A program made the position numbers and the translations under genes. A DNA stretch of 59,782 bases, taken from IMG/VR virus record IMGVR_UViG_3300028840_006308, positions 1 to 59,782 of that record; one strand, given 5' to 3'. The stretch is from a virus (lineage: Duplodnaviria; Caudoviricetes). The notes beneath the pieces are model-generated. The model had not been told where the DNA came from. It worked only from the letters and a program-made list of their open reading frames with translations, and searched no databases. How positions within the stretch are numbered: the first letter of the stretch is position 1; each line of letters starts with the position of its first letter. Positions 1 to 59,782 of this stretch are shown here, one piece after another.

Positions 1-144
1 ACTCCGCGTTGGCTCGCCAGCCGCGGTCGTTGCCTCCGGTCAAAAACGGCGAGTCGGGAATCTTCTCGAGCGCGGCCTCGTACTCGTCCTTCCAGCCGTT
101 GTCCTTCAGGCGAGCCGAGAGCAGCCGAGAGCGCTTCTGGCCGA
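1..144. repeat. Terminal direct repeat, copy 1 (circular assembly overlap)
   Basis: Bases 1-144 are identical to 59639-59782, giving a 59,638-bp circle. Confidence 0.97.
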
Positions 145-712
145 GGCTTTTAACGGCCGGAATCTTGCCTCCGGTTTTTGTGGCCATTGCGTTCCAGGCC
201 GTGACGAAATTTGCAACGGCGCCGGAGGGGGGATGGGCCGCGGCCTTCGGGCGCGGCGAGCGGGCTTTTCTCTTCCCCTCCCCTTCACCCTCACCTTCAC
301 CCTCACCTTCACCCTCACCCTCACACATCCCCGGTCGCTTTGTCGACTCTTGGCTCAGGTTTTGGTCAAGGTTTTCGTCATCGTCCTTCCACTTGATATT
401 ACCCTTACCCCTTACACCGGGTATAGTTATGCGTCCATCGGCGTCCACCTCAATCAAGCATTTTTGCTGCAAGTTTGATACATGCTTTTGGACGGACCTT
501 GTATCCATCCCGGTCAGGTCTTGTATAGCTCTTGTATCGTACCAGCTCGGCAGCCGTACTCTCCGCAGGTGGAACGCGTCCACCCACAGCATCATAAAGA
601 GGTACCTGGCGAGCGGTGGCAGGCTCCTAAATCGGGGATCTGTGCGTACAAAATGCGTTTCAATAATGGCATAAGGTGCATATTCTCGGCGCGATTTTCT
701 GTCGCTGCTCAC
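1..712 (-). CDS. Phage replication initiator, 5' part (continues across the junction to 59550; about 266 aa)
   Basis: Hand-translated; not in the ORF track. GTG at 712 after GAGGTG; MSSDRKSRREY..., EGEGEG linker, C-terminal SPFLTGGNDRGWRANAEWFLRPGNLEKILEGNYD typical of phage replication-initiator C-termini. Confidence 0.8.
   Translation of the reverse strand, partial: MSSDRKSRREYAPYAIIETHFVRTDPRFRSLPPLARYLFMMLWVDAFHLRRVRLPSWYDTRAIQDLTGMDTRSVQKHVSNLQQKCLIEVDADGRITIPGVRGKGNIKWKDDDENLDQNLSQESTKRPGMCEGEGEGEGEGEGEGEGKRKARSPRPKAAAHPPSGAVANFVTAWNAMATKTGGKIPAVKSLGQKRSRLLSARLKDNGWKDEYEAALEKIPDSPFLTGGNDRGWRANAE
277..324. repeat. Hexamer repeat (CCCTCA/CCTTCA)n encoding an (EG)n linker
   Basis: Read directly; lies in the linker of the initiator ORF. 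Confidence 0.85.
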
Positions 713-729
713 GGGGCCACCTCAAAGCC

Positions 730-838
730 GATAAGGCTGCCGACCGAGGCGACAGCACCTAATGCCAGGAGGCAAAAGGAACCCCGGTCGGCAACCCTAT
801 CTGCTCTGTTCACAAGTCCTCCTGGGCAAGGTGCTGTC
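730..838 (-). promoter_or_regulatory. Structured leader with interleaved inverted repeats upstream of the initiator gene
   Basis: 730-749 pairs with 782-801 (three G-U pairs on the - strand); 751-760 pairs with 829-838 and 765-772 with 818-825. Confidence 0.65.
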
Positions 839-883
839 AGGCTCAATTTAGCTCGCCTTCCGTCCCCCGTCAAGTCCGTTCGT

Positions 884-1207
884 TCAGAAAAGTCGGCCCC
901 CGATTACCAGCTTGTATTCCCACAGCCGGTCGCCATCTTTCTGGCGGCGCTTGGCCACCGGGAAGTACTTCCTCAGCTCGCGCATGCGCCGCAGGCCGCT
1001 CGTTGCGGGCCTCCCGCCCTTCCCGGCTATCGACCGAATCTGCTCGGCGTCGTGCCACTTGCCGTCGCACATGAGCGCAAGCACCCGCAGAGTGCTCTCG
1101 CCCAGCTCCACCATGTCCTCGACCGAAAGGATCCCCTCGCCCCCAAGGGACCGAATCTTCCTTAGTATCGAATAGCTCGTGCGTTCCTTCTCAACCGTAG
1201 CGCCCAC
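884..1207 (-). CDS. Putative winged-HTH DNA-binding protein
   Basis: GTG after GGAGG; RVLALMCDGKWH...GLRRMRELRK...WEYKL pattern. Start uncertain. Confidence 0.5.
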   Translation of the reverse strand: MGATVEKERTSYSILRKIRSLGGEGILSVEDMVELGESTLRVLALMCDGKWHDAEQIRSIAGKGGRPATSGLRRMRELRKYFPVAKRRQKDGDRLWEYKLVIGGRLF

Positions 1208-1286
1208 GATAACCTCCGTCCCCCCATTCGCAGTCTGTTGGTAGTGGAGGTGGGCCCTGCGCATCAAGGCGCAGGGCCCCCTGGTG

Positions 1287-1526
1287 TTACTCGCCGGGCT
1301 CGAACGCCGACTCGACCTCGAAGGACTCGATGCGGCAGACCTCCTCCTCATCCTTGCGGGTGAGGTGGATGAGCAAGCGGTCATCGTCGCGCTCGATTTC
1401 CTCGTCGTCGATTTCGTCGCCGTGTGCCGCCCCGACGTGCTGCAGAGCCGCGGCCAGGTTGTCGTAGACCCCCTGGTTCGCCGTGTGCCCCTTGACGTAG
1501 ACGTCCGTCACTATCCAGATGCGCAT
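1287..1526 (-). CDS. Hypothetical acidic protein
   Basis: MRIWIVTDVY..., RBS AAGGAG, tiles with neighbours. Confidence 0.6.
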   Translation of the reverse strand: MRIWIVTDVYVKGHTANQGVYDNLAAALQHVGAAHGDEIDDEEIERDDDRLLIHLTRKDEEEVCRIESFEVESAFEPGE

Positions 1527-1528
1527 GG

Positions 1529-1777
1529 CTACTCCTTCTCCGGGACACGGCCCTTCATGGAGACCTTCTTGCCGCACTTGGCGCAACGGTACTCCTTGAC
1601 AAGCGCTGCGCCGACGTAACCGGTGAGCACCGACCGCTTCTTGCGCTCCACCTGGTCCGAGCCGCAGTGCTCGCAGGTGACCATGACGCCCTTGTAGTGG
1701 TGCGTGGCGGGGTCGCCATAGGTTGAGCAACCCGTAGCCAGCACCCCCAGCAGGAACACTCCCATCAAAGTTCTCAT
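1529..1777 (-). CDS. Small lipoprotein with zinc ribbon
   Basis: Signal/lipobox VLATG-C; CEHC...CAKC. Confidence 0.6.
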   Translation of the reverse strand: MRTLMGVFLLGVLATGCSTYGDPATHHYKGVMVTCEHCGSDQVERKKRSVLTGYVGAALVKEYRCAKCGKKVSMKGRVPEKE

Positions 1778-1791
1778 ATTGCCTCCTCTCG

Positions 1792-2109
1792 TTAGACCGG
1801 CTGTGTGGGGTTCGGAACCGCGTCGGGGTCACCCCCCGAGGGCGGCGTGAGGTCGACGACCTCGGTCTCGTCGGGGCTTCCCGGCTTGGCATCCGGGTCG
1901 GCGGTCTTTTCGCCCTCATAACCCGAGGGCGCGTCGGCCGCTGCCTTCTCGATCTCGTCGAAGGCGTCCTCCACGATCTGGGCGATGTTGCCACCGGGCA
2001 CCTCGCCCAGCACGCCCTGGTTCTTGGATGCGAGCACGATGGGCTTCTTCTGCCTCGCGCCCCACATCAGGAAATCGCAAACCGCCTCGATCTTGTGCTT
2101 GGTCTCCAC
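1792..2109 (-). CDS. Hypothetical protein
   Basis: GTG after GAGGAGGAG; METKHKIEAV... Confidence 0.55.
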   Translation of the reverse strand: METKHKIEAVCDFLMWGARQKKPIVLASKNQGVLGEVPGGNIAQIVEDAFDEIEKAAADAPSGYEGEKTADPDAKPGSPDETEVVDLTPPSGGDPDAVPNPTQPV

Positions 2110-2120
2110 TTCTCCTCCTC

Positions 2121-2366
2121 TCAGAACTCCATTGAGTAGGCCATCTGCTGGAAGACATCCAGCCTGGCCATGAACGCCTTGTCCTTGGGGTCGGGCAACT
2201 GTTGCCCGGCCTCCCACCTCGCTATCGTAGAGCGCGACCGGTTGAAGTAGGCCCCCGCCTGCTCCTGGTTCATGCCCAGCGCCTTGCGCGCCTTGGCAAA
2301 CGCCGCACCGAAACCGCGCTGGGGAGTACCCTTCCTGCCGCGCAGGCGGCGGGTGAGCATCATCAC
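2121..2366 (-). CDS. XRE-family HTH regulator
   Basis: AKARKALGMNQEQAG...RSTIARWEAGQQLP. Confidence 0.85.
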   Translation of the reverse strand: MMMLTRRLRGRKGTPQRGFGAAFAKARKALGMNQEQAGAYFNRSRSTIARWEAGQQLPDPKDKAFMARLDVFQQMAYSMEF

Positions 2367-2893
2367 CGGTTGGATATCCTCTCGAGCGCACGAACCAGGG
2401 CCTGCTGTAAGAGGCAGGCGTCGGGCAAAGCCCGATGCACGGGCACCGGGTCCCCCACGCCGCTCATCTCGAGCAGTAGGCTGCTATCCCATCCGCAGTA
2501 ATGGAAGGGCCATTGCATGGCGGCCATGATCCGCTTCATAAAGGCCCACTCAAACTGGATGTTATCGCTCAGCAGGACCATGCTCTTCGTGGGGTTGCTG
2601 TATTCTTCCACCAGCTTAAATATAGAGGGGGCTATATCCGCGTCCTTTCTTCCCCGCAGTTGGATGTCCTCTACCTTTATGCCGTGTATCGCTGCCGCCT
2701 TGGAGTGCTCGGGGCGCCAGCCTCCCGCCTGCGAGGCCAAGGCGTCCCACAGAATGAGGTGTTGATATACGCCCTTCACCACAAAGTTGCTGTCGGTGAA
2801 CACGCACCCCACCTCGATGGGGTAGTCCTTCACGGTATCGACGCCCGTGGTTTCGAAATCGCAGATGCAGAAGGTTGTCCGCGGATCAATCAT
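2363..2893 (-). CDS. DEDDh 3'-5' exonuclease
   Basis: ExoI DFETTG; ExoIII HRALPDA; start at MIDPR. Confidence 0.85.
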
Positions 2894-3147
2894 ACCACAT
2901 CCTCCAGTTGGATGATCACGTAGCCCGGTCGAAGGCCCGGATGGCAATAAAGGATGTACCCGCAGCGCTTGAACTCCTCACGCCCGGTGTAGTCCTCGGT
3001 GCGGGGATCCCACTCGCGCAGGTGCAGCTCGTCGCCAGGCGAGAACTTCCGGTCGTCCTCGCGCAGCTCGAAGGTCTTCGTGCCGTCCAGCACGGCCTCG
3101 AAGTACTCCGGCCAGGTCTTGAGCTCGTGCGTCTTGGGCTCGCTCAT
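2890..3147 (-). CDS. ASCH/PUA-like (DUF3850-type) protein
   Basis: [33 protein letters not shown]. Confidence 0.85.
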
Positions 3148-3467
3148 CGCTTCTTACCCTTCAGCTTCTTGCGCATGGACGCCACGCGCTCGATGACCAT
3201 GGCCACCTGCCTGTCACGCTTATTATCCCACCAGGACTCGCGTCCAATGGCGATGCCTGCGGCTTGAGCCACATCCTCCAGGGCCTGGTGAAACTCCATG
3301 ACGAGCCCATCGCGAGACTCCATCGCATCCGCCAGCTCTTCGCGCGCCTTAAGCATGGCCTCCATGTACTCGTCGCATTCTTTCTTGAGGCGGTCTCGTT
3401 CTGCTATCAGCTCGTCTATCTTGGCTGCCCCCTGAACCATCAGCTCATTATCTTCGGCCTGCCCCAT
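3144..3467 (-). CDS. Hypothetical coiled-coil protein
   Basis: Tiling ORF with overlapping start/stop. Confidence 0.6.
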
Positions 3468-3469
3468 GG

Positions 3470-3784
3470 CTAGCTCCTTTCCCGCAGCTCTTTGAGCATC
3501 TGCAGCTTCTCGGCCTCAAATGCCTTAAGGTCGATGTCGAAAAAGCGCGCCAGCAGCTCCTTGATGCCCCGCTCGCCAAGGCCGGGAAGCCATGCTTGGA
3601 GAGCACCGTCTTCATAGGTGGCCAGCTCAAACCGCTCCTCGCCAAGCCATTCTAGGAACCCGCCAATGGTACGCGAGGCACGGAGGTTGTCCTCAACCTT
3701 GCGGTGCTCGGGGTACCTGTCCTCCAGGAGCGCAGCCTTTTCCTCGGCGCTTATGCCATTTGCCATTCCGGCACCTCCTTCCAT
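3470..3784 (-). CDS. Hypothetical phage protein
   Basis: Tiling ORF; the true start may be the second Met. Confidence 0.6.
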   Translation of the reverse strand: MEGGAGMANGISAEEKAALLEDRYPEHRKVEDNLRASRTIGGFLEWLGEERFELATYEDGALQAWLPGLGERGIKELLARFFDIDLKAFEAEKLQMLKELRERS

Positions 3785-4458
3785 TCCTTCCCGAGCAGCC
3801 TCGGGTCGTTTTCCTTAGATGCGGAGCCCCATCCCTTGAAGAAGAAGGGAACTCCGGGGTTTGCGCATTGTGCGCAGAGATCTTCGGCCCAGCGGCGCTC
3901 CATGGGACGTGCGCCGGGGCCATTCTCGCCTCCGACGATAACCCAGGCGCGCTTGCCAAGCCGCAGGAACTCCTCCGGAAGCTCGAGAGGCCCCAAGAGG
4001 GGCTCGATGCTCAGGAAGAGAACCGGCGCCTTGATTTCGATCAGGTCGTAGACCTTGTAAACCTCGTCCTGGTTGCAAACCGTTACCCCCGGCCAGACGT
4101 TGCCCAGGGTGTACCATGCAGGCCAGCTGCGCTTGGCCCTTGCCGAGCGCTTTGTGAGCGGCAAGTAGACGTGCCGCCCATAGGCCGCGAAGTAATGGAA
4201 CGCCTTTTCTATGAAGGCATCGGTCACGTCCATGTGGAACAGGTCGCTCCACACGGCCCAGGCCGCGGGCTTCTTGCGCTTGCCGGGAAGCGTGAGCCGG
4301 TCCTCGCGGACGGTCACCGCGGCTGCCTCACCGCCCTTGAAGCGCTTCTCCATGGCCTTAAGCCAGCAGTGGGCGCAGCCCGGCGAGCAACGCGTGCAGC
4401 CCTCGACCAAGGTCAGGGCCTTGTCCCACCAGAGGCGCTTGTCGATGCGGTCGAACAT
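3751..4458 (-). CDS. Gp37Gp68/DUF5131-family radical-SAM-like phage protein
   Basis: GCTRCSPGCAHCW, SDLFH, LTKR, FLSIEPLLG, WVIVGGENGPGARPM, VPFFFKGWG. Confidence 0.88.
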   Translation of the reverse strand: MFDRIDKRLWWDKALTLVEGCTRCSPGCAHCWLKAMEKRFKGGEAAAVTVREDRLTLPGKRKKPAAWAVWSDLFHMDVTDAFIEKAFHYFAAYGRHVYLPLTKRSARAKRSWPAWYTLGNVWPGVTVCNQDEVYKVYDLIEIKAPVLFLSIEPLLGPLELPEEFLRLGKRAWVIVGGENGPGARPMERRWAEDLCAQCANPGVPFFFKGWGSASKENDPRLLGKEWKEVPEWQMA

Positions 4459-4584
4459 CAGGCCATCACCAGGCAGCCCAGGGCCCAGGCCAAGGGCACG
4501 AGGATGACCGCGCCGAAAAGGGCGGCGTCCTTCCAGCTCCACGTCACCGGATTCACATCGCTGGGACCACGGAAAGTCAGTCGG

Positions 4585-5028
4585 TTAGGCACAGGGCGTC
4601 TCCTTTCGCACAGGCCATACGTATGGCAGGTCGGCCCGCAGCTTGGGCCAGAACCGCCGATAGTGCTTGGGGTTTTTCCGGAGCAGGTTGCTGCGATGGC
4701 CCTCGTGGAATCGGCGCTTGCCGAGCCAGGGTGGCGCCTCCACGCCCAGGTGCTTTCGGGTGCGACGAAACATCTCGATCAGCTTGCAGCGACAGCCATC
4801 GCGGTATCCGCGGCGGATCCATTCCCGGCAGATGACCATGGCATAGCGCCAGAGATGTAGCTCGTAACCCTTCCACATGAGCACCGCAGGGTGGTTGCGC
4901 CATCCCTTTGTCTTTCCGGTCAGGACTCGCAGTATTTGCAGGCACTCGACACGCTGCTTGCCCAGGCGCTGGCGGTCCAGCACCCGGGCGCAGCGCTCGA
5001 AGTCGGGATAGGGGAGGAAGGTCTGCAT
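4585..5028 (-). CDS. Pyrimidine-dimer DNA glycosylase/endonuclease V-like (MSMEG_6728-type) protein
   Basis: MQTFLPY...LDRQRLGKQRVECLQIL...HPAVLMWKGY...HRSNLLRK. Confidence 0.85.
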   Translation of the reverse strand: MQTFLPYPDFERCARVLDRQRLGKQRVECLQILRVLTGKTKGWRNHPAVLMWKGYELHLWRYAMVICREWIRRGYRDGCRCKLIEMFRRTRKHLGVEAPPWLGKRRFHEGHRSNLLRKNPKHYRRFWPKLRADLPYVWPVRKETPCA

Positions 5029-5030
5029 GG

Positions 5031-5633
5031 CTACTTGCCGAGGGCCTTTTGAACGGTCTTGATGGCGCGCAGCATGCCGCTTCGGCCCGCGCGCTCCATC
5101 ATCCAGTCGTAGTAGTCGGCCAGGGTCTTGCCGTCGAAGCTGGGGTGGGGCAGCTTGGTCATCTCGTCGCGCCGCGCCGCGCACCACTCGCGCCCTTCGG
5201 CTATCTTGGCCATCTCTTTCTTCTCGCGCGCCTCCCGGCGCAGGGCGTTGACCTTGCGGTTGACCGCCTTCTTCATGCCCGCGTCCCCGGTCTTGCCAAC
5301 GCAGGTGCTGCCAACGTCGAACTCGTTACCGTCCGCCGAGCGGATGATGAAGACATGAGCGATGCCCTCGCCGCAGTACTTGCAGACGCCCATGGGCTGC
5401 CCGGGGGAGCCCGCCGTGTGGGTTACGCCGCCCTTGACGGAGATGACCTTGGGGCCTACGTCGTAGCGGTAGCCGACGACGCGGAAGGGGGCCTTACCAA
5501 GCCCCGCCTCCTCGAACTTGTGGAGCTTTTCGTCGGCGCGCTTCTCCAAGGCGCGAACAATAGCGGCGGCCTGTTCGGCCTGCTCGTTGGCCGCGATGTA
5601 CTCGGCGGCGCGATCCCGTTCCTGCGGGCTCAT
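5031..5633 (-). CDS. Hypothetical zinc-binding phage protein
   Basis: GVCKYCGEGI...VGSTCV. Confidence 0.6.
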   Translation of the reverse strand: MSPQERDRAAEYIAANEQAEQAAAIVRALEKRADEKLHKFEEAGLGKAPFRVVGYRYDVGPKVISVKGGVTHTAGSPGQPMGVCKYCGEGIAHVFIIRSADGNEFDVGSTCVGKTGDAGMKKAVNRKVNALRREAREKKEMAKIAEGREWCAARRDEMTKLPHPSFDGKTLADYYDWMMERAGRSGMLRAIKTVQKALGK

Positions 5634-5887
5634 GCCACACCCGCCTTCTCGATGGCCCTACGGAGCTTCATGCCGCGTTCGTGCTGGTCCGTGCCGGGCT
5701 CGCAGTCGCAGAGCCAATCGGCGGCCTCGACCGCCGCCGCTAGCAGCACCGGCTCCGCCGCGAGCTCCTTCGCCACCTCGAACGCGCCCTTGCCCTCTAC
5801 CTTCACGAGAACGTCGGGTCTTGCCATGTCCGTCAACTCGTAACCGTGCGTCACCGCCGATACCAGCCAGCCTTGTTCCGTCTTCAT
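5630..5887 (-). CDS. Hypothetical protein, first gene of the leftward operon
   Basis: ATG at 5887 (MKTEQGW) after GGAG. Confidence 0.55.
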   Translation of the reverse strand: MKTEQGWLVSAVTHGYELTDMARPDVLVKVEGKGAFEVAKELAAEPVLLAAAVEAADWLCDCEPGTDQHERGMKLRRAIEKAGVA

Positions 5888-5902
5888 TGCTCCAGCCCCT
5901 TC

Positions 5903-6018
5903 AAAGCAACGGCGCGAGACGAGAACTCCGGGCTGGCAGAGTGCACCGTTGCGGTGCTTCGCATCTCGTCTCGCGCCTGAAAAATCCATTGTCTCTGCCA
6001 GCCCTTTCGTGTTGCCTT
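5903..6018 (-). promoter_or_regulatory. Structured 5' leader with interleaved perfect inverted repeats
   Basis: 5911-5924/5964-5977 (14 bp) and 5930-5941/5993-6004 (12 bp); outer stem 5903-5910/6011-6018. Confidence 0.65.
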
Positions 6019-6026
6019 TCACCAGT

Positions 6027-6055
6027 AATATACGGCCAGGGCGCTACAAATTCAA
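6027..6055 (-). promoter_or_regulatory. Sigma70-type promoter, leftward
   Basis: TTGAAT-17 nt-TATATT. Confidence 0.6.
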
Positions 6056-6180
6056 GACAAAAAACGCGAAAATTGAGCGCTCCATAAACCCTTGGCGTGT
6101 CGGGGGTTTGTGGGATGCCCTGGGGTGGGCCGAAACGGGCTGACGCTACACTTTTGGCCCCTTGCGCCCGACGTAACCCC

Positions 6181-6209
6181 TTGACGGCCAAGGGCCGAGT
6201 CCGTATAGT
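6181..6209 (+). promoter_or_regulatory. Sigma70-type promoter, rightward (divergent control region)
   Basis: TTGACG-17 nt-TATAGT. Confidence 0.7.
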
Positions 6210-6335
6210 TGGGAGCACATGGCGCTATCCATTGAGAGGCACCGTTGAAACGAAAAGCTCAACCAACAACGCATACCGCAAGCGGGGGGCAGGGGCCCAA
6301 GGGTCCCTCGTGGAATTCCTGAAAGGAGGCAGCGC

Positions 6336-8204
6336 GTGTCCGACCTACAAGCGGAGCTCATGAAGGCCGTCAAGAAGGAAATGCGAACGACGGCGAAGCA
6401 GGAGGTGCAAAAGGCCGCGCGAGACGCGGTGGAACCCAAGGGCGAGGGCCTTGACGACGACGAGCTGGAGGCGCTGGAGGCCGAGCTCACGGCGGCCGAC
6501 CGCCTGCTTGCGCCCATCGAGGATTACCGGGCCCTATCGGTAATCTCGGGCAAGTCGGTGAGGTGGCTCGCCACCAAGGCCATCGACCCATACAAGTGCA
6601 CGCTGGAGGTCGACCGCCGGGCACCGAAGATCCACAACGGCATAAAGATCAAGACCGGACTCCTGCGCGACTGGAAATTCCAGTGGCCGTTCGACGTCGA
6701 GCGCGTGAAGGAGCGCCTGGAGGAAGAGCTCGGCGGCGAGGAGTACGTCTTCTACCTGCGCGTCGACGGCAAGCCGCTCCGCAGCTGGCCGGTCACCTTC
6801 GACGCCGAGCCGAAGAACCCGCCGACGAATCGCAAGCAGGCGGTCGGCCCCTTCGGCAAGGAGGGCGATCCGCTGGAGAAGGCCCGCAAGGAGGAGGAGA
6901 AGAAGGCCGAGCTCCTGGAGGCGCGCAAGCGCCGCATGCAGATAGAGCGGGAAATAGAGAAGGAGAACCCCGAGCCCGACGACGGAGAGGGCCTCGAGAT
7001 TCCAACCGACATGATCACGCGCGAGGAGGCGGAGGCAATCGCCGCGGACAAACTCGAGAAAGAGCGCCTCGTCAACCGCATGGAGCGAATGCAGATAGAG
7101 AGCGACCGCAAGTTCGAGGCGCTCATGTCGGAGCTGCGGTCCGAGCGCAATAACGGAGGCAGCAGCGAGGTTTTGGTCCAAGCAATCAACCAATCCAGCC
7201 AAAATATGATGGAAGGCCTCAAGCTCGTGGTATCCAACATCGGGACGCAACTTACCTCCGTTCAACAGAATAGCTCCTCTCAATTCGACAACATGCTCAA
7301 GCTCATGCAGTTGTCTCAGGAGAGCTCGAACAAGACCGCGGCGGCCCAGGCCGATGGGAAGGCGCGCGAGACGGATCTGCTACTGCAGCTCGTCACCCAG
7401 AAGTCGGAGAACCAACAGCTGAACGCCGACAGGCAGATGGAGCTGATGCGTATGGGCATGGAGTACGCCGCGCAGTTTGGTGGCGGCGGCGGCAAGGGCG
7501 GCGACCTCGACTGGGCCAACGATGCCGCCGGGACGCTGGTCAAGGTCATCACCGCGAACCTCGCCAAGGACAAGGCCACAGAGGCGGCGGCTGGTGGACA
7601 GCCGGGTGCGCTTCCGGCACCGCAGGAAATAGACGAGGCGCAGGTGAACGCGGCAGCCCAGGAGATAGCCCAGCGCGCGGTAGCGAAACTACGCCGCCAG
7701 GCCCAGCTCCGCAAAGACGCAATCGCGGCGGCGGCAGGTGAGGCGCCTTCCGGAAGTGCTCAGCAGGATGCGGCTACTGTGGACAACCCCCCCCAAACAT
7801 CCCCAGCACAGCCCGCACAACCCGCAGGCGCGGCGGCAGCGCCTGCAGCTCCGGGTGCCCCGGCACAGCCCGCTGGCACACAGGAAACCGCTGGCGGCCA
7901 GGGGTATGCGGTGTTCGTCGCCAAGATGACGGGGCTGCTAAACCACGAGCTCGCCGAGCGCCCGGTCGAGTCCCGCTTTGTTAGCGAGGTGATGGGCGGA
8001 CCGCCCGAGATTCGCCAGCGGGTGGCCGCGGTGCAGAGCATCACCGACCTCATGGACATCGCGGCACCGCACGTAAACCCCGAGCTTATCGGGGAGATAG
8101 GCTCGAAACTCATCGACGAGAAGGCCCAGAACTGGCTCACGCGCAGCATCGTAGAAATCAAGGAGGCCTGCGGGGTTTCCGTAGAGCCCCAGGAGGGGGT
8201 GTAG
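6336..8204 (+). CDS. Large coiled-coil protein of unknown function
   Basis: 622 aa; strong RBS GAAAGGAGG; E/K coiled coil, M/Q-rich and A/P/Q-rich segments. Confidence 0.8.
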   Translation: MSDLQAELMKAVKKEMRTTAKQEVQKAARDAVEPKGEGLDDDELEALEAELTAADRLLAPIEDYRALSVISGKSVRWLATKAIDPYKCTLEVDRRAPKIHNGIKIKTGLLRDWKFQWPFDVERVKERLEEELGGEEYVFYLRVDGKPLRSWPVTFDAEPKNPPTNRKQAVGPFGKEGDPLEKARKEEEKKAELLEARKRRMQIEREIEKENPEPDDGEGLEIPTDMITREEAEAIAADKLEKERLVNRMERMQIESDRKFEALMSELRSERNNGGSSEVLVQAINQSSQNMMEGLKLVVSNIGTQLTSVQQNSSSQFDNMLKLMQLSQESSNKTAAAQADGKARETDLLLQLVTQKSENQQLNADRQMELMRMGMEYAAQFGGGGGKGGDLDWANDAAGTLVKVITANLAKDKATEAAAGGQPGALPAPQEIDEAQVNAAAQEIAQRAVAKLRRQAQLRKDAIAAAAGEAPSGSAQQDAATVDNPPQTSPAQPAQPAGAAAAPAAPGAPAQPAGTQETAGGQGYAVFVAKMTGLLNHELAERPVESRFVSEVMGGPPEIRQRVAAVQSITDLMDIAAPHVNPELIGEIGSKLIDEKAQNWLTRSIVEIKEACGVSVEPQEGV

Positions 8205-8205
8205 C

Positions 8206-8628
8206 ATGACCGACCAGAACAACCAGGCCGCAGGCGCCGCGGGCGAGATCGTGGGCCAGCTGGCCAAAGCCGTAGCCGGTCGCATGATGGGCGACATCCC
8301 CGAGGAGGACAAGGCGGGCATCCTGCAGGACTACACCGAGGAGATAGGCACCTTCAACTTCCTCGTGGGGCACCTGGTCAACACCATGGAGCGGTTCGCC
8401 GTGTACGAGGAGGACTATCGGTGCCGGTCCCTGGTTGACTACATCAAGCTCTGGAACCGGGCCGTGCGCGATGAGGCCTCCGAACGCGACAAGGCCATCG
8501 CCGATGCCGAGGCCGCCCAGGGGCAGGAAGATGCGGAGGCCGCGGTCGACGATGGGCCCCACGAGCCCGAAGATGGCGAAGAAAGCGCGGGAGAGGTCAT
8601 CGAGGCCGACTTCCGCGTGGAAAAGTAG
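8206..8628 (+). CDS. Hypothetical acidic protein
   Basis: Follows 6336-8204 directly. Confidence 0.7.
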   Translation: MTDQNNQAAGAAGEIVGQLAKAVAGRMMGDIPEEDKAGILQDYTEEIGTFNFLVGHLVNTMERFAVYEEDYRCRSLVDYIKLWNRAVRDEASERDKAIADAEAAQGQEDAEAAVDDGPHEPEDGEESAGEVIEADFRVEK

Positions 8629-8639
8629 GCATTGCGGGC

Positions 8640-8669
8640 TTGACTTAAGGAACTGTCAACGATTATAAT
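8640..8669 (+). promoter_or_regulatory. Sigma70-type promoter with overlapping TTGAC-N10-GTCAA palindrome
   Basis: TTGACT (8640)-18 nt-TATAAT (8664); GTCAA at 8655-8659. Confidence 0.75.
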
Positions 8670-8763
8670 AGCAGTGCATTGAAAAGGGGACTAGGGGAGG
8701 CCGGGTACTCGTTCGCGGCTCCGGCCTCCCTGATTAGGCTTCGGGGGAAGCGGCCTATGCCTG

Positions 8764-8988
8764 GTGACTAGCGGATACCGCGCGATACGCTGTAAAGCCT
8801 GTAATAGATCCCTCTTCCGCGTTCACGCGGGAGAGGGTTTCATTTCCCTGTCGATCAAGTGTCCCTCGTGCAAGGCCAAAGAGCACATCACCATCCGGGA
8901 CTTTACCCCCACAACCGAGCGAATGAACCCAACAGGAGAAGGCGATGTCCTTCCTCGAATCCATTCCTGCGGGGCGGCCGGGAACTAG
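8764..8988 (+). CDS. Mu Com-like zinc-finger protein
   Basis: IRCKACNRSLF...IKCPSCK resembles the Com pattern IRCxxCxxLL...IxCPxC; overlaps the start of the next gene. Confidence 0.7.
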   Translation: MTSGYRAIRCKACNRSLFRVHAGEGFISLSIKCPSCKAKEHITIRDFTPTTERMNPTGEGDVLPRIHSCGAAGN

Positions 8989-9460
8989 CCGCACCATCGG
9001 ACGCATGCGTGAGCTTGCCACGCGCGATGCTCGGAACTGGCGGTTCATCCGCATCGCCACGCGCATCATCGCGGGCTGCCCGCACAAGAGCTACCTGTGC
9101 CACGGCAAGCGCATCCTGCACTTTGTGAAGCGATATGTGCAGTACGTGCCCGACCCGGCCACATCCGTGGAGAATGGGAGCCAGATAGAGCTGGTGCAGG
9201 CGCCCTTCCAGACTTTGCGGCGACGGGCCGGAGACTGCGACGACACCTCGACCCTGGTAGCCGCCCTGGCGATGGCCGTGGGCATCCCCGCGCGTTTCGC
9301 CACCATCAAGGCCGACAAACGGCGCACGGACGAGTTCAGTCACGTGTACGCCGAGCTGCAGGTCAATAACAACTGGATGGGGGCGGACGCCTCCGTCGCC
9401 AAGAGTTACCTGGGATGGCAGCCTCCCGTGCACTACGGGAAGGAAACCTGGAGGATTTAG
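8945..9460 (+). CDS. Transglutaminase-like cysteine protease
   Basis: Cys-His-Asp triad motifs GDCDD, SHVYAE, WMGADAS. Confidence 0.85.
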   Translation: MSFLESIPAGRPGTSRTIGRMRELATRDARNWRFIRIATRIIAGCPHKSYLCHGKRILHFVKRYVQYVPDPATSVENGSQIELVQAPFQTLRRRAGDCDDTSTLVAALAMAVGIPARFATIKADKRRTDEFSHVYAELQVNNNWMGADASVAKSYLGWQPPVHYGKETWRI

Positions 9461-9462
9461 GC

Positions 9463-10908
9463 ATGAAGCGCAAGCGCGAGTTTTTCCCCAGCACCCACGT
9501 CGAGGTGACCCGTCGCCAGGGGATAATCCGGGACATCTTCGGGATGGGCAATTTCTACGAGCCGCACGACTTCTATAACCCCCTGAACGTCCGCGGACCG
9601 GAGTTCCGGAGGAAGATAGTCGAGCGCGCCAAGCGCGTCATGGCCAAGGCCCCGGAGCGCCAGCGCCTGGCGGCCACGCGCAAGGTGCTCGCCGAGAAAC
9701 TGGTCACCCGCAAAGGTCCGGCGGTCGGTAAGGCCATCGCCGCGCGGCGCCTGGAGATAGAGGCCCGCAAGAAGGGGCTCAAGCCCATTTCGCCGCGCAC
9801 CAAGGCGCTGGCCAAGATGATCCCCCCGAAGCTCTACCGCAGCCTGCGTTCAGGGCCCAAGGACGACGTCATGCGCCTGCCCGCAACCCGGCAGACCTAC
9901 CTCGTGACCGCGCCCCAGCCGGTGCTTCGAGACGAGTACCAGCTTCCCACTCCGCGGCATGCCTACAACCGGGTGGGCAAACTGGTGGCCCCGGGCAGCG
10001 AGCAGCCCTACGTGGACCCCGCGTCGATCAACGTCCAGACCGATGCCTACCAGCGCACGGCGAACCAGGTCATCCAGGTTAGCCAGGAGCCGCACCCGAC
10101 GTTCTACGACGAGGAGGTGCCCTCGACGTGGTTCAACCCCATGGAGAGCATGACCAAGCGCGGCGACCAGCCCTTTGTCCCCAAGGACCGCGGCATCGGT
10201 GAGCCCGAGAAGACCGCGGTCATCCACGAGAAGGATTACGGGCTCTTCCAGCACATCGACAAGCAGCTGCGCCCGCCCATGCTCATCTCCAAGGAGGAGA
10301 TGGGCTTCCCCTACATGCGCGGCGAGGCACAGCGCTACGCGGGCATGACCAGCGGTGCCGCGGCCGTCACGCCGGTGGACCCCAGCGTCATCAAGGGCCA
10401 GCCCTGGCAGAGCCCGGCCTTCGCGCACCACAATCTGCCCGAGGGCACCATCCAGAACGACCCCGACCCCGAGGCGGGGATGGGCGCATGGCCCTCGGGA
10501 CTCGGCATCGACTCGCGCGAGATGGCGCACAAGCTCTACGACCGCATCAGTTTCCTGGAGCAGGAGATAGAAGGGCTCAACCCGGCCGCCATGGCGGACG
10601 TCGCATCGGACTTCGCGGTCCAGCGCGCGACCATCCAGAGCCTCTTCGAGGACATCGAGAGAACCCCAACGGCGGGCGTGGTGGAGATAGCCAAGTCGGC
10701 GACCTTCATGGCTACGGGGAAATACTACCTCGAGAAGCTCGAGAAGGAGTACGAGAAGGTCTCGAGGGAAGCACCGAGGCCGGTGCCGGTTGTCCACGCC
10801 GAGCCGGTGGTTTCCGAACCCGTCAAGAAGGCCGCGCTCGGCGTCGGAGCCGTAGCCGCGCTCGCAGCCCTGGGCGTCGGCGGATATCTGCTCTATAAGG
10901 CCAGCTAG
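9463..10908 (+). CDS. Putative virion membrane protein with C-terminal anchor
   Basis: ATG at 9463 after GGAGG; IRDIFGMG and GMGAWPSGLG motifs; terminal AALGVGAVAALAALGVGGYLLYK. Confidence 0.7.
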   Translation: MKRKREFFPSTHVEVTRRQGIIRDIFGMGNFYEPHDFYNPLNVRGPEFRRKIVERAKRVMAKAPERQRLAATRKVLAEKLVTRKGPAVGKAIAARRLEIEARKKGLKPISPRTKALAKMIPPKLYRSLRSGPKDDVMRLPATRQTYLVTAPQPVLRDEYQLPTPRHAYNRVGKLVAPGSEQPYVDPASINVQTDAYQRTANQVIQVSQEPHPTFYDEEVPSTWFNPMESMTKRGDQPFVPKDRGIGEPEKTAVIHEKDYGLFQHIDKQLRPPMLISKEEMGFPYMRGEAQRYAGMTSGAAAVTPVDPSVIKGQPWQSPAFAHHNLPEGTIQNDPDPEAGMGAWPSGLGIDSREMAHKLYDRISFLEQEIEGLNPAAMADVASDFAVQRATIQSLFEDIERTPTAGVVEIAKSATFMATGKYYLEKLEKEYEKVSREAPRPVPVVHAEPVVSEPVKKAALGVGAVAALAALGVGGYLLYKAS

Positions 10909-10919
10909 GAGGCATACTG

Positions 10920-11654
10920 ATGGCCCGCATCGGCTGCAACCGCAATTATATAAGAGACTTCTTTGGAATGGGTACCTACGCCTGCCTTCCCAGGCTTGAG
11001 CGCCCAGACGAACATGCCCAGGTCGTGAATCGGGGCATGGGCGACCTGTACTCCGAGAGTGAGGCGCGCGGGATCCTTGATGCAGCCAACGCAGCGGCGA
11101 CCAGCGCTCAGGCCGCCTATAACAAGGCGTATCCCGAGCTGGTGAAGACCCAGGTCGACACGCTCTACAAGAAGAGCCTGCCCGCGATGCGTCAAGCCCT
11201 GGGGCGTGCCGAGGCGCAGTTTACCGCCGAGCTCGAGAAGCCGTTCTATGTGAACAGCGACTACGACCTCGCCGTGAAGAACGCGCGCCAGGCCGAGACC
11301 TACGCCAAGAACATCATCGCGGATATCGCCGCCTTCCTGCGCTACAACCGCGACGAACGCGAGCGCCTGAAGGACATGGAGGCCCAGCGCCAGTTGGCCT
11401 TGAAGCAGGCCGTTTCGGACGAGGAGGTCAAGGCCGCCCAGGGGGGGCTCGTAGCCTATGCGGGATTCAAGGCCAAGGAGGCGGGCGAGGAGCTCGGGGA
11501 GACCACGAAGCAGATAGCCGAGGGGATGATGGGGGCGTTAACGGGGTTCCTGAAGGGCATCCCCTGGTGGATGTGGGTGCTCGGGCTCGGGGTCGCGGGT
11601 GCGTACATCGCCGGTCCGGCGCTCGCCACCCGGGCCTTGGCGCGGCGCGCATAA
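10920..11654 (+). CDS. Putative virion membrane protein
   Basis: IRDFFGMG and RGMGD motifs; TM segment PWWMWVLGLGVAGAYI. Confidence 0.7.
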   Translation: MARIGCNRNYIRDFFGMGTYACLPRLERPDEHAQVVNRGMGDLYSESEARGILDAANAAATSAQAAYNKAYPELVKTQVDTLYKKSLPAMRQALGRAEAQFTAELEKPFYVNSDYDLAVKNARQAETYAKNIIADIAAFLRYNRDERERLKDMEAQRQLALKQAVSDEEVKAAQGGLVAYAGFKAKEAGEELGETTKQIAEGMMGALTGFLKGIPWWMWVLGLGVAGAYIAGPALATRALARRA

Positions 11655-11669
11655 CGGGAGGACGGTTCC

Positions 11670-12086
11670 ATGGAAGAATGGATCAACTCGCAGATGATGC
11701 ACGAGCGGTCGGGAGGCCGTTTCGGCTCCATGGAAGGCGGCCCCGCCTATCACGTCGTGGCGGGGACCGACATTCAAATCACCGGAGCGGGCACCACCGA
11801 AGAACCCGGCGGATACGAACTCGACGAGCTCAGCGCCGAGATGCGCAGCATCCTCGACGTGCCCCGGCCCGCGGTGGGCATCGTGGACGAGACGGGAACG
11901 GTGCGCGAGATGGTCGGTGCCGGGGCGAGTCCCGACGTAACCGTAACCGCCCCGCGGGAGTATGCACCCGACTACTCGCAGATTTCGCCTGTAACGCCCG
12001 CGCCCAATACCGATGCGGGCAAGTTGCTCAAGGTCGGCATCGCGGCGGCGGTCCTCGTCGGCGCCTGGATGTGGTTTAAGGGGTAA
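11670..12086 (+). CDS. Putative virion membrane protein
   Basis: C-terminal TM VGIAAAVLVGAWMWFKG. Confidence 0.7.
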   Translation: MEEWINSQMMHERSGGRFGSMEGGPAYHVVAGTDIQITGAGTTEEPGGYELDELSAEMRSILDVPRPAVGIVDETGTVREMVGAGASPDVTVTAPREYAPDYSQISPVTPAPNTDAGKLLKVGIAAAVLVGAWMWFKG

Positions 12087-12089
12087 GGC

Positions 12090-13127
12090 ATGGCCAAGAA
12101 GAAGAAAGCCAAGAAGCGCAAGGCCAAGAAGGCCGTCAAACGCAAGAAGAAGAACCCGGCCATGAAGCCCAGGAAACGGCCGCTGGCGAAGGCCACCAAG
12201 AAGGCTCGGCGCAAGAAGGTCGCCAAGGCGCTCAAGAGCAACAAGGTGCCCAAAGCCCCCAAGGGCTACAAGCTCTGGAACCAGGTGCTCTACAAGCGCA
12301 TGGCCGACCAGGTGGCCGACCGCCTGCGCAAGGAGGGCAACCTCGCCCGGGTCGTGAAGGGCTACGACCCGAAGATATTCTCGGGCGAAGGGCACGACGT
12401 TTACACCGTGTTCTACAAGCGCGCTTCGAGGCCTCCGAAGCCCGTGCCTGTCAAGTTCAACCCGGAGAAGTACAAACGCACGCGCATCGCCGACCCGCGC
12501 GAATTCGACTCGCGCTCCTTCCGCGTGAAGAACGTACCCGGCAAGAGCCACAAGCTCGTCGTGGCCTGCCCCATCGGCTCCTGGGACGCCAAGACGGGCC
12601 GCTGCAAGGCGGGGATGGAAGTGCAGTCGGTCCTCACGGAGAAAAAGCCCCGCGGCAAGAACCCGTTGCTGATGGTGGTCCCGAACAAGAAGAAGGCCAA
12701 GAAGGCGAAGAAGAAGCCCAAGCGCAAGAACCCGCTGCTGATGGTCGTGCCGAACAAGGGCAAGAAGAAGGAGAAAAACCCCCCGAAGGGCTGGCACGAG
12801 AAGCAGCGCCGCGAGTACGCCAAGCGCATGGCCGAAGATCTGAAGGCCGAGCACGGCAAGGGCGCGGACTACTGGCAGGGCGCCACCTCGGCGGAGGCTC
12901 GCGCAGTGGCGGCCAACGCACCGCGCATTCGCAAGTTGATGGCCATCAAGAAGCGCGGCAAGGCAGGGATGGTCGACGGCCGCAAGGTCTCGGCCCCCCT
13001 GGCGAGCGCCATCGTGAAGTGCTACGCGCAGCTGGATGCGGCGGGCAAGCGGACCTTCGGCAAGGCGCCACTCGACCGCATGGTGGCCGTGGTCCAGCGC
13101 CTGCACGGCCGCGGAGTGCTCAAGTAG
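12090..13127 (+). CDS. Lys/Arg-rich putative DNA-condensing core protein
   Basis: Extremely basic; repeated KNP motifs including two copies of KNPLLMVVPNK. Confidence 0.7.
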   Translation: MAKKKKAKKRKAKKAVKRKKKNPAMKPRKRPLAKATKKARRKKVAKALKSNKVPKAPKGYKLWNQVLYKRMADQVADRLRKEGNLARVVKGYDPKIFSGEGHDVYTVFYKRASRPPKPVPVKFNPEKYKRTRIADPREFDSRSFRVKNVPGKSHKLVVACPIGSWDAKTGRCKAGMEVQSVLTEKKPRGKNPLLMVVPNKKKAKKAKKKPKRKNPLLMVVPNKGKKKEKNPPKGWHEKQRREYAKRMAEDLKAEHGKGADYWQGATSAEARAVAANAPRIRKLMAIKKRGKAGMVDGRKVSAPLASAIVKCYAQLDAAGKRTFGKAPLDRMVAVVQRLHGRGVLK

Positions 13128-13136
13128 GGAGGTCCC

Positions 13137-13790
13137 ATGGCGAAGCGTAAGCTACCCGATCACGTTGATAAGTGGTTCAAGACGCGCGCGGAGGCCATGG
13201 CCTACAAGCGCAAGGTGGACAAGACGGGCCGCGTGGCGACCTTGCCCCGGAAGTTCAAGGGCAAGTGGATAGTCCGCTCGACGCGTCACTCCCTGAAGGC
13301 TCCGTCGCTCTGGAGCATCCGCCAGGCGGAGAAGCGCGCGGCGGCCAAGCGGAAGGCCAAGCGCAAAGCCTCTAAGCCCAAGAAGGCCAAGGGGAAAGCG
13401 AAGAAGGGCAAGAAGAAGGCCCGTCGTAACCCCGGCACCAAGTTGTCGGCCGCCGATATGCAGGAGCTCATGAAGGATCCCGAGTTCAAGAAGGCCCTCA
13501 AGCTCTACCGGAAACTGCACGGGTGCGACCCCGAGAGCATCTCGCGCCGGGTACTTCCCATCGGCGGCAAGCGGGTCACCGGGCGCGAGTTCTTCGTTTC
13601 TATGGGAAAGGCGCCTGCGGAGAGCTACGAGCCCCACCAGAAGAACTCCAAGAAGAAGGGCACCATCTGGGTGCATCCCTACGACGACAAGCCGGAGAAG
13701 GTGGTTTCGGCCGATGGCAAGACCATCATCACGATGCCTGGTAGCCACGCGGTGCGGGTGATCGACGGCGAGGCGTGGATCGACGGATAG
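13137..13790 (+). CDS. Basic putative core protein
   Basis: K/A-rich linker ending in RRNP, followed by a globular domain. Confidence 0.7.
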   Translation: MAKRKLPDHVDKWFKTRAEAMAYKRKVDKTGRVATLPRKFKGKWIVRSTRHSLKAPSLWSIRQAEKRAAAKRKAKRKASKPKKAKGKAKKGKKKARRNPGTKLSAADMQELMKDPEFKKALKLYRKLHGCDPESISRRVLPIGGKRVTGREFFVSMGKAPAESYEPHQKNSKKKGTIWVHPYDDKPEKVVSADGKTIITMPGSHAVRVIDGEAWIDG

Positions 13791-13850
13791 GCTTTCTGGC
13801 AAGGAACGTCAAGACAGAGCCAAGAAAAGGAGAAACAAGGCATTTCAGGC

Positions 13851-13880
13851 TTGACTCGGTAGCCCCGCGCACTGTAAACT
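13851..13880 (+). promoter_or_regulatory. Sigma70-type promoter for the core/capsid genes
   Basis: TTGACT-18 nt-TAAACT. Confidence 0.6.
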
Positions 13881-13934
13881 ACCTGCGGAGCGAGTTAGAG
13901 CCCAAACAACGGACATCCAAGTAGGGCCGTAGAG

Positions 13935-13986
13935 AGCCCCGCGATCTGAGGCGCACGACGCCTCCTTTCGCGGGGCTTTTTGTTTT
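13935..13986 (+). terminator. Terminator-like hairpin in the leader of the core/capsid operon
   Basis: AGCCCCGCGA (13935-44)/TCGCGGGGCT (13968-77) followed by a T tract, just before the RBS at 13988. Confidence 0.65.
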
Positions 13987-13998
13987 GGGAGGTTTTCG

Positions 13999-15099
13999 AT
14001 GGCAGTCGAGGCAGTCGTGCTCAACCACCCCCGGGGAAAGGTGAGGCTAACCAAGAAGGAGCTCCACGCTCTCGCTGGCTGGCCAAAGCTGAACCCCAAG
14101 GGCGGGGGCACCAAGAGGAGGAAGAAGGGAATGAAGAAGAACAAGTCCGGTGTCCCCAAGAGCGCCCGGGGCAAAGCCTACCGCAAGGTGGTGAAGAAGT
14201 ACGGCGTGATCGAGGGCGCGAAGAAGTGGCGGAGCATGAAGCGCAAGCCGAAGTTCGCGGCCAACATCATCACGGGCAACCGCAAGCCCAAGCGCCCGGC
14301 CAAGAAGAAGAAAAGCGTGAAGCGGAACTACGGCACCAAGAGCGGGTTCCGGAAGGCCGCCAAGAAGAAGGGCCTCACCGTCAAGAAGTACGCCAAGCGC
14401 ATCGGCCGCAAGGGCGGCAAGGCTCGCTGGGGCCTGAACAAGCCCGCGAAGCGGAACTACGGCGTTCGCCGCAACAAGGCCGGACTGGCCTCCTTCAAGA
14501 AGAGCTTCAAGGAGCTCCTTACGCTCGACACCCTGAAGGACGGGCTGCAGGTCGCCGGTGGTGGCATGCTTTCGGTCGCCGTCCCGAACGTGGTCCTGGG
14601 CCTCAAGGCGCTCGAGGGCAAGGTCCCCGAGGTTCTGACCAAGGGCTGGGGCAAGTACCTGGTCAACCTGGTGGCCGTGGGCCTGACCAGCGGGACCGCA
14701 TCGTTCTTCGGCCAGACCAAGCTGGCCAAGAACTTCCTCCTGGGTGGCGTGGCCGCCACGCTCAACAGCGTGATCCTCGACCAGGTCCACGTCCAGGCTA
14801 AGAAGAACCCGTCCGGCGTAGCGGCCAAGGTCGCCGCGGCTGTCGCCCCCGGCGGCACCATGGGCATCCTGACCCAGGACGTCGAGCAGGCGGTGGAGCA
14901 GGCGGTCGAGGCCGAGCTGCAGCGCCAGGGCCTGAGCGACTACCTGGTCCCCGAGGAAGCCGCGAACCCCGCGCTGAAGGACTACCTGGTACCGGCCGAG
15001 GTGGTATCGCCCACCATGGCCGACTACCTGACCCCCGCCGAGGCGGTTAACCCCGCGCTGGGCATCGTTACCGACGCAGACGCCGTAATGGCTTTCTGA
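13999..15099 (+). CDS. Putative major core/membrane protein
   Basis: Basic N-half with KRNY/KKNP motifs, hydrophobic middle, acidic C-terminal repeats LSDYLVP/LKDYLVP/MADYLTP. Confidence 0.7.
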   Translation: MAVEAVVLNHPRGKVRLTKKELHALAGWPKLNPKGGGTKRRKKGMKKNKSGVPKSARGKAYRKVVKKYGVIEGAKKWRSMKRKPKFAANIITGNRKPKRPAKKKKSVKRNYGTKSGFRKAAKKKGLTVKKYAKRIGRKGGKARWGLNKPAKRNYGVRRNKAGLASFKKSFKELLTLDTLKDGLQVAGGGMLSVAVPNVVLGLKALEGKVPEVLTKGWGKYLVNLVAVGLTSGTASFFGQTKLAKNFLLGGVAATLNSVILDQVHVQAKKNPSGVAAKVAAAVAPGGTMGILTQDVEQAVEQAVEAELQRQGLSDYLVPEEAANPALKDYLVPAEVVSPTMADYLTPAEAVNPALGIVTDADAVMAF

Positions 15100-15165
15100 G
15101 CGGATGTTCCGCTCGGGCCGTAACGGCAGAGTGGTCTTTACCCTAACGGGAAGGAGCACAGTGAG

Positions 15166-15774
15166 ATGAAGGGCACGGGAATTGCACTGAGTCGCCCCGC
15201 ACCGGCTGGTTACGTGCGGGCGTACAGGAACCCCCTGTACGACACCGACGACCTGCAGGCAGCCGCGACCGCACAGGTCCGGTTCTTCCAGGTTCCGGTC
15301 GGTCAGCTGAACGCTTCGGCGGCTGTGAAGACCGAGGCAGACACCAACCTGACCCAGGCCGGGCAGCTGGCTAACCCCCAGATGTTCGACCTCTTCGGCT
15401 TCCAGTTCGAGACGGAGCCGCAGGTCGTGGTCGCGGACCAGGTGCTGGTCTACCAGCGCGGTGTCTTCGAGTTCTCCTTCGGCACCCAGCGGATCTGGCT
15501 GCAGGTTCCCCTCAGCCGCATTCCGCAGGGCCCCAGCCAGTACATCACCGCCGCAGCGACCACGGTCGCCGCGACCACCATCCAGAGCGCGGTGTGGGGC
15601 TCGCCGAGCGTGCGGGAATACTACCCGTTCGTGAAGCCGGATGGCGCTCCGTATCGCATCAAGGCGACGGAGACCTTCCAGTGCCGCACCTTCTGGCCGA
15701 GTGCGGCCATCACCGCCTCCGCGGTGACGACCCTCCGCACGTTCATGATCGGCATCCTCTACATCGGCCTGTAG
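15166..15774 (+). CDS. Candidate major capsid protein (single jelly-roll-like)
   Basis: 202 aa, beta-rich (PLYDT, RFFQVPVG, KTEADTNL); strong RBS; followed by a terminator hairpin. Fold is inferred. Confidence 0.55.
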   Translation: MKGTGIALSRPAPAGYVRAYRNPLYDTDDLQAAATAQVRFFQVPVGQLNASAAVKTEADTNLTQAGQLANPQMFDLFGFQFETEPQVVVADQVLVYQRGVFEFSFGTQRIWLQVPLSRIPQGPSQYITAAATTVAATTIQSAVWGSPSVREYYPFVKPDGAPYRIKATETFQCRTFWPSAAITASAVTTLRTFMIGILYIGL

Positions 15775-15803
15775 AGGCGGAAAGAAAAACGACCGGGGGA
15801 GCT

Positions 15804-15830
15804 AGTGGGGGCCTTCGGGCCCCCACTTTC
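15804..15830 (+). terminator. UUCG hairpin/terminator after the candidate capsid gene
   Basis: AGTGGGGGCC-TTCG-GGCCCCCACT then TTC. Confidence 0.7.
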
Positions 15831-15897
15831 CCCTCCGGCCCATACAAAGGAACTTCTTTCGTCTGGGTGGCTTTTTAGCCGGAAAGGAGTCGCAGAG

Positions 15898-16773
15898 GTG
15901 GCTAGAGTCAGTTCGTTCGTTCGTAACGCCGGGGGCAAGCTGGTCCCCAACCCTTCCAAGCTAGACGTCCAGTCCTTCTACCTGGTACCCGACAACCCCA
16001 ACAATCCGGTCACGGTCGGTGCGGGCGCAACCAGCCCGCCCATCCTCTTCACCGTAGGCCAGGACGGCCCCTTCGAGGGGTTCTACCTGACTCACGAGAA
16101 GACGAACCAGACCCTCATGACCGTGGACATCTACGATGAAGCGGCGCGCCGCCACCTGATGAACCGTCCGGTGCACATCGACACGATCATGGGCCAGACG
16201 CTTACGGCGGTGGGCCCCCGCGCCGGTGGTATCGGGCCACATCTCTTCGCCGAGACGCTCTTCATGCAGACCTCTCGGTCGCTTTCGATGACATTCGTCG
16301 ACGGCGCGGCCGGGAACACGGTCTGGCCCTCGGTGGTGGGACGGCGCTTCTACAACTACGCAAATCCCAGCGAGTCGATGGCCATGGCCGTCGAAAAGCG
16401 CGGAGCGCGCGCTCGCTTCTCGACTCCGTACTTCCTGACCACGACCGAGGACGTTTCGGTCGCGGGCGCGGCCACGGGACAGCAGTTCTTCCTGCAGGTC
16501 ACGCCCGAGGCGCACTTCGAGTGGTTCAAGCTCATGGTCGTCTCGACCGGCGCCTTCTCCTTCAGGCTGTACGACGCCCGCAATAACCGCGCCATCACCA
16601 ACGACTTCATCCACGTGAGCGCGGCGGCGGGCCAGGCGTCCTTCCCGATGGTGTTGCCCGAGCCCATCCTCTACCAGGCCAACACCCGCCTGCGCCTTGA
16701 GATAAACGAGCTCAGCGGCGCGGCGAACGACATCTACTTCACGATGGGCGGGAGGCGCATCTATGTCGCATGA
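15898..16773 (+). CDS. Tandem beta-domain protein (double jelly-roll-like capsid component)
   Basis: GTG at 15898 after AAAGGAG; two similar domains of about 130 aa ending VGRRFY and GGRRIY. Confidence 0.6.
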   Translation: MARVSSFVRNAGGKLVPNPSKLDVQSFYLVPDNPNNPVTVGAGATSPPILFTVGQDGPFEGFYLTHEKTNQTLMTVDIYDEAARRHLMNRPVHIDTIMGQTLTAVGPRAGGIGPHLFAETLFMQTSRSLSMTFVDGAAGNTVWPSVVGRRFYNYANPSESMAMAVEKRGARARFSTPYFLTTTEDVSVAGAATGQQFFLQVTPEAHFEWFKLMVVSTGAFSFRLYDARNNRAITNDFIHVSAAAGQASFPMVLPEPILYQANTRLRLEINELSGAANDIYFTMGGRRIYVA

Positions 16774-17380
16774 GATTCGGCCAGGAGGGAACGGCACCCT
16801 GGCGGGTCTCGGCGACTTGAGGGGCCCGGCCATCAAGCCGGATCCGCTGCCTGCGGGCCATCCGGACGGGGGCATGGGCGATTACGTCGAGCCCTTCGCC
16901 CGGCACATAGAGCCCGGTGGGCGGCGGCCGATGCCGCCGAAACCCATCGAGGCATACGTGCCACCCATCCCGGGCACACCGGGCATGCCAGGCGATGGCG
17001 TCGTCGCGATAAACCCCGCGATGCTGGAGACGCTCATCGAGGCACAACTGCGCGCGCTCGCCATCATCAAGGAGCGCGAGGGTGCCATCCCTACCATCGA
17101 AGAGCGCATGCATACCGCCACGGCGGAGGCGTTTACGGTGGGCACCACGGCGGTGCAACTTGACGCCATCACGCGCCGCGAACGCCGAGCGGTCATGCTC
17201 ACCAATACCAGCCTGGTCAACACGGTCTGGTATGGGTTCAGCGCAACCGTAGGCATCAATAACGGCGGATACCTCGCACCGGGCGGTGGCACCGCAAGCC
17301 TGCCCATCGACGAGAACGTCCAGGTCTGGACCATAGCCACCGCCGCAGGCACTGTCGTTTCCATCCTGCAGTTTGCGTAG
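16763..17380 (+). CDS. Putative vertex/penton or spike-base protein
   Basis: Pro-rich N-terminus with GLGD/GMGDY, a short helix, then a small beta-sandwich C-domain. Confidence 0.5.
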   Translation: MSHEIRPGGNGTLAGLGDLRGPAIKPDPLPAGHPDGGMGDYVEPFARHIEPGGRRPMPPKPIEAYVPPIPGTPGMPGDGVVAINPAMLETLIEAQLRALAIIKEREGAIPTIEERMHTATAEAFTVGTTAVQLDAITRRERRAVMLTNTSLVNTVWYGFSATVGINNGGYLAPGGGTASLPIDENVQVWTIATAAGTVVSILQFA

Positions 17381-17479
17381 GGCTCTTATGAGGAGGGCTC
17401 TTCGTGATACGCAGGACTTTAAGCTCGGAGGCCAGAGACAAGGTGACTAGCGCATCGCGGCCTCCGGAAGGAGCTCGCG

Positions 17480-18319
17480 ATGGCTGACACTCCTCGTTCT
17501 TTGGCGGCGCTTCAGGCGCTACTGGCCGACAACGTCTCCGGCGATATCTCGCCGCAGGACGTGCGGGACTTCCTGGTCTCGGTATACGCCGCGGACGGAT
17601 TGTTCCGGGACGTGGTGGTCTACAACAACACCACGAACCCCAACTACCAGCTGGACATCCCCAGCGGCAAGGTAGGCGACACCGACGGCATCGGTGTCAT
17701 CGAGGTATCGGGCACTCTAACGCTCGACATCACAGCATCCGGAGCCAACGGCCTGGATACCGGTGTTGAGGCCAACAGCACCTGGTACTACATCTACTTG
17801 ATCGCCAAGTCCTCGGACGGCACGGTGGCGAGCCTGCTTTCGACCAGCGCCAGCGCCCCGACCATGCCCGCCGATTACGACATGAAGCGCCTTGTGGGTG
17901 CGGTCTACAACGACAGCAGCGGCAACTTCCGACAGTTTGTGCAGGTCGGCAAAGACGTCTTGTATAGCGCGGCCATACAAGTTCAAAATGGAATACCATC
18001 AACAAACTGGACTGCGCTGAATTTGGACACGGCCGGAGCCGTTCCGCCCGATGTAGGGCGTCGAGCATGGATTGTGGAGTTCGTGAGTCATCAGGCCGTT
18101 CCCGGCACCTTCCTTCTGTATACCTTGCCGGGTACGCAGGCAGGAGCTGGTTCCGGAGGCGTTGCAAGGTGTAGTGTTGGTGCCTCTGCCGGTGGCCAGA
18201 ACTTCACACACCATTGGCCGCAGCGGGTCGATGCCAGCGCCATCTTCTCTTACTATAAATCCGCCTCAGGCAATACAGCATCACATAGTCTGCGGGTTGA
18301 CGGATTTGTGTTGAAATGA
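17480..18319 (+). CDS. Fibre/spike-like structural protein
   Basis: SGANGLDTG...STWYYIY...APTMP motif seen in phage fibre proteins. Confidence 0.6.
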   Translation: MADTPRSLAALQALLADNVSGDISPQDVRDFLVSVYAADGLFRDVVVYNNTTNPNYQLDIPSGKVGDTDGIGVIEVSGTLTLDITASGANGLDTGVEANSTWYYIYLIAKSSDGTVASLLSTSASAPTMPADYDMKRLVGAVYNDSSGNFRQFVQVGKDVLYSAAIQVQNGIPSTNWTALNLDTAGAVPPDVGRRAWIVEFVSHQAVPGTFLLYTLPGTQAGAGSGGVARCSVGASAGGQNFTHHWPQRVDASAIFSYYKSASGNTASHSLRVDGFVLK

Positions 18320-18327
18320 GGTGAAGG

Positions 18328-18663
18328 ATGAAGGGCTACTGCATAGTCTACCGCACCACCGACAACGCCGTAGTGGCGGCAGCCTTCGGTTCCTTAGAGG
18401 CGACTACAGGGCAAAAGGTTGCCAGTGGGATTACAGGCGTAATACCCGATCTCTTTGGTCCTGCTGGCGAGATGCTGAAGAAGTATGACGCCACCAAAAA
18501 ACAGATCGTGGACCTACCTGCTCCCGTGTTTCCGGACAATTCGGAGGCAACGCTCAAGGAGCAGAAGTTCATCCTGCTGGCCGCCAAGAAAGAGGCCACG
18601 GCCGCAGGGGATAACGACACTGCGGCCCACATCCAGAAGAAGATAGACGCGCTTCCGAAGTGA
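18328..18663 (+). CDS. Small fibre-associated protein (chaperone-like)
   Basis: Size and position after the fibre gene. Confidence 0.45.
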   Translation: MKGYCIVYRTTDNAVVAAAFGSLEATTGQKVASGITGVIPDLFGPAGEMLKKYDATKKQIVDLPAPVFPDNSEATLKEQKFILLAAKKEATAAGDNDTAAHIQKKIDALPK

Positions 18664-18714
18664 GGGCGGCATGTCGGTTTGCGGCATACATGAGCACAAA
18701 GAGCGGAGGACACG

Positions 18715-18915
18715 ATGGTTGTCACATTAGCTGTTCCGATCAAGCGCGCGGACATCACAAAGCTGGAAATTCAGAACATGCGGGTCGTTTACTGTCCCAA
18801 GACCGCAACTGACGAGATCGACAGAACCAGCAGTGTGCATATCGACCTGGCAGATATGTCGCCTGCGCTGGTCACCGAGCTGGAGAAGTTGATAAAGGCC
18901 GATTACGAGAGCTAG
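18715..18915 (+). CDS. Hypothetical protein
   Basis: RBS GGAGG; tiles with neighbours. Confidence 0.55.
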   Translation: MVVTLAVPIKRADITKLEIQNMRVVYCPKTATDEIDRTSSVHIDLADMSPALVTELEKLIKADYES

Positions 18916-18924
18916 GAGCGGTAA

Positions 18925-21900
18925 TTGGCCACCAAGTATTTCATCGGAGGAACCACCGGAGGATTCAACCAGGGGTTCTCCAATGGTTTCAACATCGGCA
19001 CGCCTGACAAGGACTGGCACGACGGTAATAACTGGTCCCTGTCGAGCGGCGGTGCCGGTGGCGCGGGCGTTCCCGGAGCCAGCGACGATGTCATTTTCGA
19101 CAATAACAGCCCCGACTGCCAGCTTACGGCCAACGGCAACTGTCGGGACTTCACCATCACCGCAACTTGCCCGTCGGACGTAGACCTCAACGGCTTCACC
19201 CTGGACATCGAGGACGCGGTTAGCGTCGACGTGGCCGGTGGCGCATCTATCACGCCCAACCTGGGCACCGTGTTGCTTTCGACCGGTGGCTCACGCACAG
19301 TCGATTTCGGCGGCGAGGTTCTCTACAACCTCACCCACAGCGCGGGCGACAGCGTCACCTACGTCGACACGAACGTCAGTAACGAGTTCCGCATCACTAC
19401 CGGGTATCGCATCAACGGCACCATCAATGTGCAGGGCGATGTTAGAAGCACGACGAGCGCGCTCAACAGCACGCAAACGGGACGGGTTATCCTCGACGGC
19501 ACCGGGGCCCAGGAGGTCTATGTCGATAAGCTCGGCGGCAGCGCCGACTTCCCGGCCATCCTGGTCAACAAGGGCGGCGGCGTAGCAACGCTTTATGATC
19601 GCATCGTGATGCCCACGGCCGGGGCCACCGCGGGGCTGTCAAGCGGCCTGGCAACGCTGGATGCGTTAACCCAGCAGCCCACGCTGGTCTCCGAGCGGTT
19701 CACCCATTTCGATTTCAACGGGGCCCGCATCTGGCGCGTTGAACAGCGGACCAACGGCTTCACCATGCAGTATATGAGCGACGTGGGCGTGGTGGATCAA
19801 TTCTACCTGGCCACGGTCACGAACACCACGGGCGGAAACAAGATCAACCTCGAGGGCGACCTGCGCCTGGGCGATACGGGTGCGCTTAGTAGCACATCGG
19901 TGACCATCGAGTTCATGGGGACCGGTGACCAGAACGTCATCAACGACGACCCGTCCGACTACTCGCTCCCCTGGAACATCAACAAGCCCAGCGGCACGCT
20001 GTTCCTCGGCAGCGACATCATTCGGTTCTCGGCCAATACCAACATCACCTGGACCTATACCCAGGGGACGGTTGACCCCGGGACCGCGACCCTGGACTTT
20101 AACAGTCAGCGCAGTAAGACCATCAACCTCACGGCGGGCGACTTCACGGTCTACAACCTCAAGCTCGGCACCGGTGGTGTCTATGCGACCAACATCAACA
20201 CCAACAAGTTCCTGGTGGAAAACGTTTTTACCCTGCAAGGCGGGGGCAGCACCCAGACCCTGAACGGCTCAATCGAGGTCGGGGGCAACATCATCAACAC
20301 CAGAACCGGTGGCACCACCAACGGCACGTTCAACGTCACCATCAACGGCAGCGGTGACCAGACCATCGACGGCAACGCCGCCAACTTCCACACCGGCGCG
20401 TGGATCGTTAACAAGCCCAGCGGTTCGCTCAAGCTGATCTCCGACCTGTCGCTCAACGATACCAGCACCGACCTTACAGTCACCCAGGGCACGCTGGACC
20501 TCGACGGTTTCGACATCACCGTCAGCCGAAACTTCACGGTGAACGACGGCCTGGCGCTGACCGGCGCGGAGACCATCACGGTCGGCGGTGCCTTCACTCT
20601 CAACCCCGCAGCGAGCTCGGTCCTCTACCACGGCGCGGCCACGGCGGTGCTCAATAACCTGGCCACGGCCTTCTTCAACCTGAACCTCGACCGGGATACG
20701 GACGGCAAGACCATCCAAACCACGGCGGGGACGACCATCACCCTGAACGGCGAGGTTACGACCAACGGCACGAACGGCACCCCCACGCTGATTCGCTCGA
20801 CGATATCGGGCACGCAGGCGAAGTGGAACCTGGTAGGAACGCAGTCGCTCCTGAACGCGGTCGACGTACAGGACAACGACGCCTCGGGCGGCCTGCCGTT
20901 CTACGTGTTCGGCTCGGTGGACTCGGGCAATACCATCAACTGGTTCTTTACCACGCTCGCGGGAGCGGTTCAGCAGCACGCGCAGATTTCGGTGGTCATG
21001 CCCCAGCAGGGGGTGCTCGTAGGCGGGGCCTTCGCGTTTGACATGATGAACTACCACGGGCCGTTGGCGGCAGGAGGTGGCGGCGTGTTCCCAGGACCCG
21101 GAAGCACATACTCCATCTTCACGGCGGGCTTTACGGATGCGCCCGGCGGCGGAAACGTGATAGCAGGATACAATCACGTCACGAGCCAGTTCGACATCCT
21201 CACGCTGGTCCCCGGTGCATCGCCCTACGAGCTGGTCGTTTCGCCCACGCATGTGGCGGGGGTGGTTGCGGCGGTTCCAACCGCCACCACGCGCTCGAGC
21301 CCCTGGCCCGTAACGGCGTTTGGGAATGGGTCCTTCCCGGCCAACCAGGACATCGGCGCAGGCGCCAACCGCAAGGGCGCGGTGCGCGCGGGGAACATCC
21401 TCTACGCGTCGGAGACCAACGCGGTGGGCGGGACCTTTGTGCAGAGCAGCGCGGACGGCCTCGCCTGGGCACAGTTGGGTATCCAGGCCTCGGCCGCGCC
21501 CGCGCAGCCGCGGTGCCTGTACGTCCTTCAGAGCGGCACGATACTCATGATCGACGATAACGGCTGCCTGCGCTCGAATACGGGGGGCGCCTCCTGGACC
21601 ACGCCTGCATTGCCGGGCCTGCCCGTGGGGACCATTCTCGGGGCGATGTTCAGCGAGATAACCGCGGGGGGTACCATCTTCCTGCTGATAAGCTCGGTCT
21701 CGGGCGCATTCCAGGGCTCGCGGCTCTATCGCAGCATCGACGACGGCGTTACCTGGGCGCTGGTCTACGACGAGTCGATCAGCGGGCCTTACACCGCAAA
21801 CTGGATCGATAGCAGTAACGTGCGCATGGTGGCCATGACGGCCAACATCATCGTGGTCTCGTACAACTATTGGGTGATGCGCTCGACGGACGGCGGGCTT

Positions 21901-22149
21901 ACCTGGGCCGATACGCACACCGACTCGGTGGGCTTCTTCGGGCAGGATATGTGGGAGGACACGAAGAGCGGCGACATCTACGTAATGTTCCGCGATAACG
22001 CGGGCAACACCGGGGGGCGCATCATCCGCAGCGCGGATAACGGCGCCACCTGGGCGGCATGGTTCAACAGCCTCCTGGATATCTGCGGCCAGGGCGGCGT
22101 GGCCGTGGTTGCCCCGAGAGCGTTTGCGTTTGGCGGTTCCCGGCGATGA
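18925..22149 (+). CDS. Large spike/adhesin: beta-solenoid-like stalk plus Asp-box (BNR) propeller
   Basis: 1074 aa, G/T/N-rich; Asp-boxes SADGLAW, SNTGGASW, SIDDGVTW, STDGGLTW, SADNGATW. Confidence 0.7.
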   Translation: MATKYFIGGTTGGFNQGFSNGFNIGTPDKDWHDGNNWSLSSGGAGGAGVPGASDDVIFDNNSPDCQLTANGNCRDFTITATCPSDVDLNGFTLDIEDAVSVDVAGGASITPNLGTVLLSTGGSRTVDFGGEVLYNLTHSAGDSVTYVDTNVSNEFRITTGYRINGTINVQGDVRSTTSALNSTQTGRVILDGTGAQEVYVDKLGGSADFPAILVNKGGGVATLYDRIVMPTAGATAGLSSGLATLDALTQQPTLVSERFTHFDFNGARIWRVEQRTNGFTMQYMSDVGVVDQFYLATVTNTTGGNKINLEGDLRLGDTGALSSTSVTIEFMGTGDQNVINDDPSDYSLPWNINKPSGTLFLGSDIIRFSANTNITWTYTQGTVDPGTATLDFNSQRSKTINLTAGDFTVYNLKLGTGGVYATNINTNKFLVENVFTLQGGGSTQTLNGSIEVGGNIINTRTGGTTNGTFNVTINGSGDQTIDGNAANFHTGAWIVNKPSGSLKLISDLSLNDTSTDLTVTQGTLDLDGFDITVSRNFTVNDGLALTGAETITVGGAFTLNPAASSVLYHGAATAVLNNLATAFFNLNLDRDTDGKTIQTTAGTTITLNGEVTTNGTNGTPTLIRSTISGTQAKWNLVGTQSLLNAVDVQDNDASGGLPFYVFGSVDSGNTINWFFTTLAGAVQQHAQISVVMPQQGVLVGGAFAFDMMNYHGPLAAGGGGVFPGPGSTYSIFTAGFTDAPGGGNVIAGYNHVTSQFDILTLVPGASPYELVVSPTHVAGVVAAVPTATTRSSPWPVTAFGNGSFPANQDIGAGANRKGAVRAGNILYASETNAVGGTFVQSSADGLAWAQLGIQASAAPAQPRCLYVLQSGTILMIDDNGCLRSNTGGASWTTPALPGLPVGTILGAMFSEITAGGTIFLLISSVSGAFQGSRLYRSIDDGVTWALVYDESISGPYTANWIDSSNVRMVAMTANIIVVSYNYWVMRSTDGGLTWADTHTDSVGFFGQDMWEDTKSGDIYVMFRDNAGNTGGRIIRSADNGATWAAWFNSLLDICGQGGVAVVAPRAFAFGGSRR

Positions 22150-22361
22150 GCGAGGAGACATCCGTGTCGAAAAGCAAGATAAACACCAACCTGTTGCAGG
22201 CCATCGGTGACCCCACGTCGAAGGACGCCGCGCTGAAGGACATTCTACTGGACCTCGACGCGCGCATCAGCAAGATGGAGAAGATAGGGTGGCTAATCCT
22301 GGTGGGGTTAGCGGCCCTTGGCGGGAAAGAGATCATCTTTTCGATGATCACGAAGCTCTGA
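22146..22361 (+). CDS. Small coiled-coil plus TM protein (holin-like candidate)
   Basis: LDARISKMEK followed by WLILVGLAALGG. Confidence 0.45.
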   Translation: MSEETSVSKSKINTNLLQAIGDPTSKDAALKDILLDLDARISKMEKIGWLILVGLAALGGKEIIFSMITKL

Positions 22362-22372
22362 GGAGAAATGCC

Positions 22373-22810
22373 ATGCTGTTCGGACAGGACACGAACTTCT
22401 TCGAGAACGGAAACGGACTGGGGCAGTTCGAGCTCCAGGAGCTCGGCAGCGGGGCCATGGAGGCCACCACCAAGCTCAACATCTGGGGCAAGCTCGGGGA
22501 GATGACCAAGAACATCACGAACAACCTGATGGAGAAAATCCCCGACATCGCCGGAGATGCGCTGGGCACCCTGGTCCAGGCCAAACTCAGCGAGAAGATT
22601 CTCGGCGACATGGGCGGCGGTGGGGAGGACAGCAAGACCCAGACCATCGTCAAGCGCGAGATAATCGAGCGCCAGGTACCGGTTTCGGCCGCGCCCGTGC
22701 AGCCCACGGCACAGGCCGCAAAGGAGGGCCTGCCGGGCTGGGTTATCCCCGCAGGCATCGGCGCGGCGGTCCTGGTCGGCCTGGTGGGCTACAAGGCCCT
22801 CAAGAAGTAG
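22373..22810 (+). CDS. Putative virion membrane protein
   Basis: NGLGQ motif; C-terminal TM PGWVIPAGIGAAVLVGLVGYKALKK. Confidence 0.7.
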   Translation: MLFGQDTNFFENGNGLGQFELQELGSGAMEATTKLNIWGKLGEMTKNITNNLMEKIPDIAGDALGTLVQAKLSEKILGDMGGGGEDSKTQTIVKREIIERQVPVSAAPVQPTAQAAKEGLPGWVIPAGIGAAVLVGLVGYKALKK

Positions 22811-22896
22811 CCGAGAAAGGGCCATTGCTGCCCCATGACAGGGGGGCACACGGCGTTTTCTCGGGAAATGCGCCCCGCAAGGGCAGGAGAAGGGAA

Positions 22897-23112
22897 ATGA
22901 GACCTCAGAGCTTCTTTGCACCTGGTGCACTGCCTTACGGCACGGACACGGGAGTCTACCTGCGTGAGGGCGCGTTTGAAGAGCACGGCCTCGGCCAAGC
23001 CGAGGAAAAAGAGGATCCGGTCACCGCATTCGCCCGCCGTTGGGGGGATGTGATCAAGTTGGCGGCCACAGTAGGCTTGCTGATAAAGTTCGTAGCACCC
23101 AAGCTCAAGTAA
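22897..23112 (+). CDS. Small putative virion membrane protein
   Basis: HGLGQ motif; C-terminal hydrophobic helix plus KLK. Confidence 0.6.
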   Translation: MRPQSFFAPGALPYGTDTGVYLREGAFEEHGLGQAEEKEDPVTAFARRWGDVIKLAATVGLLIKFVAPKLK

Positions 23113-23128
23113 AAGGAGGCATAGGACC

Positions 23129-23449
23129 ATGGCCAAGAAGAAAGCGAAGACGAAACCCGCGAGCAAGCGCAAGGACGCCGCTGTGGCGAACCGCGCGCCG
23201 AAGGTGCTGAAGTCGAAGGCCAAGCCTCGGCTGAAGGCCAAGATGGACGCAGGCCTCGAGGCCGCGCTGGCCGCCGTAGCAGGCCGGGACGCCAAGGGCG
23301 CCGCCGCCGCGCTCGGCAAGGTCAAGCTCAAGGACAAGGCCGCCCAGGGCAAGGTCAAGGATGCGCTCGCGGCCCTGAAGTCCGGGTCGCTAGCCAAAGC
23401 GCGCGTCTGCATCGGCCAGGCACGGACCTTCCTGCTCAACGCCGAGTAA
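23129..23449 (+). CDS. Lys/Ala-rich basic protein
   Basis: RBS AAGGAGG; histone-H1-like composition. Confidence 0.7.
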   Translation: MAKKKAKTKPASKRKDAAVANRAPKVLKSKAKPRLKAKMDAGLEAALAAVAGRDAKGAAAALGKVKLKDKAAQGKVKDALAALKSGSLAKARVCIGQARTFLLNAE

Positions 23450-23456
23450 GCGCTCC

Positions 23457-25952
23457 ATGCTGCGCGACTGGGAAACGTCTGCCATCTTCCCGAAGGGGAA
23501 GTGGTACAACACCGGGGCCAATCCGGCGGGGCAGGCCAACGCCATCGCCGAGATGTTCTTCGAGAAGGCGTTTCCCAAGCTGGTGCCACCCCTGGAGGCG
23601 GGCGCGGGCATCCTGTCGGCCAAGCCGCAAGCTATTAGCCTGTTCTACGAGTACGAGGCACCGCCCTCGCCGAGTACTTTCGCCGCGGAGTACGCCGCCG
23701 ACGTCCAGGCCGAGGTGGGGCCCATTCCCGCGGGGCTGGGGCAGGTAAAGGTCGACACCGAGGAGCTGGTCAAAGACGCCGCTGTATCGGCCGTGAAAAA
23801 GGCCGCCATCGAGGCGGTGGCCAAGGGCGTGGCCATGCAGATAGGTGCCGAGGCGGTACCTGTCGCCAAGCTGGCCATCGCGGTCGCCGACGTGGTGAAG
23901 GACTACAAGTCCATCGTCGAGGACGAGAGCGCGCGGTGGTCGGCGGCCTTCGGGCTAACCAGCGCGGTGGCGGCGGCGTTCGCCATCCCCGTAGTGGGCC
24001 AGTTGGCGGCCATCGGCGCGCTCGCCAAGGGATTCATCGACTTCCGCCAGGCCAAGGAGGAAATCGAAAAGCAGAAGCGTGCGTCCGAGGAGCTGTCCAA
24101 GATGCTGCGCAGCAGCATCGACGCGGTCATGCCCGAGGTGCAGGCGCTGGTTGAGACCATCCAGTCGCGCGGATACGGCATCGACCCGAAGGGCACCGAG
24201 GCATTCCGGAAAGACCTCCTCAAGCACTATCGCGCGCTCCTGGCCACCAAGCTCAAGCGGTCGCCGTTCAAGACGCCCACGGCGCCGTATGAGGCGGCCC
24301 GCAAGCAGATGGCGGCGCAGGCCAGCGAGCTCGAGGGCTACTTGAAGTCCAAGGTCTACAGCGACAAGGCTTGGGGCAACTTTACCCGGCAGCTAATCAA
24401 GCCGCCGACGCCCAGCCTCGAGAGCTTCTTCGAGAAGGTCGACGATGCGCTGGGTAAGAGCTCATACATCCCGCGCGGGTCGGGGCTGTCGGGCCTGGGG
24501 TTCGGCATGCCCGGAAGCAGCATCGACGAGAAACTGTTCCAGGCCGCCCAGGCGGCCCAGAAGAAGTCCAAGCCGTACATCGCTCCGGAGAAAGAGCGCC
24601 AGGCGGCTATCTACCAGCAACTCACCACGCAGCCCACGACCGTTTTCGCGCAGCCGTTGCCGATAGACAGGGAGCTCTTCGCGCGCTTCTGGCGGGTGGA
24701 TCCCGATAAGTTGCCCGACGTCGAGTACCGCATCACCGATGACGCAGGCAGGGGCCTGGGTTACACGACCACGCTGCGCAAGCAGTACGATCAGCTCAAG
24801 ACGGCCATGGAGAAGGCGCTGGGCGACACGGTGGGCGCGGGCGAGCTGTCGGGGCTTAAGTCCTGGCGCTCGAAGTGGTTATCGGCCTGGAAGGACTACG
24901 ACAAGAAACGCGAGGCGCTCTTTGAGTCGGTCGCGGGCCTTCCCCGCGGCGGCGAGCTCACCGGCGAGGACGACTGGCTGGTCAAGGCCGTCGGCCAGGA
25001 CAACATGCTGCGCTATGAACGTGGCCGCAACGCGGCGCTGTTCCTGCTCGGCAAGCACGGAGGCTTTGCCACGGTAAGCGCGATGCAGGCCAAGGGCGGC
25101 ATCGGCGACTGGAAGGACGCGCTCTGGACCGCCGACTACTGGAACGACACGGTCATGCCCATCTACAACAAGATGATGGAGCAGCGCTGGGGTCGGCGCG
25201 ACATGGTGCGGGCCTTCCTGCAGTTGGCGCGCGACATGCGCAAGGTCCGCCTGGCGCTCGAGAAGTTGCCTCCGTACCTCTTCGAGAACGAGGTTAAGAT
25301 GCTGGGCGAGGCCATCGTGGCCGCCGACTCGCTGATTCCGATGTCCTTGGCGGTGGCCATCGCGGCGGATCTCCTGCAACCCATCAAGGGCCGGGCGCTT
25401 ACGCCCGCCCAGCGCAAGCAAGTGGGCGGAAGCATCGCCAAGCGCATCGTCGAGCGCTCCAGAACAGCGCTCCTAACCGCCCGATTCACGCCCGATTACG
25501 TCATGGGCCTGCTCGTGCCCCCCGTCACCGAGTACTTCGCGCTCATGAAGGGCCTCACGGGCAAGATATCGGCCCTTCCGCGCCCCGAGGGCGATGCCCC
25601 CACCCCTGAGTACAACGAGGCACTGGCGGCGATTGTGGCCGAGCACGAGGCCCCCCTGAAGGCGTTGACGGAGAAGTACTCCCAGGCCGTCAAGGTCTAC
25701 AAGCCGGGAGTGGTGTCCGAGGCTATTGGCGCCATACTCAAGGAGATAGGAGTAGAGGAGCAGCGAGGGCGCATCGCGGATGCGATTGCGGCCAAGCTAG
25801 GTGGCGAGTTTACGCGGTTTGCGGCCGCCGAGCTCATCTACCGGGCGACTACTACGCCCGCGGACAAGTTCCTGGCCAGCGTCGGCGCTCCCAAAGGCGG
25901 CCTTTTGCCCCTCGCCGCCGCCGCCGCTGGCCTGGTTTACCTGTTGGGATAG
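23457..25952 (+). CDS. Large helical membrane-anchored protein (possible DNA delivery)
   Basis: 831 aa; AGLGQ, GLSGLG and RGLG motifs; internal hydrophobic segment; C-terminal KGGLLPL anchor. Function is a guess. Confidence 0.6.
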   Translation: MLRDWETSAIFPKGKWYNTGANPAGQANAIAEMFFEKAFPKLVPPLEAGAGILSAKPQAISLFYEYEAPPSPSTFAAEYAADVQAEVGPIPAGLGQVKVDTEELVKDAAVSAVKKAAIEAVAKGVAMQIGAEAVPVAKLAIAVADVVKDYKSIVEDESARWSAAFGLTSAVAAAFAIPVVGQLAAIGALAKGFIDFRQAKEEIEKQKRASEELSKMLRSSIDAVMPEVQALVETIQSRGYGIDPKGTEAFRKDLLKHYRALLATKLKRSPFKTPTAPYEAARKQMAAQASELEGYLKSKVYSDKAWGNFTRQLIKPPTPSLESFFEKVDDALGKSSYIPRGSGLSGLGFGMPGSSIDEKLFQAAQAAQKKSKPYIAPEKERQAAIYQQLTTQPTTVFAQPLPIDRELFARFWRVDPDKLPDVEYRITDDAGRGLGYTTTLRKQYDQLKTAMEKALGDTVGAGELSGLKSWRSKWLSAWKDYDKKREALFESVAGLPRGGELTGEDDWLVKAVGQDNMLRYERGRNAALFLLGKHGGFATVSAMQAKGGIGDWKDALWTADYWNDTVMPIYNKMMEQRWGRRDMVRAFLQLARDMRKVRLALEKLPPYLFENEVKMLGEAIVAADSLIPMSLAVAIAADLLQPIKGRALTPAQRKQVGGSIAKRIVERSRTALLTARFTPDYVMGLLVPPVTEYFALMKGLTGKISALPRPEGDAPTPEYNEALAAIVAEHEAPLKALTEKYSQAVKVYKPGVVSEAIGAILKEIGVEEQRGRIADAIAAKLGGEFTRFAAAELIYRATTTPADKFLASVGAPKGGLLPLAAAAAGLVYLLG

Positions 25953-25961
25953 GAGTCGAAC

Positions 25962-26213
25962 GTGGCCAAAGACCTGCGCCGAGAGGACATCGTTGCGGAA
26001 GTACGCGAGCAGACCTACGACATCCTCGCGGCCGCAAGCGAAATCCCCCTGCCGGTGGCCGCCCGCGCGGCGGCCAAGCTGGTGGTGGACAGGTCGGTGA
26101 CCCCGGTCGATTCCGGCGATGCGAGGGAGATAGAGGCTGAGAGCAAGAAGGGTGGCCTGCTGCCTTTACTGGCAGCAGTCGCAGGTGTAGCATTGCTGGC
26201 CACGGGAGGCTGA
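25962..26213 (+). CDS. Small membrane protein
   Basis: KGGLLPL anchor shared with the upstream gene. Confidence 0.65.
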   Translation: MAKDLRREDIVAEVREQTYDILAAASEIPLPVAARAAAKLVVDRSVTPVDSGDAREIEAESKKGGLLPLLAAVAGVALLATGG

Positions 26214-26214
26214 C

Positions 26215-26403
26215 ATGTTGGCGAAACTTGGAGAGGCCGTAGCGAACCGCCTTCTTGGCAAGGTCGACAAGAACCCCACGATGATCGACTGGCAGATGAT
26301 CCAGTTGATGGCGTTCGGCACCGCAATCTTCGCGGGCTACATGCTGTGGCGCAAGGAGAAACGCGAAGAGGAAATCGTGCAATCGAGAGGAGGCGAGAAA
26401 TGA
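26215..26403 (+). CDS. Small membrane protein
   Basis: One TM segment followed by RKEKR. Confidence 0.6.
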   Translation: MLAKLGEAVANRLLGKVDKNPTMIDWQMIQLMAFGTAIFAGYMLWRKEKREEEIVQSRGGEK

Positions 26404-27086
26404 GGTTCCCGTCCTACAAGGAGCGCCGTTGGCGCCTGCGCGAGACGTTCGCGCTGTTCCTGGGCACTGGCTTGATGACTTTCGTGTTCGCGGGCTGCAT
26501 CCGCGAGGGCACCCGGGTCACGCTCGACCGCAACAAGAAGTCCCTGCCGACCTTGAAGAAGGTCACGCCCGCCGAGGCGCATCCGGGCATCGACGCCATG
26601 ACCGCCGAGAACGAGCAGGCGGCCCGTAACGTCGGTGCGCCGAAAACACCCGCCACGCCCATAGATTTCGGCAAGGATACCACCAACCAGGCCGGAACCA
26701 TCGAGGCGCGCACGAACGCCGCCGAGCTCAAGAAGCAACTGGATGCTGCCGAGACGCGCAACAAGTGGCTCCTGGGCATAGGCATGGGCCTGCTGGGGCT
26801 CCTTGGCGCCAAGGGGATATGGATAAAGCGCCTCATCAACGTGGGCCGGAGCCTGAAACAGAACCTCGGCCAAGCCGAGGGTCAGGTGAACAGCCTGGTG
26901 GAGGCCACGCAGGAGACCATCGCGCAGGCCAAGGACAAGCCCATCTCGGCGGACATGGTCAAGAAGATTCACCGCGAGTACCAGGAGGTGCACGGCACCT
27001 GGCACACGCTTAAGGACTTGGTGGCGAAAACGAAGGCGGTATGGGAGGCGGGCCAGCCCGCGTCCGCGGCAAAGGGAGGCAAGTGA
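26400..27086 (+). CDS. Lipoprotein with internal TM helix (spanin-like candidate)
   Basis: Lipobox FAG-C; later TM WLLGIGMGLLGLLG. Confidence 0.5.
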   Translation: MRFPSYKERRWRLRETFALFLGTGLMTFVFAGCIREGTRVTLDRNKKSLPTLKKVTPAEAHPGIDAMTAENEQAARNVGAPKTPATPIDFGKDTTNQAGTIEARTNAAELKKQLDAAETRNKWLLGIGMGLLGLLGAKGIWIKRLINVGRSLKQNLGQAEGQVNSLVEATQETIAQAKDKPISADMVKKIHREYQEVHGTWHTLKDLVAKTKAVWEAGQPASAAKGGK

Positions 27087-27316
27087 TGTCAGAGCTGGAA
27101 AGCCCGATAGACGAGCAGGTTCTGTGGGACGCGCTGATGGATAACTATAGCCCAGAGGCTATTGTGGCCATGCACGCGATTCTGGACGCATACGTCGGCC
27201 AGATACCAAATGCGCAGGTCAAGGGCCAGCTGCGCTACTTCCGGAACATGCTCGAAGAGTTGATCGAGGCCAGCGGCGAGAACTACAACGAGCTGCTGGA
27301 CCAGGCAGGACTCTAA
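27086..27316 (+). CDS. Hypothetical protein
   Basis: Overlapping stop/start; RBS GGGAGG. Confidence 0.6.
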   Translation: MSELESPIDEQVLWDALMDNYSPEAIVAMHAILDAYVGQIPNAQVKGQLRYFRNMLEELIEASGENYNELLDQAGL

Positions 27317-27328
27317 GGAGGCAACGCG

Positions 27329-27556
27329 ATGACGGTTTGGGTGGTGATGGTGTGGCCCCGCGGCGAACAGATGCCTGTGGTGGATGTCTACGATGACGTC
27401 GAGGCGGCCGAGGCGCTGGCCTACGACTGGCTAGAGGAAGAGCACGGGCTCGACCGCGAGGACGTCTTTGAAGATGCCGACGAGAAAGAGGGCATGGTCC
27501 GGTACCTGGACGACGACGGGGGCCTTCTCGGCGCCCTGGTGATGCGCCAGGCGTAG
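27329..27556 (+). CDS. Hypothetical acidic protein
   Basis: RBS AAGGAGG. Confidence 0.65.
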   Translation: MTVWVVMVWPRGEQMPVVDVYDDVEAAEALAYDWLEEEHGLDREDVFEDADEKEGMVRYLDDDGGLLGALVMRQA

Positions 27557-27567
27557 GGGTTCCGTGC

Positions 27568-27795
27568 TTGACGACCAACGACGACATGCACAAAGCGGTC
27601 CAGCGGGCCGTGCGCGACGAGAGGACCCGGGTGATGAGCGCGCTGCTAAAGCTGCGCAACCGGATCGACGGCATGGCCAAGATGTGCGCCGGAAACGGCG
27701 AGACCGCCGCCGAGGCTTACGAGGCCGCCGCAGGGCAGGTGGCCGCTTTCATAACCGAACAGTTCGGAGATGTGCCGGACGCATTGGGGAGGTAG
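27568..27795 (+). CDS. Hypothetical protein
   Basis: Tiling ORF. Confidence 0.55.
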   Translation: MTTNDDMHKAVQRAVRDERTRVMSALLKLRNRIDGMAKMCAGNGETAAEAYEAAAGQVAAFITEQFGDVPDALGR

Positions 27796-27801
27796 GCACC
27801 C

Positions 27802-28224
27802 ATGGCTACCACGCGCAGCGAGATGATCAAGGCGATGGTGTTCGAGACGTTGAAGGAGAACGGGAACTATCCCCGTGCACCGCGATATCGCCAGTTCTTT
27901 GGCCAGAATTGCGCGCCAATCGTTGAGGGCGGCGATGTGCATCGTCAAACGGGACTCGGCGCCGACATCATCACCAAACTGATTAACGTCGCGGGCGAGG
28001 CCATCGCCATCCCCGAAGGGGCCCCCACGCCGGGGCAGCTGTACGCCGAGGCCGCGCCGCGCGTGCAGCGGATCCTCAAGCAATACGACGAGGCCTCCCC
28101 GCACATCGACTGGGTCAACCGCAACTGGCCGACCCTGGCGATAACCCTGATCCTCGGCGGCACCGTGGCCGTCGTGGGCGGGAACGCGCTCTACGACTGG
28201 CTCAAGAAGCCCCGCAAGAAGTGA
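27802..28224 (+). CDS. Membrane protein, last clear gene of the + block
   Basis: C-terminal TM followed by KKPRKK. Confidence 0.65.
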   Translation: MATTRSEMIKAMVFETLKENGNYPRAPRYRQFFGQNCAPIVEGGDVHRQTGLGADIITKLINVAGEAIAIPEGAPTPGQLYAEAAPRVQRILKQYDEASPHIDWVNRNWPTLAITLILGGTVAVVGGNALYDWLKKPRKK

Positions 28225-28500
28225 GCTCTCTCGAGGACCGTCGGCCTGGCGCTTCTCGCCTTGGCACCTGCCCCGTCGCCCTGGTGGCTTTTGCTAAGCG
28301 TCTTGTGCGCGATGATCTTGCTGGTAATAATCCACCGGCTCCCAAAGCATCGCGGGTAGCCGACAAGCCAACTCCGCCCCCCGCCGGGCGCCGCTAGTCC
28401 CCGCCTCCTTTCCTCCGGTGCGGTGCCGGAGTTAAGAAGGGGCAACGCGGTGCCCGGTCTTTTTATGGGAAGTGCTAAATGTGCACCAATTAGCAGTTGG

Positions 28501-29812
28501 TTAGCACTTGCCCTCGTCATAGAAGATGCGAGTATCCAGCCAGGAACCATCGAAAAAGCAGCCTCTCCCAGTCGTTATCCGCACTAGTCGACCGTCAAGA
28601 CGATATGTGCATACCTGCTCAAGATGCAGAAGCCCCCAAGCGCCAGCCCGCACAAAGGCCCATAGGATCCGCGTCCAGCGCATCAGTCGTATTCCCCGCA
28701 GATGATCATCATTAGGGCCACCACGGCACCAAGAGGCCAGAAGAAGAGGAACAACCAGAAGTCTTTCCAGCTAAAGGGCGGCACATGGTGATCGTCTCGC
28801 TCAAGCTGCCGCAGCTGTACCTCCTTCACCCGCAGGAGAGAGGCAAAGGCGCCTCCTGCCAGGAGGTACATGACGGCGAAGACGATCAACGCGATCATCG
28901 CTCCTCCTTCATCTCATCGGCTATCTTGCGGACCTCTTCTGTAAGCTCGTCGGCCAGCTCCTCGATACTCTTGGGCCACTTCTCCTCGCCGGGGTAGGGA
29001 TGGAGCTTGCGCACCGCGTAGACCTTGCCGCCGCAGGGACAGATGCCTATCACGACGGCGTTCCCCTTCGACCGGGAGCACTCAAGTGCCGATTTCATAA
29101 GCTCTCGGGCCGTGTGTTGCGGTTTTCGCGGTTCTGCCTTCGATGGGCCTGTTCCTCGCGAATAGGTTAGCCCAATCGCGAGGAATGAGCCGGTCAAAAG
29201 GGCTCCCATGATTGCCGCGATAATCTTCGCCTCTTTATGCCAGGTCATGTTGCCTCCTTGGTAGACGGGCGCTTTTTCTTGGCCTCATCAACAAGATACT
29301 GGAGAATCGCACCGAAGTCTGCCTCGTCTCGAAACCAGTACTGGTCGGTGAACTCCGCCGCCAGGCGCTTCATGAGCTCTTCATCGTTAGGGTCCAGGAC
29401 CCAATCGGTCATGTCGCCAACCCGGATGGCCAGCATGCTATCCAGTTTTAGCTTACTCATCTCTACCTCCAGAAGAAGATAATCGCGTTACACAGGCCGA
29501 ACATCCAGGCGAGGATGGCGGCCTTCCAGTGGCCGTCGAAGGCGTCCAAGCTCCCCGCCGCTATGAAGCAGGCCACCATGAGCCCGTAGATGCAGAGCTT
29601 GATCGTGGTCACCGCTTCTTTCCCCTCTCCTCTATCCGCCGCATGTAGCTGTAGAGGCACGACTCGCACAGCAGGGGGCCCTTGTCATCCTCCTCGGTCG
29701 AGTAGAAGTCGAAATCTGGCCGACAGACGGCCTCGATGCCGCAGTTCGAGCACCGGCACAACCGGTTACGCCGGTCGGTGCCTCCCTCGGTGATGACTTG
29801 CTCGGCTACCAT
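28501..29812 (-). other. Run of short - strand ORFs, several hydrophobic (28501-28683, 28683-28898, 28895-29248, 29245-29460, 29463-about 29612, 29609-29812)
   Basis: Overlapping start/stop tiling with RBSs; no recognisable families. Confidence 0.55.
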
Positions 29813-29890
29813 GGTGCCTCCAGGGGCTATGGCAGGGGGGCGAAGAAGAACCTACCGGTCGGGCCCGAGCGGCAGGTGAAGAACGCCCCC

Positions 29891-30505
29891 CTACCGGAGC
29901 TGCAGCTTGTCCATGTCCACGTCGTCGAGGAATTGGAGCGTGTCCCCCGGGCGATAGCGGACGTCGAGGCCCAAGTTATCGAGGACCCATTGGTCGGCCG
30001 CGGGCTCGGCGCTGCCCTCATCGTCGACCCCGCTCATCACGTGTCCCACCTCGTGGGCTATTATCCCGGCCACCGTGGGCATCTCGAGGTCGTCCATGGC
30101 CGGATGCACGCAGATTGCGTTGGGATGGTGGAAGGCGTGCGCGACGTATCGCTCCTTCGCCTCGTGGTCCTTGTAGAGCTCGGGGCACATGCCTTTGAGG
30201 TGGACCTTGGAGATGGAGACTCCGCGATTGGCCGCGTAGCGCTTGAGGGCTTTCAGGGCGGCTTTGGCCTTGTGCGGGATGTACTTGCCGTGCCGCACGG
30301 ACATGGCCCACGCCCAGGCGTCCTCGCCCCGGAAGGGCTCTTTGCCCTCGCGGGACTTGGGCAGGCCCAGGCGCCCCTGGCTTATCTCGTACTCGCGGGC
30401 CACCTGGCGCACGCGTTTCTCCCCCACCCCGGCCAGCGCGGCCACCTCATCGGTCGACATCCAGGCGGGCAGTCCCTCGGGCGGGCTCGGTATCCTGGTG
30501 TTCAT
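29891..30505 (-). CDS. HTH plus HExxH metallopeptidase-like protein
   Basis: STDEVAALAGVGEKRVRQVA; IIAHEVGH...EPAADQW. Confidence 0.65.
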   Translation of the reverse strand: MNTRIPSPPEGLPAWMSTDEVAALAGVGEKRVRQVAREYEISQGRLGLPKSREGKEPFRGEDAWAWAMSVRHGKYIPHKAKAALKALKRYAANRGVSISKVHLKGMCPELYKDHEAKERYVAHAFHHPNAICVHPAMDDLEMPTVAGIIAHEVGHVMSGVDDEGSAEPAADQWVLDNLGLDVRYRPGDTLQFLDDVDMDKLQLR

Positions 30506-30507
30506 GG

Positions 30508-31914
30508 TTACTCCTCGATCAACTTCAGGAATCGGGCGTACTGGTAGCAGAGGACGAAATCCCCCGAGCCGTACCAGCGTTTTTTGCTGCCTCCGGCGTC
30601 GAGCTTGAAGGGCGTCTTTACCGGGTAGAACCCCATGCGCGGCGCCATGAACCACGGCAGTGGGTCCTTGGCGACGTACCCCGAGATGCCCTTGCGCTTG
30701 AGGGGCAGGTCCGGCCGGTTCGAGTTGACTATCTCGCGCTCGCGCCTCGGCAGTTTCGGGTAGGTCTTGAGGCGTTTCGCTATGACGGCCCCCAGGCGCT
30801 TCCGGTCCTTGCCCGTGAGCTCGTAATAGACCCCGTACCAGAGCGCGTTCTCCCAAGATGCCGTCTTCTGCCACCACACTCTCAGGGCCTTCTCGTACTC
30901 GCGCGTGGTGGCATCGGTCCTGGGGTGGGTAGGCAAGAGCATGGCGAGTGCTGCCATGGTGCCGAGGTGGCTCGAGCCCTTGCCTACCCGGAGGTCGCCA
31001 ATCTCGATGGTCGCGCGGTACACGTTGCGGTGGCGGCCCTCCTTCACGAAGGTGTCGTACCAGAGCAAAAACTTGGGATCCCTCGTGTGATGATAAGCCA
31101 TGCTCATCACCGCGAGGCAGTTGAGGTTGTACTTCTCGGCCAGGTTCACGTAGGTCTTCTTGTATTTGCCGTAACCCATCGTGATGTGCCCCACGCCGGG
31201 CAGGAAGACCTTGGGTCCCCGCAGCAGGAAGAACGGAATGTCCGTGGGGAACCCATCGGGCTTCTTGAGCGTGAATCCGGTGGTCACGAGGTCGTCGCAG
31301 ATGTCCTTTAAGGTCTCGAGCGAGAGCTTATAGAGCTCGACGTCCTTGCCCTTGAGGTGCGTCACGGCCACGTGCAGGCCGTAGAGCGTCCCCATGTATT
31401 GTCCCGGGCTGGGTCCCCTCGCGTAGTACATATAGCCCTCATACGGCGCCTTACACCTGATGAACTTGTGGGCACCTTTTACGGGGCAATCCGTGCTCGT
31501 AAAGCCCCGGGGCAAGTACCCGCGCCGCCCGCAAGCCAGGGTCTTCAGGCGGTGCTGCGCTAGCGCCTTCCGCAAGTGGGCCTTTTTGGTAGGGTTAGAG
31601 GGGTCGTTGAGGTAGTTGTAGACCAGCCCTGCGGTCAAGTACCCCGAGTAACACGCCTGGTCGCCGAACTCGTCGTAGAGCACCTTCCCCTTCGTCTTGC
31701 GCAGGCACTCGGCCCATCCCGCGTATTTCCAATGATGTGCGAAAAGGGCCGCCTCCGCATCCCGCGAGAAGGCCGCGAGTGTGCCGTTTTGGCGCGTCTT
31801 CCGGGCAGCCTCCACGAGACCCACAGTTTCGCTGTACGGCCTCGGGTCGATATCCTGCCCGGTTAGCTTGCAGCCTGCTAAAAGCGCCACACAGGCGAAC
31901 AGTGCGCGTCTCAT
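30508..31914 (-). CDS. Large lipoprotein of unknown function
   Basis: Lipobox LLAG-C; 468 aa, aromatic-rich and helical. Confidence 0.65.
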   Translation of the reverse strand: MRRALFACVALLAGCKLTGQDIDPRPYSETVGLVEAARKTRQNGTLAAFSRDAEAALFAHHWKYAGWAECLRKTKGKVLYDEFGDQACYSGYLTAGLVYNYLNDPSNPTKKAHLRKALAQHRLKTLACGRRGYLPRGFTSTDCPVKGAHKFIRCKAPYEGYMYYARGPSPGQYMGTLYGLHVAVTHLKGKDVELYKLSLETLKDICDDLVTTGFTLKKPDGFPTDIPFFLLRGPKVFLPGVGHITMGYGKYKKTYVNLAEKYNLNCLAVMSMAYHHTRDPKFLLWYDTFVKEGRHRNVYRATIEIGDLRVGKGSSHLGTMAALAMLLPTHPRTDATTREYEKALRVWWQKTASWENALWYGVYYELTGKDRKRLGAVIAKRLKTYPKLPRREREIVNSNRPDLPLKRKGISGYVAKDPLPWFMAPRMGFYPVKTPFKLDAGGSKKRWYGSGDFVLCYQYARFLKLIEE

Positions 31915-31922
31915 GGCCCCTC

Positions 31923-32874
31923 CTACGCCTCTGGCTTAACTTGCAGAACCTCGAGCTCCCGGGGGTCGCCCTCGAGGATGCCCTTGGCCCGCAAGGTGTT
32001 GACCCGCATCATCAGGTGCTCCTGCACGTAGCCCAGGGAGTCGAGCTTGTCGAGTACCGGCTTCCAGATGCCCGCCAGGCCGGTCGCCCGGTCGTCCTTG
32101 CTCATGTTGGACTTCTTGGCGTTCTCCATGAAGGCCGCGGTCTGGGCGATGGCCCCCGACCACATCTCCTTCAGGGGCGCCAGGACGGTGTCCTCGATGG
32201 CCGCAAAGAGCTCGACGTCCTTCGCCTCATTGATCGGTTTCACCTGCTGTGTCACGTTTCGCCTCCTTTTCTTCTTCCTGAATCTGCCCCCAAAATTCGC
32301 CCACGAGGGCGACCATCTTTACGGATCCGGCCTCAAGGCAGGATCCTTTCTTGCAGAACCAGAACCGATGGCTCTTGGCGTTTGAGGGAAGCCAATCACC
32401 GTGCTGCAACTGAGCATCGACCATCACCGTCAGGTATTCATCGGTCTCGTCCTTCCCAAGCACGTCGCCGCAAACATCGCACGTTATCGTCCGTTTAACA
32501 GGCATCGTTCCTCCTCACTCCATCTCGTGTCCGCAAGCCCCACACGATAGGGGCTCGCTGCCTTTGTAGTCCAGAAAAACCTCGGGGGGCATCTTGCCGC
32601 AAGAATCGCACGCCAGGTAGAGCTTACCGTTGGATGTCAGTACCTCCCAATGCGCTCCGCAGCAGGGGCTGTGGATGCAATCCAGCGCGCCCTTCGCCGC
32701 CGGGGGTATCTGCTCCATGATCTCCGGCGAACGCACCTCCACATCGGGGCCGATGGTTAGATAGCAAGCTTCGCAAACCAGAACGAGGCCATCGCACGTC
32801 CTGCCCAGCTCCCAGTGCTTGCCGCAGCACTTGCTGTGGATGTAGCCGTCAGCCCTTACGCTTTCCGCCCGCAT
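31923..32874 (-). other. Three short ORFs (31923-32255, 32227-32505, 32515-about 32874), two Cys-rich
   Basis: Tiling; duplicated HSxCCGxHWE motif in the last ORF. Confidence 0.55.
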
Positions 32875-33454
32875 TCTCTTTCTCCCACCGGATGAAGTCC
32901 TTGGCCAGCTTCTCGTACTTCTCGGCCTTGACCCTCTCCTTGATGCGCATCTCACGCTTGAGGTAGTGGATGTCCTTGGTCGCCTTCCAGAGCGTAACTC
33001 CGCGATAGTTGCGGAGCGAGTGGAATGAGAAGTTCTCGTCGAACCCGAGCCCCTTGATAAGCAGGCGCCAGTACTTGATGATGGTCTGGTTCTGTTGTGG
33101 CTCGTCTTTCTTCGGCTTCGGGAACAGGTATCGGCTCCCACGCGGCAGGGTCTTGATGTGCTTGCGGATCTTGTCGATGGTCTCCTGCGTGGCTATCACC
33201 CCCGCCTCCGGAGGGCTCCGCCGCCCGGGACGGACCTTGATGCGGTTGATGCACGGGACCATGACCCAGCTCTTGTAGCAGTATCGCAGGCAGTCGGTCC
33301 GCATCTTGGCCAGGTCGCCCACGGCTATGCCCAGGGCACCCGCCAGGTAGACCATCATGTGCATGCGCGGGTCGGACTCCTCGGTCTCGCGCAGAATGTA
33401 CGCGAACTCCTCGGCGGTGAGGGTGTTGAAGCGCGGGCGGTTTACGAGGGGGAT
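32849..33454 (-). CDS. Degenerate tyrosine-recombinase-like protein (probable ATC start)
   Basis: FSFHSLRN and the C-terminal Tyr are present, but box I reads GIAVGD (Arg lost); the frame is open to ATC at 33454 after AGGAGG. Confidence 0.65.
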   Translation of the reverse strand: MPLVNRPRFNTLTAEEFAYILRETEESDPRMHMMVYLAGALGIAVGDLAKMRTDCLRYCYKSWVMVPCINRIKVRPGRRSPPEAGVIATQETIDKIRKHIKTLPRGSRYLFPKPKKDEPQQNQTIIKYWRLLIKGLGFDENFSFHSLRNYRGVTLWKATKDIHYLKREMRIKERVKAEKYEKLAKDFIRWEKENAGGKRKG

Positions 33455-33468
33455 GGCTTGGCCTCCTG

Positions 33469-33681
33469 CTAGGTGTCCAGCAGGACGTCGAGCGTGTCGT
33501 AGATGGTTACGGCGTCCTCGCGCGTAAAGGTGGCCTTGTGCTCCTTGTCGCCTATCTTGAACGCCACCAGGAACAGCTCATCGATGCCCTCCACCGGAGG
33601 GATTTCGCTGTTTCCGTCTACCCGGCGCACCTCGGTGAGCGGCGTGGGGCCGAAACGCAGGTGAATAGGTTCAACGGTCAT
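33469..33681 (-). CDS. Hypothetical protein
   Basis: Tiling ORF with RBS. Confidence 0.55.
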   Translation of the reverse strand: MTVEPIHLRFGPTPLTEVRRVDGNSEIPPVEGIDELFLVAFKIGDKEHKATFTREDAVTIYDTLDVLLDT

Positions 33682-34473
33682 CTAGTCGCCCTCCTGAAAG
33701 AACATCGTGAATTGGTCCTCATCTTGTTTCGCGTAGGCGCTATCGCGGTCCAGCCACCATTCCCAATACTCCTCAGCACTGGCGAACTTCGCGCGCAGGG
33801 CTTCGCTCTTCGTGTAGAACTTGAAAGCCGCACGGCGCGTGGCCTCCCATATCCCGGGCCACAGATCCATGCCCTCTGCAATTCGTCGCTCGCTGGGGCA
33901 GATAACGCATCCCAAGCGTTTCCAGCCATGATCGTAGAGCTCGCAATAGGGCAATCCACGGTCGCGGATGAACCACCACACCATCTCCTCGGTCCAGTGC
34001 TTGATGGCATGGAAGAAGGTGATGCTCCCATCCTTCATACATGCCTCTACTTGGCGGCGATTCTTGCGGCGGGGGCTTTCTTCGCTGCGAATTCCGGTTA
34101 TGACCCGTCGACCGGCCCCAGCCCCATCTTTGTACTCATCGCAGCACCACTTTCTCCGGTGAAGCGGCAGACCGCGCCGAGCTATCTGTGTGAATATGCT
34201 TTGCCCATTCTTGGGTCTCTCGAACCTCACGTCGGGGTGCTCCCTCCGGATGAACTTGATCAGCTCGGGGGGGTCGCATGTGGTTACGTTGTAGTGCGCA
34301 TCGAACTTAACTCCGGCCTCAACGGCCAGCTGCTTGATAGAGATGGAATCCTTGCCCCCACTGAACGCCAGCCAGTAACCCTCATCTGGCTCAAACTCCC
34401 GCAGAAGGTCGATGCTCATCTGCACGGGGCACCGGTCGAATAGATCCACGAAGGGTGAGGGGCGCGTTGTCAT
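33682..34473 (-). CDS. PAPS-reductase-family (PP-loop) protein
   Basis: AFSGGKDS, KWCCDEYK, GIRSEESPRR, RLGCVICP. Confidence 0.88.
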   Translation of the reverse strand: MTTRPSPFVDLFDRCPVQMSIDLLREFEPDEGYWLAFSGGKDSISIKQLAVEAGVKFDAHYNVTTCDPPELIKFIRREHPDVRFERPKNGQSIFTQIARRGLPLHRRKWCCDEYKDGAGAGRRVITGIRSEESPRRKNRRQVEACMKDGSITFFHAIKHWTEEMVWWFIRDRGLPYCELYDHGWKRLGCVICPSERRIAEGMDLWPGIWEATRRAAFKFYTKSEALRAKFASAEEYWEWWLDRDSAYAKQDEDQFTMFFQEGD

Positions 34474-35291
34474 GCGGGCACGCCCCTCTTGCGCATGATG
34501 CTGCGGGTTGCCGCCGGGCGCGCCCAGCCCCGTTGGAACTTGTGCCATTCCGGATCGGTGTCGCCCTTGCCGTTCTTATAGAGCATGGCCATGGGCATGA
34601 ACCCCGCCTCCCAAGCCTCCACCAGGCGCTTTTCGGCGGCCTTCATGGTATCCTTCGGCCATCCCATCAGCACGTAGCATCGGAGATGACTACGAGTGAA
34701 ATCCGCGTATTGCAGCAGCTTGGCCGCCTCTACAAGAGGCTCCAGGTCGTCGGGCGTATCATAGGCAAAGAACATCTGCGATGGGCGAACCTCCCACAGG
34801 GCATTCACGTGCCAAGGCTTGAGGCGCGCGGCCTCCAGTCCTCCTGTAAGCTCGATGCGGCGGTTCTGCCTGCCCAGCATGGACATCACCTTAAGGATAT
34901 GCTCTTCTGAGCACGCTAGGAGATTGCTATCGAGCAGGTTCCAACCGTCGTGAACTTCCAGCTCGCGGATGCCACCCTCTCGCTTGGGGACATCGCAGAA
35001 CCAGCAATTGTTCGGGCATCCCCGGCTGGTGATGACGTAGCCCTCTTTCAGGTACTGACCGGGCACGAACGCGCCGCCGGGGTCGCCCAGGGCGGGTCCG
35101 CCCATCTTGACCGGCGCCACACGCTCCCAGTCCTTGGCCAACTCTTCTGCCTTGGGGATGTCGTAGCTGAAAGCTACCGATATGTGTACCTCATCGGCCT
35201 CGGAGTACATATCGGGGGGCCCAAAGTAGGCGAGATCGTCATCGGGGCTGGCATGCGTCTTTCGGGGAAAGACCCGAACAATGCGACTCAT
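34470..35291 (-). CDS. Radical SAM protein
   Basis: TSRGCPNNCWFC (CX3CX2C). Confidence 0.85.
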   Translation of the reverse strand: MSRIVRVFPRKTHASPDDDLAYFGPPDMYSEADEVHISVAFSYDIPKAEELAKDWERVAPVKMGGPALGDPGGAFVPGQYLKEGYVITSRGCPNNCWFCDVPKREGGIRELEVHDGWNLLDSNLLACSEEHILKVMSMLGRQNRRIELTGGLEAARLKPWHVNALWEVRPSQMFFAYDTPDDLEPLVEAAKLLQYADFTRSHLRCYVLMGWPKDTMKAAEKRLVEAWEAGFMPMAMLYKNGKGDTDPEWHKFQRGWARPAATRSIMRKRGVPA

Positions 35292-37357
35292 GCCCTTTTC
35301 TCCCTGTAGCTATTGAGGTCCGTCCCGCACTTAGGGCACCAGCGCAGGCGCCCTGTGCCCCGGCATTCTGTACAGATGAGGTATTCCTCGCCAGGCGCGA
35401 AATTCACCGCGTCCTCCTCGTGTTCGTCAACCCATCCATCCTCACACAAGAGGTTGTCGCAGCAGCGCGTGTGCGTGGGATGTTGGCCGCACTTGGGGCA
35501 GACGACCTCGAGAAGCTCGTAGTCATCCATTGCGCTCGGCCTCGGATATCATGGCCAGAATTACATCACAGGCCTCTGTGTGTTTCTTGAACATTGGGTT
35601 ATCGAGGCTCTTCTGGCACCAACACAGGCGGCCGTTATCGAGCCTGCCCTGGTCCTTGAGTAGCTTGATCAATGTCTTTTCTCGGAGGAGCGCGCACTCC
35701 AACTTGGCGTGGAGCTCCTCATACTGGTCTTGCAGCTTATCGGCCACCTCTCTCCACTTCCCGATCTCGCCCCGTAGCGCAGGCAACAGCGGGCAAACAG
35801 CCGTGTGGCACTCGGGGCCTGGGTTGTCCTCATTGCAGCAAAGAGAACCGGGGCCATTGGCGTTCCAGTGATGGCAGGTCACTTCTTCTCCTTGTATTCG
35901 TGACCAGTCATCCGCGGGTCTCCGCCTCCACTCGTGGAGCAACGCGAAAGGATTTGCAGATATCCACCTTGGTGCCGCATTCCGTGTACTGGTCCGCGCT
36001 CGTCTGGGCAACGACAGGACAATGCTTCAAGAAAGCCCATATGGCCACCGTGGCTTTCTCCACGTAAAGAGGCAGGGATTGATTGCCAATTTTCTCCCAC
36101 CAGCCTGATGGGGGCTCCTGGTCCATCCCCAGCATGCCCCACGCGCGAAGGTCCCGCACTAAGAGGGCCCTCCCCGCATCTTCCAGCTTCTTGCACACTT
36201 CGCTGGGGATATCCTCCCGCGTTGGCAAATTCATCGCCATTACTTCTTCTCCTTCTCCCTCGGCGGACGAATCTCCACTACGTGGCCCCCGAAAGCCGGG
36301 CACTGCTTGCTGGGCCGGAAACTGGCGTTCATCCAGCCCATGGAGCAGGTTCGCATGTTGTAGGCGCTGCTCCAGCCGCAGGCGAAGCACGTCTGGCTGC
36401 ACTTGCCGTCCTTGCGGACCAGGGCCCGGAGTATCTTGGGCTTGTTGTCGAACTTGCCGGTCACTTCTTGGCCTTCCTCGGCACCAGGCGCTCGGGCTTC
36501 ACGTAGCGGACACGGCTGATGTGCGAGCGTCCCCGCCAGTAGCGGTCACCGAACACCTGCACCTTGGCGTTGCCGGTATCCGTATATCCCAAGAGCACGC
36601 AGGGCATGGTGTAGTTGGTCCGTGCCCGTCCGAGGCAATGGCTGCACTCAAGCTCGTGCGTGGCGTCGTCTATGGTGTATTCGGGCATCACGCCTCTTTC
36701 CCCAGCAGCTCGCGGATTTCCGTGAGCGTGCTCTTGCAATCGGGACAGTCGGCGATTTCGGGGTGGTTGTCGTGGACGTAGAGCACGTCCTCCAGCAACC
36801 TTCGCATGTCGTCGATCATGCGCCCCGCCCCGGCAAAGGACTCGGCCAACGCCTCACCGTAGCCCTCGGGCTCGATGTTGGTGTATATCCGGGCCACCTC
36901 GACGGCACCGAGCATCAGGTGCGTGTACCCGTCGCGCTTCTCGATCAACATCAGCTCACGCACTCCGGCCCCGTTACCCAGCTCGGCAACCATCTCGCTC
37001 GGGGTCATCTTCTTCGGGTAACGGCATCCGACCGCCAGCTCCGGTTCCGGATGCCACTTGTAGTCTACGGCTCCCATCTCATTCCTCCTCAAGTGCCTCG
37101 TCTGCCGCTTCGCAGGCAGCCTTATAGTTAGCATTCGCGGTTGGTAAACTCGCCTCAGCACGATGGAAATAACGGAGCAAGATCATCTCCCGGACCGCCA
37201 CTATTTGAGCATCGCCCTCTTCGGTGCCTCCCTCAAACCAGAATGCCTCGAACGCGGCCATGTTGCCCTCGCGCACCTCGGCGGCGAGTTTCATAAGGGT
37301 CGCGGCGACTTGCTCGCAGTCCTTGGCCGCCAGCTCCTTCTGCTCCTTGAAGTCCAT
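35288..37357 (-). other. Run of about seven short ORFs, mostly Cys-rich
   Basis: Tiling ORFs 35288-35530, 35523-, 35908-, 36240-36464, 36461-, 36688-, 37079-37357. Confidence 0.55.
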
Positions 37358-37953
37358 CAGTCGCCCTCCCGATGCTTATCCTCTATCCGCCTGGCGGCTT
37401 CTATCTTCTTCGACTCGTCCATGTGCACGTATATCTCGGTGCTCTGCGTGGTCGTATGCCGGAGCTCGTCGCGCACCGTCACCATGTTACGGGTCTCGTT
37501 CCAGAGCTCCAAGCCCCGGTGATGACGCAGGGCGTGAAAGGATACACCCTCGGGCAGGCCCGCTTTCCGAGCGCACCACTTGAAGATGCGGTCGGCGGTG
37601 CGGGAGCTGATGTGGTCATGACCTCTTCCGGGGAAGAGGTACTGCTGGCGCGCAGGCATTCTCTTGAGATAGGCCGAGAAGAACTTCCGCGCGAAGTCCC
37701 CGATGTGTACGGGGAGCTCGGGCGTATCCTGGCGCTTGAGCGTTGGGATGTAAACGGCGTTCTCGGACAGGTACCGGAAACAGTGGCGGTCGAGGGCCAC
37801 GGCCTCGTTGATGCGTAAGCCCAGGGTCCCGGCGGCGTACAGGAGCGCGTAGGCGTAGGGCCAGGGCGATTTCTTGGCCGCACGGACCAGCTTCTCGAAT
37901 TGCCCGCGGTCGAGGTATTTGTCGCGGTTGCGCTTGCGCTGGCCTTTAAGCAA
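37357..37953 (-). CDS. Tyrosine recombinase, catalytic domain only (about 198 aa)
   Basis: GLRINE, TLK, FHALRH, LRH...TEIY: full R-K-H-R-H-Y set; TTG start after GAGGAGG. Confidence 0.88.
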   Translation of the reverse strand: MLKGQRKRNRDKYLDRGQFEKLVRAAKKSPWPYAYALLYAAGTLGLRINEAVALDRHCFRYLSENAVYIPTLKRQDTPELPVHIGDFARKFFSAYLKRMPARQQYLFPGRGHDHISSRTADRIFKWCARKAGLPEGVSFHALRHHRGLELWNETRNMVTVRDELRHTTTQSTEIYVHMDESKKIEAARRIEDKHREGD

Positions 37954-40900
37954 CGGGATCGGCCTCCTCATGGAGCGCCAAGTAGACCCGGGCACAGTCG
38001 CCCATTGTTTTCATGTCCTTCTCCGCACCGGCGGTTTCGGACGAATCGTAGCCATGCTCCAGGCAGGACTTACGAAAGGCGGCCTCGGCTTCCTGCAGGT
38101 TATACAGAACCTGCTCCGCGGTCGCTACCCGCATCCGCAGCTCCTCGTTTGCATCCTGGGATATCTCGAGACGCTCTTCAAGGTGGTCGATAGTAGCGAA
38201 GATGCGCGCCTGCCACTCGGCCTTGGCCATCATGCGCGGGTCCTTGCGGATGAAGGCCACCTGCTTGGCGTTGAGGGGCTTGACGCCGGTCATTTCTTGC
38301 CCTTCGGATACATTGCCCTGTCCTCGGCCTTGGCCTTGTCCTCGAGGAAGTCCGCGATGGCGGCTCCAACGCCCTCCTCGCGCAGCAAGGCCGCCGCATC
38401 GCGCAGGAGGTGGCCATGGGAGAAATAGCTCAGGTTGAGGGCATCGTAGGCCGCCCCGGCGAATTCTATCCGCTCGCGGACCTTCTGGGCGATGGGTCCC
38501 CAGTCGGGGATGCCTCCGAGGGCGCTTCCCACCTCGTTGACCGTTACTCGCTGGGTCTTGGCCTCGGTCGCCCAGACTTGAGCTTCGAGGAGCATGATGT
38601 CGCGCTGTTTCTCCGCCTCGGCGAGGCGCTCGTTCGTTTCCTTCCACTGCTTGCCCACCTGCCGCGCGCAGGGGCCGCACATCATCTCACCCGGGGGTTC
38701 GGACTCGTCCATCAGGGGCACCGCGCAGTGGTCGCAGCACACCGTGCTGAGGAAGTTATCGACGTCCTCGGGCTTGTAGACCCCGCACAGGTCCGATAAC
38801 TGCTTCTCGAGCTTCTCCAGCGCATCGGCCAGGGGCGTCACCAAGTTCAAGAGCGCAACGGAACAATCCTCAACCACGTCATGATCTTCGTGGGAGCTAG
38901 CCGTGTCGGCCACGGCGTTGAGACGGCGAGCTTCTGCGATGAGCTCCTTAGTGGTCATGGCGTTCATCCTTCCCGCCCGGCAACCGTGCGCAGTGCCAGG
39001 TTGTGGACGCGGGACACGCCCGCGTTGGTTTCGTCGCCTGTTTCGGGCAGAACCATGGCGTTCAAGTCCACCTCACGCACCGAATCGGCCATCTCGCCAA
39101 TCATGCGAACGGCCTCCTTGTCGCCACCCCCCGATGTCCACATTCGACGTATGGTATGCAGCTCACCCGCGACAAATTTGTCCGGGGCGCTTAGGCTGAG
39201 CTTCTCCCAATCTTCGGGCACCTCGATGATCACAAGGCGGGGCAGGGGCTTTTCCTCGGCGTCCATTTTCTGTTATCCCCTCTCTTCCTTATCCAACCCC
39301 AGATGCCGACGAGCGGCTCTGGATAACTCCAGGCATGCCTCAGACGGGTGTATGTCCCTGGCACAGAATGCCCCTGCCAGGCGGGGCTCGCTTAACAGTT
39401 CGGTGGGCACCAGCGTGAGGCGTCCCGGCCCCGGACAAGTGGAGCCGTCCTCGCATCCTGTCAGGCGGCAAAAGCCATACTTGTCGTTGAACCAGGGACA
39501 GTCGTCGCACTCCAAGTACTCGATTACTATTTCGGCTAGACTCATACCTTAATCTCCAAGGCTACGGAGAACGTCGGTGTCGATCCGTCGTATCCCGCAA
39601 AGAAGGCGAACATCGAAACCCACAGCTCGTCGCAGATGCAGTCGCAACGACAAGCGGGGGCTACGCTCCGGCACATTTCCAAGACCAGGTCGGCTATAGC
39701 TAGCGTGCGGTCCGCGCCGATCATCAAGTCCAGCAGGCCCTGGATGGCATCGCTATCGATCTTCACTTGTTCTTCCTCCTGTTTCGGGGCTTGGCGATGC
39801 CCTCATTCTCGATGCGGCGAATAAGGCGCTGGATCCGATGGCTGATGACGGTCGCATGCCTCTCCAGCCAGTCGTCATCGGCCCACAAAGCCTCCAGTAT
39901 CTTCTTGGCCGACTTTCCGCGCGCCTGCTGGTAGTTGAGGAGCTCCCAGCTGTCATCTCCAATAGCCGCCGCCTCGCGGTCTATTTCATCGCGAGTGATA
40001 GGCTCTTCGCTCACTTGCCCTTCCTCCTCTTTACCACGAGCTCTATCGCCTTGGCCTGCTGCGGCGTTCGGATAATCCCCTTGGGGCACCCGACGGTTCT
40101 TCCTGTGAACCAGCACATGTTGCAAGCCGCCAGCGCCAGGCGCTCTTCTTTGTGCATACCGCTAAGCGGGCCCTTGTTGCTGTATCGCGGTGGTTCCGGC
40201 CAACAGGGGCGTCCCCACAGGACTATCGGGGTGTTCTTCACTTGCCCTTCCTCCTCTTCCGCGCGTTTTCGATTATCTTGTCGGCCTGGGGCCAACTGCC
40301 CTCCACGATGCTCTTGTAGTAGTCGCGGTCCATCTCGACGTGGGCGAGCTCCTCGGCAAGCTCCAAGAGGAAGGCGTACATCTCGCCTTTGGAGGCCGCC
40401 ATGACCTTCCTGATCTTACGGATGCGCTGGCAAAGCGGACAGGTGCAGTCCTTGAGTTTCTTGGGCATCAGACAGCTCCGCACAGGGGACAGTCCCCATC
40501 AAGATGGGCTTCTTGGCATTCGATGGCCGCGTATAGGTAATCGTCACCGCATAATGTCTTCGCGGCATCCACCTTCCACCAGGGCACAGATTCGAGCCTG
40601 CGGATAACCTCAGCATCTAGTTTTCTCCGGCGCATGGCCCGCTTCAGGAATATCACCGCCGAGAGGAGAAAGACGACCATCACAGTCGCAAGAACCACCC
40701 TGCTCTTAAGAGCGGAGGCAATCATCAGGGCCATGCTCGACAACGATAGGATGTAGTAGGGCCAGTCCAAGGGAATGGAATCAAGCTCGCCCTTAATGAG
40801 CCAGATTTCGCGGTCGCGCACCTTCATCTTAGTAGTACCCCAGGAAGCTCATCGTCACACGGCCGTGGACCTTGCAGGTCGCGTTGTGCTCCATCTTTAC

Positions 40901-43900
40901 CTCCCCCAAGCCGTTGATCAGGATGGTCTCGTCGGCCTTCACAAAGCGCCCACAGATAGGGCAAGTGCGCAGAAACATGGCCCCCTCGTCGCCATACGAG
41001 ACCAAGGGGCTTCCCTCTTGGATCATCAGCTGGCCTCTCCGCGTGCAACCCTATCTTGCGCCAGCTTTAAGTCATCTAGAAATCCCACCAGCTTCTCGTG
41101 GTCCTCCCGATTGAGCATTTGAAAGGAGAAGAAGAATCCTCGATCTGCTGCCTTGTCGATGTATTCGTAGCACATGGAAATTTCGTCGGCGATCATCTGA
41201 TCTAATGTTTCGGAGCCAAGAAGACGGAATATGGGAAAGCGCAGGTCGCCAGGCTCGTAAACACAGATCTTACCTGAAGCGATATCCTTGGCCAGTTTGC
41301 GCAGACAATCGTCGGGTCTGGGGGTATAGGAGGCTGTTTCTTGATTCATCTTACCACTCCGAGGTGCAGATGCAACAGGGCACCTGGCCCTTTTCCATGG
41401 CCTGGGCCAAGAGCGAGCCCGCTGTTTCGTCGGTCACAATGGTCTGATCGTGGTCGTGATGGAATCGCATCTCCTTGGCTAGCGGCACCGGTTCGCCGTC
41501 GAGGTCTTCGATCAACTCCTCGATGCTGCGCCAGTCGCACTGATTGTCTTTCACCGAAACCGTATCGCGCAGGTAGGCCATCAGCGCCTCGGATAGGCTC
41601 CGGCCCGCGTACCACATCGTCACGCAGGTAGAGAGGCTGTAGACCCGCCAGCGGCCGGGATAGAGCTCGAAACGCCAGGCGTCGACTTGCTCGGCGGTGG
41701 TAAGCATGTCCTTCATACCTTGTGCCCCTTCCGATTGCGCTCGTTCTCCGCGTTGTGCGGGGCAACGCAGAGCTCTACTAGGGGAAGCCGCCGCACTTCA
41801 TCGGCGGCGGTCAACTTGGTGCTTCCTGCGACGTTCTGGATGTACTTGCGAACCGCGGCCTTTAGCTGGGATAGCAGCAGCTCGTACTTGTTGGCGCCGG
41901 AGTAGAACCCCTCCGAGTGCTCGTGGCTCATGCACTTGGCGCAATAGATAACGCCCTCGTCCAGGTGCCTGCCGCAGCCGTCGCAGGTGATATCTACCTG
42001 TGCCTCGGCACCCATTACTTGGCCTCCGGTTTCGGCGGATAGGGCTTTGCAAGCACGGCGCGCATCTCCGCCTCTATCTGTTCCGTAAGCACGCAGCCGT
42101 TTTCGATGTACGCCAAGATGGCCGCACGTGCCTGGGCGAGCTGTCCTTCGGCGGCATTGGCGCGAGCTTGTTCCTTGAACATGAGCGTCAGGGGATGGCG
42201 GTCCTCCTTGGCCTTCCAGCGTCGCTCGGCCTCTTCACGCCGCTTTGCAACGGTATTGGGGTGGTGCTGCCGACAGTAGCCATCCTTTACGGCCCTGCGG
42301 CTACACCGGGCCGCCCCGGCGGGCGGATAGTTTCGCGCATACCGGACCACCTTTTCCTTGCAGCGCTCTTTCTTGGGGATCATTTCTTGCTCTTCCGCTT
42401 CGCCTTCTGGCGAACGGCCTTGAACTCCGGGACCATCGAAACCAGCACTGACCAGCTCGTCACGTTGCCCTTGTAGTCGCGGACGTTGATGTCGCTGTAA
42501 TGCGCGTTTGTCTGACCGTCGTGGTGTGGCTTGGCATATTCCTTTGCGGCCTGTGCGGGGCTAGTGGCGCACACCACAAGGATGCCGTCCTTCTCGCTGG
42601 CCTCGTAATGCTTAGACCAGCACCAATACTCATCGGGCATGAGGCGCGATGCCCAGCTGGGCCGTTTGCCCTTGTCTATGCGTGCTATTGATCGCATCGT
42701 TTCCCCTTCTTCCTCTTGGCCTTTTGCTTGGCCCTGGCCGCGTTCCAAGCGTCGATCTTCTCCTGGTCGGGATCCGGTGGGGGTGGCTTACGATTGCGCT
42801 TGTGGTGCTTGGCGGCGAGTATCATGGAGAGTGCGTAGGGGAGGTCCATGGTTATCTCGCCGTCACGTCTCTAGGGCCAATCTGTGAAAGCCCATCCGGG
42901 GCTTCTCCGGCGTTAATAAAGGAAATCCCCTCATCTATAAGCTCGCCCAGCAAGGGCTCTTCGCTCCCGGTCACATATGCTTCTTTGCACTGTGGAGAGC
43001 AGAAATAGACACGGCCGCCCGGGAGCCCGTTTAGATATGGCTGCCCGCGGGACCCGCGTCGAGCGCTAAGGGGTTCTCCGCAGAAGGGGCACGGATAGCT
43101 CATGGGCTCCGACCTAGTACGACTGCCCATCGGCCAGGTCGGCCAGGCGGTCGCTCTCCTTTTCCCAATCGCCGATGGCTTTCTTGATGGTGGAACAATC
43201 ATCGCGGACGTGACCCTCCAGGCCCTTTCTTGAGGCCCGCACGTAGCCTATTAGCCTGTCGAGCTCCGGCCATTCGCCCGGCTTTGCATCGATTTCGGTG
43301 CGCTCTTGATCGAGCTGCTTTTCGGCCTGTTCCAGGAACGCGCAGGCCTCCTCGATAGAGCCCAATGCATCGGAAAGAAGATGGCTCACGTCTTGGTCTC
43401 CTTGGCCTGTGCGTTCACTTGGCGCCGGATTTCCCGGTAGCAAGTATGGCAGAGCCGCATCTCCGTACAGCGGCCTCTTACGACCCACACGTAGACCGTA
43501 TCGCTGACGCAGAAGTTGCAACCGCCTGCATCGCGGGCCTTGGCGCGGTGTACGGTGGGATCCATCTTCACACGGCCGCCGTGATATAGCGGGCCAGGTT
43601 TTCCCCGGCTATTTCGAGATGATCGAACTCGGGGATATACTTGTCCGAGTCGTCGGCGGGTATAGCCCGCACAAGGGCCTTGGTGGCATCGCAATAGGCT
43701 TGGACGGCCTCTTCTACCCGTTCGGCGTCCAGGCGCTCCTCGTCCCGTACACGGGCCGCTTCCCGCTTTGCGTGCCCACGAGCGGCCTGCACTGCGGCAA
43801 TACCCACTTCCACGGCAATGTGGACTTCCTCGGGACCCAGTTTGGCCTTGTAGAACTCCTTCATTGCCCACTCCTCGGCAGCTTCTATCTCCGCTTGGGC

Positions 43901-43954
43901 GGGGTTGCCGCAGGATCCGCAGTAAGGGTCTCCACATAGGCACGGTCCGCTCAT
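37946..43954 (-). other. Dense array of about 20 short hypothetical ORFs
   Basis: Overlapping stop/start tiling and many CxxC pairs; no recognisable families. Confidence 0.6.
40011..40258. repeat. 21-bp direct repeat at gene junctions
   Basis: TCACTTGCCCTTCCTCCTCTT at 40011-40031 and 40238-40258. Confidence 0.85.
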
Positions 43955-43975
43955 TTCCTTTCCCTCCTGTTGTCC

Positions 43976-44003
43976 ATTATGTAGACATCTCTGCCAAAGT
44001 CAA
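43976..44003 (-). promoter_or_regulatory. Sigma70-type internal promoter
   Basis: TTGACT-16 nt-CATAAT in an AT-rich gap. Confidence 0.6.
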
Positions 44004-44027
44004 GGCATAAATTAGGTAAATACCGGA

Positions 44028-44348
44028 CTAATAGCGTAAACCCTTGAGACTGCGGCCTGCACGGAAGGATACGGTTCTGCTTTCAGGGACGGCCTTTGCC
44101 TGGCCCTTAGGGGCCTTCACGCGCCTTTTGGCCCACCCCCGGGGCCGAAAGCTACCAAAGCCCCTCAACTCAACACAGTGGCCTTTCTGCAGGGCGGAAA
44201 CCAACTCGTCCAGGAATGCGTTCAAGACGATCCGCACGGGCTCGGCCTTTACGTCAAGAGCCTCGGCCGCCCGGCGGCACAGCTCCCGCTTGTGGACCGT
44301 AACCTTCGCGGCCTTGTTGCGCTTGATGACCCACTTGGGCTTAGGCAT
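44028..44348 (-). CDS. HU/IHF-family DNA-binding protein
   Basis: KRELCRRAAE...VELRGFGSF...VPESRTVSFRAGRSLK. Confidence 0.9.
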   Translation of the reverse strand: MPKPKWVIKRNKAAKVTVHKRELCRRAAEALDVKAEPVRIVLNAFLDELVSALQKGHCVELRGFGSFRPRGWAKRRVKAPKGQAKAVPESRTVSFRAGRSLKGLRY

Positions 44349-44630
44349 CGGTGTTCTCCTCGGACTCCAAGGGCAGCATCTCCAGCAGGAGGTCGCGCAG
44401 GATTAACGCATCCTCCATATCAAGGAGCAATTCCCCGCCATCGCGGACCACGCTCTCAACTCGCAGGGCTTCTCTTCCTTGCCAGCTCTCGACAAACTCA
44501 AGATTGAAGTGAAGCGTGCCGGACGAGTCAATGAACGCCCCTGCCTGGGGTTTCTGGGTCTCTAGCTCTCGTCGCAGTGCCGCGAAACGCTGTCCCCAGG
44601 TATTCGGCTTAGGCATCGGTGTTCTCCTCG
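44338..44630. repeat. 25-bp direct repeat flanking ORF 44341-44616
   Basis: GGCTTAGGCATCGGTGTTCTCCTCG at 44338-44362 and 44606-44630. Confidence 0.9.
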
Positions 44631-46378
44631 TCGCGCCATTCTCCAAGCATGGTGAGTATAGGCAGAACCGCCCGCACCGCATCTCGGATAGTCTCGTGGC
44701 CATCGCCATCGTAATCCTGCCGGTGCAAGAGAATGACCGCCGCCCTCCGAAGCTCCACTAATATGCCGTACAGGGGCAATGGGGTGTCCAGGCGCAGCAA
44801 CCTTTCAAGGCGGCGGCTGGCCCGAAGTTCCGGCGCGTTGACGTGCATCGTGAGCTCATCTAGCCTCTCCCGCATCGCCCACATATCAAGCCAGGCGTTC
44901 TTGAGCCACTCGTCGTCCTTTTCGGTGGGAGTGGGCGAGCGCTCCTGGTCCATCACCGCATCCATGCGGGCATAGATGTCCTCGAGTTTCCGGCCTGCCG
45001 CTCTTTCCAACATCACGGACTCCTTGTAGACCCTGGCAAACTTCTCGGCCAATTTCCCTGCCTCGCCATCGGGCACCTCGCACGTTAAGAGCGGACGATT
45101 GCGGGGATCTTGGAAGAAGCATAACTCCTTGGCCATCGAGGTTACTCCTTGGCGGACGATTCGATCTCCGCCCTTATCTTCATGGCCTGATAGGTATCCA
45201 GCGACATGATCATCAGCCCGTACTCGGCCTGTAGGTTGTCGCCGCAGGCCAGGCATACGTGCGGGCAGGTCATCACGAACGAGTCGGGGTTGCCGCAGAA
45301 CAAGCAGGCCTTGGGGTCGTGTTTAGTCATTGGAGCCTCCCACCGCGATGTTCTCTATTTCCTCGCGCGTCTTGGAACGCTCCAGGGCCATCTGGATGCC
45401 AATGAGGTGCGCCCGGCAACGCATGGATACCATCTTGCCCGGCAATTCTACATCCCACCAGTCGGGGCCTAAGACATACTGGCCATGCTCGCGGATCCAG
45501 ACGTCCCAGTAGAACTCCGACTCCATGTGCGAAAGCATTCGCAGTTCTTCGGCCTTATCGACGGCCTTCTGGTTGTCCTCCTCTCGCTGCGTCTTAACCC
45601 ACCACTCGTACCAGCGCTCGGCCTCGCGAGTGTTCCATTCCCGGTGGCCTTTCCCATTTTCGCTGGCCTCGCACTTACTAGCGAAGTAGTCGATGCCACA
45701 GCCCGCCAGGAAGTCCCAACTAATGGGGCCGCTCCACCAGTAGGTGGCGCATCCCAGGTCGCCGCGAACTACCAGCCACCGGTCGTCCATGATGGTGTAG
45801 AGCACGCGGTTGCACCAGCTGTCGTCCGGTGTGCTCCATTTGAGGTGATGGCCGTGGTCGGTCTTCAGGAAAGAGGGCTCGTGGTCCTTGAACCAGGTCG
45901 TGCGAATTGTGTGGTCCATCTTCTCATAGGCGTCCATTGGTTTCCTCCTTCTTGCCTGTGCTTACTATCGGTCTTCGGGCTCTTTCGATGTCGCGAGTCT
46001 TATTCCATCGGCAGGTACTGCACTGGCGCGCTTCTTGAAATCCGGAGCATAGCGCACCGAACGATACCTCGCCCGGCTCATGTTCAGGGCACTTCTCCGG
46101 ACGATAGAGGTCCGTAGGGTTCTTGTTGCCGCTCAGGCGGGCGCAGAGGCGCGATACAAAGCTCATGCCTATCCTCCTCTTGGTCATCGCTGCCAAACCC
46201 TTATCAGGTTTACCAGCCAGAACCAGACTCGGTGCCGCATGCGAATGGGCGGCCGAGAGTACAACACTGGGCCATCGGCGAGGTACTGATAGCCATCGAG
46301 CGGTGCTGGGGCGTAGTTTGGCCATCGATACCAGCCGATGTCGTCGGTCGTCCAGGGGGAGCCCGGGTTATTTATCAT
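44341..46378 (-). other. Short hypothetical ORFs (44341-44616, 44609-45136, 45142-45330, 45323-45937, 45924-, 46184-46378)
   Basis: Tiling ORFs. Confidence 0.55.
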
Positions 46379-46745
46379 CCGTCTTCGATTCCTTCAACTT
46401 CATCGCCTGTTCCCAGGCAGACCGCAGGCCCTTGAGCACGCTCATGGCGTCATCTATCCGCTGGGGTTCCTGGTAGACGTTGGCCTCCACCAGGCGGTTG
46501 TAGGAGTAGGTGTAGAGGCTGGCCAGATTGTCGCCGATCTCACCTGCTTTCTTGCGGTCCAGGGCATACAGCAGCTCCATCACGATGTTCTGGGCCTTGG
46601 TCAGATGCTGGTGGGCGGCCTCCTTGTCTTTGCGCGCCATGGCCTCCTTGCCGTCCTGGCAGTACTTCAGGGCACCGTCGTAGAGCATCAGCACCAGTTG
46701 CTCGCGACTGGCATTCTGTATCTCGGTCTTGATGTCTTCGGTCAT
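46368..46745 (-). CDS. fliS: Flagellar export chaperone FliS homolog
   Basis: ASREQLVLMLYDGAL...KAQNIVMELLYALD...GEIGDNLASLYTY...RLVEAN...LRSAWEQ. Confidence 0.9.
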   Translation of the reverse strand: MTEDIKTEIQNASREQLVLMLYDGALKYCQDGKEAMARKDKEAAHQHLTKAQNIVMELLYALDRKKAGEIGDNLASLYTYSYNRLVEANVYQEPQRIDDAMSVLKGLRSAWEQAMKLKESKTDDK

Positions 46746-49700
46746 TTCTCCTTCTCCGCCAGGGCTGCAATGATGTCCTGCGCCATGTCATAGGCGCGCC
46801 GTTCGCCCCGTTTCAACCCCGCGTGCTTGAGCATATCGTGGAGCACCTGGATGCACGTCAGGCTCTTGCCCAGCAAACTGCGAAACGCACTCTCCCTCAA
46901 CCGCGACCGCTCCGCCTCGGCCTTTAGCCGCTGGAACCGGCCGTCTCGGCAGTCGCTGCACTTGCATTCGTTAGTCATGCGTCACCCCCGGCATTGGCGG
47001 CAACATGGTGCAGGCGTATCGCCCGGTCTATCACATCGCGCATGTCATCTCCCCACCTTTCGATGGTGTTGGGGTAGTATCCGTCCTCGTCGGCCTTGGG
47101 TCCGTGCGAGAGCGCCTCCTCGAGCGCCTCGCTTCGCACGACTACGCCTGGACAGTAGCTCTCGTCGCCCACGTCCTCTATCGATATGTATCGCAGGAGG
47201 AAGTCGAGACGCTCCTTGTCGGTACCACACTGTGAGTGCTTGATCCTTATCGGCATCTCAGGGCTCCTCGCGCTGGCGCTCTTTCGGCGCTTTGATTATC
47301 AGGTACTTGCCTATGGGAAGTGTGTTGATGTCGCCGCGCCACGTTTTGCTTGGGCTATCGTAGAATCCTCCGTTGCGGCCCATTATGCGATCATGCATCT
47401 CGAACACTTCCAGTTCCACGCTATCGCCCCGACCCTCTAGCTCTGTAATGGCTTGGAGTGCCTCCGTAAGCTGTGAATGTAGGCTGTCGCGTTCCTCGCG
47501 TAGCTTCTCAATCGCGGCATTGAGGAAAATGCAGCTCGCACACTGCGCATCCTTCCGGCAATGCTCGCACCCCATGCTTCCATAGTTCTCATAGCAGGAC
47601 TCCCCACACTTTTGGCATACTCTTGGCCAGTGCATCACTCAATCCCCACTTTCGACGTATACCGATGGCCCCCCTTAGGCCCCCCGCCAGGCAGGCGCAC
47701 GAGGTGGCCCCGCTTCCAGAGCTTGTGCAACCGCGAGCTGGCCTTGTTGCAGTCCATGCCTATCAGCTCGCTTACCTCCCATGCGGTCACCGGGCCGTGA
47801 CGAACCACGCACCAGTAGACCCGATGGGCCTGGCTGTTAGCCCTTAGCATGGGTCCCCTCGCGCGCGGCCAGCCACTTCTCGAAGTGTGGCCATATCGGG
47901 TGTTTCTCGCCGGGCTGGCGCTTCATCACCGCCCCGTCTTTGCGCAGGAACAAGGGACCCAGCCACTCGTTGAAGCTCCATCGGTACTCGCGGTCATTTA
48001 CGAACGCCGAGCCGAAGTCATCGTCCACGCAGATGAAACCGCAGGGGATCCTTATGCAGGCCATCGGCTAGTTCTCGGCGCATAGCTGGGCAAGAGTTCT
48101 CGGTTTGGGGCACAAACCCCTCGGGTGATAGGTATAACACCCCGTATCCTTGCCATCTATCAGGAGGGGGCGCGCCTCAGTGGGATACCCCAGCTCGCAT
48201 CCAGGACAGGGGCAACCCGCCCAGTCCCGGAGGGCGCGACAACCACCGCAGCTTCGGGCCTTGCGCTTCAGCATAGCTCCCTCGAAAGCCTCTCGGCCTC
48301 CCGCCTCTGCATGTCGGCGAATCTACGCAGGGCCCCGGAAAGGGCGTGGCGGTGTGCGAGCACAAATTGGGCGTACTTCATGACGCCATCACAGCGGCAG
48401 CAATGCACAACCAAGGTGCCCGCGAGCTCGCCCACCCCCACGGTCTCATTGGGGACCTGCCCTTCGGCTACCGGGGTGCCGTATTCCTTCCCGCAGAAAC
48501 CGCATTCGGCAGCATCGGTGCCGCCGTCGCAAACGGCCTCCATCAGACAATCAGCCATCATACTTAGTTGGCTCATGATCCTTTTTCCTCCCCGGCCTTC
48601 GGCTGCACATCATGCGGCCCCCACTCCACGTTGTGTCGCTTGCCCGTGTATCCGCACTCGTGGCATCCGCAGCCAAGGGCCACGCCATTCCCGTCAACGG
48701 GAGCGCCCTGCACAGGATGGCCGTCTATCGTCTCGTGACATCCGCTACACGGCGTGGTGTAGGCGAACCGCGTGAATAGCAGTGCCCCGCCGTAGCATTC
48801 ATCCGGCTGTCCATCATCCGTAGTGGCGTAGCGCCTGCGGCGGTCGAGTCGTTGTTCTGCGAGCTTTTCGGCCTCTTGAATCGTCAACTCTCGCATCATT
48901 CACCCCTTTACCAACGCACAATAATGTGCCTCACCGGACAGAAAAGTTGGCCGATGGCCACTGCAATCTCAGGGCCACATAGCCCCAGCACGTTCCCTGT
49001 CGCCGGTAGATCAGATCGTTTGCTGTCGACCTGCGTGCTGCCCCGGATGGTCATCGGGGGAGTTACCAGTGGAGGTTGTGTCGCTCGCATCGGCCTAATC
49101 CTTGATACAATCCCTGAGCTCCGCTTCCAGCTTGGCCACCTCGCGCTTCAGGCGCTTGAGCCGACGCCGCTTCGCAGCCTTCTCGGGTCCGCGACGTTTT
49201 CGGCCCTTGCGAGCCTTGGCAGTCCCGTCCAGGTAGCCTGCGCCATAGGAGAAGAGCAGGCAGCCCAGGCCCGCGATCATGGAAAGCGAGCGAGTTTGGG
49301 CATCTTGAAAGCGCTCTATCGGGTCCATCACTCCTCCTCTTTCGGCACCAGCTCCCCGCACTGCGGGCAGTAGGTGCCCTCGCGGGAGATGCTCTTTGCG
49401 TCCTTGGCGTCGAAGTTGAGCTCGCACTTCGGGCATACGTAGTAACCCACCGACAGGAACCACGTGCCGTCCTGGGCGTAGAGGTGGATGTCCTCGAAGT
49501 GCGGGGCGAAGTGCGTCAGGGCCTGCTCGGCCTCGTCGCGGTCCAGGCCCTCGGGGTTCTTCTCGTCGAGGATACCCACGATGCGCCTTAACTCCTTCAC
49601 CCGCTTGGGCAGGCGCGAGTTGGCGTAGGCGGCGAAGGAACGGATCCTCACGAGTTACCTCAGCTCCCTGCGGCCCGTCTTGAGGTCTGCCCCAATCTTG

Positions 49701-49960
49701 GCCATGGCTACCGTTCGGTCCAGGCACTGCTCCCGTTCCTCGTCCCACATGGGGCAGATGCCCAGCTTGCCGACGCAGGGGGCGCCACCTACCGAGGACT
49801 GGACGGCTATCCCGGCCTGGCCACCGACTATCTGCGGGGGCACCTGTCCGATGGTCTGCGTCACCCATGTGCGTCGATGGCAGTAGCCGCCCTGCTCGCG
49901 GATGGCCTTGAGCTGTTCCTCGGGGATAGCCGCCCCCAAGTCCATGGGCTTAGGCTCCAT
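46742..49960 (-). other. Array of about 11 short hypothetical ORFs, including a small wHTH at 47635-47850
   Basis: Tiling ORFs; VSELIGMDCNKASSRLHKLWKRG. Confidence 0.55.
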
Positions 49961-50322
49961 CAGTCCTCCTCCTCTTCGCCATCCGTACCTTCACCTTCCG
50001 CTTCGGCTTCGGCTTCCGCCCCCGCCTCCGCTTCTTCCCCGCCATCGCCTTGCGAATCGCCTTCTCCAGGCTCGCCATCGCTGTCGTTCTCCTCCGGCAC
50101 TTGCACGACCTTGCCGATGTTGCCGATATCCTCCTTGGGGGTCTCCTCGATAATAGGGATGAGGGTGTCGAGCACATTGGCCACCAGGTTCGACACGCTC
50201 ATGCCCAACCGCGCGGCCTGGGCCTGCCATCGCTCGGGCATCTCCTGATCGGCGTAGTAGACCGTGATGTTTCCGCGCTGCTTCTCGACCGGCGCGTCCT
50301 TCTTCTTTCTCCTCCTTGCCAT
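49960..50322 (-). CDS. Ribbon-helix-helix regulator with acidic tail
   Basis: NITVYY...AQAARLGMSVSNLVANVL. Confidence 0.6.
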   Translation of the reverse strand: MARRRKKKDAPVEKQRGNITVYYADQEMPERWQAQAARLGMSVSNLVANVLDTLIPIIEETPKEDIGNIGKVVQVPEENDSDGEPGEGDSQGDGGEEAEAGAEAEAEAEGEGTDGEEEED

Positions 50323-50748
50323 GACGCTCTACTCCTTCTTGAAAAACTGCATGAGCTTGCCTATTTCGAGCTTGCACCAGCCCAACTTCTTGCGGGTGCC
50401 TGCCGAATCGGTCTCGACCACCTCCAGCTCCACGTCGTTGAGGTCGGAGGGGTCCACCCGCACCACCGCCTGGCGCTTGGGCGCATCCTCCTCGCCGGTC
50501 TTGAGCTCGAAGTTAAGATCAACCTTCACAACTGCCTCCCTTCCCGTTGCCCGCTTCACCAGGACCGCCACCGTGCGGGTAGCAGCCCCGATAAGGGCTC
50601 TTGCGGCGCTTTCTAACACATCGGCTCCAGAAATCGTTGATGGCATCCGGCGACAGGATTATCCAGGCGAGCACGGTCGCGGCGACCATGAGTATGGCCG
50701 ATAGGCACCAGATGGCCGCGTCTACCAGGCGCTCCCAGAGCGTGCGAA

Positions 50749-51024
50749 TCATCCGATGAACCCCTCGCGGTTGGCCAGCTCCAGTAGGATATCGGCGTGG
50801 CAGGGGGCCGGTGCACACCAGCACACCAGGTCTCGGCCGCGTAACTCCGGCAACGCCTCGATGAGCTGTCGGTTGCCCAGCAGCATGCTGCGATACTTCT
50901 CGATGACTTGAGTGCGCGTGCCGTCCTTGCCCACCGTAAAGGGGTTGCCCCATTTCGAGGGACGCCCCACGTAGACGGCCTCGGGCGGGATGGTATCGCG
51001 GCGCTTGTTAAGTACGCGAGGCAT
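50749..51024 (-). CDS. DUF4326-family protein
   Basis: VYVGRPSKWGNPF...LRGRDLVCWCAPAPCHADIL. Confidence 0.88.
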   Translation of the reverse strand: MPRVLNKRRDTIPPEAVYVGRPSKWGNPFTVGKDGTRTQVIEKYRSMLLGNRQLIEALPELRGRDLVCWCAPAPCHADILLELANREGFIG

Positions 51025-53423
51025 CACTTGCCCTCCTTGAAGGCCGCCGCGGCCATCTCGCTGATGCACTTGGCGCATACCTGACAGGGCATCAGGTTGC
51101 CCTTCTTGTATACGCGCGAGGCTGTCACGCTCACCTGGTATACCACGCCCTTACGGCGGATTTTCTTGGAGACGATGGGATGATGATAGGTGTTCTTGCG
51201 AATCTTGGCTCCGCACTCGTCGCAAATGATCATCCGGCCGTCCCCTCCAGGAATCCCAGCGTCTTCTCCACGCTGGTGCGGATGTAGGTATCGGGCACGA
51301 CCATCCCCATCTCGCCGTAGTGCTCCAGGATGGCCGTCACGATGAACTCGACCATCAGGTCGCGGTCGTGGCCTCCGGGGATGCGAACCCGCGTTCCGTA
51401 GATGGCCCTCATGTTGCGGTCGAAAGCCGCGCGGTCCTGCACCGGCCGGGGGTCGGATCCCTTGCCCGCCTCGCTAGCCCCCATGGATGCTCTCCTCGTC
51501 ATGCCGGTCCTCGGATGCCGCCCTCCGCAGGCGCAGGCGGTACTTCATGACCTCCTCCTCCGGGATCCCTATCAGGGCGGGGTTGAAGAAGCGGGCCTGG
51601 CCGCACTGCTTGCAGGTGATCACGATGTATATGGCGATGCGGTCCTTCACCTCGTATGGGAAGACCCCCGCCTGTATCATTGGCGCGTCCGGGTCTACCC
51701 GGTAGTCCAGGGCTCCGCACAGGCACGGCGGGGGAGCCTTCTTGTTGAACGCCCGTTGTATCTGGTACTCGATCATGTTACTTGCCCGCCAGGGCTCCCG
51801 TTACGTCGATGGGCTTCTTGAAGTTGGGCTCCCAATAGAACATGCCTTTGAGCATCTGATCTATTTGATGCTGGAGGCCCATCAGTTTCTCGTCGTCCAG
51901 TTGATCGGAAAGCCCCTCCCCACCGTTATCGTCGATGCGCTCTGCCATTTCGGTGTGCAGGTCGAAGTCGGGCGACTCCACATCGCATCCGTAGACGCGG
52001 GGCAACTGCCCCTCGCAGTCCCCATCGGCAATGTCGTCAAGCAGGATGTCCATGTCCTCGTAATACCTGTCGGTGTTCTCGAGGTATACGGGCCCCTTCC
52101 AGTCCTCCGGACGCATCTTCTCGAGGGCCTGCCACTTCTCGATCTTCTCCTTCGTGAAGTAGCACATCGAACAGAGCCCTTCGCGGACCGCGGGCGCCGT
52201 CCAGGGCGGATTGGCGTCGAGCTTGCCGCAAGCCTTGCAGGTGTACTCACGCTCGCGGCAGCACATCTCCGCCTCGCTCTCGAAGAGATGGACCTTGGCG
52301 CAGTTCGCGCAAGACCACGCTTTCCTCTCGGTAGCCTTCATATATCTTCTCCTATCAGCAATCTCGTCTTGTTGGGTTCCCGCGTCAGGAAACCCCTCGG
52401 GCACTCGGAGGATATCCGCCAGCAACGGCGGCAAGCCTCATCGCACTCTTTGCGGGTTTCATAGACCTCGGCCTTATCCTCCTTGAGGTCCGTCATGAAG
52501 CACGGATGGGTCCAGACCGTCAGCACGTTATCGAATCCTCCGCTTTGCGCGCTTCTTTGCCCGCTCGCGCTTCTCCTTCAGCGCCTTGGGCACCTTCCTC
52601 CGCTTGATGGTCCTGCACGCCATGTGTTACCTCCCTACTTGATCGCGTCCTTGTAGCTGTCGCAGACGAAGGCCAGGCGAAAGGCAACGTTCCGAGCCCG
52701 GCTGCGTTTCACGCCCCCGCCGTAGGCCAGCGACGGGAGAAATTCCTCGCCATCGGCCGCAGTGCACGTCGCGTATCGGTCGCACGCCTTCCACGGACAC
52801 TTGTCGCGCGGGCGGAAGGTAATGAGGGCCTGGCCGCTGTCCGGCCTGCCGTCCTTACGGTCCTCGGTTGATGCTCTTTGCTTACTCATCGCCATCCTCC
52901 GGAATGATGCTCTGTATCTTTCCCCCGCAGTCGCACTGCATAACGTGCTCCAGCGCCTCCTCGGCGGTAAAGAACCGCTCGCAGTCGCTGCATCCGAATG
53001 TGGTCTTGGGCCGCAGGGGGCACGGCTCCACGTCCACGAGCATGCCGCGCGCGTGCAACCCCACCAACAACCCCACCTGGGCGTTTACCGCCACGCACCG
53101 GCCCTCCTGGGTTTCGATGAGATCGGCGGCACCGTGCTTGTAGAGGTTCATGGTGCCCTCGACCCCGTCATCACCGGTATCGGTAACGAGGTCGGCGTAC
53201 TGGTGCATCCAGGCGGGCATCTCCCACTGGCTTTTCATCGGTCACCTCGCGGAGGGCGTTCGGACTCGCGCACGACGACCGGGTCCTTGCCCTCGCCGTG
53301 CTTGGTGATGGTTACGCGCAGGGTGCCGCAGAGCTTGCACCAGTAGGCGGACACGGTCTCGGGGAATCGCTCCAGCGCCATCACCATCTCGTAATCGTGT
53401 CGTCCCTCGGCGCAGACGCTCAT
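51024..53423 (-). other. Array of short hypothetical, mostly zinc-ribbon ORFs
   Basis: Tiling ORFs with CxxC pairs. Confidence 0.55.
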
Positions 53424-53926
53424 TCCTCCGCCTCCAGGCCCGCACGAATCATCATCCACGCCACTATCTCCTTGGTGCCGCGGACCTGGGCCAGGTTCGC
53501 CAGCAGTTTCTTGCGGGTCTCTCGGATGGTCTTCTCGAGGCGCTCAACCCGACACTCGCGGCAGGGCTTGCCGCGGACCTTGTCGCGGTGGTCTGCGCAG
53601 AATGGCATGCGCGCCATCGCCGAGTCTAGGATGGCCTCTTTCTGCGCGGCATTCGCATCGACGGCATCGTAGGTCTTAGCCTTGATGTTCGGCTTGATGG
53701 GGTACTTCTCGCCCTCTACGCCGGTGACGATGCTGTCTCCCGGGCACACGATGTGATAGCCCTCGAGCGTGGCTACCACTCCATGCAGAGCCAACAGGTT
53801 CTCGCAATGCTCGCACTTGCCGCCGGGGTTATTTCCGTTGTATTTCTCCACCTCGGGAAGGTCCCCGTGCTTCTGCCAGGGATCCGAAATATCGACCACC
53901 ACGGGCTTCTTCCTGTACTTAGCCAT
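53420..53926 (-). CDS. PGDYG-like conserved phage protein with C-terminal extension
   Basis: KYRKKPVVV...TLEG...PGDSIVTGVEGEKYPIKP...TYD. Confidence 0.7.
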   Translation of the reverse strand: MAKYRKKPVVVDISDPWQKHGDLPEVEKYNGNNPGGKCEHCENLLALHGVVATLEGYHIVCPGDSIVTGVEGEKYPIKPNIKAKTYDAVDANAAQKEAILDSAMARMPFCADHRDKVRGKPCRECRVERLEKTIRETRKKLLANLAQVRGTKEIVAWMMIRAGLEAEE

Positions 53927-54351
53927 CAGCTGAAGTCTCCTTCGAGTAGGTCCCACGTGCCCTCTCCGGCACCGACGCGACCCCAGTGGTCATGCGCGCG
54001 GCGCAGGAGGCCGTTGGGCCCCGGCTCGGTTCTATTCTCCCGGTGGAACTCCTTCCACGAGCCATACATGGTCGGGGGCTCGTCCTTGGGCCAGTCCCCG
54101 AACTCCCTAACGGTGATGACGCGCTCCATCTCGACGGGACTGAGAGCGGTCTCATACTCGTCCACTATCCTCACGCCGGGCTTGGCCCATTCGGCCTGCC
54201 AGTCCGCCAGGCTGTTGATGTTGCGCTCGGGGTGGACGTGCAGCGCGAAGCACCAGCCCGCGGAACTCTTGCCTATGTGCACCGGCTCGTCCGAGCGCCC
54301 GCAGTGCGGGCAGGGCTCGGTCTCCATGTAATAGTTCGTGCCCATCCCCAA
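53926..54351 (-). CDS. Conserved hypothetical phage protein
   Basis: MGTNYY...HIGKSSAGWCF. Confidence 0.65.
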   Translation of the reverse strand: MGMGTNYYMETEPCPHCGRSDEPVHIGKSSAGWCFALHVHPERNINSLADWQAEWAKPGVRIVDEYETALSPVEMERVITVREFGDWPKDEPPTMYGSWKEFHRENRTEPGPNGLLRRAHDHWGRVGAGEGTWDLLEGDFS

Positions 54352-54538
54352 CCTCCTGCGCAGGGGGACCGGTGGCCTATTTCCGCACCTCTGGCTCCAG
54401 GCAAGGCGTCCCTGCCCTTTCGGCTGACCACTAACGAGGACTTTACATGGTCATTCAGCGGATCACCGGGGCCTACGGTCCCCGACCGGGTCCGACACGC
54501 TACGTCTGTCGGCACCGCACCGGCCCCCCTACTGCAGA

Positions 54539-55006
54539 TCATCCACCATCTCCTCTGTCCGGGGTGGGCTCGGTGTTTTTCTCTACCCATCCCAGGTAAC
54601 AGCGGTTCTCCGGACCGTCCTGCGGGCCCATCCAGGGGCGCAGGTCCATGCGCTCGACCTTCGGGTCCCACATGAAGGTATGCATGATGCCGTTCTGTTG
54701 CTTGTCGCCCACGGCCTCGAACTTGAGGCCCTTGTTCCTGGCCATGTCGCGCATCCAGTCCAACAGGTCCGCGTTGGGCAGGAGCTTGGGGTCGGCCACC
54801 ACCTTGCACATGACCTGGCTAAGGCGACGGCGAATCTCGTTTACCCGCGCGAGCGCGTACTCCTTCGGGTGCTGTTTCTTGAGGAAGTCCAGCTGTGCCC
54901 GCTCGTGCGGCGACAGCGTCTTCTCCGCCTTGTCCCACAGGTCGGCGAGGTCGCGCGGACGATTGGCGGGGTCGTTCTGGTCGCCGGGTAGGATGATCTT
55001 GCCCAT
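54539..55006 (-). CDS. Hypothetical protein
   Basis: Tiling ORF. Confidence 0.6.
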   Translation of the reverse strand: MGKIILPGDQNDPANRPRDLADLWDKAEKTLSPHERAQLDFLKKQHPKEYALARVNEIRRRLSQVMCKVVADPKLLPNADLLDWMRDMARNKGLKFEAVGDKQQNGIMHTFMWDPKVERMDLRPWMGPQDGPENRCYLGWVEKNTEPTPDRGDGG

Positions 55007-55404
55007 CAGCCCTGTCCCCAGCTCTCGCGGTCCGAGTCCTTCTGGCCTTTGGCCATGCCCTTGGCGAGTGCCTCGCCCAGGGCCGCGGTCTTGGCCTTTT
55101 CCTCCTCCAGCATGGCCTGCTTTTCCTCGTCGGTCAGCTCGCGAGGCGGCGCGAAGGAGGTCATGGGCGGAAGCGCATCGATGACGGCATCCAGCACCTC
55201 TTCGCCGGTGTGGGCCACCTCGACGGACGGCTTGTGATCAGCGCCGAAGACCTGGCTTGCCAAGCCCACGAAGCAACAGCCCGGACGGTTGAGGGAGTCC
55301 TTAACCGCCATCACGGTCTGGGGCAGAATGTAGGCATAAGCCTTCGCATCCTCTTTGGAGCCTGCGCGCAACATCTTGAGCCACGATCCCTTCGTCTCGA
55401 TCAT
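55006..55404 (-). CDS. Hypothetical protein
   Basis: Tiling ORF. Confidence 0.6.
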   Translation of the reverse strand: MIETKGSWLKMLRAGSKEDAKAYAYILPQTVMAVKDSLNRPGCCFVGLASQVFGADHKPSVEVAHTGEEVLDAVIDALPPMTSFAPPRELTDEEKQAMLEEEKAKTAALGEALAKGMAKGQKDSDRESWGQG

Positions 55405-55409
55405 CTCGT

Positions 55410-55775
55410 CTACTCCTCGCTCTTGCCTTCGACCCCGCGCTCGATGCGCTTCGCCGTGCGCCGGTTCAGGGCCTCAAGGGCTTTGCTGAGGTGGTCGATG
55501 GCCTCCTGGTTCTCCTCGCAGGGAAACTCGCCCCCCTGGAAGCACTGCAGGCGGTCCAGGACCACCGCGATAAGATCCTCGTTCTGGGCGCCGTTGACGC
55601 CGCCCTCTCCTATGGGGCCGCTCTGAAAGTTGATGTCGGCAAAGAGTCGTGGCGCCTGGCGCTCTACCGATGGCACGTCCACCACCATGTAGTGGTGGAA
55701 GGCACCTCCGGCGCCCTTCTCGTCGACGGTCATTACTCGGGTATGCTGTCCGGTAGTTACGTTGCGCTCGGGCAT
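55410..55775 (-). CDS. tad1: Tad1-family anti-defence nucleotide sponge
   Basis: GAGGAFHHY...INFQSGP...GV...DLIAVVLDRLQCFQGGEF..EENQEAIDHL..AL..LNRR...RIERGVEG matches the Tad1 signature. Confidence 0.85.
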   Translation of the reverse strand: MPERNVTTGQHTRVMTVDEKGAGGAFHHYMVVDVPSVERQAPRLFADINFQSGPIGEGGVNGAQNEDLIAVVLDRLQCFQGGEFPCEENQEAIDHLSKALEALNRRTAKRIERGVEGKSEE

Positions 55776-56324
55776 CTACTCGTTCTCCTTGTCAATGCGC
55801 CATGTGGCCTCGCGCACGTAGGAGTCAAAATCCTCCGCGGCGTATGGGCCGAGGTACTCGTTTACGATGTCGCGCGTGCCACCCACGTCGATGTCGGTGT
55901 GCATGAGCAGGAACATTAAGTCCTCCTCGTCCTTGTGCCTGCGGGCGGCGAGCTTCATGGCGGCAAGATGCTCGGGCTGGACCACGTTGTAGGTCTCACC
56001 TTCCACGGGGACCGCCATCCGAACGGCCTCCTGGTAGAGCTCCTCGTAGGCGTCGTCGCGGACGACCCAACACACTCGCGCTCCGTTTCCCGCGCGAAGC
56101 ACGTTGCCACCAAACGACAGCGTGCCCTCGTATTCGTAATCGGGCAGCTCCTCGAGCGCCGCGATGTCTACGTCGGCGGTAAAGCGGATCGAGCCGTAGA
56201 GGCGCATGGCGAACCCGCCTATGACCGCCGCGGGGATGTTTTCCTCCCGGGCTATCTCGGCCATCTCGGTTGCCGCGGCCTCCATCTCCTCGGGGCTCAG
56301 AACCTTTGCGCGCTTGGGGGTCAT
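55776..56324 (-). CDS. Nucleotidyltransferase (Pol-beta superfamily, AbiEii/DUF6036-like)
   Basis: IGGFAM...RFTADVD...LAAMKL..RHKDEED. Confidence 0.8.
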   Translation of the reverse strand: MTPKRAKVLSPEEMEAAATEMAEIAREENIPAAVIGGFAMRLYGSIRFTADVDIAALEELPDYEYEGTLSFGGNVLRAGNGARVCWVVRDDAYEELYQEAVRMAVPVEGETYNVVQPEHLAAMKLAARRHKDEEDLMFLLMHTDIDVGGTRDIVNEYLGPYAAEDFDSYVREATWRIDKENE

Positions 56325-56340
56325 TCGCTTTCTCCTGTCA

Positions 56341-56693
56341 TGGTGGAGGCGGGGGGAATCGAACCCCCGTCCCAGCCTGTAGTCCGGTGCGCGTCTACGT
56401 GTGTAGTCAGAGATTCATTCTCGCCCGTCGTGATCCTGCTCCCTGCTGGCTCGGCTATGGGCACAGCCCCACATTTGCGGGACCAGTCAGCGGTCTTTCC
56501 GTCGCCGTCAGCCACAGTGCGGCGCCCGTCCCGAAGTCGTGGCCCCCTATCGGGCGGACGGATGGCTAAGCAGCCATCTTGAGCGGTGTGCGCTCGGCAG
56601 TTCTTTTTGCAATCGGCTTTTAACGAGGCCTGCCGATCAACCTCGACACGCGGCAACACCATCCCATCAAGCGGTCGAAACCATTTCGCCCCC
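56341..56693 (-). ncRNA. ssrA: tmRNA, 353 nt; tag (A)AERTPLKMAA
   Basis: 5' GGGGGCG...TTCGAC; 3' GGTTCGATTCC...CGCCTCCACCA with G3-U70; tag reading frame 56598-56566. Confidence 0.93.
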
Positions 56694-56700
56694 ATGCTGT

Positions 56701-56733
56701 GGGGGACCGGCGGCAACCCGCAACCGGTCCCCC
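56701..56733 (-). promoter_or_regulatory. Hairpin immediately 5' of the tmRNA
   Basis: GGGGGACCGG (56701-10)/CCGGTCCCCC (56724-33). Confidence 0.5.
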
Positions 56734-56760
56734 GGCTCAGGGCCTTCTGGCGGAGGCCCC

Positions 56761-57660
56761 TCATTCCTTGTCTCCGGATAGAGAGGAGGTCCCGGCATCG
56801 CCGCGCGCCGGTGTAACGGGTCCGCACGGGACCTCGCTCTCGGTTTCTCCGAACAACGTATCCTGCCCCTGTTCCACGTCTTCCAAAGAGCAGCCTAACT
56901 TCGCGGCTTGGATCCTATCGTTGGCCACGCGCACCCAGTGGGGCTCGAGCTCGAAGCCCAGGAAGCGCCGCCCCATCGATACGCACGCCACGCCTACGGG
57001 CGAGCTTCCACAGAAGGGGTCGAGCACCAGCTCTCCCGGCTTGGTGTGGAGCTCGAGGAAGTGCTTTATCAGCTCCACCGGTTTGGGCGTGGGGTGCTCC
57101 TTGGCCTTGGGGATGACCTTCGGGACGCGGACCACGTTCGCCGTCTTCTTATCGCCCCGAACCCGGGCCCACAGTAGTTTTCCGGTCCGGCGCTTGGCTA
57201 TCATGACGAACTCGTAGTTGCGGCGATAGCGCAGGCCCAGGCCCAGGCCCATCTTGTCCCACACCACCGCGTGGAAGAACTCCAGCGGGGGCTCGTCCAT
57301 CATGAGCGCGACCTTGGCGAAGAGGGGCTTCGGACCACCGCCTCCGCAGCAACAGCAACACACGCAGCACTCTTTATCGAGCACCCGACCGGCCTCCACG
57401 AGCATCTTGCGGGTGATGGCCATGGCGTCGGCCTCGCCGTCGTTCGCCACGGTCTCGACCGGTTTCTCTATGTGGCGGCGCTTGCGACCCGAGAATATCT
57501 GGTCCAGGGAGCTGTTCATGTCCCCGTCGTTGTAGTCCACGCCGTAGGGCGGGTCGGTCCAAATCATGGGCACCGAGCCCGCGGGCAGTTCCTTCATGAG
57601 CTCGACGCAGTCGCCCTGGTAGACGTGGTCGAGCTCGTAGGGCCCGAGCTTGTCAGGCAT
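56761..57660 (-). CDS. N6A/N4C DNA methyltransferase (beta class)
   Basis: TDPPY precedes HPTPKP and DPFCGS; poly-Cys insert. Confidence 0.9.
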   Translation of the reverse strand: MPDKLGPYELDHVYQGDCVELMKELPAGSVPMIWTDPPYGVDYNDGDMNSSLDQIFSGRKRRHIEKPVETVANDGEADAMAITRKMLVEAGRVLDKECCVCCCCCGGGGPKPLFAKVALMMDEPPLEFFHAVVWDKMGLGLGLRYRRNYEFVMIAKRRTGKLLWARVRGDKKTANVVRVPKVIPKAKEHPTPKPVELIKHFLELHTKPGELVLDPFCGSSPVGVACVSMGRRFLGFELEPHWVRVANDRIQAAKLGCSLEDVEQGQDTLFGETESEVPCGPVTPARGDAGTSSLSGDKE

Positions 57661-57985
57661 CCGGGTCCTCCGCGTAGTCGATGCGCTTGTTAAGCAGGCG
57701 CCCCCGATTGATCTCCTCGCGGACACCACGCGAGTGGTTCCAGTCTTCGAGCTTCAGGACCAAGACGCTATCGGCACGGACGAGGTGCGCGAGGCAGAAG
57801 GGCTCCCAGAAAGACCAGGAGCCAGGCAAGTCGCAGAGCTGGGCTATCGGGTGGTAATGGACAATGGGACTAAAAGCCACCACGCCCCGCGTAACGAGGT
57901 CCCCGCAGAAGCGGGCGACCGCCTCGAAGCGCGCCTGGCGGACCTGCGAGCTCGCGTGGGTGTAGGGGGAGGCTATGTAGATCAC
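57653..57985 (-). CDS. DUF1937/nucleoside deoxyribosyltransferase-like protein
   Basis: IYIASPY...FSPIVHYH...WNHSRGVREEI. Confidence 0.75.
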   Translation of the reverse strand: MIYIASPYTHASSQVRQARFEAVARFCGDLVTRGVVAFSPIVHYHPIAQLCDLPGSWSFWEPFCLAHLVRADSVLVLKLEDWNHSRGVREEINRGRLLNKRIDYAEDPDA

Positions 57986-58317
57986 TTGGCCCTCGCGGTG
58001 TAGATTCCGGGTGCCTCGCGCACGAAACGCGAGTCGTCTCCCTTGGCTTTGATCTCGCGGTTGATCGCCGAGCGGATGGTGGCCTCGGGGGTCTTGCCCT
58101 TCAGGGGCCAGGTGCCCCACTCCTTGGCAACCTCGATCATGGCCTTCACCGTCATAGGGCATCCCGCCTGGGACAGAACGCTGTAGGCCGCGTCGAGTCC
58201 GCTGAGCCTTTTCGGTTTCTCTGCGGTCACGCTCTTCTCCTCGCTCTCCCCCGCCGGTTTCGTCTTGCGCTTCATGCGCCGCCAGTTGGGATCGCCCTTG
58301 GCGAGTTGCTTAGCCAC
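57982..58317 (-). CDS. HARE-HTH-type winged-helix protein
   Basis: LSGLDAAYSVL...GKTPEATIRSAINREI..KG..SRF. Confidence 0.8.
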   Translation of the reverse strand: MAKQLAKGDPNWRRMKRKTKPAGESEEKSVTAEKPKRLSGLDAAYSVLSQAGCPMTVKAMIEVAKEWGTWPLKGKTPEATIRSAINREIKAKGDDSRFVREAPGIYTARAK

Positions 58318-58519
58318 GGTAGTCCTCCGAGCACTCGGGGCAGACGATAAGTCCGTCGCCAAACGTCCAGTCGTTGGCTCCCAGCTCGTCCTCGATTGCC
58401 GCGTTCACCTCCGCGCTCGTCTGCAATCCGGTCACGTTGACCTCGATAACGAGGCCGCAGTCTTCGCACGGAATTTTCAGGACGTCCTCGAGCTCTTTCG
58501 ACTTCGGATAGGGCGTCAT
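58310..58519 (-). CDS. Small zinc-ribbon protein
   Basis: CEDC...CPEC; RBS AAAGGAGG. Confidence 0.6.
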   Translation of the reverse strand: MTPYPKSKELEDVLKIPCEDCGLVIEVNVTGLQTSAEVNAAIEDELGANDWTFGDGLIVCPECSEDYRG

Positions 58520-58541
58520 TTCCGGCCTCCTTTCAACGGCC

Positions 58542-58569
58542 ATAATAGCGCGCTGAAATCGGAGCGCAA
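58542..58569 (-). promoter_or_regulatory. Possible sigma70-type promoter
   Basis: TTGCGC-16 nt-TATTAT. Confidence 0.45.
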
Positions 58570-58649
58570 GGGAAATTGTCTAGAAATTCGCGGACTTTGT
58601 TTTCCGGCCCCATTTTCGGGCCCCGGAATGCGCCCCTCAAGCGAGACCA

Positions 58650-58673
58650 AAACGGGACCCTAAACGGGACCCT
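58650..58673. repeat. Tandem 12-bp repeat in the longest non-coding gap
   Basis: AAACGGGACCCT twice. Confidence 0.8.
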
Positions 58674-58887
58674 GAAATGCCGATTTCCGAAAATCGCCAC
58701 TATTCCCATTTAAAGCCCCGTGGCGCGTTTCCGGCGTATAGGGATAGCGGGTCGGAAAAAAGTCGGCACCTACCCCCCCTTTTTAGGCCAGCAATGGCCA
58801 ATTTTCGGCGCCGAGGCTCGCCGAATTGCAAATTTCTTGAAATCTGGGCATTTCGGGGAGGGAGGCAGGGCGAGTAGGGGAGGGGGG

Positions 58888-59553
58888 TCAGAAGGGCGCA
58901 TCTTTGGGCTCCTCGTCGGCGTTGAAAACCGACTCCTCGTCGAGCTCGCCGAAGGCCACCGGATCGCCTTCTTCCCGGGCCGGAAGAGGGGCGCGCCTGG
59001 GCGGAGTCGATATACTTTTCTGGTTATGCTTACGGACCTGCTTTTCGAGGTGGTTATCGACCGCGAAGGGAGAGCAGGGCTCGCCTCGTTTTTGGAGCTC
59101 GGCGATGACGCTCTTGCGCCACTCTCGAGCTCGAATGCGCTTGTCCTCTCCGGAACCCTTTGCCATCGCCTCACCCTTCGGGCAGAGGCAGGGCAGGCGA
59201 TACACGCGGCAGTGGCCCGGCCCAATCCCGAGCTGCCAGGAGGCTTGCGATGAGACCCGCGACCAGGCTGCCGCGAAAGTTCCAACGCCTCCGCAAAAGC
59301 CGCATCCACCCGGACGCTCGCGTTGCTCGGTCTCGCCGGTGATGGCGCTATACGCCCTGCGAAAGTCCTCGAGGCGCGGTTTTCCCCGGGCGTCTACCCG
59401 GGCGTCGACCACCACGGCTACCAGGGGCTCGACCTGCTCGGGGCGCAGGCGGTCGAGAAACTTTCTCCAGACCGCCGCCTGCTTGGGGTCCTCCGCAGGA
59501 AAGGGACCGAAGTTCGCCTCGTAGAGCGTGAGAAATTTCTGGCGGAGGCTCAA
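58888..59553 (-). CDS. Putative helicase-loader-like protein with zinc finger
   Basis: Coupled to the initiator stop; helical N-domain ending KPRLEDF; CGFC...CLC. Function inferred from position. Confidence 0.5.
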   Translation of the reverse strand: MSLRQKFLTLYEANFGPFPAEDPKQAAVWRKFLDRLRPEQVEPLVAVVVDARVDARGKPRLEDFRRAYSAITGETEQRERPGGCGFCGGVGTFAAAWSRVSSQASWQLGIGPGHCRVYRLPCLCPKGEAMAKGSGEDKRIRAREWRKSVIAELQKRGEPCSPFAVDNHLEKQVRKHNQKSISTPPRRAPLPAREEGDPVAFGELDEESVFNADEEPKDAPF

Positions 59554-59782
59554 TCTTCATCCCCCCAGTCGATGGCCCTCGCCTTGCGGTCGTAGTTGCC
59601 CTCGAGAATTTTCTCGAGGTTGCCTGGACGCAGGAACCACTCCGCGTTGGCTCGCCAGCCGCGGTCGTTGCCTCCGGTCAAAAACGGCGAGTCGGGAATC
59701 TTCTCGAGCGCGGCCTCGTACTCGTCCTTCCAGCCGTTGTCCTTCAGGCGAGCCGAGAGCAGCCGAGAGCGCTTCTGGCCGA
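59550..59782 (-). CDS. Phage replication initiator, 3' part
   Basis: Ends LEGNYDRKARAIDWGDED, TGA at 59550-59552. Confidence 0.8.
   Translation of the reverse strand, partial: GQKRSRLLSARLKDNGWKDEYEAALEKIPDSPFLTGGNDRGWRANAEWFLRPGNLEKILEGNYDRKARAIDWGDED
59639..59782. repeat. Terminal direct repeat, copy 2
   Basis: Identical to 1-144. Confidence 0.97.

What the first reader, a model, noticed from the sequence alone, without database searches (positions are those of the whole stretch)
8945..25952. Candidate maturation system: transglutaminase-like enzyme plus a G[LM]G motif shared by unrelated virion proteins
Seen: otherwise dissimilar + strand proteins carry related short motifs in linker regions: IRDIFGMG and GMGAWPSGLG (9463), IRDFFGMG and RGMGD (10920), TMG/GLSDY/LKDY/MADY/ALG (13999), AGLGD and GMGDY (16763), NGLGQ (22373), HGLGQ (22897), AGLGQ, GLSGLG and RGLG (23457). 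Most end in a membrane anchor. Known: adenoviruses, poxviruses and ASFV mature by cysteine-protease cleavage at Gly motifs, and transglutaminase-like folds can be proteases. Inference: a bacterial-virus analogue in which one enzyme cleaves or cross-links many precursors at a shared motif, or the motif docks them on the capsid.
Basis: partly seen in the sequence, partly recalled or inferred. Interest (0 to 1): 0.85.

Follow-up and report, generated by a model that had tools for sequence, protein, structure and literature searches.

The report
Shared peptide motif in membrane-virus proteins
A complete genome of a tailless, membrane-containing bacterial or archaeal virus carries a short peptide motif conserved at the free ends of several unrelated virion proteins, next to a conserved transglutaminase-like enzyme, but whether the enzyme acts on the motif remains untested.

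Summary
All listed strings are in the window, a complete 59.8-kb virus genome. Raw counts are weak evidence: G[LM]G occurs 14 times against 5.5 expected in the + block. GMG ranks only 14th among tripeptides and GLG is at chance. A phage without the enzyme, P23-77, has the same density.

Conservation is the real evidence. G-φ-x-D-Y is kept in 12 of 12 homologues of the 16763 protein and repeated in the tail of every 13999 homologue. Sites in the 9463, 10920, 22373 and 23457 families are also kept. Four or five listed sites are not.

The enzyme is a transglutaminase-core protein with an invariant Cys-His-Asp triad. It recurs with N-proximal motifs in four distant viruses, including cultured Salisaeta phage SSIP-1, where it is annotated as structural.

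The capsid protein has a double jelly-roll fold.

I read the motif as a docking peptide that tethers membrane proteins to the capsid (0.4). Cleavage by the enzyme is the main rival (0.25). The enzyme may instead be a cell-wall peptidase.

The parts
8945..9460 (+). Transglutaminase-like enzyme, 171 aa, soluble, with Cys98-His133-Asp148
   Evidence: Pfam PF01841 E 3.6e-12, 47 bits against a cut-off of 23. D97, C98, D99, H133 and D148 are invariant in 13 sequences. PDB 3isr E 9.5e-5.
9463..10908 (+). Tail-anchored membrane protein, 481 aa. N-terminal motif IRDIFGMGNFY (nt 9541-9549 = GMG). Internal GMGAWPS (nt 10477-10485). C-terminal hydrophobic anchor.
   Evidence: In homologue P0021 the part after the internal GMG is replaced by a 10920-like C-terminal part.
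10920..11654 (+). Tail-anchored membrane protein, 244 aa. IRDFFGMGTY (nt 10965-10973) and RGMGDLY (nt 11034-11042).
13999..15099 (+). Protein with a basic N-terminal part, a hydrophobic middle and an acidic C-terminal tail that carries three phi-x-D-Y-L copies (nt 14929-15027)
   Evidence: The tail repeats are kept in 8 of 8 and 7 of 7 homologues.
15166..15774 (+). Single jelly-roll capsid protein, 202 aa. Most conserved protein of the module (57-73% identity in the closer relatives, 35% in L016).
   Evidence: AF2 pLDDT 67. VIA Z 7.7, rmsd 3.3, 125 aligned to 1stm; Z 7.2 to HHIV-2 6h82_b. Identities.
15898..16773 (+). Double jelly-roll major capsid protein, 291 aa, GTG start
   Evidence: AF2 pLDDT 86. 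VIA Z 11.0, rmsd 4.8, 239 aligned to the STIV capsid protein 2bbd; Z 8.8 to PRD1 P3; Z 8.6 to PM2 P2.
16763..17380 (+). Capsid-associated protein: variable N-arm with conserved G-phi-x-D-Y (GMGDY, nt 16871-16879) followed by PGxxR, then a small beta-rich C-terminal domain
22373..22810 (+). Small tail-anchored protein with N-proximal NFFENGNGLGQF (nt 22415-22423)
   Evidence: The G001 orthologue has NFFGMGE at residue 8.
22897..23112 (+). Possible small tail-anchored protein with HGLGQ (nt 22987-22995). Uncertain gene.
   Evidence: GC3 is 0.67 against 0.8-0.9 for neighbouring genes.
23457..25952 (+). 831-aa membrane protein. AGLGQ (nt 23733-23741) lies at the border between a variable and a conserved segment. 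Two further GLG sites are not conserved.
27802..28224 (+). Tail-anchored protein with TGLGAD at residue 51 (nt 27952-27960). Conservation not tested.
6336..8204 (+). Long acidic, low-complexity protein that precedes the enzyme, as similar-looking proteins do in L024, L025 and SSIP-1. Possible scaffold; homology beyond G001 is not shown.
   Evidence: BLAST links only window with G001, and L024 with L025.

Best explanation
The window is the complete genome of a tailless virus of a bacterium or archaeon. It has a double jelly-roll capsid and, by inference, an internal membrane. [quoted passage not shown]

Several unrelated virion proteins carry a conserved short linear motif on an unstructured end that points away from the membrane anchor. 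The core is G-phi-x-(D/N/Q)-aromatic. It lies near the N-terminus of tail-anchored membrane proteins. It occurs in 2-4 tandem copies in the acidic C-terminal tail of the 13999 family, and once on the N-arm of the capsid-associated 16763 family.

I read it as a common docking peptide that tethers the viral membrane proteins, and one capsid accessory protein, to one shared partner. That partner is most likely the inner face of the capsid lattice, as vaccinia membrane protein A17 binds the double jelly-roll scaffold D13.

Shown: the motif, its conservation, its positions, the capsid folds, and the enzyme's family and triad.

Inferred: the internal membrane, the side on which the motif-bearing ends lie, the partner, and any binding.

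The transglutaminase-like enzyme is a conserved component of the same module and is annotated as a structural protein in SSIP-1. Its role is open. I put processing of these motifs at about 0.25 and a cell-wall endopeptidase for entry or lysis at about 0.35.
For: - Invariant positions fit a binding motif. The hydrophobic residue, the Asp and the aromatic residue are kept, while the third position varies among G, S, K, A, Q and R.
- Tandem copies 12-14 residues apart sit in a disordered acidic tail in all homologues: 8 of 8 and 7 of 7. Very distant relatives show the same, with DDGMSAYV-type repeats in L025 and VGEYF and MGEYV in L024.
- All motif positions are at membrane-distal ends.
- G[LMIV]G within the first 60 residues occurs in 14 of 29 proteins with a hydrophobic C-terminus against 5 of 73 others (Fisher 6e-6; shuffle mean 3.3, maximum 10 in 2000). 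That class also caught three single jelly-roll proteins and two 16763-family proteins whose ends are beta strands.
- In the four distant enzyme-bearing viruses alone the figures are 8 of 19 against 1 of 41 (Fisher 2e-4).
- Control phages show no such contrast: PRD1 0 of 7 against 1 of 21, P23-77 2 of 7 against 7 of 29.
- The capsid protein is a double jelly-roll. Trimers of that fold are known to hold peptides of membrane proteins (D13-A17; Introduction of PMC8971458).
Against: - No binding partner is shown.
- Invariant Gly is unusual for a pure docking motif and typical of viral cysteine-protease sites.
- The internal site in the 9463 family lies exactly at a module junction (P0021 fusion), which suits cleavage better.
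- The N-proximal sites of tail-anchored proteins (GLGQ, GMGx) are more degenerate than the tail motif and may be a different class.
- In G001 only 1 of 9 polar-context sites has an aromatic residue within three positions.
- The counts were defined after I had seen the data, and orthologues are not independent.
Confidence: 0.4

Rival explanations
1. Maturation by proteolysis. The transglutaminase-like Cys-His-Asp enzyme cuts precursors at or beside G-phi-G. This removes short N-terminal leaders (8-43 residues) from tail-anchored membrane proteins, trims the 13999 tail, and separates the modules of the 9463 and 10920 proteins. It may act on top of docking, as protease I7 cuts A17 to release D13 in poxviruses.
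For: - The triad is intact and invariant.
- The enzyme gene sits directly upstream of the proteins with the most motif copies in the window, L005, L013, G001, L024-L026 and SSIP-1.
- SSIP-1 gp34 is annotated as a structural protein. It is itself tail-anchored and has RGMGE in the linker between enzyme domain and anchor.
- The segments before the motif vary in length and sequence.
- P0021 joins two modules exactly at GMGD.
- An enzyme of this fold, LapG, cuts LapA between two small residues at a conserved distance from the N-terminus (passages of PMC3032545).
- No other protease was found among the 40 window proteins scanned.
Against: - No cleavage data exist.
- The third motif position tolerates R, Q and K.
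- Three or four sites 12-14 residues apart in one tail would be odd for a protease.
- The basic core-like proteins and the scaffold-like protein carry no site.
- Co-occurrence may only reflect common descent of the whole module, and no enzyme-less sister lineage was available to compare.
- Small enzymes of this kind form several mostly viral clusters, which suggests a more general job.
Confidence: 0.25
2. The enzyme is a cell-wall endo(iso)peptidase used at entry or lysis and is unrelated to the motif. This reading is compatible with the docking explanation.
For: - Phage enzymes PeiW and PeiP have the same Cys-His-Asp transglutaminase-like catalytic domain and lyse pseudomurein walls (passages of PMC2989375).
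- The Atlas structure search lists the PMBR/Peptidase_C71 cluster at TM 0.71.
- No other lysin was found in the window among 40 proteins scanned.
- Virion-borne wall enzymes are usual in membrane-containing phages, for example PRD1 P7 and the P23-77 virion-associated lysozyme as annotated.
Against: - There is no wall-binding domain, signal peptide or neighbouring holin.
- By my reading of their sequences, with no family search run, SSIP-1 already has a lysozyme-like ORF31 and a transglycosylase-like ORF54.
- The gene lies at the head of the structural module, not in a lysis cassette.
Confidence: 0.35
3. True transglutaminase. The enzyme cross-links a Gln at the motif (GLGQ, RQG) to Lys of the lysine-rich proteins and so hardens the virion.
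For: - GLGQ recurs in the window (3 times), in L024 and in L026.
- RQG precedes the first tail motif in every 13999 homologue examined.
- There are four Lys/Arg-rich proteins.
Against: - The Gln is not kept in orthologues: FGMGE for NGLGQ and AGLGA for AGLGQ.
- Most microbial members of this superfamily are thought to be hydrolases (recalled, not tested).
Confidence: 0.05
4. There is no common function. The sites are Gly-rich hinges or turns that recur by composition and by descent within each family.
For: - Count enrichment is weak and GLG is at chance.
- P23-77 has the same density.
- Four or five listed sites are not conserved.
Against: - The sites are conserved islands within otherwise unalignable segments in five families.
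- The same G-phi-x-D-Y occurs in two unrelated families.
- The sites are confined to ends of anchor-bearing proteins in four further viruses.
Confidence: 0.15

Closest known systems
Vaccinia A17 - D13 - I7
   Same: A viral membrane protein end binds the trimer of a double jelly-roll lattice protein, and proteolysis of that membrane protein releases the lattice (Introduction of PMC8971458). Here too there is a double jelly-roll lattice protein, many membrane proteins with a conserved motif near a free end, and one cysteine enzyme.
   Different: The host is prokaryotic. The enzyme has a transglutaminase/papain-like fold, not the Ulp1-like fold of I7 (recalled). The motif is G-phi-x-D/N/Q-aromatic, not AG-X (recalled). 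The same motif sits on many proteins. Neither binding nor cleavage is shown here.
Adenovirus protease sites (M/L/I)XGX-G and (M/L/I)XGG-X in pVI, pVII, pVIII, pIIIa (recalled, not checked in a paper here)
   Same: A double jelly-roll virus in which one cysteine protease cuts many precursors at Gly motifs near their ends, and in which basic core proteins are present.
   Different: Only IFGM-G (9463) and LAGL-G (16763, a non-conserved site) fit that consensus by eye. The basic proteins here carry no site. The enzyme clan differs.
LapG / BTLCP proteases
   Same: A transglutaminase-like Cys-His-Asp protease that cuts between small residues at a conserved distance from the N-terminus of its substrate (PMC3032545).
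   Different: No match to that Pfam family came up at E <= 0.01. LapG is periplasmic, is regulated by c-di-GMP and has one substrate class.
PeiW / PeiP pseudomurein endoisopeptidases of methanogen viruses
   Same: A virus-encoded transglutaminase-like Cys-His-Asp domain (PMC2989375). Structural neighbour at TM 0.71.
   Different: No PMBR wall-binding repeats. tblastn against phage records found no relative other than SSIP-1 gp34.
[quoted passage not shown]
   Same: Enzyme homologue (29.6% identity, E 3e-11; family HMM E 6e-39). It is followed by small tail-anchored proteins with GMGD at 17, GLG at 18 and GMGS at 31, and by gp37 with GLGA at 34.
   Different: gp34 carries its own anchor. SSIP-1 has a Walker-A ATPase, gp40; none was seen in the window. 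The capsid-family HMMs found nothing in SSIP-1.

Membership tests
Transglutaminase-like superfamily (Pfam PF01841) | Profile match above the curated cut-off | tested here: met
   47 bits against a cut-off of 23, E 3.6e-12.
Transglutaminase-like superfamily (Pfam PF01841) | Cys-His-Asp triad in that order | tested here: met
   C98, H133 and D148 are invariant in 13 close sequences. C98 and H133 are invariant in 25 sequences; the Asp column is mostly D and sometimes E.
Adenain / Ulp1-like viral maturation proteases (adenovirus AVP, ASFV pS273R, poxvirus I7) | Clan CE protease domain | tested here: not met
   The only family matches of the 171-aa protein are PF01841 and PF04473. No clan CE family was seen in the 40 window proteins scanned. 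This is not membership; a functional likeness stays open.
Adenain / Ulp1-like viral maturation proteases | Cleavage of several virion precursors at a Gly motif | not testable with these tools
   Needs protein chemistry.
BTLCP / LapG | Match to the DUF920/BTLCP profile | tested here: not met
   No such family at E <= 0.01.
Pseudomurein endoisopeptidase (Peptidase_C71, PeiW/PeiP) | PMBR wall-binding repeats plus the C71 catalytic domain | tested here: not met
   No PMBR or C71 match. The structural neighbour at TM 0.71 is only a lead.
Double jelly-roll major capsid proteins (PRD1-adenovirus lineage) | Two jelly-roll barrels in one chain, similar to solved capsid proteins | tested here: met
   Z 11.0, rmsd 4.8, 239 aligned to STIV 2bbd. 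Z 8.8, rmsd 4.9, 247 aligned to PRD1 1w8x. Z 8.6 to PM2 2vvf. Cellular proteins of the same fold score alike, for example 4kq7 at Z 11.5.
Double jelly-roll major capsid proteins (PRD1-adenovirus lineage) | FtsK/HerA-type packaging ATPase in the genome | tested here: inconclusive
   No [GA]xxxxGK[ST] lies in a credible ORF with a P-loop context, and there is no ATPase family in the 40 proteins scanned. The many small ORFs were not scanned.
Short linear motif | A conserved island in an otherwise variable, non-globular segment, kept across orthologues | tested here: met
Intein (in the enzyme gene of relative G001) | Hint domain, Cys at position 1, terminal Asn followed by Cys+1, host protein continuous without it | tested here: met
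   A 346-aa insert lies between AGD and CDD. It starts with Cys and ends in Asn, and the catalytic Cys follows. Intein_splicing E 1.6e-8 at 34.9 bits, just under the cut-off of 35.8; LAGLIDADG_3 is weak.

The most novel reading that the evidence does not exclude
A lineage of prokaryotic double jelly-roll, membrane-containing viruses (the window's clade, small 15-24 kb relatives and SSIP-1) matures like poxviruses and adenoviruses. Many membrane proteins first dock on the capsid lattice through a shared G-phi-x-D/N/Q-aromatic peptide. A virion-borne cysteine protease of the transglutaminase fold then trims them at that peptide. This would be the first maturation protease system in a prokaryotic virus of this capsid lineage, and it would have arisen with a different protease fold from the eukaryotic one.
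Probability: 0.2. Interest if true: 0.85.

Novelty: new variant of a known kind. Interest (0 to 1): 0.6.

Why it matters
No proteolytic maturation, and no common capsid-tethering peptide, came up in my searches for prokaryotic membrane-containing viruses. A full-text search for 'double jelly-roll', 'transglutaminase' and 'maturation protease' found no paper holding 'transglutaminase' together with 'double jelly-roll' among the 15 listed of 28. A 2019 review of membrane-containing phages has no occurrence of 'proteolytic', 'cleavage', 'processed' or 'transglutaminase'.

A shared motif on the free ends of many membrane proteins gives a concrete handle on how the capsid shell and the lipid vesicle find each other during assembly.

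SSIP-1 is cultured, carries the same enzyme and the same kind of sites, and has structural proteins already annotated in its record. Both readings can therefore be tested with ordinary protein chemistry.

Tried and rejected
Searches for relatives that found nothing:
- A single-protein scan of viral contigs with the capsid protein.
- A viral-contig scan with the close enzyme alignment A4.
- A scan of one genome per prokaryote species with the capsid alignment, so no host is named.
- tblastn of the single jelly-roll protein against phage records.

Family searches:
- PHROGs gave only weak hits of unknown function and a tail-fibre-like hit for 17480-18319.
- NCBIfam gave nothing for 10 proteins.
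- HMMs of the five structural families (DJR, SJR 15166, 16763, 13999, 9463) found nothing in the 27 SSIP-1 proteins scanned; only the enzyme HMM matched.
- The 16763 and 9463 HMMs found nothing in L024-L026.

Complex prediction of the enzyme (A4) with residues 22-72 of the 16763 family (A7): verdict 'no answer', score 0.00 against a mark of 0.32, and the controls were not run. I count this neither for nor against binding.

Count statistics as the main argument: rejected, for the reasons given under the observation check.

Cross-linking at the Gln of GLGQ: set low, because the Gln is not kept in orthologues.

An aromatic residue after the motif as a general rule: holds in the window (8 of 12 polar-context sites, against 2 of 8 on the other strand) but not in G001 (1 of 9).

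Homology of the 6336 protein to the proteins that precede the enzyme in L024, L025, L026 and SSIP-1: BLAST supports only window with G001 and L024 with L025.

- The 2012 SSIP-1 paper, which may list N-terminal sequences of virion proteins, is not held. I saw only the GenBank annotation.
- Supplementary files were not consulted.

Full report
WHAT THE WINDOW IS

The window is a whole virus record of 59,782 bp with direct terminal repeats. G+C content is about 62%. Genes with high third-position G+C form one + strand block from 6336 to 28224; nearly everything else lies on the - strand.

Pfam names only one protein of the block above its cut-off: 8945-9460 as Transglut_core (E 3.6e-12, 47 bits against 23). 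PHROGs and NCBIfam add almost nothing.

An AlphaFold model of the 15898-16773 family (18 sequences, pLDDT 86) is a double jelly-roll.
- Z 11.0, rmsd 4.8, 239 aligned to the STIV capsid protein.
- Z 8.8 to PRD1 P3 and Z 8.6 to PM2 P2.
- Cellular proteins of the same fold score in the same range.
- Foldseek alone only showed two-sandwich proteins.

The 15166-15774 family folds as a single jelly-roll at lower confidence (pLDDT 67; best Z 7.7).

Many proteins of the block end in a hydrophobic anchor, and four are Lys/Arg-rich. I therefore read the virus as a tailless virus with a double jelly-roll capsid and an internal membrane. The membrane is inferred, not shown.

Twenty - strand proteins gave a DNA methylase, two integrase-family proteins, DUF5131, PAPS reductase, a DUF6036 nucleotidyltransferase, and weak radical-SAM and exonuclease hits. 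There was no protease, lysin or ATPase. No credible Walker A site was found.

RELATIVES

The capsid protein has 19 database homologues. Scans gave one IMG/VR contig of 66,427 bp (G001) and 15 metagenome loci. Gene order is kept. No prophage copy was found in one genome per prokaryote species.

THE OBSERVATION

All listed strings are present.

As a count the signal is weak.
- 14 G[LM]G against 5.55 expected in the block; 0.2% of 2000 shuffles reach 14.
- 13 against 7.69 in the remaining proteins.
- GMG ranks 14th among all tripeptides and GLG is at chance.
- G001 shows 12 against 7.69.
- P23-77, a G+C-rich membrane phage without the enzyme, has 11 in 5476 aa, the same density.

As conserved positions the signal is strong.
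- 16763 family: the only conserved island in the first 40-odd residues is G-phi-(G/R)-D-(Y/I/L/A). G and D are invariant in 12 of 12, followed by PGxxR.
- 13999 family: the acidic C-terminal tail carries 2-4 copies of phi-x-D/E-Y/F, usually followed by L, in 8 of 8 locus homologues and 7 of 7 database proteins. The third position is G, S, K, A, Q or R.
- 9463 family: only 5 proteins in 1.84 billion representatives, the window's own among them. The N-terminal F/Y-G-x-G-x-F/Y and the internal G[MIL]G are kept, the latter in 5 of 6.
- Homologue P0021 carries the 9463-type front joined to a 10920-type back exactly at GMGD.
- 9463 and 10920 share nothing except the 10-residue N-terminal match.
- The 22373 and 23457 sites are each kept in the one orthologue available.
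- Four sites are not kept, and the 22897 ORF is doubtful.

A WIDER PATTERN

An alignment of distant enzyme homologues found three small IMG/VR contigs of 15.7, 16.6 and 23.9 kb with G+C near 51%. They have the same module order.
- Their enzyme matches the family HMM at E 1e-26 to 1e-45.
- Their capsid genes match the 15166 family and the C-terminal barrel of the double jelly-roll family.
- In L026, three of the four tail-anchored proteins after the enzyme have G[LM]G at residues 10-20 (position 20 counts from the shorter start, nt 6630, used). The fourth has RGLRGL.
- L024 has AGLGQ at residue 24 of a tail-anchored protein.
- L025 and L024 have GMSAY/GMGAY and VGEYF/MGEYV repeats in the tail of the 13999-like protein.

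tblastn of the enzyme against 50,697 phage records found one phage, present as two records (GenBank and RefSeq copies): Salisaeta icosahedral phage 1, gp34, annotated 'structural protein' (HMM E 6e-39; Pfam).
- gp34 is the enzyme domain, then a linker with RGMGE, then an anchor.
- ORF36 (GMGD at 17), ORF52 (GLG at 18) and gp53 (GMGS at 31) are tail-anchored.
- gp37 has GLGA at 34.

I scored G[LMIV]G in the first 60 residues.
- Over the window, G001, L005, L013 and L024-L026: 14 of 29 proteins with a hydrophobic C-terminus against 5 of 73 others (Fisher 6e-6). That class also caught three single jelly-roll proteins and two 16763-family proteins, whose ends are strands rather than anchors.
- In L024-L026 plus SSIP-1 alone: 8 of 19 against 1 of 41 (Fisher 2e-4).
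- Controls: PRD1 0 of 7 against 1 of 21; P23-77 2 of 7 against 7 of 29.

These tests were framed after I had seen the data, and orthologues are not independent. I treat them as support, not proof.

THE ENZYME

D97, C98, D99, H133 and D148 are invariant in the 13 closest sequences. C98 and H133 are invariant in 25. The nearest solved relative by sequence is a putative cysteine protease, 3isr (E 9.5e-5).

All four relatives that cover the region have the gene at the same place: L005, L013, G001 and the window itself. In G001 the gene is split by a 346-aa intein placed immediately before the catalytic Cys.

The Atlas shows several mostly viral clusters of such small enzymes. It also shows the PeiW-like wall peptidases as a more distant structural neighbour.

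HOW IT MOST LIKELY WORKS

Two readings fit.

Docking (0.4).
- The invariant positions are a hydrophobic residue, Asp and an aromatic residue, with a free third position.
- Tandem copies sit in a disordered acidic tail.
- Every site lies at a membrane-distal end.
- All this points to a peptide that binds one common partner many times over, most simply the inner face of the capsid lattice.
- Vaccinia offers the model: membrane protein A17 binds the double jelly-roll scaffold D13 (PMC8971458).

Cleavage (0.25).
- The invariant Gly, the variable leaders, the junction in P0021, the adjacent conserved Cys-His-Asp enzyme, and the anchored enzyme with its own site in SSIP-1 fit a maturation protease.
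- LapG shows that this fold can cut between small residues near an N-terminus (PMC3032545).
- In vaccinia, A17 is also processed to release D13, so the two readings can both be true.

Against a link between enzyme and motif stands the precedent of PeiW and PeiP, virus enzymes of this fold that cut cell walls (PMC2989375). The window also has no other recognisable lysin.

The one complex prediction gave no answer.

COMPARISON AND NOVELTY

The enzyme is a member of the transglutaminase-like superfamily. It is not a member of the adenain/Ulp1 clan, of BTLCP or of Peptidase_C71 by the features tested.

My searches found no report of a maturation protease or a shared tethering motif in prokaryotic membrane-containing viruses. 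The 2012 SSIP-1 paper could not be read.

I rate the finding a new variant of a known kind, with interest 0.6. The motif is real, the mechanism is open, and a cultured phage makes it testable.

Noticed in passing
window 15898-16773; L024:11023-11481, L025:14978-15397, L026:12091-12549: The two barrels of the double jelly-roll capsid protein family are still similar in sequence (hhalign N half against C half: probability 98.4%, E 9e-15, 112 columns, 24% identity). Small relatives encode a 139-152 aa protein that matches only the C-terminal barrel (E 2.5e-15, 2e-13, 9e-5). This may be a snapshot of a single-to-double jelly-roll duplication.
   Followed up: partly
L021:7402-8961 (- strand), record G001: The transglutaminase-like gene of the 66-kb relative carries a 346-aa intein with a LAGLIDADG-like part, inserted right before the catalytic Cys.
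   Followed up: yes
window 12090-13127, 13137-13790, 13999-14500, 23129-23449: Four Lys/Arg-rich proteins or protein parts (20-30% K+R) carry recurring K/R-N-P elements and a duplicated KNPLLMVVPN. KNP and NPA in the window, and RNP, NPG and ANP in G001, are among the most over-represented tripeptides. Relatives have RRNILTN and VAANP repeats. They may be DNA-condensing proteins.
   Followed up: no
whole window: No Walker-A packaging ATPase was found, whereas SSIP-1 gp40 has one. The many small ORFs were not scanned against family libraries.
   Followed up: partly
window 18925-22149 and 17480-18319: A 1074-aa protein has a weak BNR/sialidase-like C-terminal part, below the cut-off. A 279-aa protein has weak tail-fibre-like PHROG hits. 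Both are probably host-recognition spikes.
   Followed up: no
G001 (reverse-complement coordinates 3307-4059, - strand): A second, diverged copy of the 15166-type single jelly-roll protein lies outside the structural block (29% identity over 228 aa, E 6e-19).
   Followed up: no
window 33682-34548, 34470-35291, 3751-4542, 37357-37995, 32849-33364 (- strand): PAPS reductase, a radical-SAM-like protein, DUF5131 and two integrase-family proteins. P23-77 also has an annotated PAPS reductase.
   Followed up: no
window 30508-31914 (- strand): A 468-aa protein with a lipoprotein-like start (hydrophobic stretch followed by Cys) and no family match.
   Followed up: no

What the first reader, a model, noticed from the sequence alone, without database searches (positions are those of the whole stretch)
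46368..46745. Virus-encoded FliS flagellin chaperone with a shortened N-terminus
Seen: a full FliS core embedded among early ORFs with no other flagellar genes; it starts only 11 residues before ASREQL and lacks the N-terminal Tyr segment. Known: FliS binds the flagellin C-terminus, interacts with FlgM in some bacteria, and its N-terminus caps the binding pocket. Inference: a decoy that sequesters flagellin to stop motility or exclude flagellotropic competitors. I know of no described phage FliS, but this needs a search.
Basis: partly seen in the sequence, partly recalled or inferred. Interest (0 to 1): 0.75.

Follow-up and report, generated by a model that had tools for sequence, protein, structure and literature searches.

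The report
Virus FliS lacking its export-gate docking tyrosine
A 60-kb virus, probably of Planctomycetia bacteria, carries a copy of the flagellin chaperone FliS that keeps the flagellin-binding core but lacks the short N-terminal piece that normally docks the chaperone to the flagellar export gate, so it may act as a viral brake on flagellum building.

Summary
ORF 46368-46745(-) encodes a 125-aa FliS: Pfam PF02561 122 bits and TIGR00208 91 bits, both over cut-off. The window is a complete 59,782-bp virus record with 144-bp terminal repeats. It has no flagellin, FliD, FlgM or FlhA.

The closest relatives are Planctomycetia FliS (54-64% identity, 142-149 aa). Compared with them the viral protein lacks 7 N-terminal residues and the C-terminal tail. 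It has Asp where nearly all FliS have a Tyr. That column holds Tyr in 76 of 82 viral and metagenome FliS ORFs and in 80 of 80 loci from species genomes.

By alignment this is Tyr10 of B. subtilis FliS. Published work shows that the N-terminal helix and its Tyr dock FliS-flagellin onto FlhA and are not part of the flagellin interface.

The six Tyr-less FliS are all orphans. They include one from an unrelated 416-kb megaphage. Of the five with enough flank, none has a flagellar neighbour, against 50 of 56 Tyr-bearing ones.

Best reading (about 0.5): a dominant-negative chaperone that holds flagellin but cannot deliver it. Binding and phenotype are untested. I found no paper describing a phage FliS. 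I rate it a new variant of a known kind, interest about 0.7.

The parts
46368..46745 (-). fliS-like gene: 125-aa FliS core without the N-terminal FlhA-docking Tyr segment and without the C-terminal tail of Planctomycetia FliS
   Evidence: Pfam 122.1 bits and TIGR00208 91.4 bits. Alignment A1. PDB FliS chains at E 1.8e-16 to 3.5e-08.
46733..46745 (-). First residues of the protein (M-T-E-D, then I-K-T). Asp4 sits in the column that holds the conserved Tyr of cellular FliS.
   Evidence: Alignment A1. HMMER alignment to B. subtilis FliS, query 8 = chain 14, so query 4 = chain 10. Column counts.
46746..46760 (-). Shine-Dalgarno-like GGAG/AAGGAG directly upstream of the ATG
   Evidence: Read from the sequence. 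Function is inferred.
46742..46978 (-). Upstream 78-aa ORF of unknown function. Its TGA overlaps the fliS ATG (ATGA), which suggests translational coupling.
   Evidence: No Pfam family.
46184..46378 (-). Downstream 64-aa ORF of unknown function. Its start overlaps the end of fliS by 11 nt.
   Evidence: No Pfam family.

Best explanation
The gene is a true homologue of the flagellin export chaperone FliS. It was captured from a Planctomycetia-type host and is kept as an accessory gene in the leftward block of small ORFs of a roughly 60-kb, probably temperate virus. It retains the helical core that binds the C-terminal part of flagellin. It has lost the N-terminal segment with the conserved Tyr, which cellular FliS uses to dock the FliS-flagellin complex onto the FlhA ring of the flagellar type III export gate. 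The N-terminal helix is also autoinhibitory in free FliS, so its loss should leave the binding site open. The proposed mechanism: on expression the viral FliS competes with host FliS for newly made flagellin and holds it in complexes that cannot be delivered. Filament growth stops, and so does new flagellar motility. Shown here: homology, anatomy, orphan context, rarity of the Tyr loss, purifying selection and a convergent second virus. Taken from the literature: what the helix and Tyr do. Inferred and untested: flagellin binding by this protein, failure to dock, and the benefit to the virus (resource saving, blocking flagellum-dependent superinfection, or changing host behaviour).
For: (1) It is FliS by two curated models. 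All 15 invariant columns of a 17-sequence alignment are kept.

(2) The closest relatives are Planctomycetota/Planctomycetia FliS: 58-64% identity, 142-149 aa, and MAG genomes at 54-60%.

(3) Host FliS reads KEYLKT where the virus reads TEDIKT. Seven further N-terminal residues and about 20 C-terminal residues are absent.

(4) The Tyr column is near-universal. It holds Tyr in 76 of 82 FliS ORFs from 80 metagenome loci, one viral locus and the window. It holds Tyr in 80 of 80 loci of species genomes: 79 by regex plus L124 by eye. It holds Tyr in 134 of the best 150 representatives, with 12 more unparsed.

(5) Published function, from passages I read. The FliS N-terminal helix is the primary FlhA_C site. 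Tyr10 is essential and 'absolutely conserved'. The helix is buried and autoinhibitory until FliC dislodges it (PMC5932034). [quoted passage not shown]

(6) The six Tyr-less FliS are the window, L002, L005, L011, L013 and L014. All lack flagellar neighbours. Among loci with at least 1500 nt of flank, 0 of 5 Tyr-less ones have a flagellin/FliD, FlaG or Maf-like neighbour, against 50 of 56 Tyr-bearing ones (Fisher p 7.8e-5; rows are related, so this is not a true probability; cluster identities).

(7) Convergence. An unrelated 416-kb record with a terminase match carries a 123-aa FliS with only 14 residues before the LMLYDG motif and a stop codon directly before its ATG. That record has no flagellin, FliD, FlgM or FlhA.

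(8) Purifying selection. dN/dS is 0.13 for L011-L013 and 0.27 for window-L005. Cellular pairs give 0.17-0.40. dS is about 0.75-1.3, so near saturation.

(9) The gene is embedded rather than freshly captured or chimeric. It has overlapping start and stop with its neighbours. Its GC3 of 0.82 is like the viral neighbours, against 0.85-0.90 in host fliS. The same 4-kb stretch is held with 0 differences in 56-kb contigs of two runs, which may be the source. A 461-nt contig from a third study bridges 46433-46893.

(10) Complex prediction with the C-terminal 86 residues of a Planctomycetia-type flagellin gave 'weak support'. The score was 0.48 against a best control of 0.03. That mark was reached by 58 of 80 solved complexes and 2 of 110 mismatches, but at 0.60 or under by only 7 of those 80 and by both mismatches. 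The runs agree in at least 85% of contacts, and partner pLDDT is at least 81. FliS-flagellin complexes are solved, so this shows likeness, not binding.
Against: No experiment or expression data exist for this gene. The complex prediction is only weak and may come from the model's memory of solved complexes.

Flagellin itself contributes contacts to FlhA_C in B. subtilis (PMC6070490), so loss of the FliS helix might weaken docking rather than abolish it.

The flagellin used was a stand-in from a metagenome contig, not the true host's.

The link between Tyr loss and mobile context is not perfect. L015/P0039 groups with the Tyr-less forms and shares an upstream gene with L005, yet keeps the Tyr. 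Its contig is only 1,033 nt.

The viral nature of L005, L011, L013 and L014 rests on weak signs: a few PHROG hits and one shared gene with the window.

A relative of this virus, G002 (capsid-like protein 53% identical), has no FliS. The gene is therefore dispensable for the lineage.

For P0031, P0033, P0037, P0038 and P0041 no DNA could be fetched, so their starts and contexts are unchecked.
Confidence: 0.5

Rival explanations
1. Regulatory decoy. The viral FliS acts mainly on another FliS partner, such as the anti-sigma factor FlgM or a co-chaperone, rather than on flagellin. It would retain that partner in the cell and shut down late flagellar gene expression.
For: H. pylori FliS binds a further partner, HP1076, but I saw only the title of PMC7248283 in the listing. 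The phenotype would be the same as under the best explanation, namely less flagellum.
Against: No FlgM was found in the virus. I did not test whether the presumed hosts have FlgM. This reading does not explain why precisely the FlhA-docking segment is lost in two unrelated viruses.
Confidence: 0.12
2. Re-purposed chaperone. The FliS core now holds a viral client, for example a virion or membrane protein with an amphipathic C-terminal helix, and has nothing to do with flagella.
For: Export-gate docking is no longer needed for such a role, which would explain the loss of the Tyr segment. The gene sits among unknown small ORFs. The virus has many proteins of unknown fold.
Against: No flagellin-like protein is encoded: Flagellin_N and Flagellin_C are absent. 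Different Tyr-less FliS sit in different gene neighbourhoods without a shared partner gene across window, L005, L013/L014 and L002. The core stays as conserved as in cellular FliS, which suggests the same client.
Confidence: 0.12
3. Passenger gene. A recently captured host fragment with no selected function, truncated by the capture.
For: FliS is absent from the related virus G002. It is very rare in IMG/VR by my pattern scans: one other record.
Against: It is only 54-64% identical to the nearest cellular FliS. Its codon composition is like the viral neighbours. It has coupled start and stop with its neighbours. dN/dS is 0.13-0.27 among Tyr-less forms. L011, L013 and L014 keep it in a syntenic block at 49-76% identity.
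Confidence: 0.1
4. Ordinary helper. The virus supplies a working FliS to boost flagellin export and keep the host motile.
For: Curated equivalog model TIGR00208 is passed.
Against: The docking Tyr is Asp and the helix is truncated. The equivalent laboratory mutants are null for export (PMC6070490).
Confidence: 0.04
5. Artefact. The record is a chimeric assembly or a non-viral element, so the gene is simply bacterial.
For: The large ORFs of the + strand block have no PHROG, Pfam or GenBank-phage match. No terminase match was found.
Against: The record has 144-bp direct terminal repeats and is classed by IMG/VR as complete. Contigs of runs from three studies hold the stretch or parts of it. The exact protein was seen on 3 contigs. 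It has an integrase, a DNA methyltransferase and PAPS-reductase-like PHROG hits. It has a capsid-like double beta-sandwich protein with relatives on 61-66-kb contigs. The nearest language-model clusters are 95-100% viral. No flagellar gene neighbours were found.
Confidence: 0.05

Closest known systems
Cellular FliS of Planctomycetota/Planctomycetia (flagellin export chaperone, PF02561/TIGR00208)
   Same: They share 54-64% identity over the whole helical core, and all family-invariant residues are kept.
   Different: The viral protein lacks 7 N-terminal residues, has Asp in place of the conserved Tyr and has no C-terminal tail. It has no flagellin-FlaG neighbours, whereas L003 and L012 show flagellin-FlaG-FliS. 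It sits in a virus.
Laboratory mutants B. subtilis fliS delta2-18 and fliS Y7A,Y10A, and Salmonella FliS Tyr10 variants
   Same: The same region is removed or changed. By the HMMER alignment, the viral Asp4 falls on B. subtilis residue 10 and Met1 on residue 7.
   Different: Those are engineered loss-of-function alleles that replace the only fliS copy (PMC6070490; PMC5932034). The viral gene would act alongside an intact host fliS, so any effect must be dominant. That has not been tested.
FlaG of Campylobacter jejuni, an antagonist of FliS-flagellin docking to FlhA
   Same: It is a natural protein that limits filament growth at the same step, delivery of FliS-flagellin to FlhA (PMC11536152; only the listing and start of the abstract were seen).
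   Different: FlaG is a host protein of another family that competes at FlhA. The viral FliS would compete for flagellin instead.
Phage-encoded TldR and phage flagellin (flagellar remodelling by temperate phages)
   Same: A temperate phage manipulates the host flagellar filament (10.1101/2025.07.22.666180, passages).
   Different: TldR acts on transcription and swaps the flagellin. The words FliS and chaperone do not occur in that text.
Phage inhibitors of type IV pili used for superinfection exclusion
   Same: Small phage proteins disable a motility organelle that also serves as a phage receptor (PMC11436027, passages).
   Different: They target a different organelle and belong to unrelated protein families. 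They are not derived from a host assembly chaperone.

Membership tests
FliS (Pfam PF02561; NCBIfam TIGR00208 equivalog) | Profile match above the curated cut-off over the whole domain | tested here: met
   122.1 bits against 26.7, and 91.4 bits against 53.75.
FliS (Pfam PF02561; NCBIfam TIGR00208 equivalog) | Conserved helical-core residues shared by FliS of many phyla | tested here: met
   All 15 invariant columns of A1 are kept. It aligns to solved FliS of B. subtilis, Salmonella, H. pylori and A. aeolicus. Partner pLDDT is at least 81.
FliS (Pfam PF02561; NCBIfam TIGR00208 equivalog) | N-terminal helix with the conserved Tyr that docks to FlhA_C | tested here: not met
   Asp stands in the Tyr column and 7 residues are missing. 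The column holds Tyr in 76 of 82 and 80 of 80 comparison ORFs. Its role comes from PMC5932034 and PMC6070490.
FliS (Pfam PF02561; NCBIfam TIGR00208 equivalog) | Gene next to flagellin, FlaG, FliD or other flagellar genes | tested here: not met
   None were found in the whole record. The neighbours are unknown ORFs, an HU-like protein and a wHTH protein.
FliS (Pfam PF02561; NCBIfam TIGR00208 equivalog) | Binds the C-terminal region of flagellin | tested here: inconclusive
   Complex prediction gave weak support: 0.48 against a best control of 0.03. Like complexes are solved, so the pass may come from memory.
FliS (Pfam PF02561; NCBIfam TIGR00208 equivalog) | Promotes flagellin export (chaperone function in vivo) | not testable with these tools
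   This needs complementation and secretion assays.
Double jelly-roll major capsid proteins (PRD1/STIV/PM2 type), considered for ORF 15805-16773 | Two stacked jelly-roll beta-sandwiches resembling known DJR capsid proteins | tested here: inconclusive
   The model has pLDDT 86.2 and pTM 0.83. VIA gives STIV MCP Z 11.0, PRD1 P3 Z 8.8 and PM2 P2 Z 8.6. Non-viral DUF2961 and glycosidases score Z 11.3-11.5. No packaging-ATPase Walker A was found in the block.
tmRNA (Rfam RF00023), for 56341-56693(-) | Covariance-model match above the gathering score over the full model | tested here: met
   123.5 bits against 47, model positions 1-374 of 374. ARAGORN also calls it.

The most novel reading that the evidence does not exclude
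Viruses of flagellated bacteria have turned the host's own flagellin chaperone into an 'anti-chaperone', at least twice independently: once in a 60-kb Planctomycetia virus lineage and once in a 416-kb megaphage. By deleting the FlhA-docking Tyr helix while keeping the flagellin-binding core, the viral FliS would trap flagellin in the cytoplasm and switch off filament assembly at the protein level. This would be the first viral inhibitor of cargo delivery to the flagellar type III export gate. It would also be a natural dominant-negative form of a type III secretion chaperone.
Probability: 0.4. Interest if true: 0.8.

Novelty: new variant of a known kind. Interest (0 to 1): 0.7.

Why it matters
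If true, this adds the flagellar export pathway to the list of host machines that phages disable with small proteins. The logic is clean: keep the client-binding half of a host chaperone and delete the targeting half.

It gives a ready-made natural separation-of-function allele for studying how FliS-flagellin is handed to FlhA. It also makes a concrete prediction that is easy to test: it binds flagellin, does not bind FlhA_C, and is dominant over wild-type FliS.

It bears on phage ecology. Flagella are receptors for flagellotropic phages, and flagellin is one of the cell's most abundant proteins. It also concerns Planctomycetia, whose viruses are almost unknown.

The surrounding virus is unusual in its own right. 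It has no recognisable tailed-phage genes, a capsid-like double beta-sandwich protein and its own full-length tmRNA.

Tried and rejected
The steps below led nowhere or were set aside.

- **Earlier findings.** As a result, the DNA context and start codons of P0031, P0033, P0037, P0038 and P0041 could not be checked.
- **Record-level flagellin search.** The genome search on 39 metagenome loci for flagellin was answered with an error because those records are not held. I replaced it with local clustering of neighbours.
- **Window + strand block.** PHROGs and Pfam gave nothing above a weak tail-fibre hit at E 5e-5. tblastn of the 622-aa and 497-aa ORFs against GenBank phages gave no match. PDB by sequence gave nothing.
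- **Fold search of the capsid-like protein.** Foldseek against PDB gave only generic beta-sandwich proteins at low TM-score. BFVD gave one unnamed viral protein at TM 0.59/0.66.
- **Packaging ATPase.** A Walker-A search of the + strand block found nothing.
- **Tree.** The careful tree did not finish in 288 s, so the quick IQ-TREE was used. Many forks are unresolved. Five identical rows (L034, L063, L070, L080, L082) were dropped, and sequences were trimmed to 24 residues before and 125 residues from the motif.
- **Representative search.** It collapses proteins at 50% identity, so it cannot count Tyr-less members. Of the best 150, 134 have Tyr, 1 has Phe, 1 has Cys (L005 type), 1 has Lys (15-residue N-terminus), 1 is a fragment and 12 were not parsed by my regex.
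- **IMG/VR scans.** They rest on one or two peptide patterns of the LMLYD type. FliS of other sequence types in viral contigs would be missed. 'One other viral record' is therefore a lower bound.
- **GenBank 'phage' hits.** The three hits are UNVERIFIED human-faecal contigs with flagellin/FliD and FlaG beside Tyr-bearing FliS. They are ordinary flagellar loci and not evidence of phage FliS.
- **Sequencing runs.** No RNA holder was listed. In run X3 several parts of the stretch, including 46242-46375, had no cover. Neither says anything about expression or absence.
- **Promoter and terminator scan.** It was at chance level.
- **Paper supplements.** None were opened. They are closed and might list phage-borne flagellar genes that I could not see.
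- **Ideas rejected.** I rejected a working helper FliS because the docking Tyr is absent. I rejected a chimeric assembly because of the terminal repeats, the multi-run support and the matching codon composition.
Full report
**The observation.** The window is one complete IMG/VR virus record of 59,782 bp. It is classed as having direct terminal repeats and as 100% complete. I found the 144-bp repeat at both ends. ORF 46368-46745 on the minus strand encodes 125 aa. It matches Pfam FliS (PF02561) at 122.1 bits, E 1.8e-35, over profile positions 6-115 of 115. It matches the NCBIfam equivalog TIGR00208 at 91.4 bits against a cut-off of 53.75. It has no PHROG family. By sequence it also matches solved FliS structures of B. 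subtilis, Salmonella, H. pylori and A. aeolicus, at E 1.8e-16 to 3.5e-08.

**The start codon.** The start is firm. The 14 in-frame codons upstream, back to a stop, contain no ATG, GTG or TTG and nothing FliS-like. The ATG overlaps the TGA of the preceding ORF (ATGA), and GGAG/AAGGAG precedes it. The next ORF downstream overlaps the end of fliS by 11 nt. GC by codon position is 0.60/0.31/0.82, like the flanking ORFs.

**No other flagellar genes.** Six-frame searches of the whole record found no Flagellin_N, Flagellin_C, FliD_C, FlgM or FlhA.

**Is the assembly sound?** The exact protein is on record from 3 contigs. Logan contigs of 56,088 and 56,074 nt from two runs of two studies hold the whole stretch 44500-48500 with no differences. 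Either may be the source of the record, so they are not independent. A third study holds pieces at 99% or more. One is a 461-nt contig that bridges 46433-46893, that is, the fliS start and the upstream ORF.

**Is it a virus?** The record carries these viral or mobile-element signs:
- a tyrosine integrase (phrog_216, E 1.3e-26);
- a DNA methyltransferase;
- a PAPS-reductase-like protein and a radical-SAM protein with PHROG matches;
- an HU-like and a small wHTH protein beside fliS.

The + strand block 6336-28224 has no match in PHROGs, Pfam or GenBank phages. A language-model search places the 622-aa ORF nearest to clusters that are 95-100% viral, at score 0.90, which is a lead only.

ORF 15805-16773 belongs to a family found on contigs of 59.8-66.4 kb. 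Its AlphaFold model (pLDDT 86.2, pTM 0.83) is a double beta-sandwich. It aligns to double jelly-roll capsid proteins: STIV Z 11.0, PRD1 P3 Z 8.8, PM2 P2 Z 8.6. It aligns equally well to non-viral proteins at Z 11.3-11.5. I take the record to be a virus, possibly not a tailed one. I rate the chimera or non-virus reading at about 0.05.

**Where the gene came from.** The nearest proteins in the 5.8-billion-protein collection are 58-64% identical and 142-149 aa long, and one is named as a Planctomycetota MAG FliS. Among one genome per species, the nearest are MAGs titled Planctomycetia, Planctomycetota or Planctomycetales at 48-60%. In two such metagenome loci the gene order is flagellin(s)-FlaG-FliS.

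The virus also carries a full-length tmRNA (Rfam 123.5 bits). Its last 35 nt are identical to the tmRNA 3' end in 4 of the 5 genomes that hold the closest FliS, with 75-79% identity over the first 75-98 nt. None of 5 control genomes of other phyla reaches this; the best is 91% over 32 nt. Both lines point to a Planctomycetia-type host.

**What is different about the viral protein.** In alignment A1 the host proteins read KEYLKT where the virus reads TEDIKT. Seven further N-terminal residues and the roughly 20-residue C-terminal tail are missing. I scored the column 13 residues before the LxLMLYDG motif in every FliS ORF I could fetch.
- Window, viral and metagenome set: Tyr in 76 of 82 ORFs (80 metagenome loci, L002 and the window).
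- Loci of species genomes: Tyr in 80 of 80 (79 by regex plus L124 by eye).
- Best 150 representatives at 50% identity: Tyr in 134, with 12 unparsed.

By the HMMER alignment to B. subtilis FliS (query 8 = chain 14), this column is B. subtilis residue 10. In the Salmonella alignment (query 5 = chain 15), Tyr10 would lie before the first residue of the viral protein.

**What that segment does (from the literature).** These points come from passages I read with the find function.
- Xing et al. [quoted passage not shown] Ile7, Tyr10 and Val13 sit in the FlhA cleft. Tyr10 is essential for the ternary complex and 'absolutely conserved'. In free FliS the helix is buried as part of an autoinhibitory mechanism until FliC dislodges it.
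- Altegoer et al. (PMC6070490) show that B. subtilis fliS delta2-18 and fliS Y7A,Y10A phenocopy a fliS deletion for swarming and flagellin secretion. They state that these two tyrosines are not part of the flagellin interface.

The viral protein is thus a natural version of an allele known to separate flagellin binding from export-gate docking.

**The Tyr-less forms are orphans.** Six ORFs lack the Tyr: the window (Asp), L002 (Asn), L005 (Cys), and L011, L013 and L014 (Glu). I clustered all ORFs within 4 kb of fliS. I identified the large clusters by Pfam as flagellin plus FliD, FlaG, Maf-like and FlgN/FliT-like. Among loci with at least 1500 nt of flank on one side, 50 of 56 Tyr-bearing loci have a flagellin/FliD, FlaG or Maf-like neighbour, and 0 of 5 Tyr-less loci do. 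Fisher p is 7.8e-5, and 21 loci with shorter flanks were left out. The rows are related, so this is an association, not a probability. In the species-genome set, 73 of 80 loci have such neighbours.

L013 and L014 share at least five syntenic genes around fliS, and L011 shares one of these. L013 and L014 have a few PHROG hits. L005 holds a homologue of window ORF 8945-9460, 40% identical over 169 aa.

In a quick maximum-likelihood tree of 93 rows, 11 Tyr-less sequences fall into one 24-row group (aLRT 92). That group also holds L015 and the tight cellular Planctomycetia clade of 12 rows (aLRT 95). Resolution inside the group is poor. L002 sits apart on a long branch.

**An exception to report.** L015/P0039 groups with the Tyr-less forms and shares an upstream gene with L005, but keeps the Tyr. 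Its contig is only 1,033 nt.

**A second, unrelated virus.** IMG/VR record G001 is 416,024 bp, is classed as provirus and 99% complete, and has a Terminase_6N match. It encodes a 123-aa FliS (Pfam 110.9 bits). The gene lies between a DNA polymerase III alpha gene interrupted by NUMOD3 endonuclease genes and an amidase gene. Only 14 residues precede the motif, and a stop codon directly precedes the ATG. The record has no flagellin, FliD, FlgM or FlhA. Losing the same segment in a very different virus is the strongest hint that the loss is functional.

**How rare FliS is in viral collections.** A relative of the window's virus, G002 (66,427 bp, capsid-like protein 53% identical), has no FliS, so the gene is accessory. 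Two pattern-based scans of IMG/VR found only G001 besides the window. That is a lower bound. The three GenBank 'Bacteriophage sp.' hits are unverified contigs with ordinary flagellar loci and Tyr-bearing FliS.

**Is the gene under selection?** The protein keeps all 15 invariant columns of A1. Nei-Gojobori dN/dS is 0.13 for L011-L013 and 0.27 for window-L005. Cellular pairs give 0.17-0.40, with dS near saturation. GC3 of the viral gene (0.82) is like its neighbours rather than like host fliS at 0.85-0.90. This is not a fresh or decaying capture.

**Mechanism.** The best-supported reading is a dominant-negative chaperone. The viral FliS binds the C-terminal part of flagellin like any FliS, possibly with an always-open site because the autoinhibitory helix is gone. 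It cannot present the complex to FlhA, so flagellin is withheld from export and filament growth stops.

A complex prediction with the last 86 residues of a Planctomycetia-type flagellin gave 'weak support'.
- The score was 0.48 against a best control of 0.03.
- That mark was reached by 58 of 80 solved complexes and 2 of 110 mismatches. At 0.60 or under it was reached by only 7 of the 80 and by both mismatches.
- The runs agree in at least 85% of contacts, and partner pLDDT is at least 81.
- Because FliS-flagellin complexes are solved, this shows likeness only.

Binding, failure to dock and the phenotype are inferred. The benefit to the virus is speculation: saving the cost of flagellin, blocking flagellum-dependent superinfection, or holding the host in a non-motile state. 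The rival readings are a regulatory decoy acting on FlgM or another partner, a chaperone for a viral client, a passenger gene, a working helper and an artefact. They are weighed in their own sections.

**Comparison with what is known.** By homology the protein is a FliS. It fails two features that define the working export chaperone, the FlhA-docking Tyr helix and the flagellar gene context. I therefore file it as a variant of the family, not as an equivalog.

The closest functional analogies are these:
- the laboratory fliS N-terminal mutants;
- the host antagonist FlaG, which limits filament length by interfering with FliS-flagellin docking (PMC11536152; listing only);
- phage control of flagellin by TldR;
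- phage inhibitors of type IV pili.

Six literature searches and three papers searched for the word turned up no description of a phage-encoded FliS. I saw only listings and passages, and supplements were closed.

**Verdict.** I rate it a new variant of a known kind, interest 0.7, with confidence 0.5 in the dominant-negative mechanism. I rate at about 0.95 that this is a genuine, selected, virus-borne FliS lacking the docking segment.

Noticed in passing
window 56341-56693 (-): A full-length tmRNA gene lies inside the virus (Rfam RF00023, 123.5 bits, model 1-374; ARAGORN gives an odd 29-residue tag). Its last 35 nt are identical to the tmRNA 3' ends of 4 of 5 Planctomycetia-type MAGs. It is unlike 5 genomes of other phyla. 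Extra partial 3' copies in G005 and G006 look like attachment-site duplicates.
   Followed up: partly
window 6336-28224 (+), especially 15805-16773: The late block has no PHROG, Pfam or GenBank-phage matches and no terminase match. ORF 15805-16773 folds as a double beta-sandwich resembling double jelly-roll capsid proteins (STIV Z 11.0, PRD1 Z 8.8) but equally non-viral proteins. This may be a non-tailed virus of about 60 kb. No packaging ATPase motif was found.
   Followed up: partly
window 12090-15099 (+): Three consecutive proteins are very rich in Lys and Arg (K+R 0.20-0.30), with repeated AKKKK-type stretches (repeat family D1). Proteins 9415-10908, 10920-11654 and 11670-12086 end in hydrophobic, membrane-anchor-like tails.
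   Followed up: no
window 37357-37995 (-): A tyrosine integrase (phrog_216, E 1.3e-26). Together with the tmRNA it suggests a temperate virus that integrates at ssrA.
   Followed up: no
window 33682-35291 (-): Adjacent PAPS-reductase-like (phrog_424, E 6e-32) and radical-SAM (phrog_9298, E 2.7e-20) genes. They may be a DNA or nucleotide modification module.
   Followed up: no
window 44028-44348 (-): An HU/IHF-like DNA-binding protein (Pfam Bac_DNA_binding, 55 bits) lies 2 kb downstream of fliS in the same leftward gene block.
   Followed up: no
L002 4167-9873 (IMG/VR 416-kb record G001): A DNA polymerase III alpha gene is followed by two large ORFs with NUMOD3 homing-endonuclease motifs, directly beside the truncated FliS. 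An Amidase_3 gene lies just downstream.
   Followed up: no
L015 (1,033-nt metagenome contig) and P0039: A 128-130-aa FliS groups with the Tyr-less forms and shares an upstream gene with L005, yet keeps the N-terminal Tyr. It may be an intermediate or the cellular donor type.
   Followed up: partly
P0131-P0164 and loci L093, L096: Many Planctomycetota-type FliS are 170-320 aa long, with C-terminal extensions of 50-190 residues after the FliS domain. L005's FliS (215 aa) also has one. Their role is unknown.
   Followed up: no
window 40011-40065 and 40238-40292: A 55-nt direct repeat (71% identity), 227 nt apart, covers the ends of two small adjacent minus-strand ORFs. These may be duplicated small genes.
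   Followed up: no
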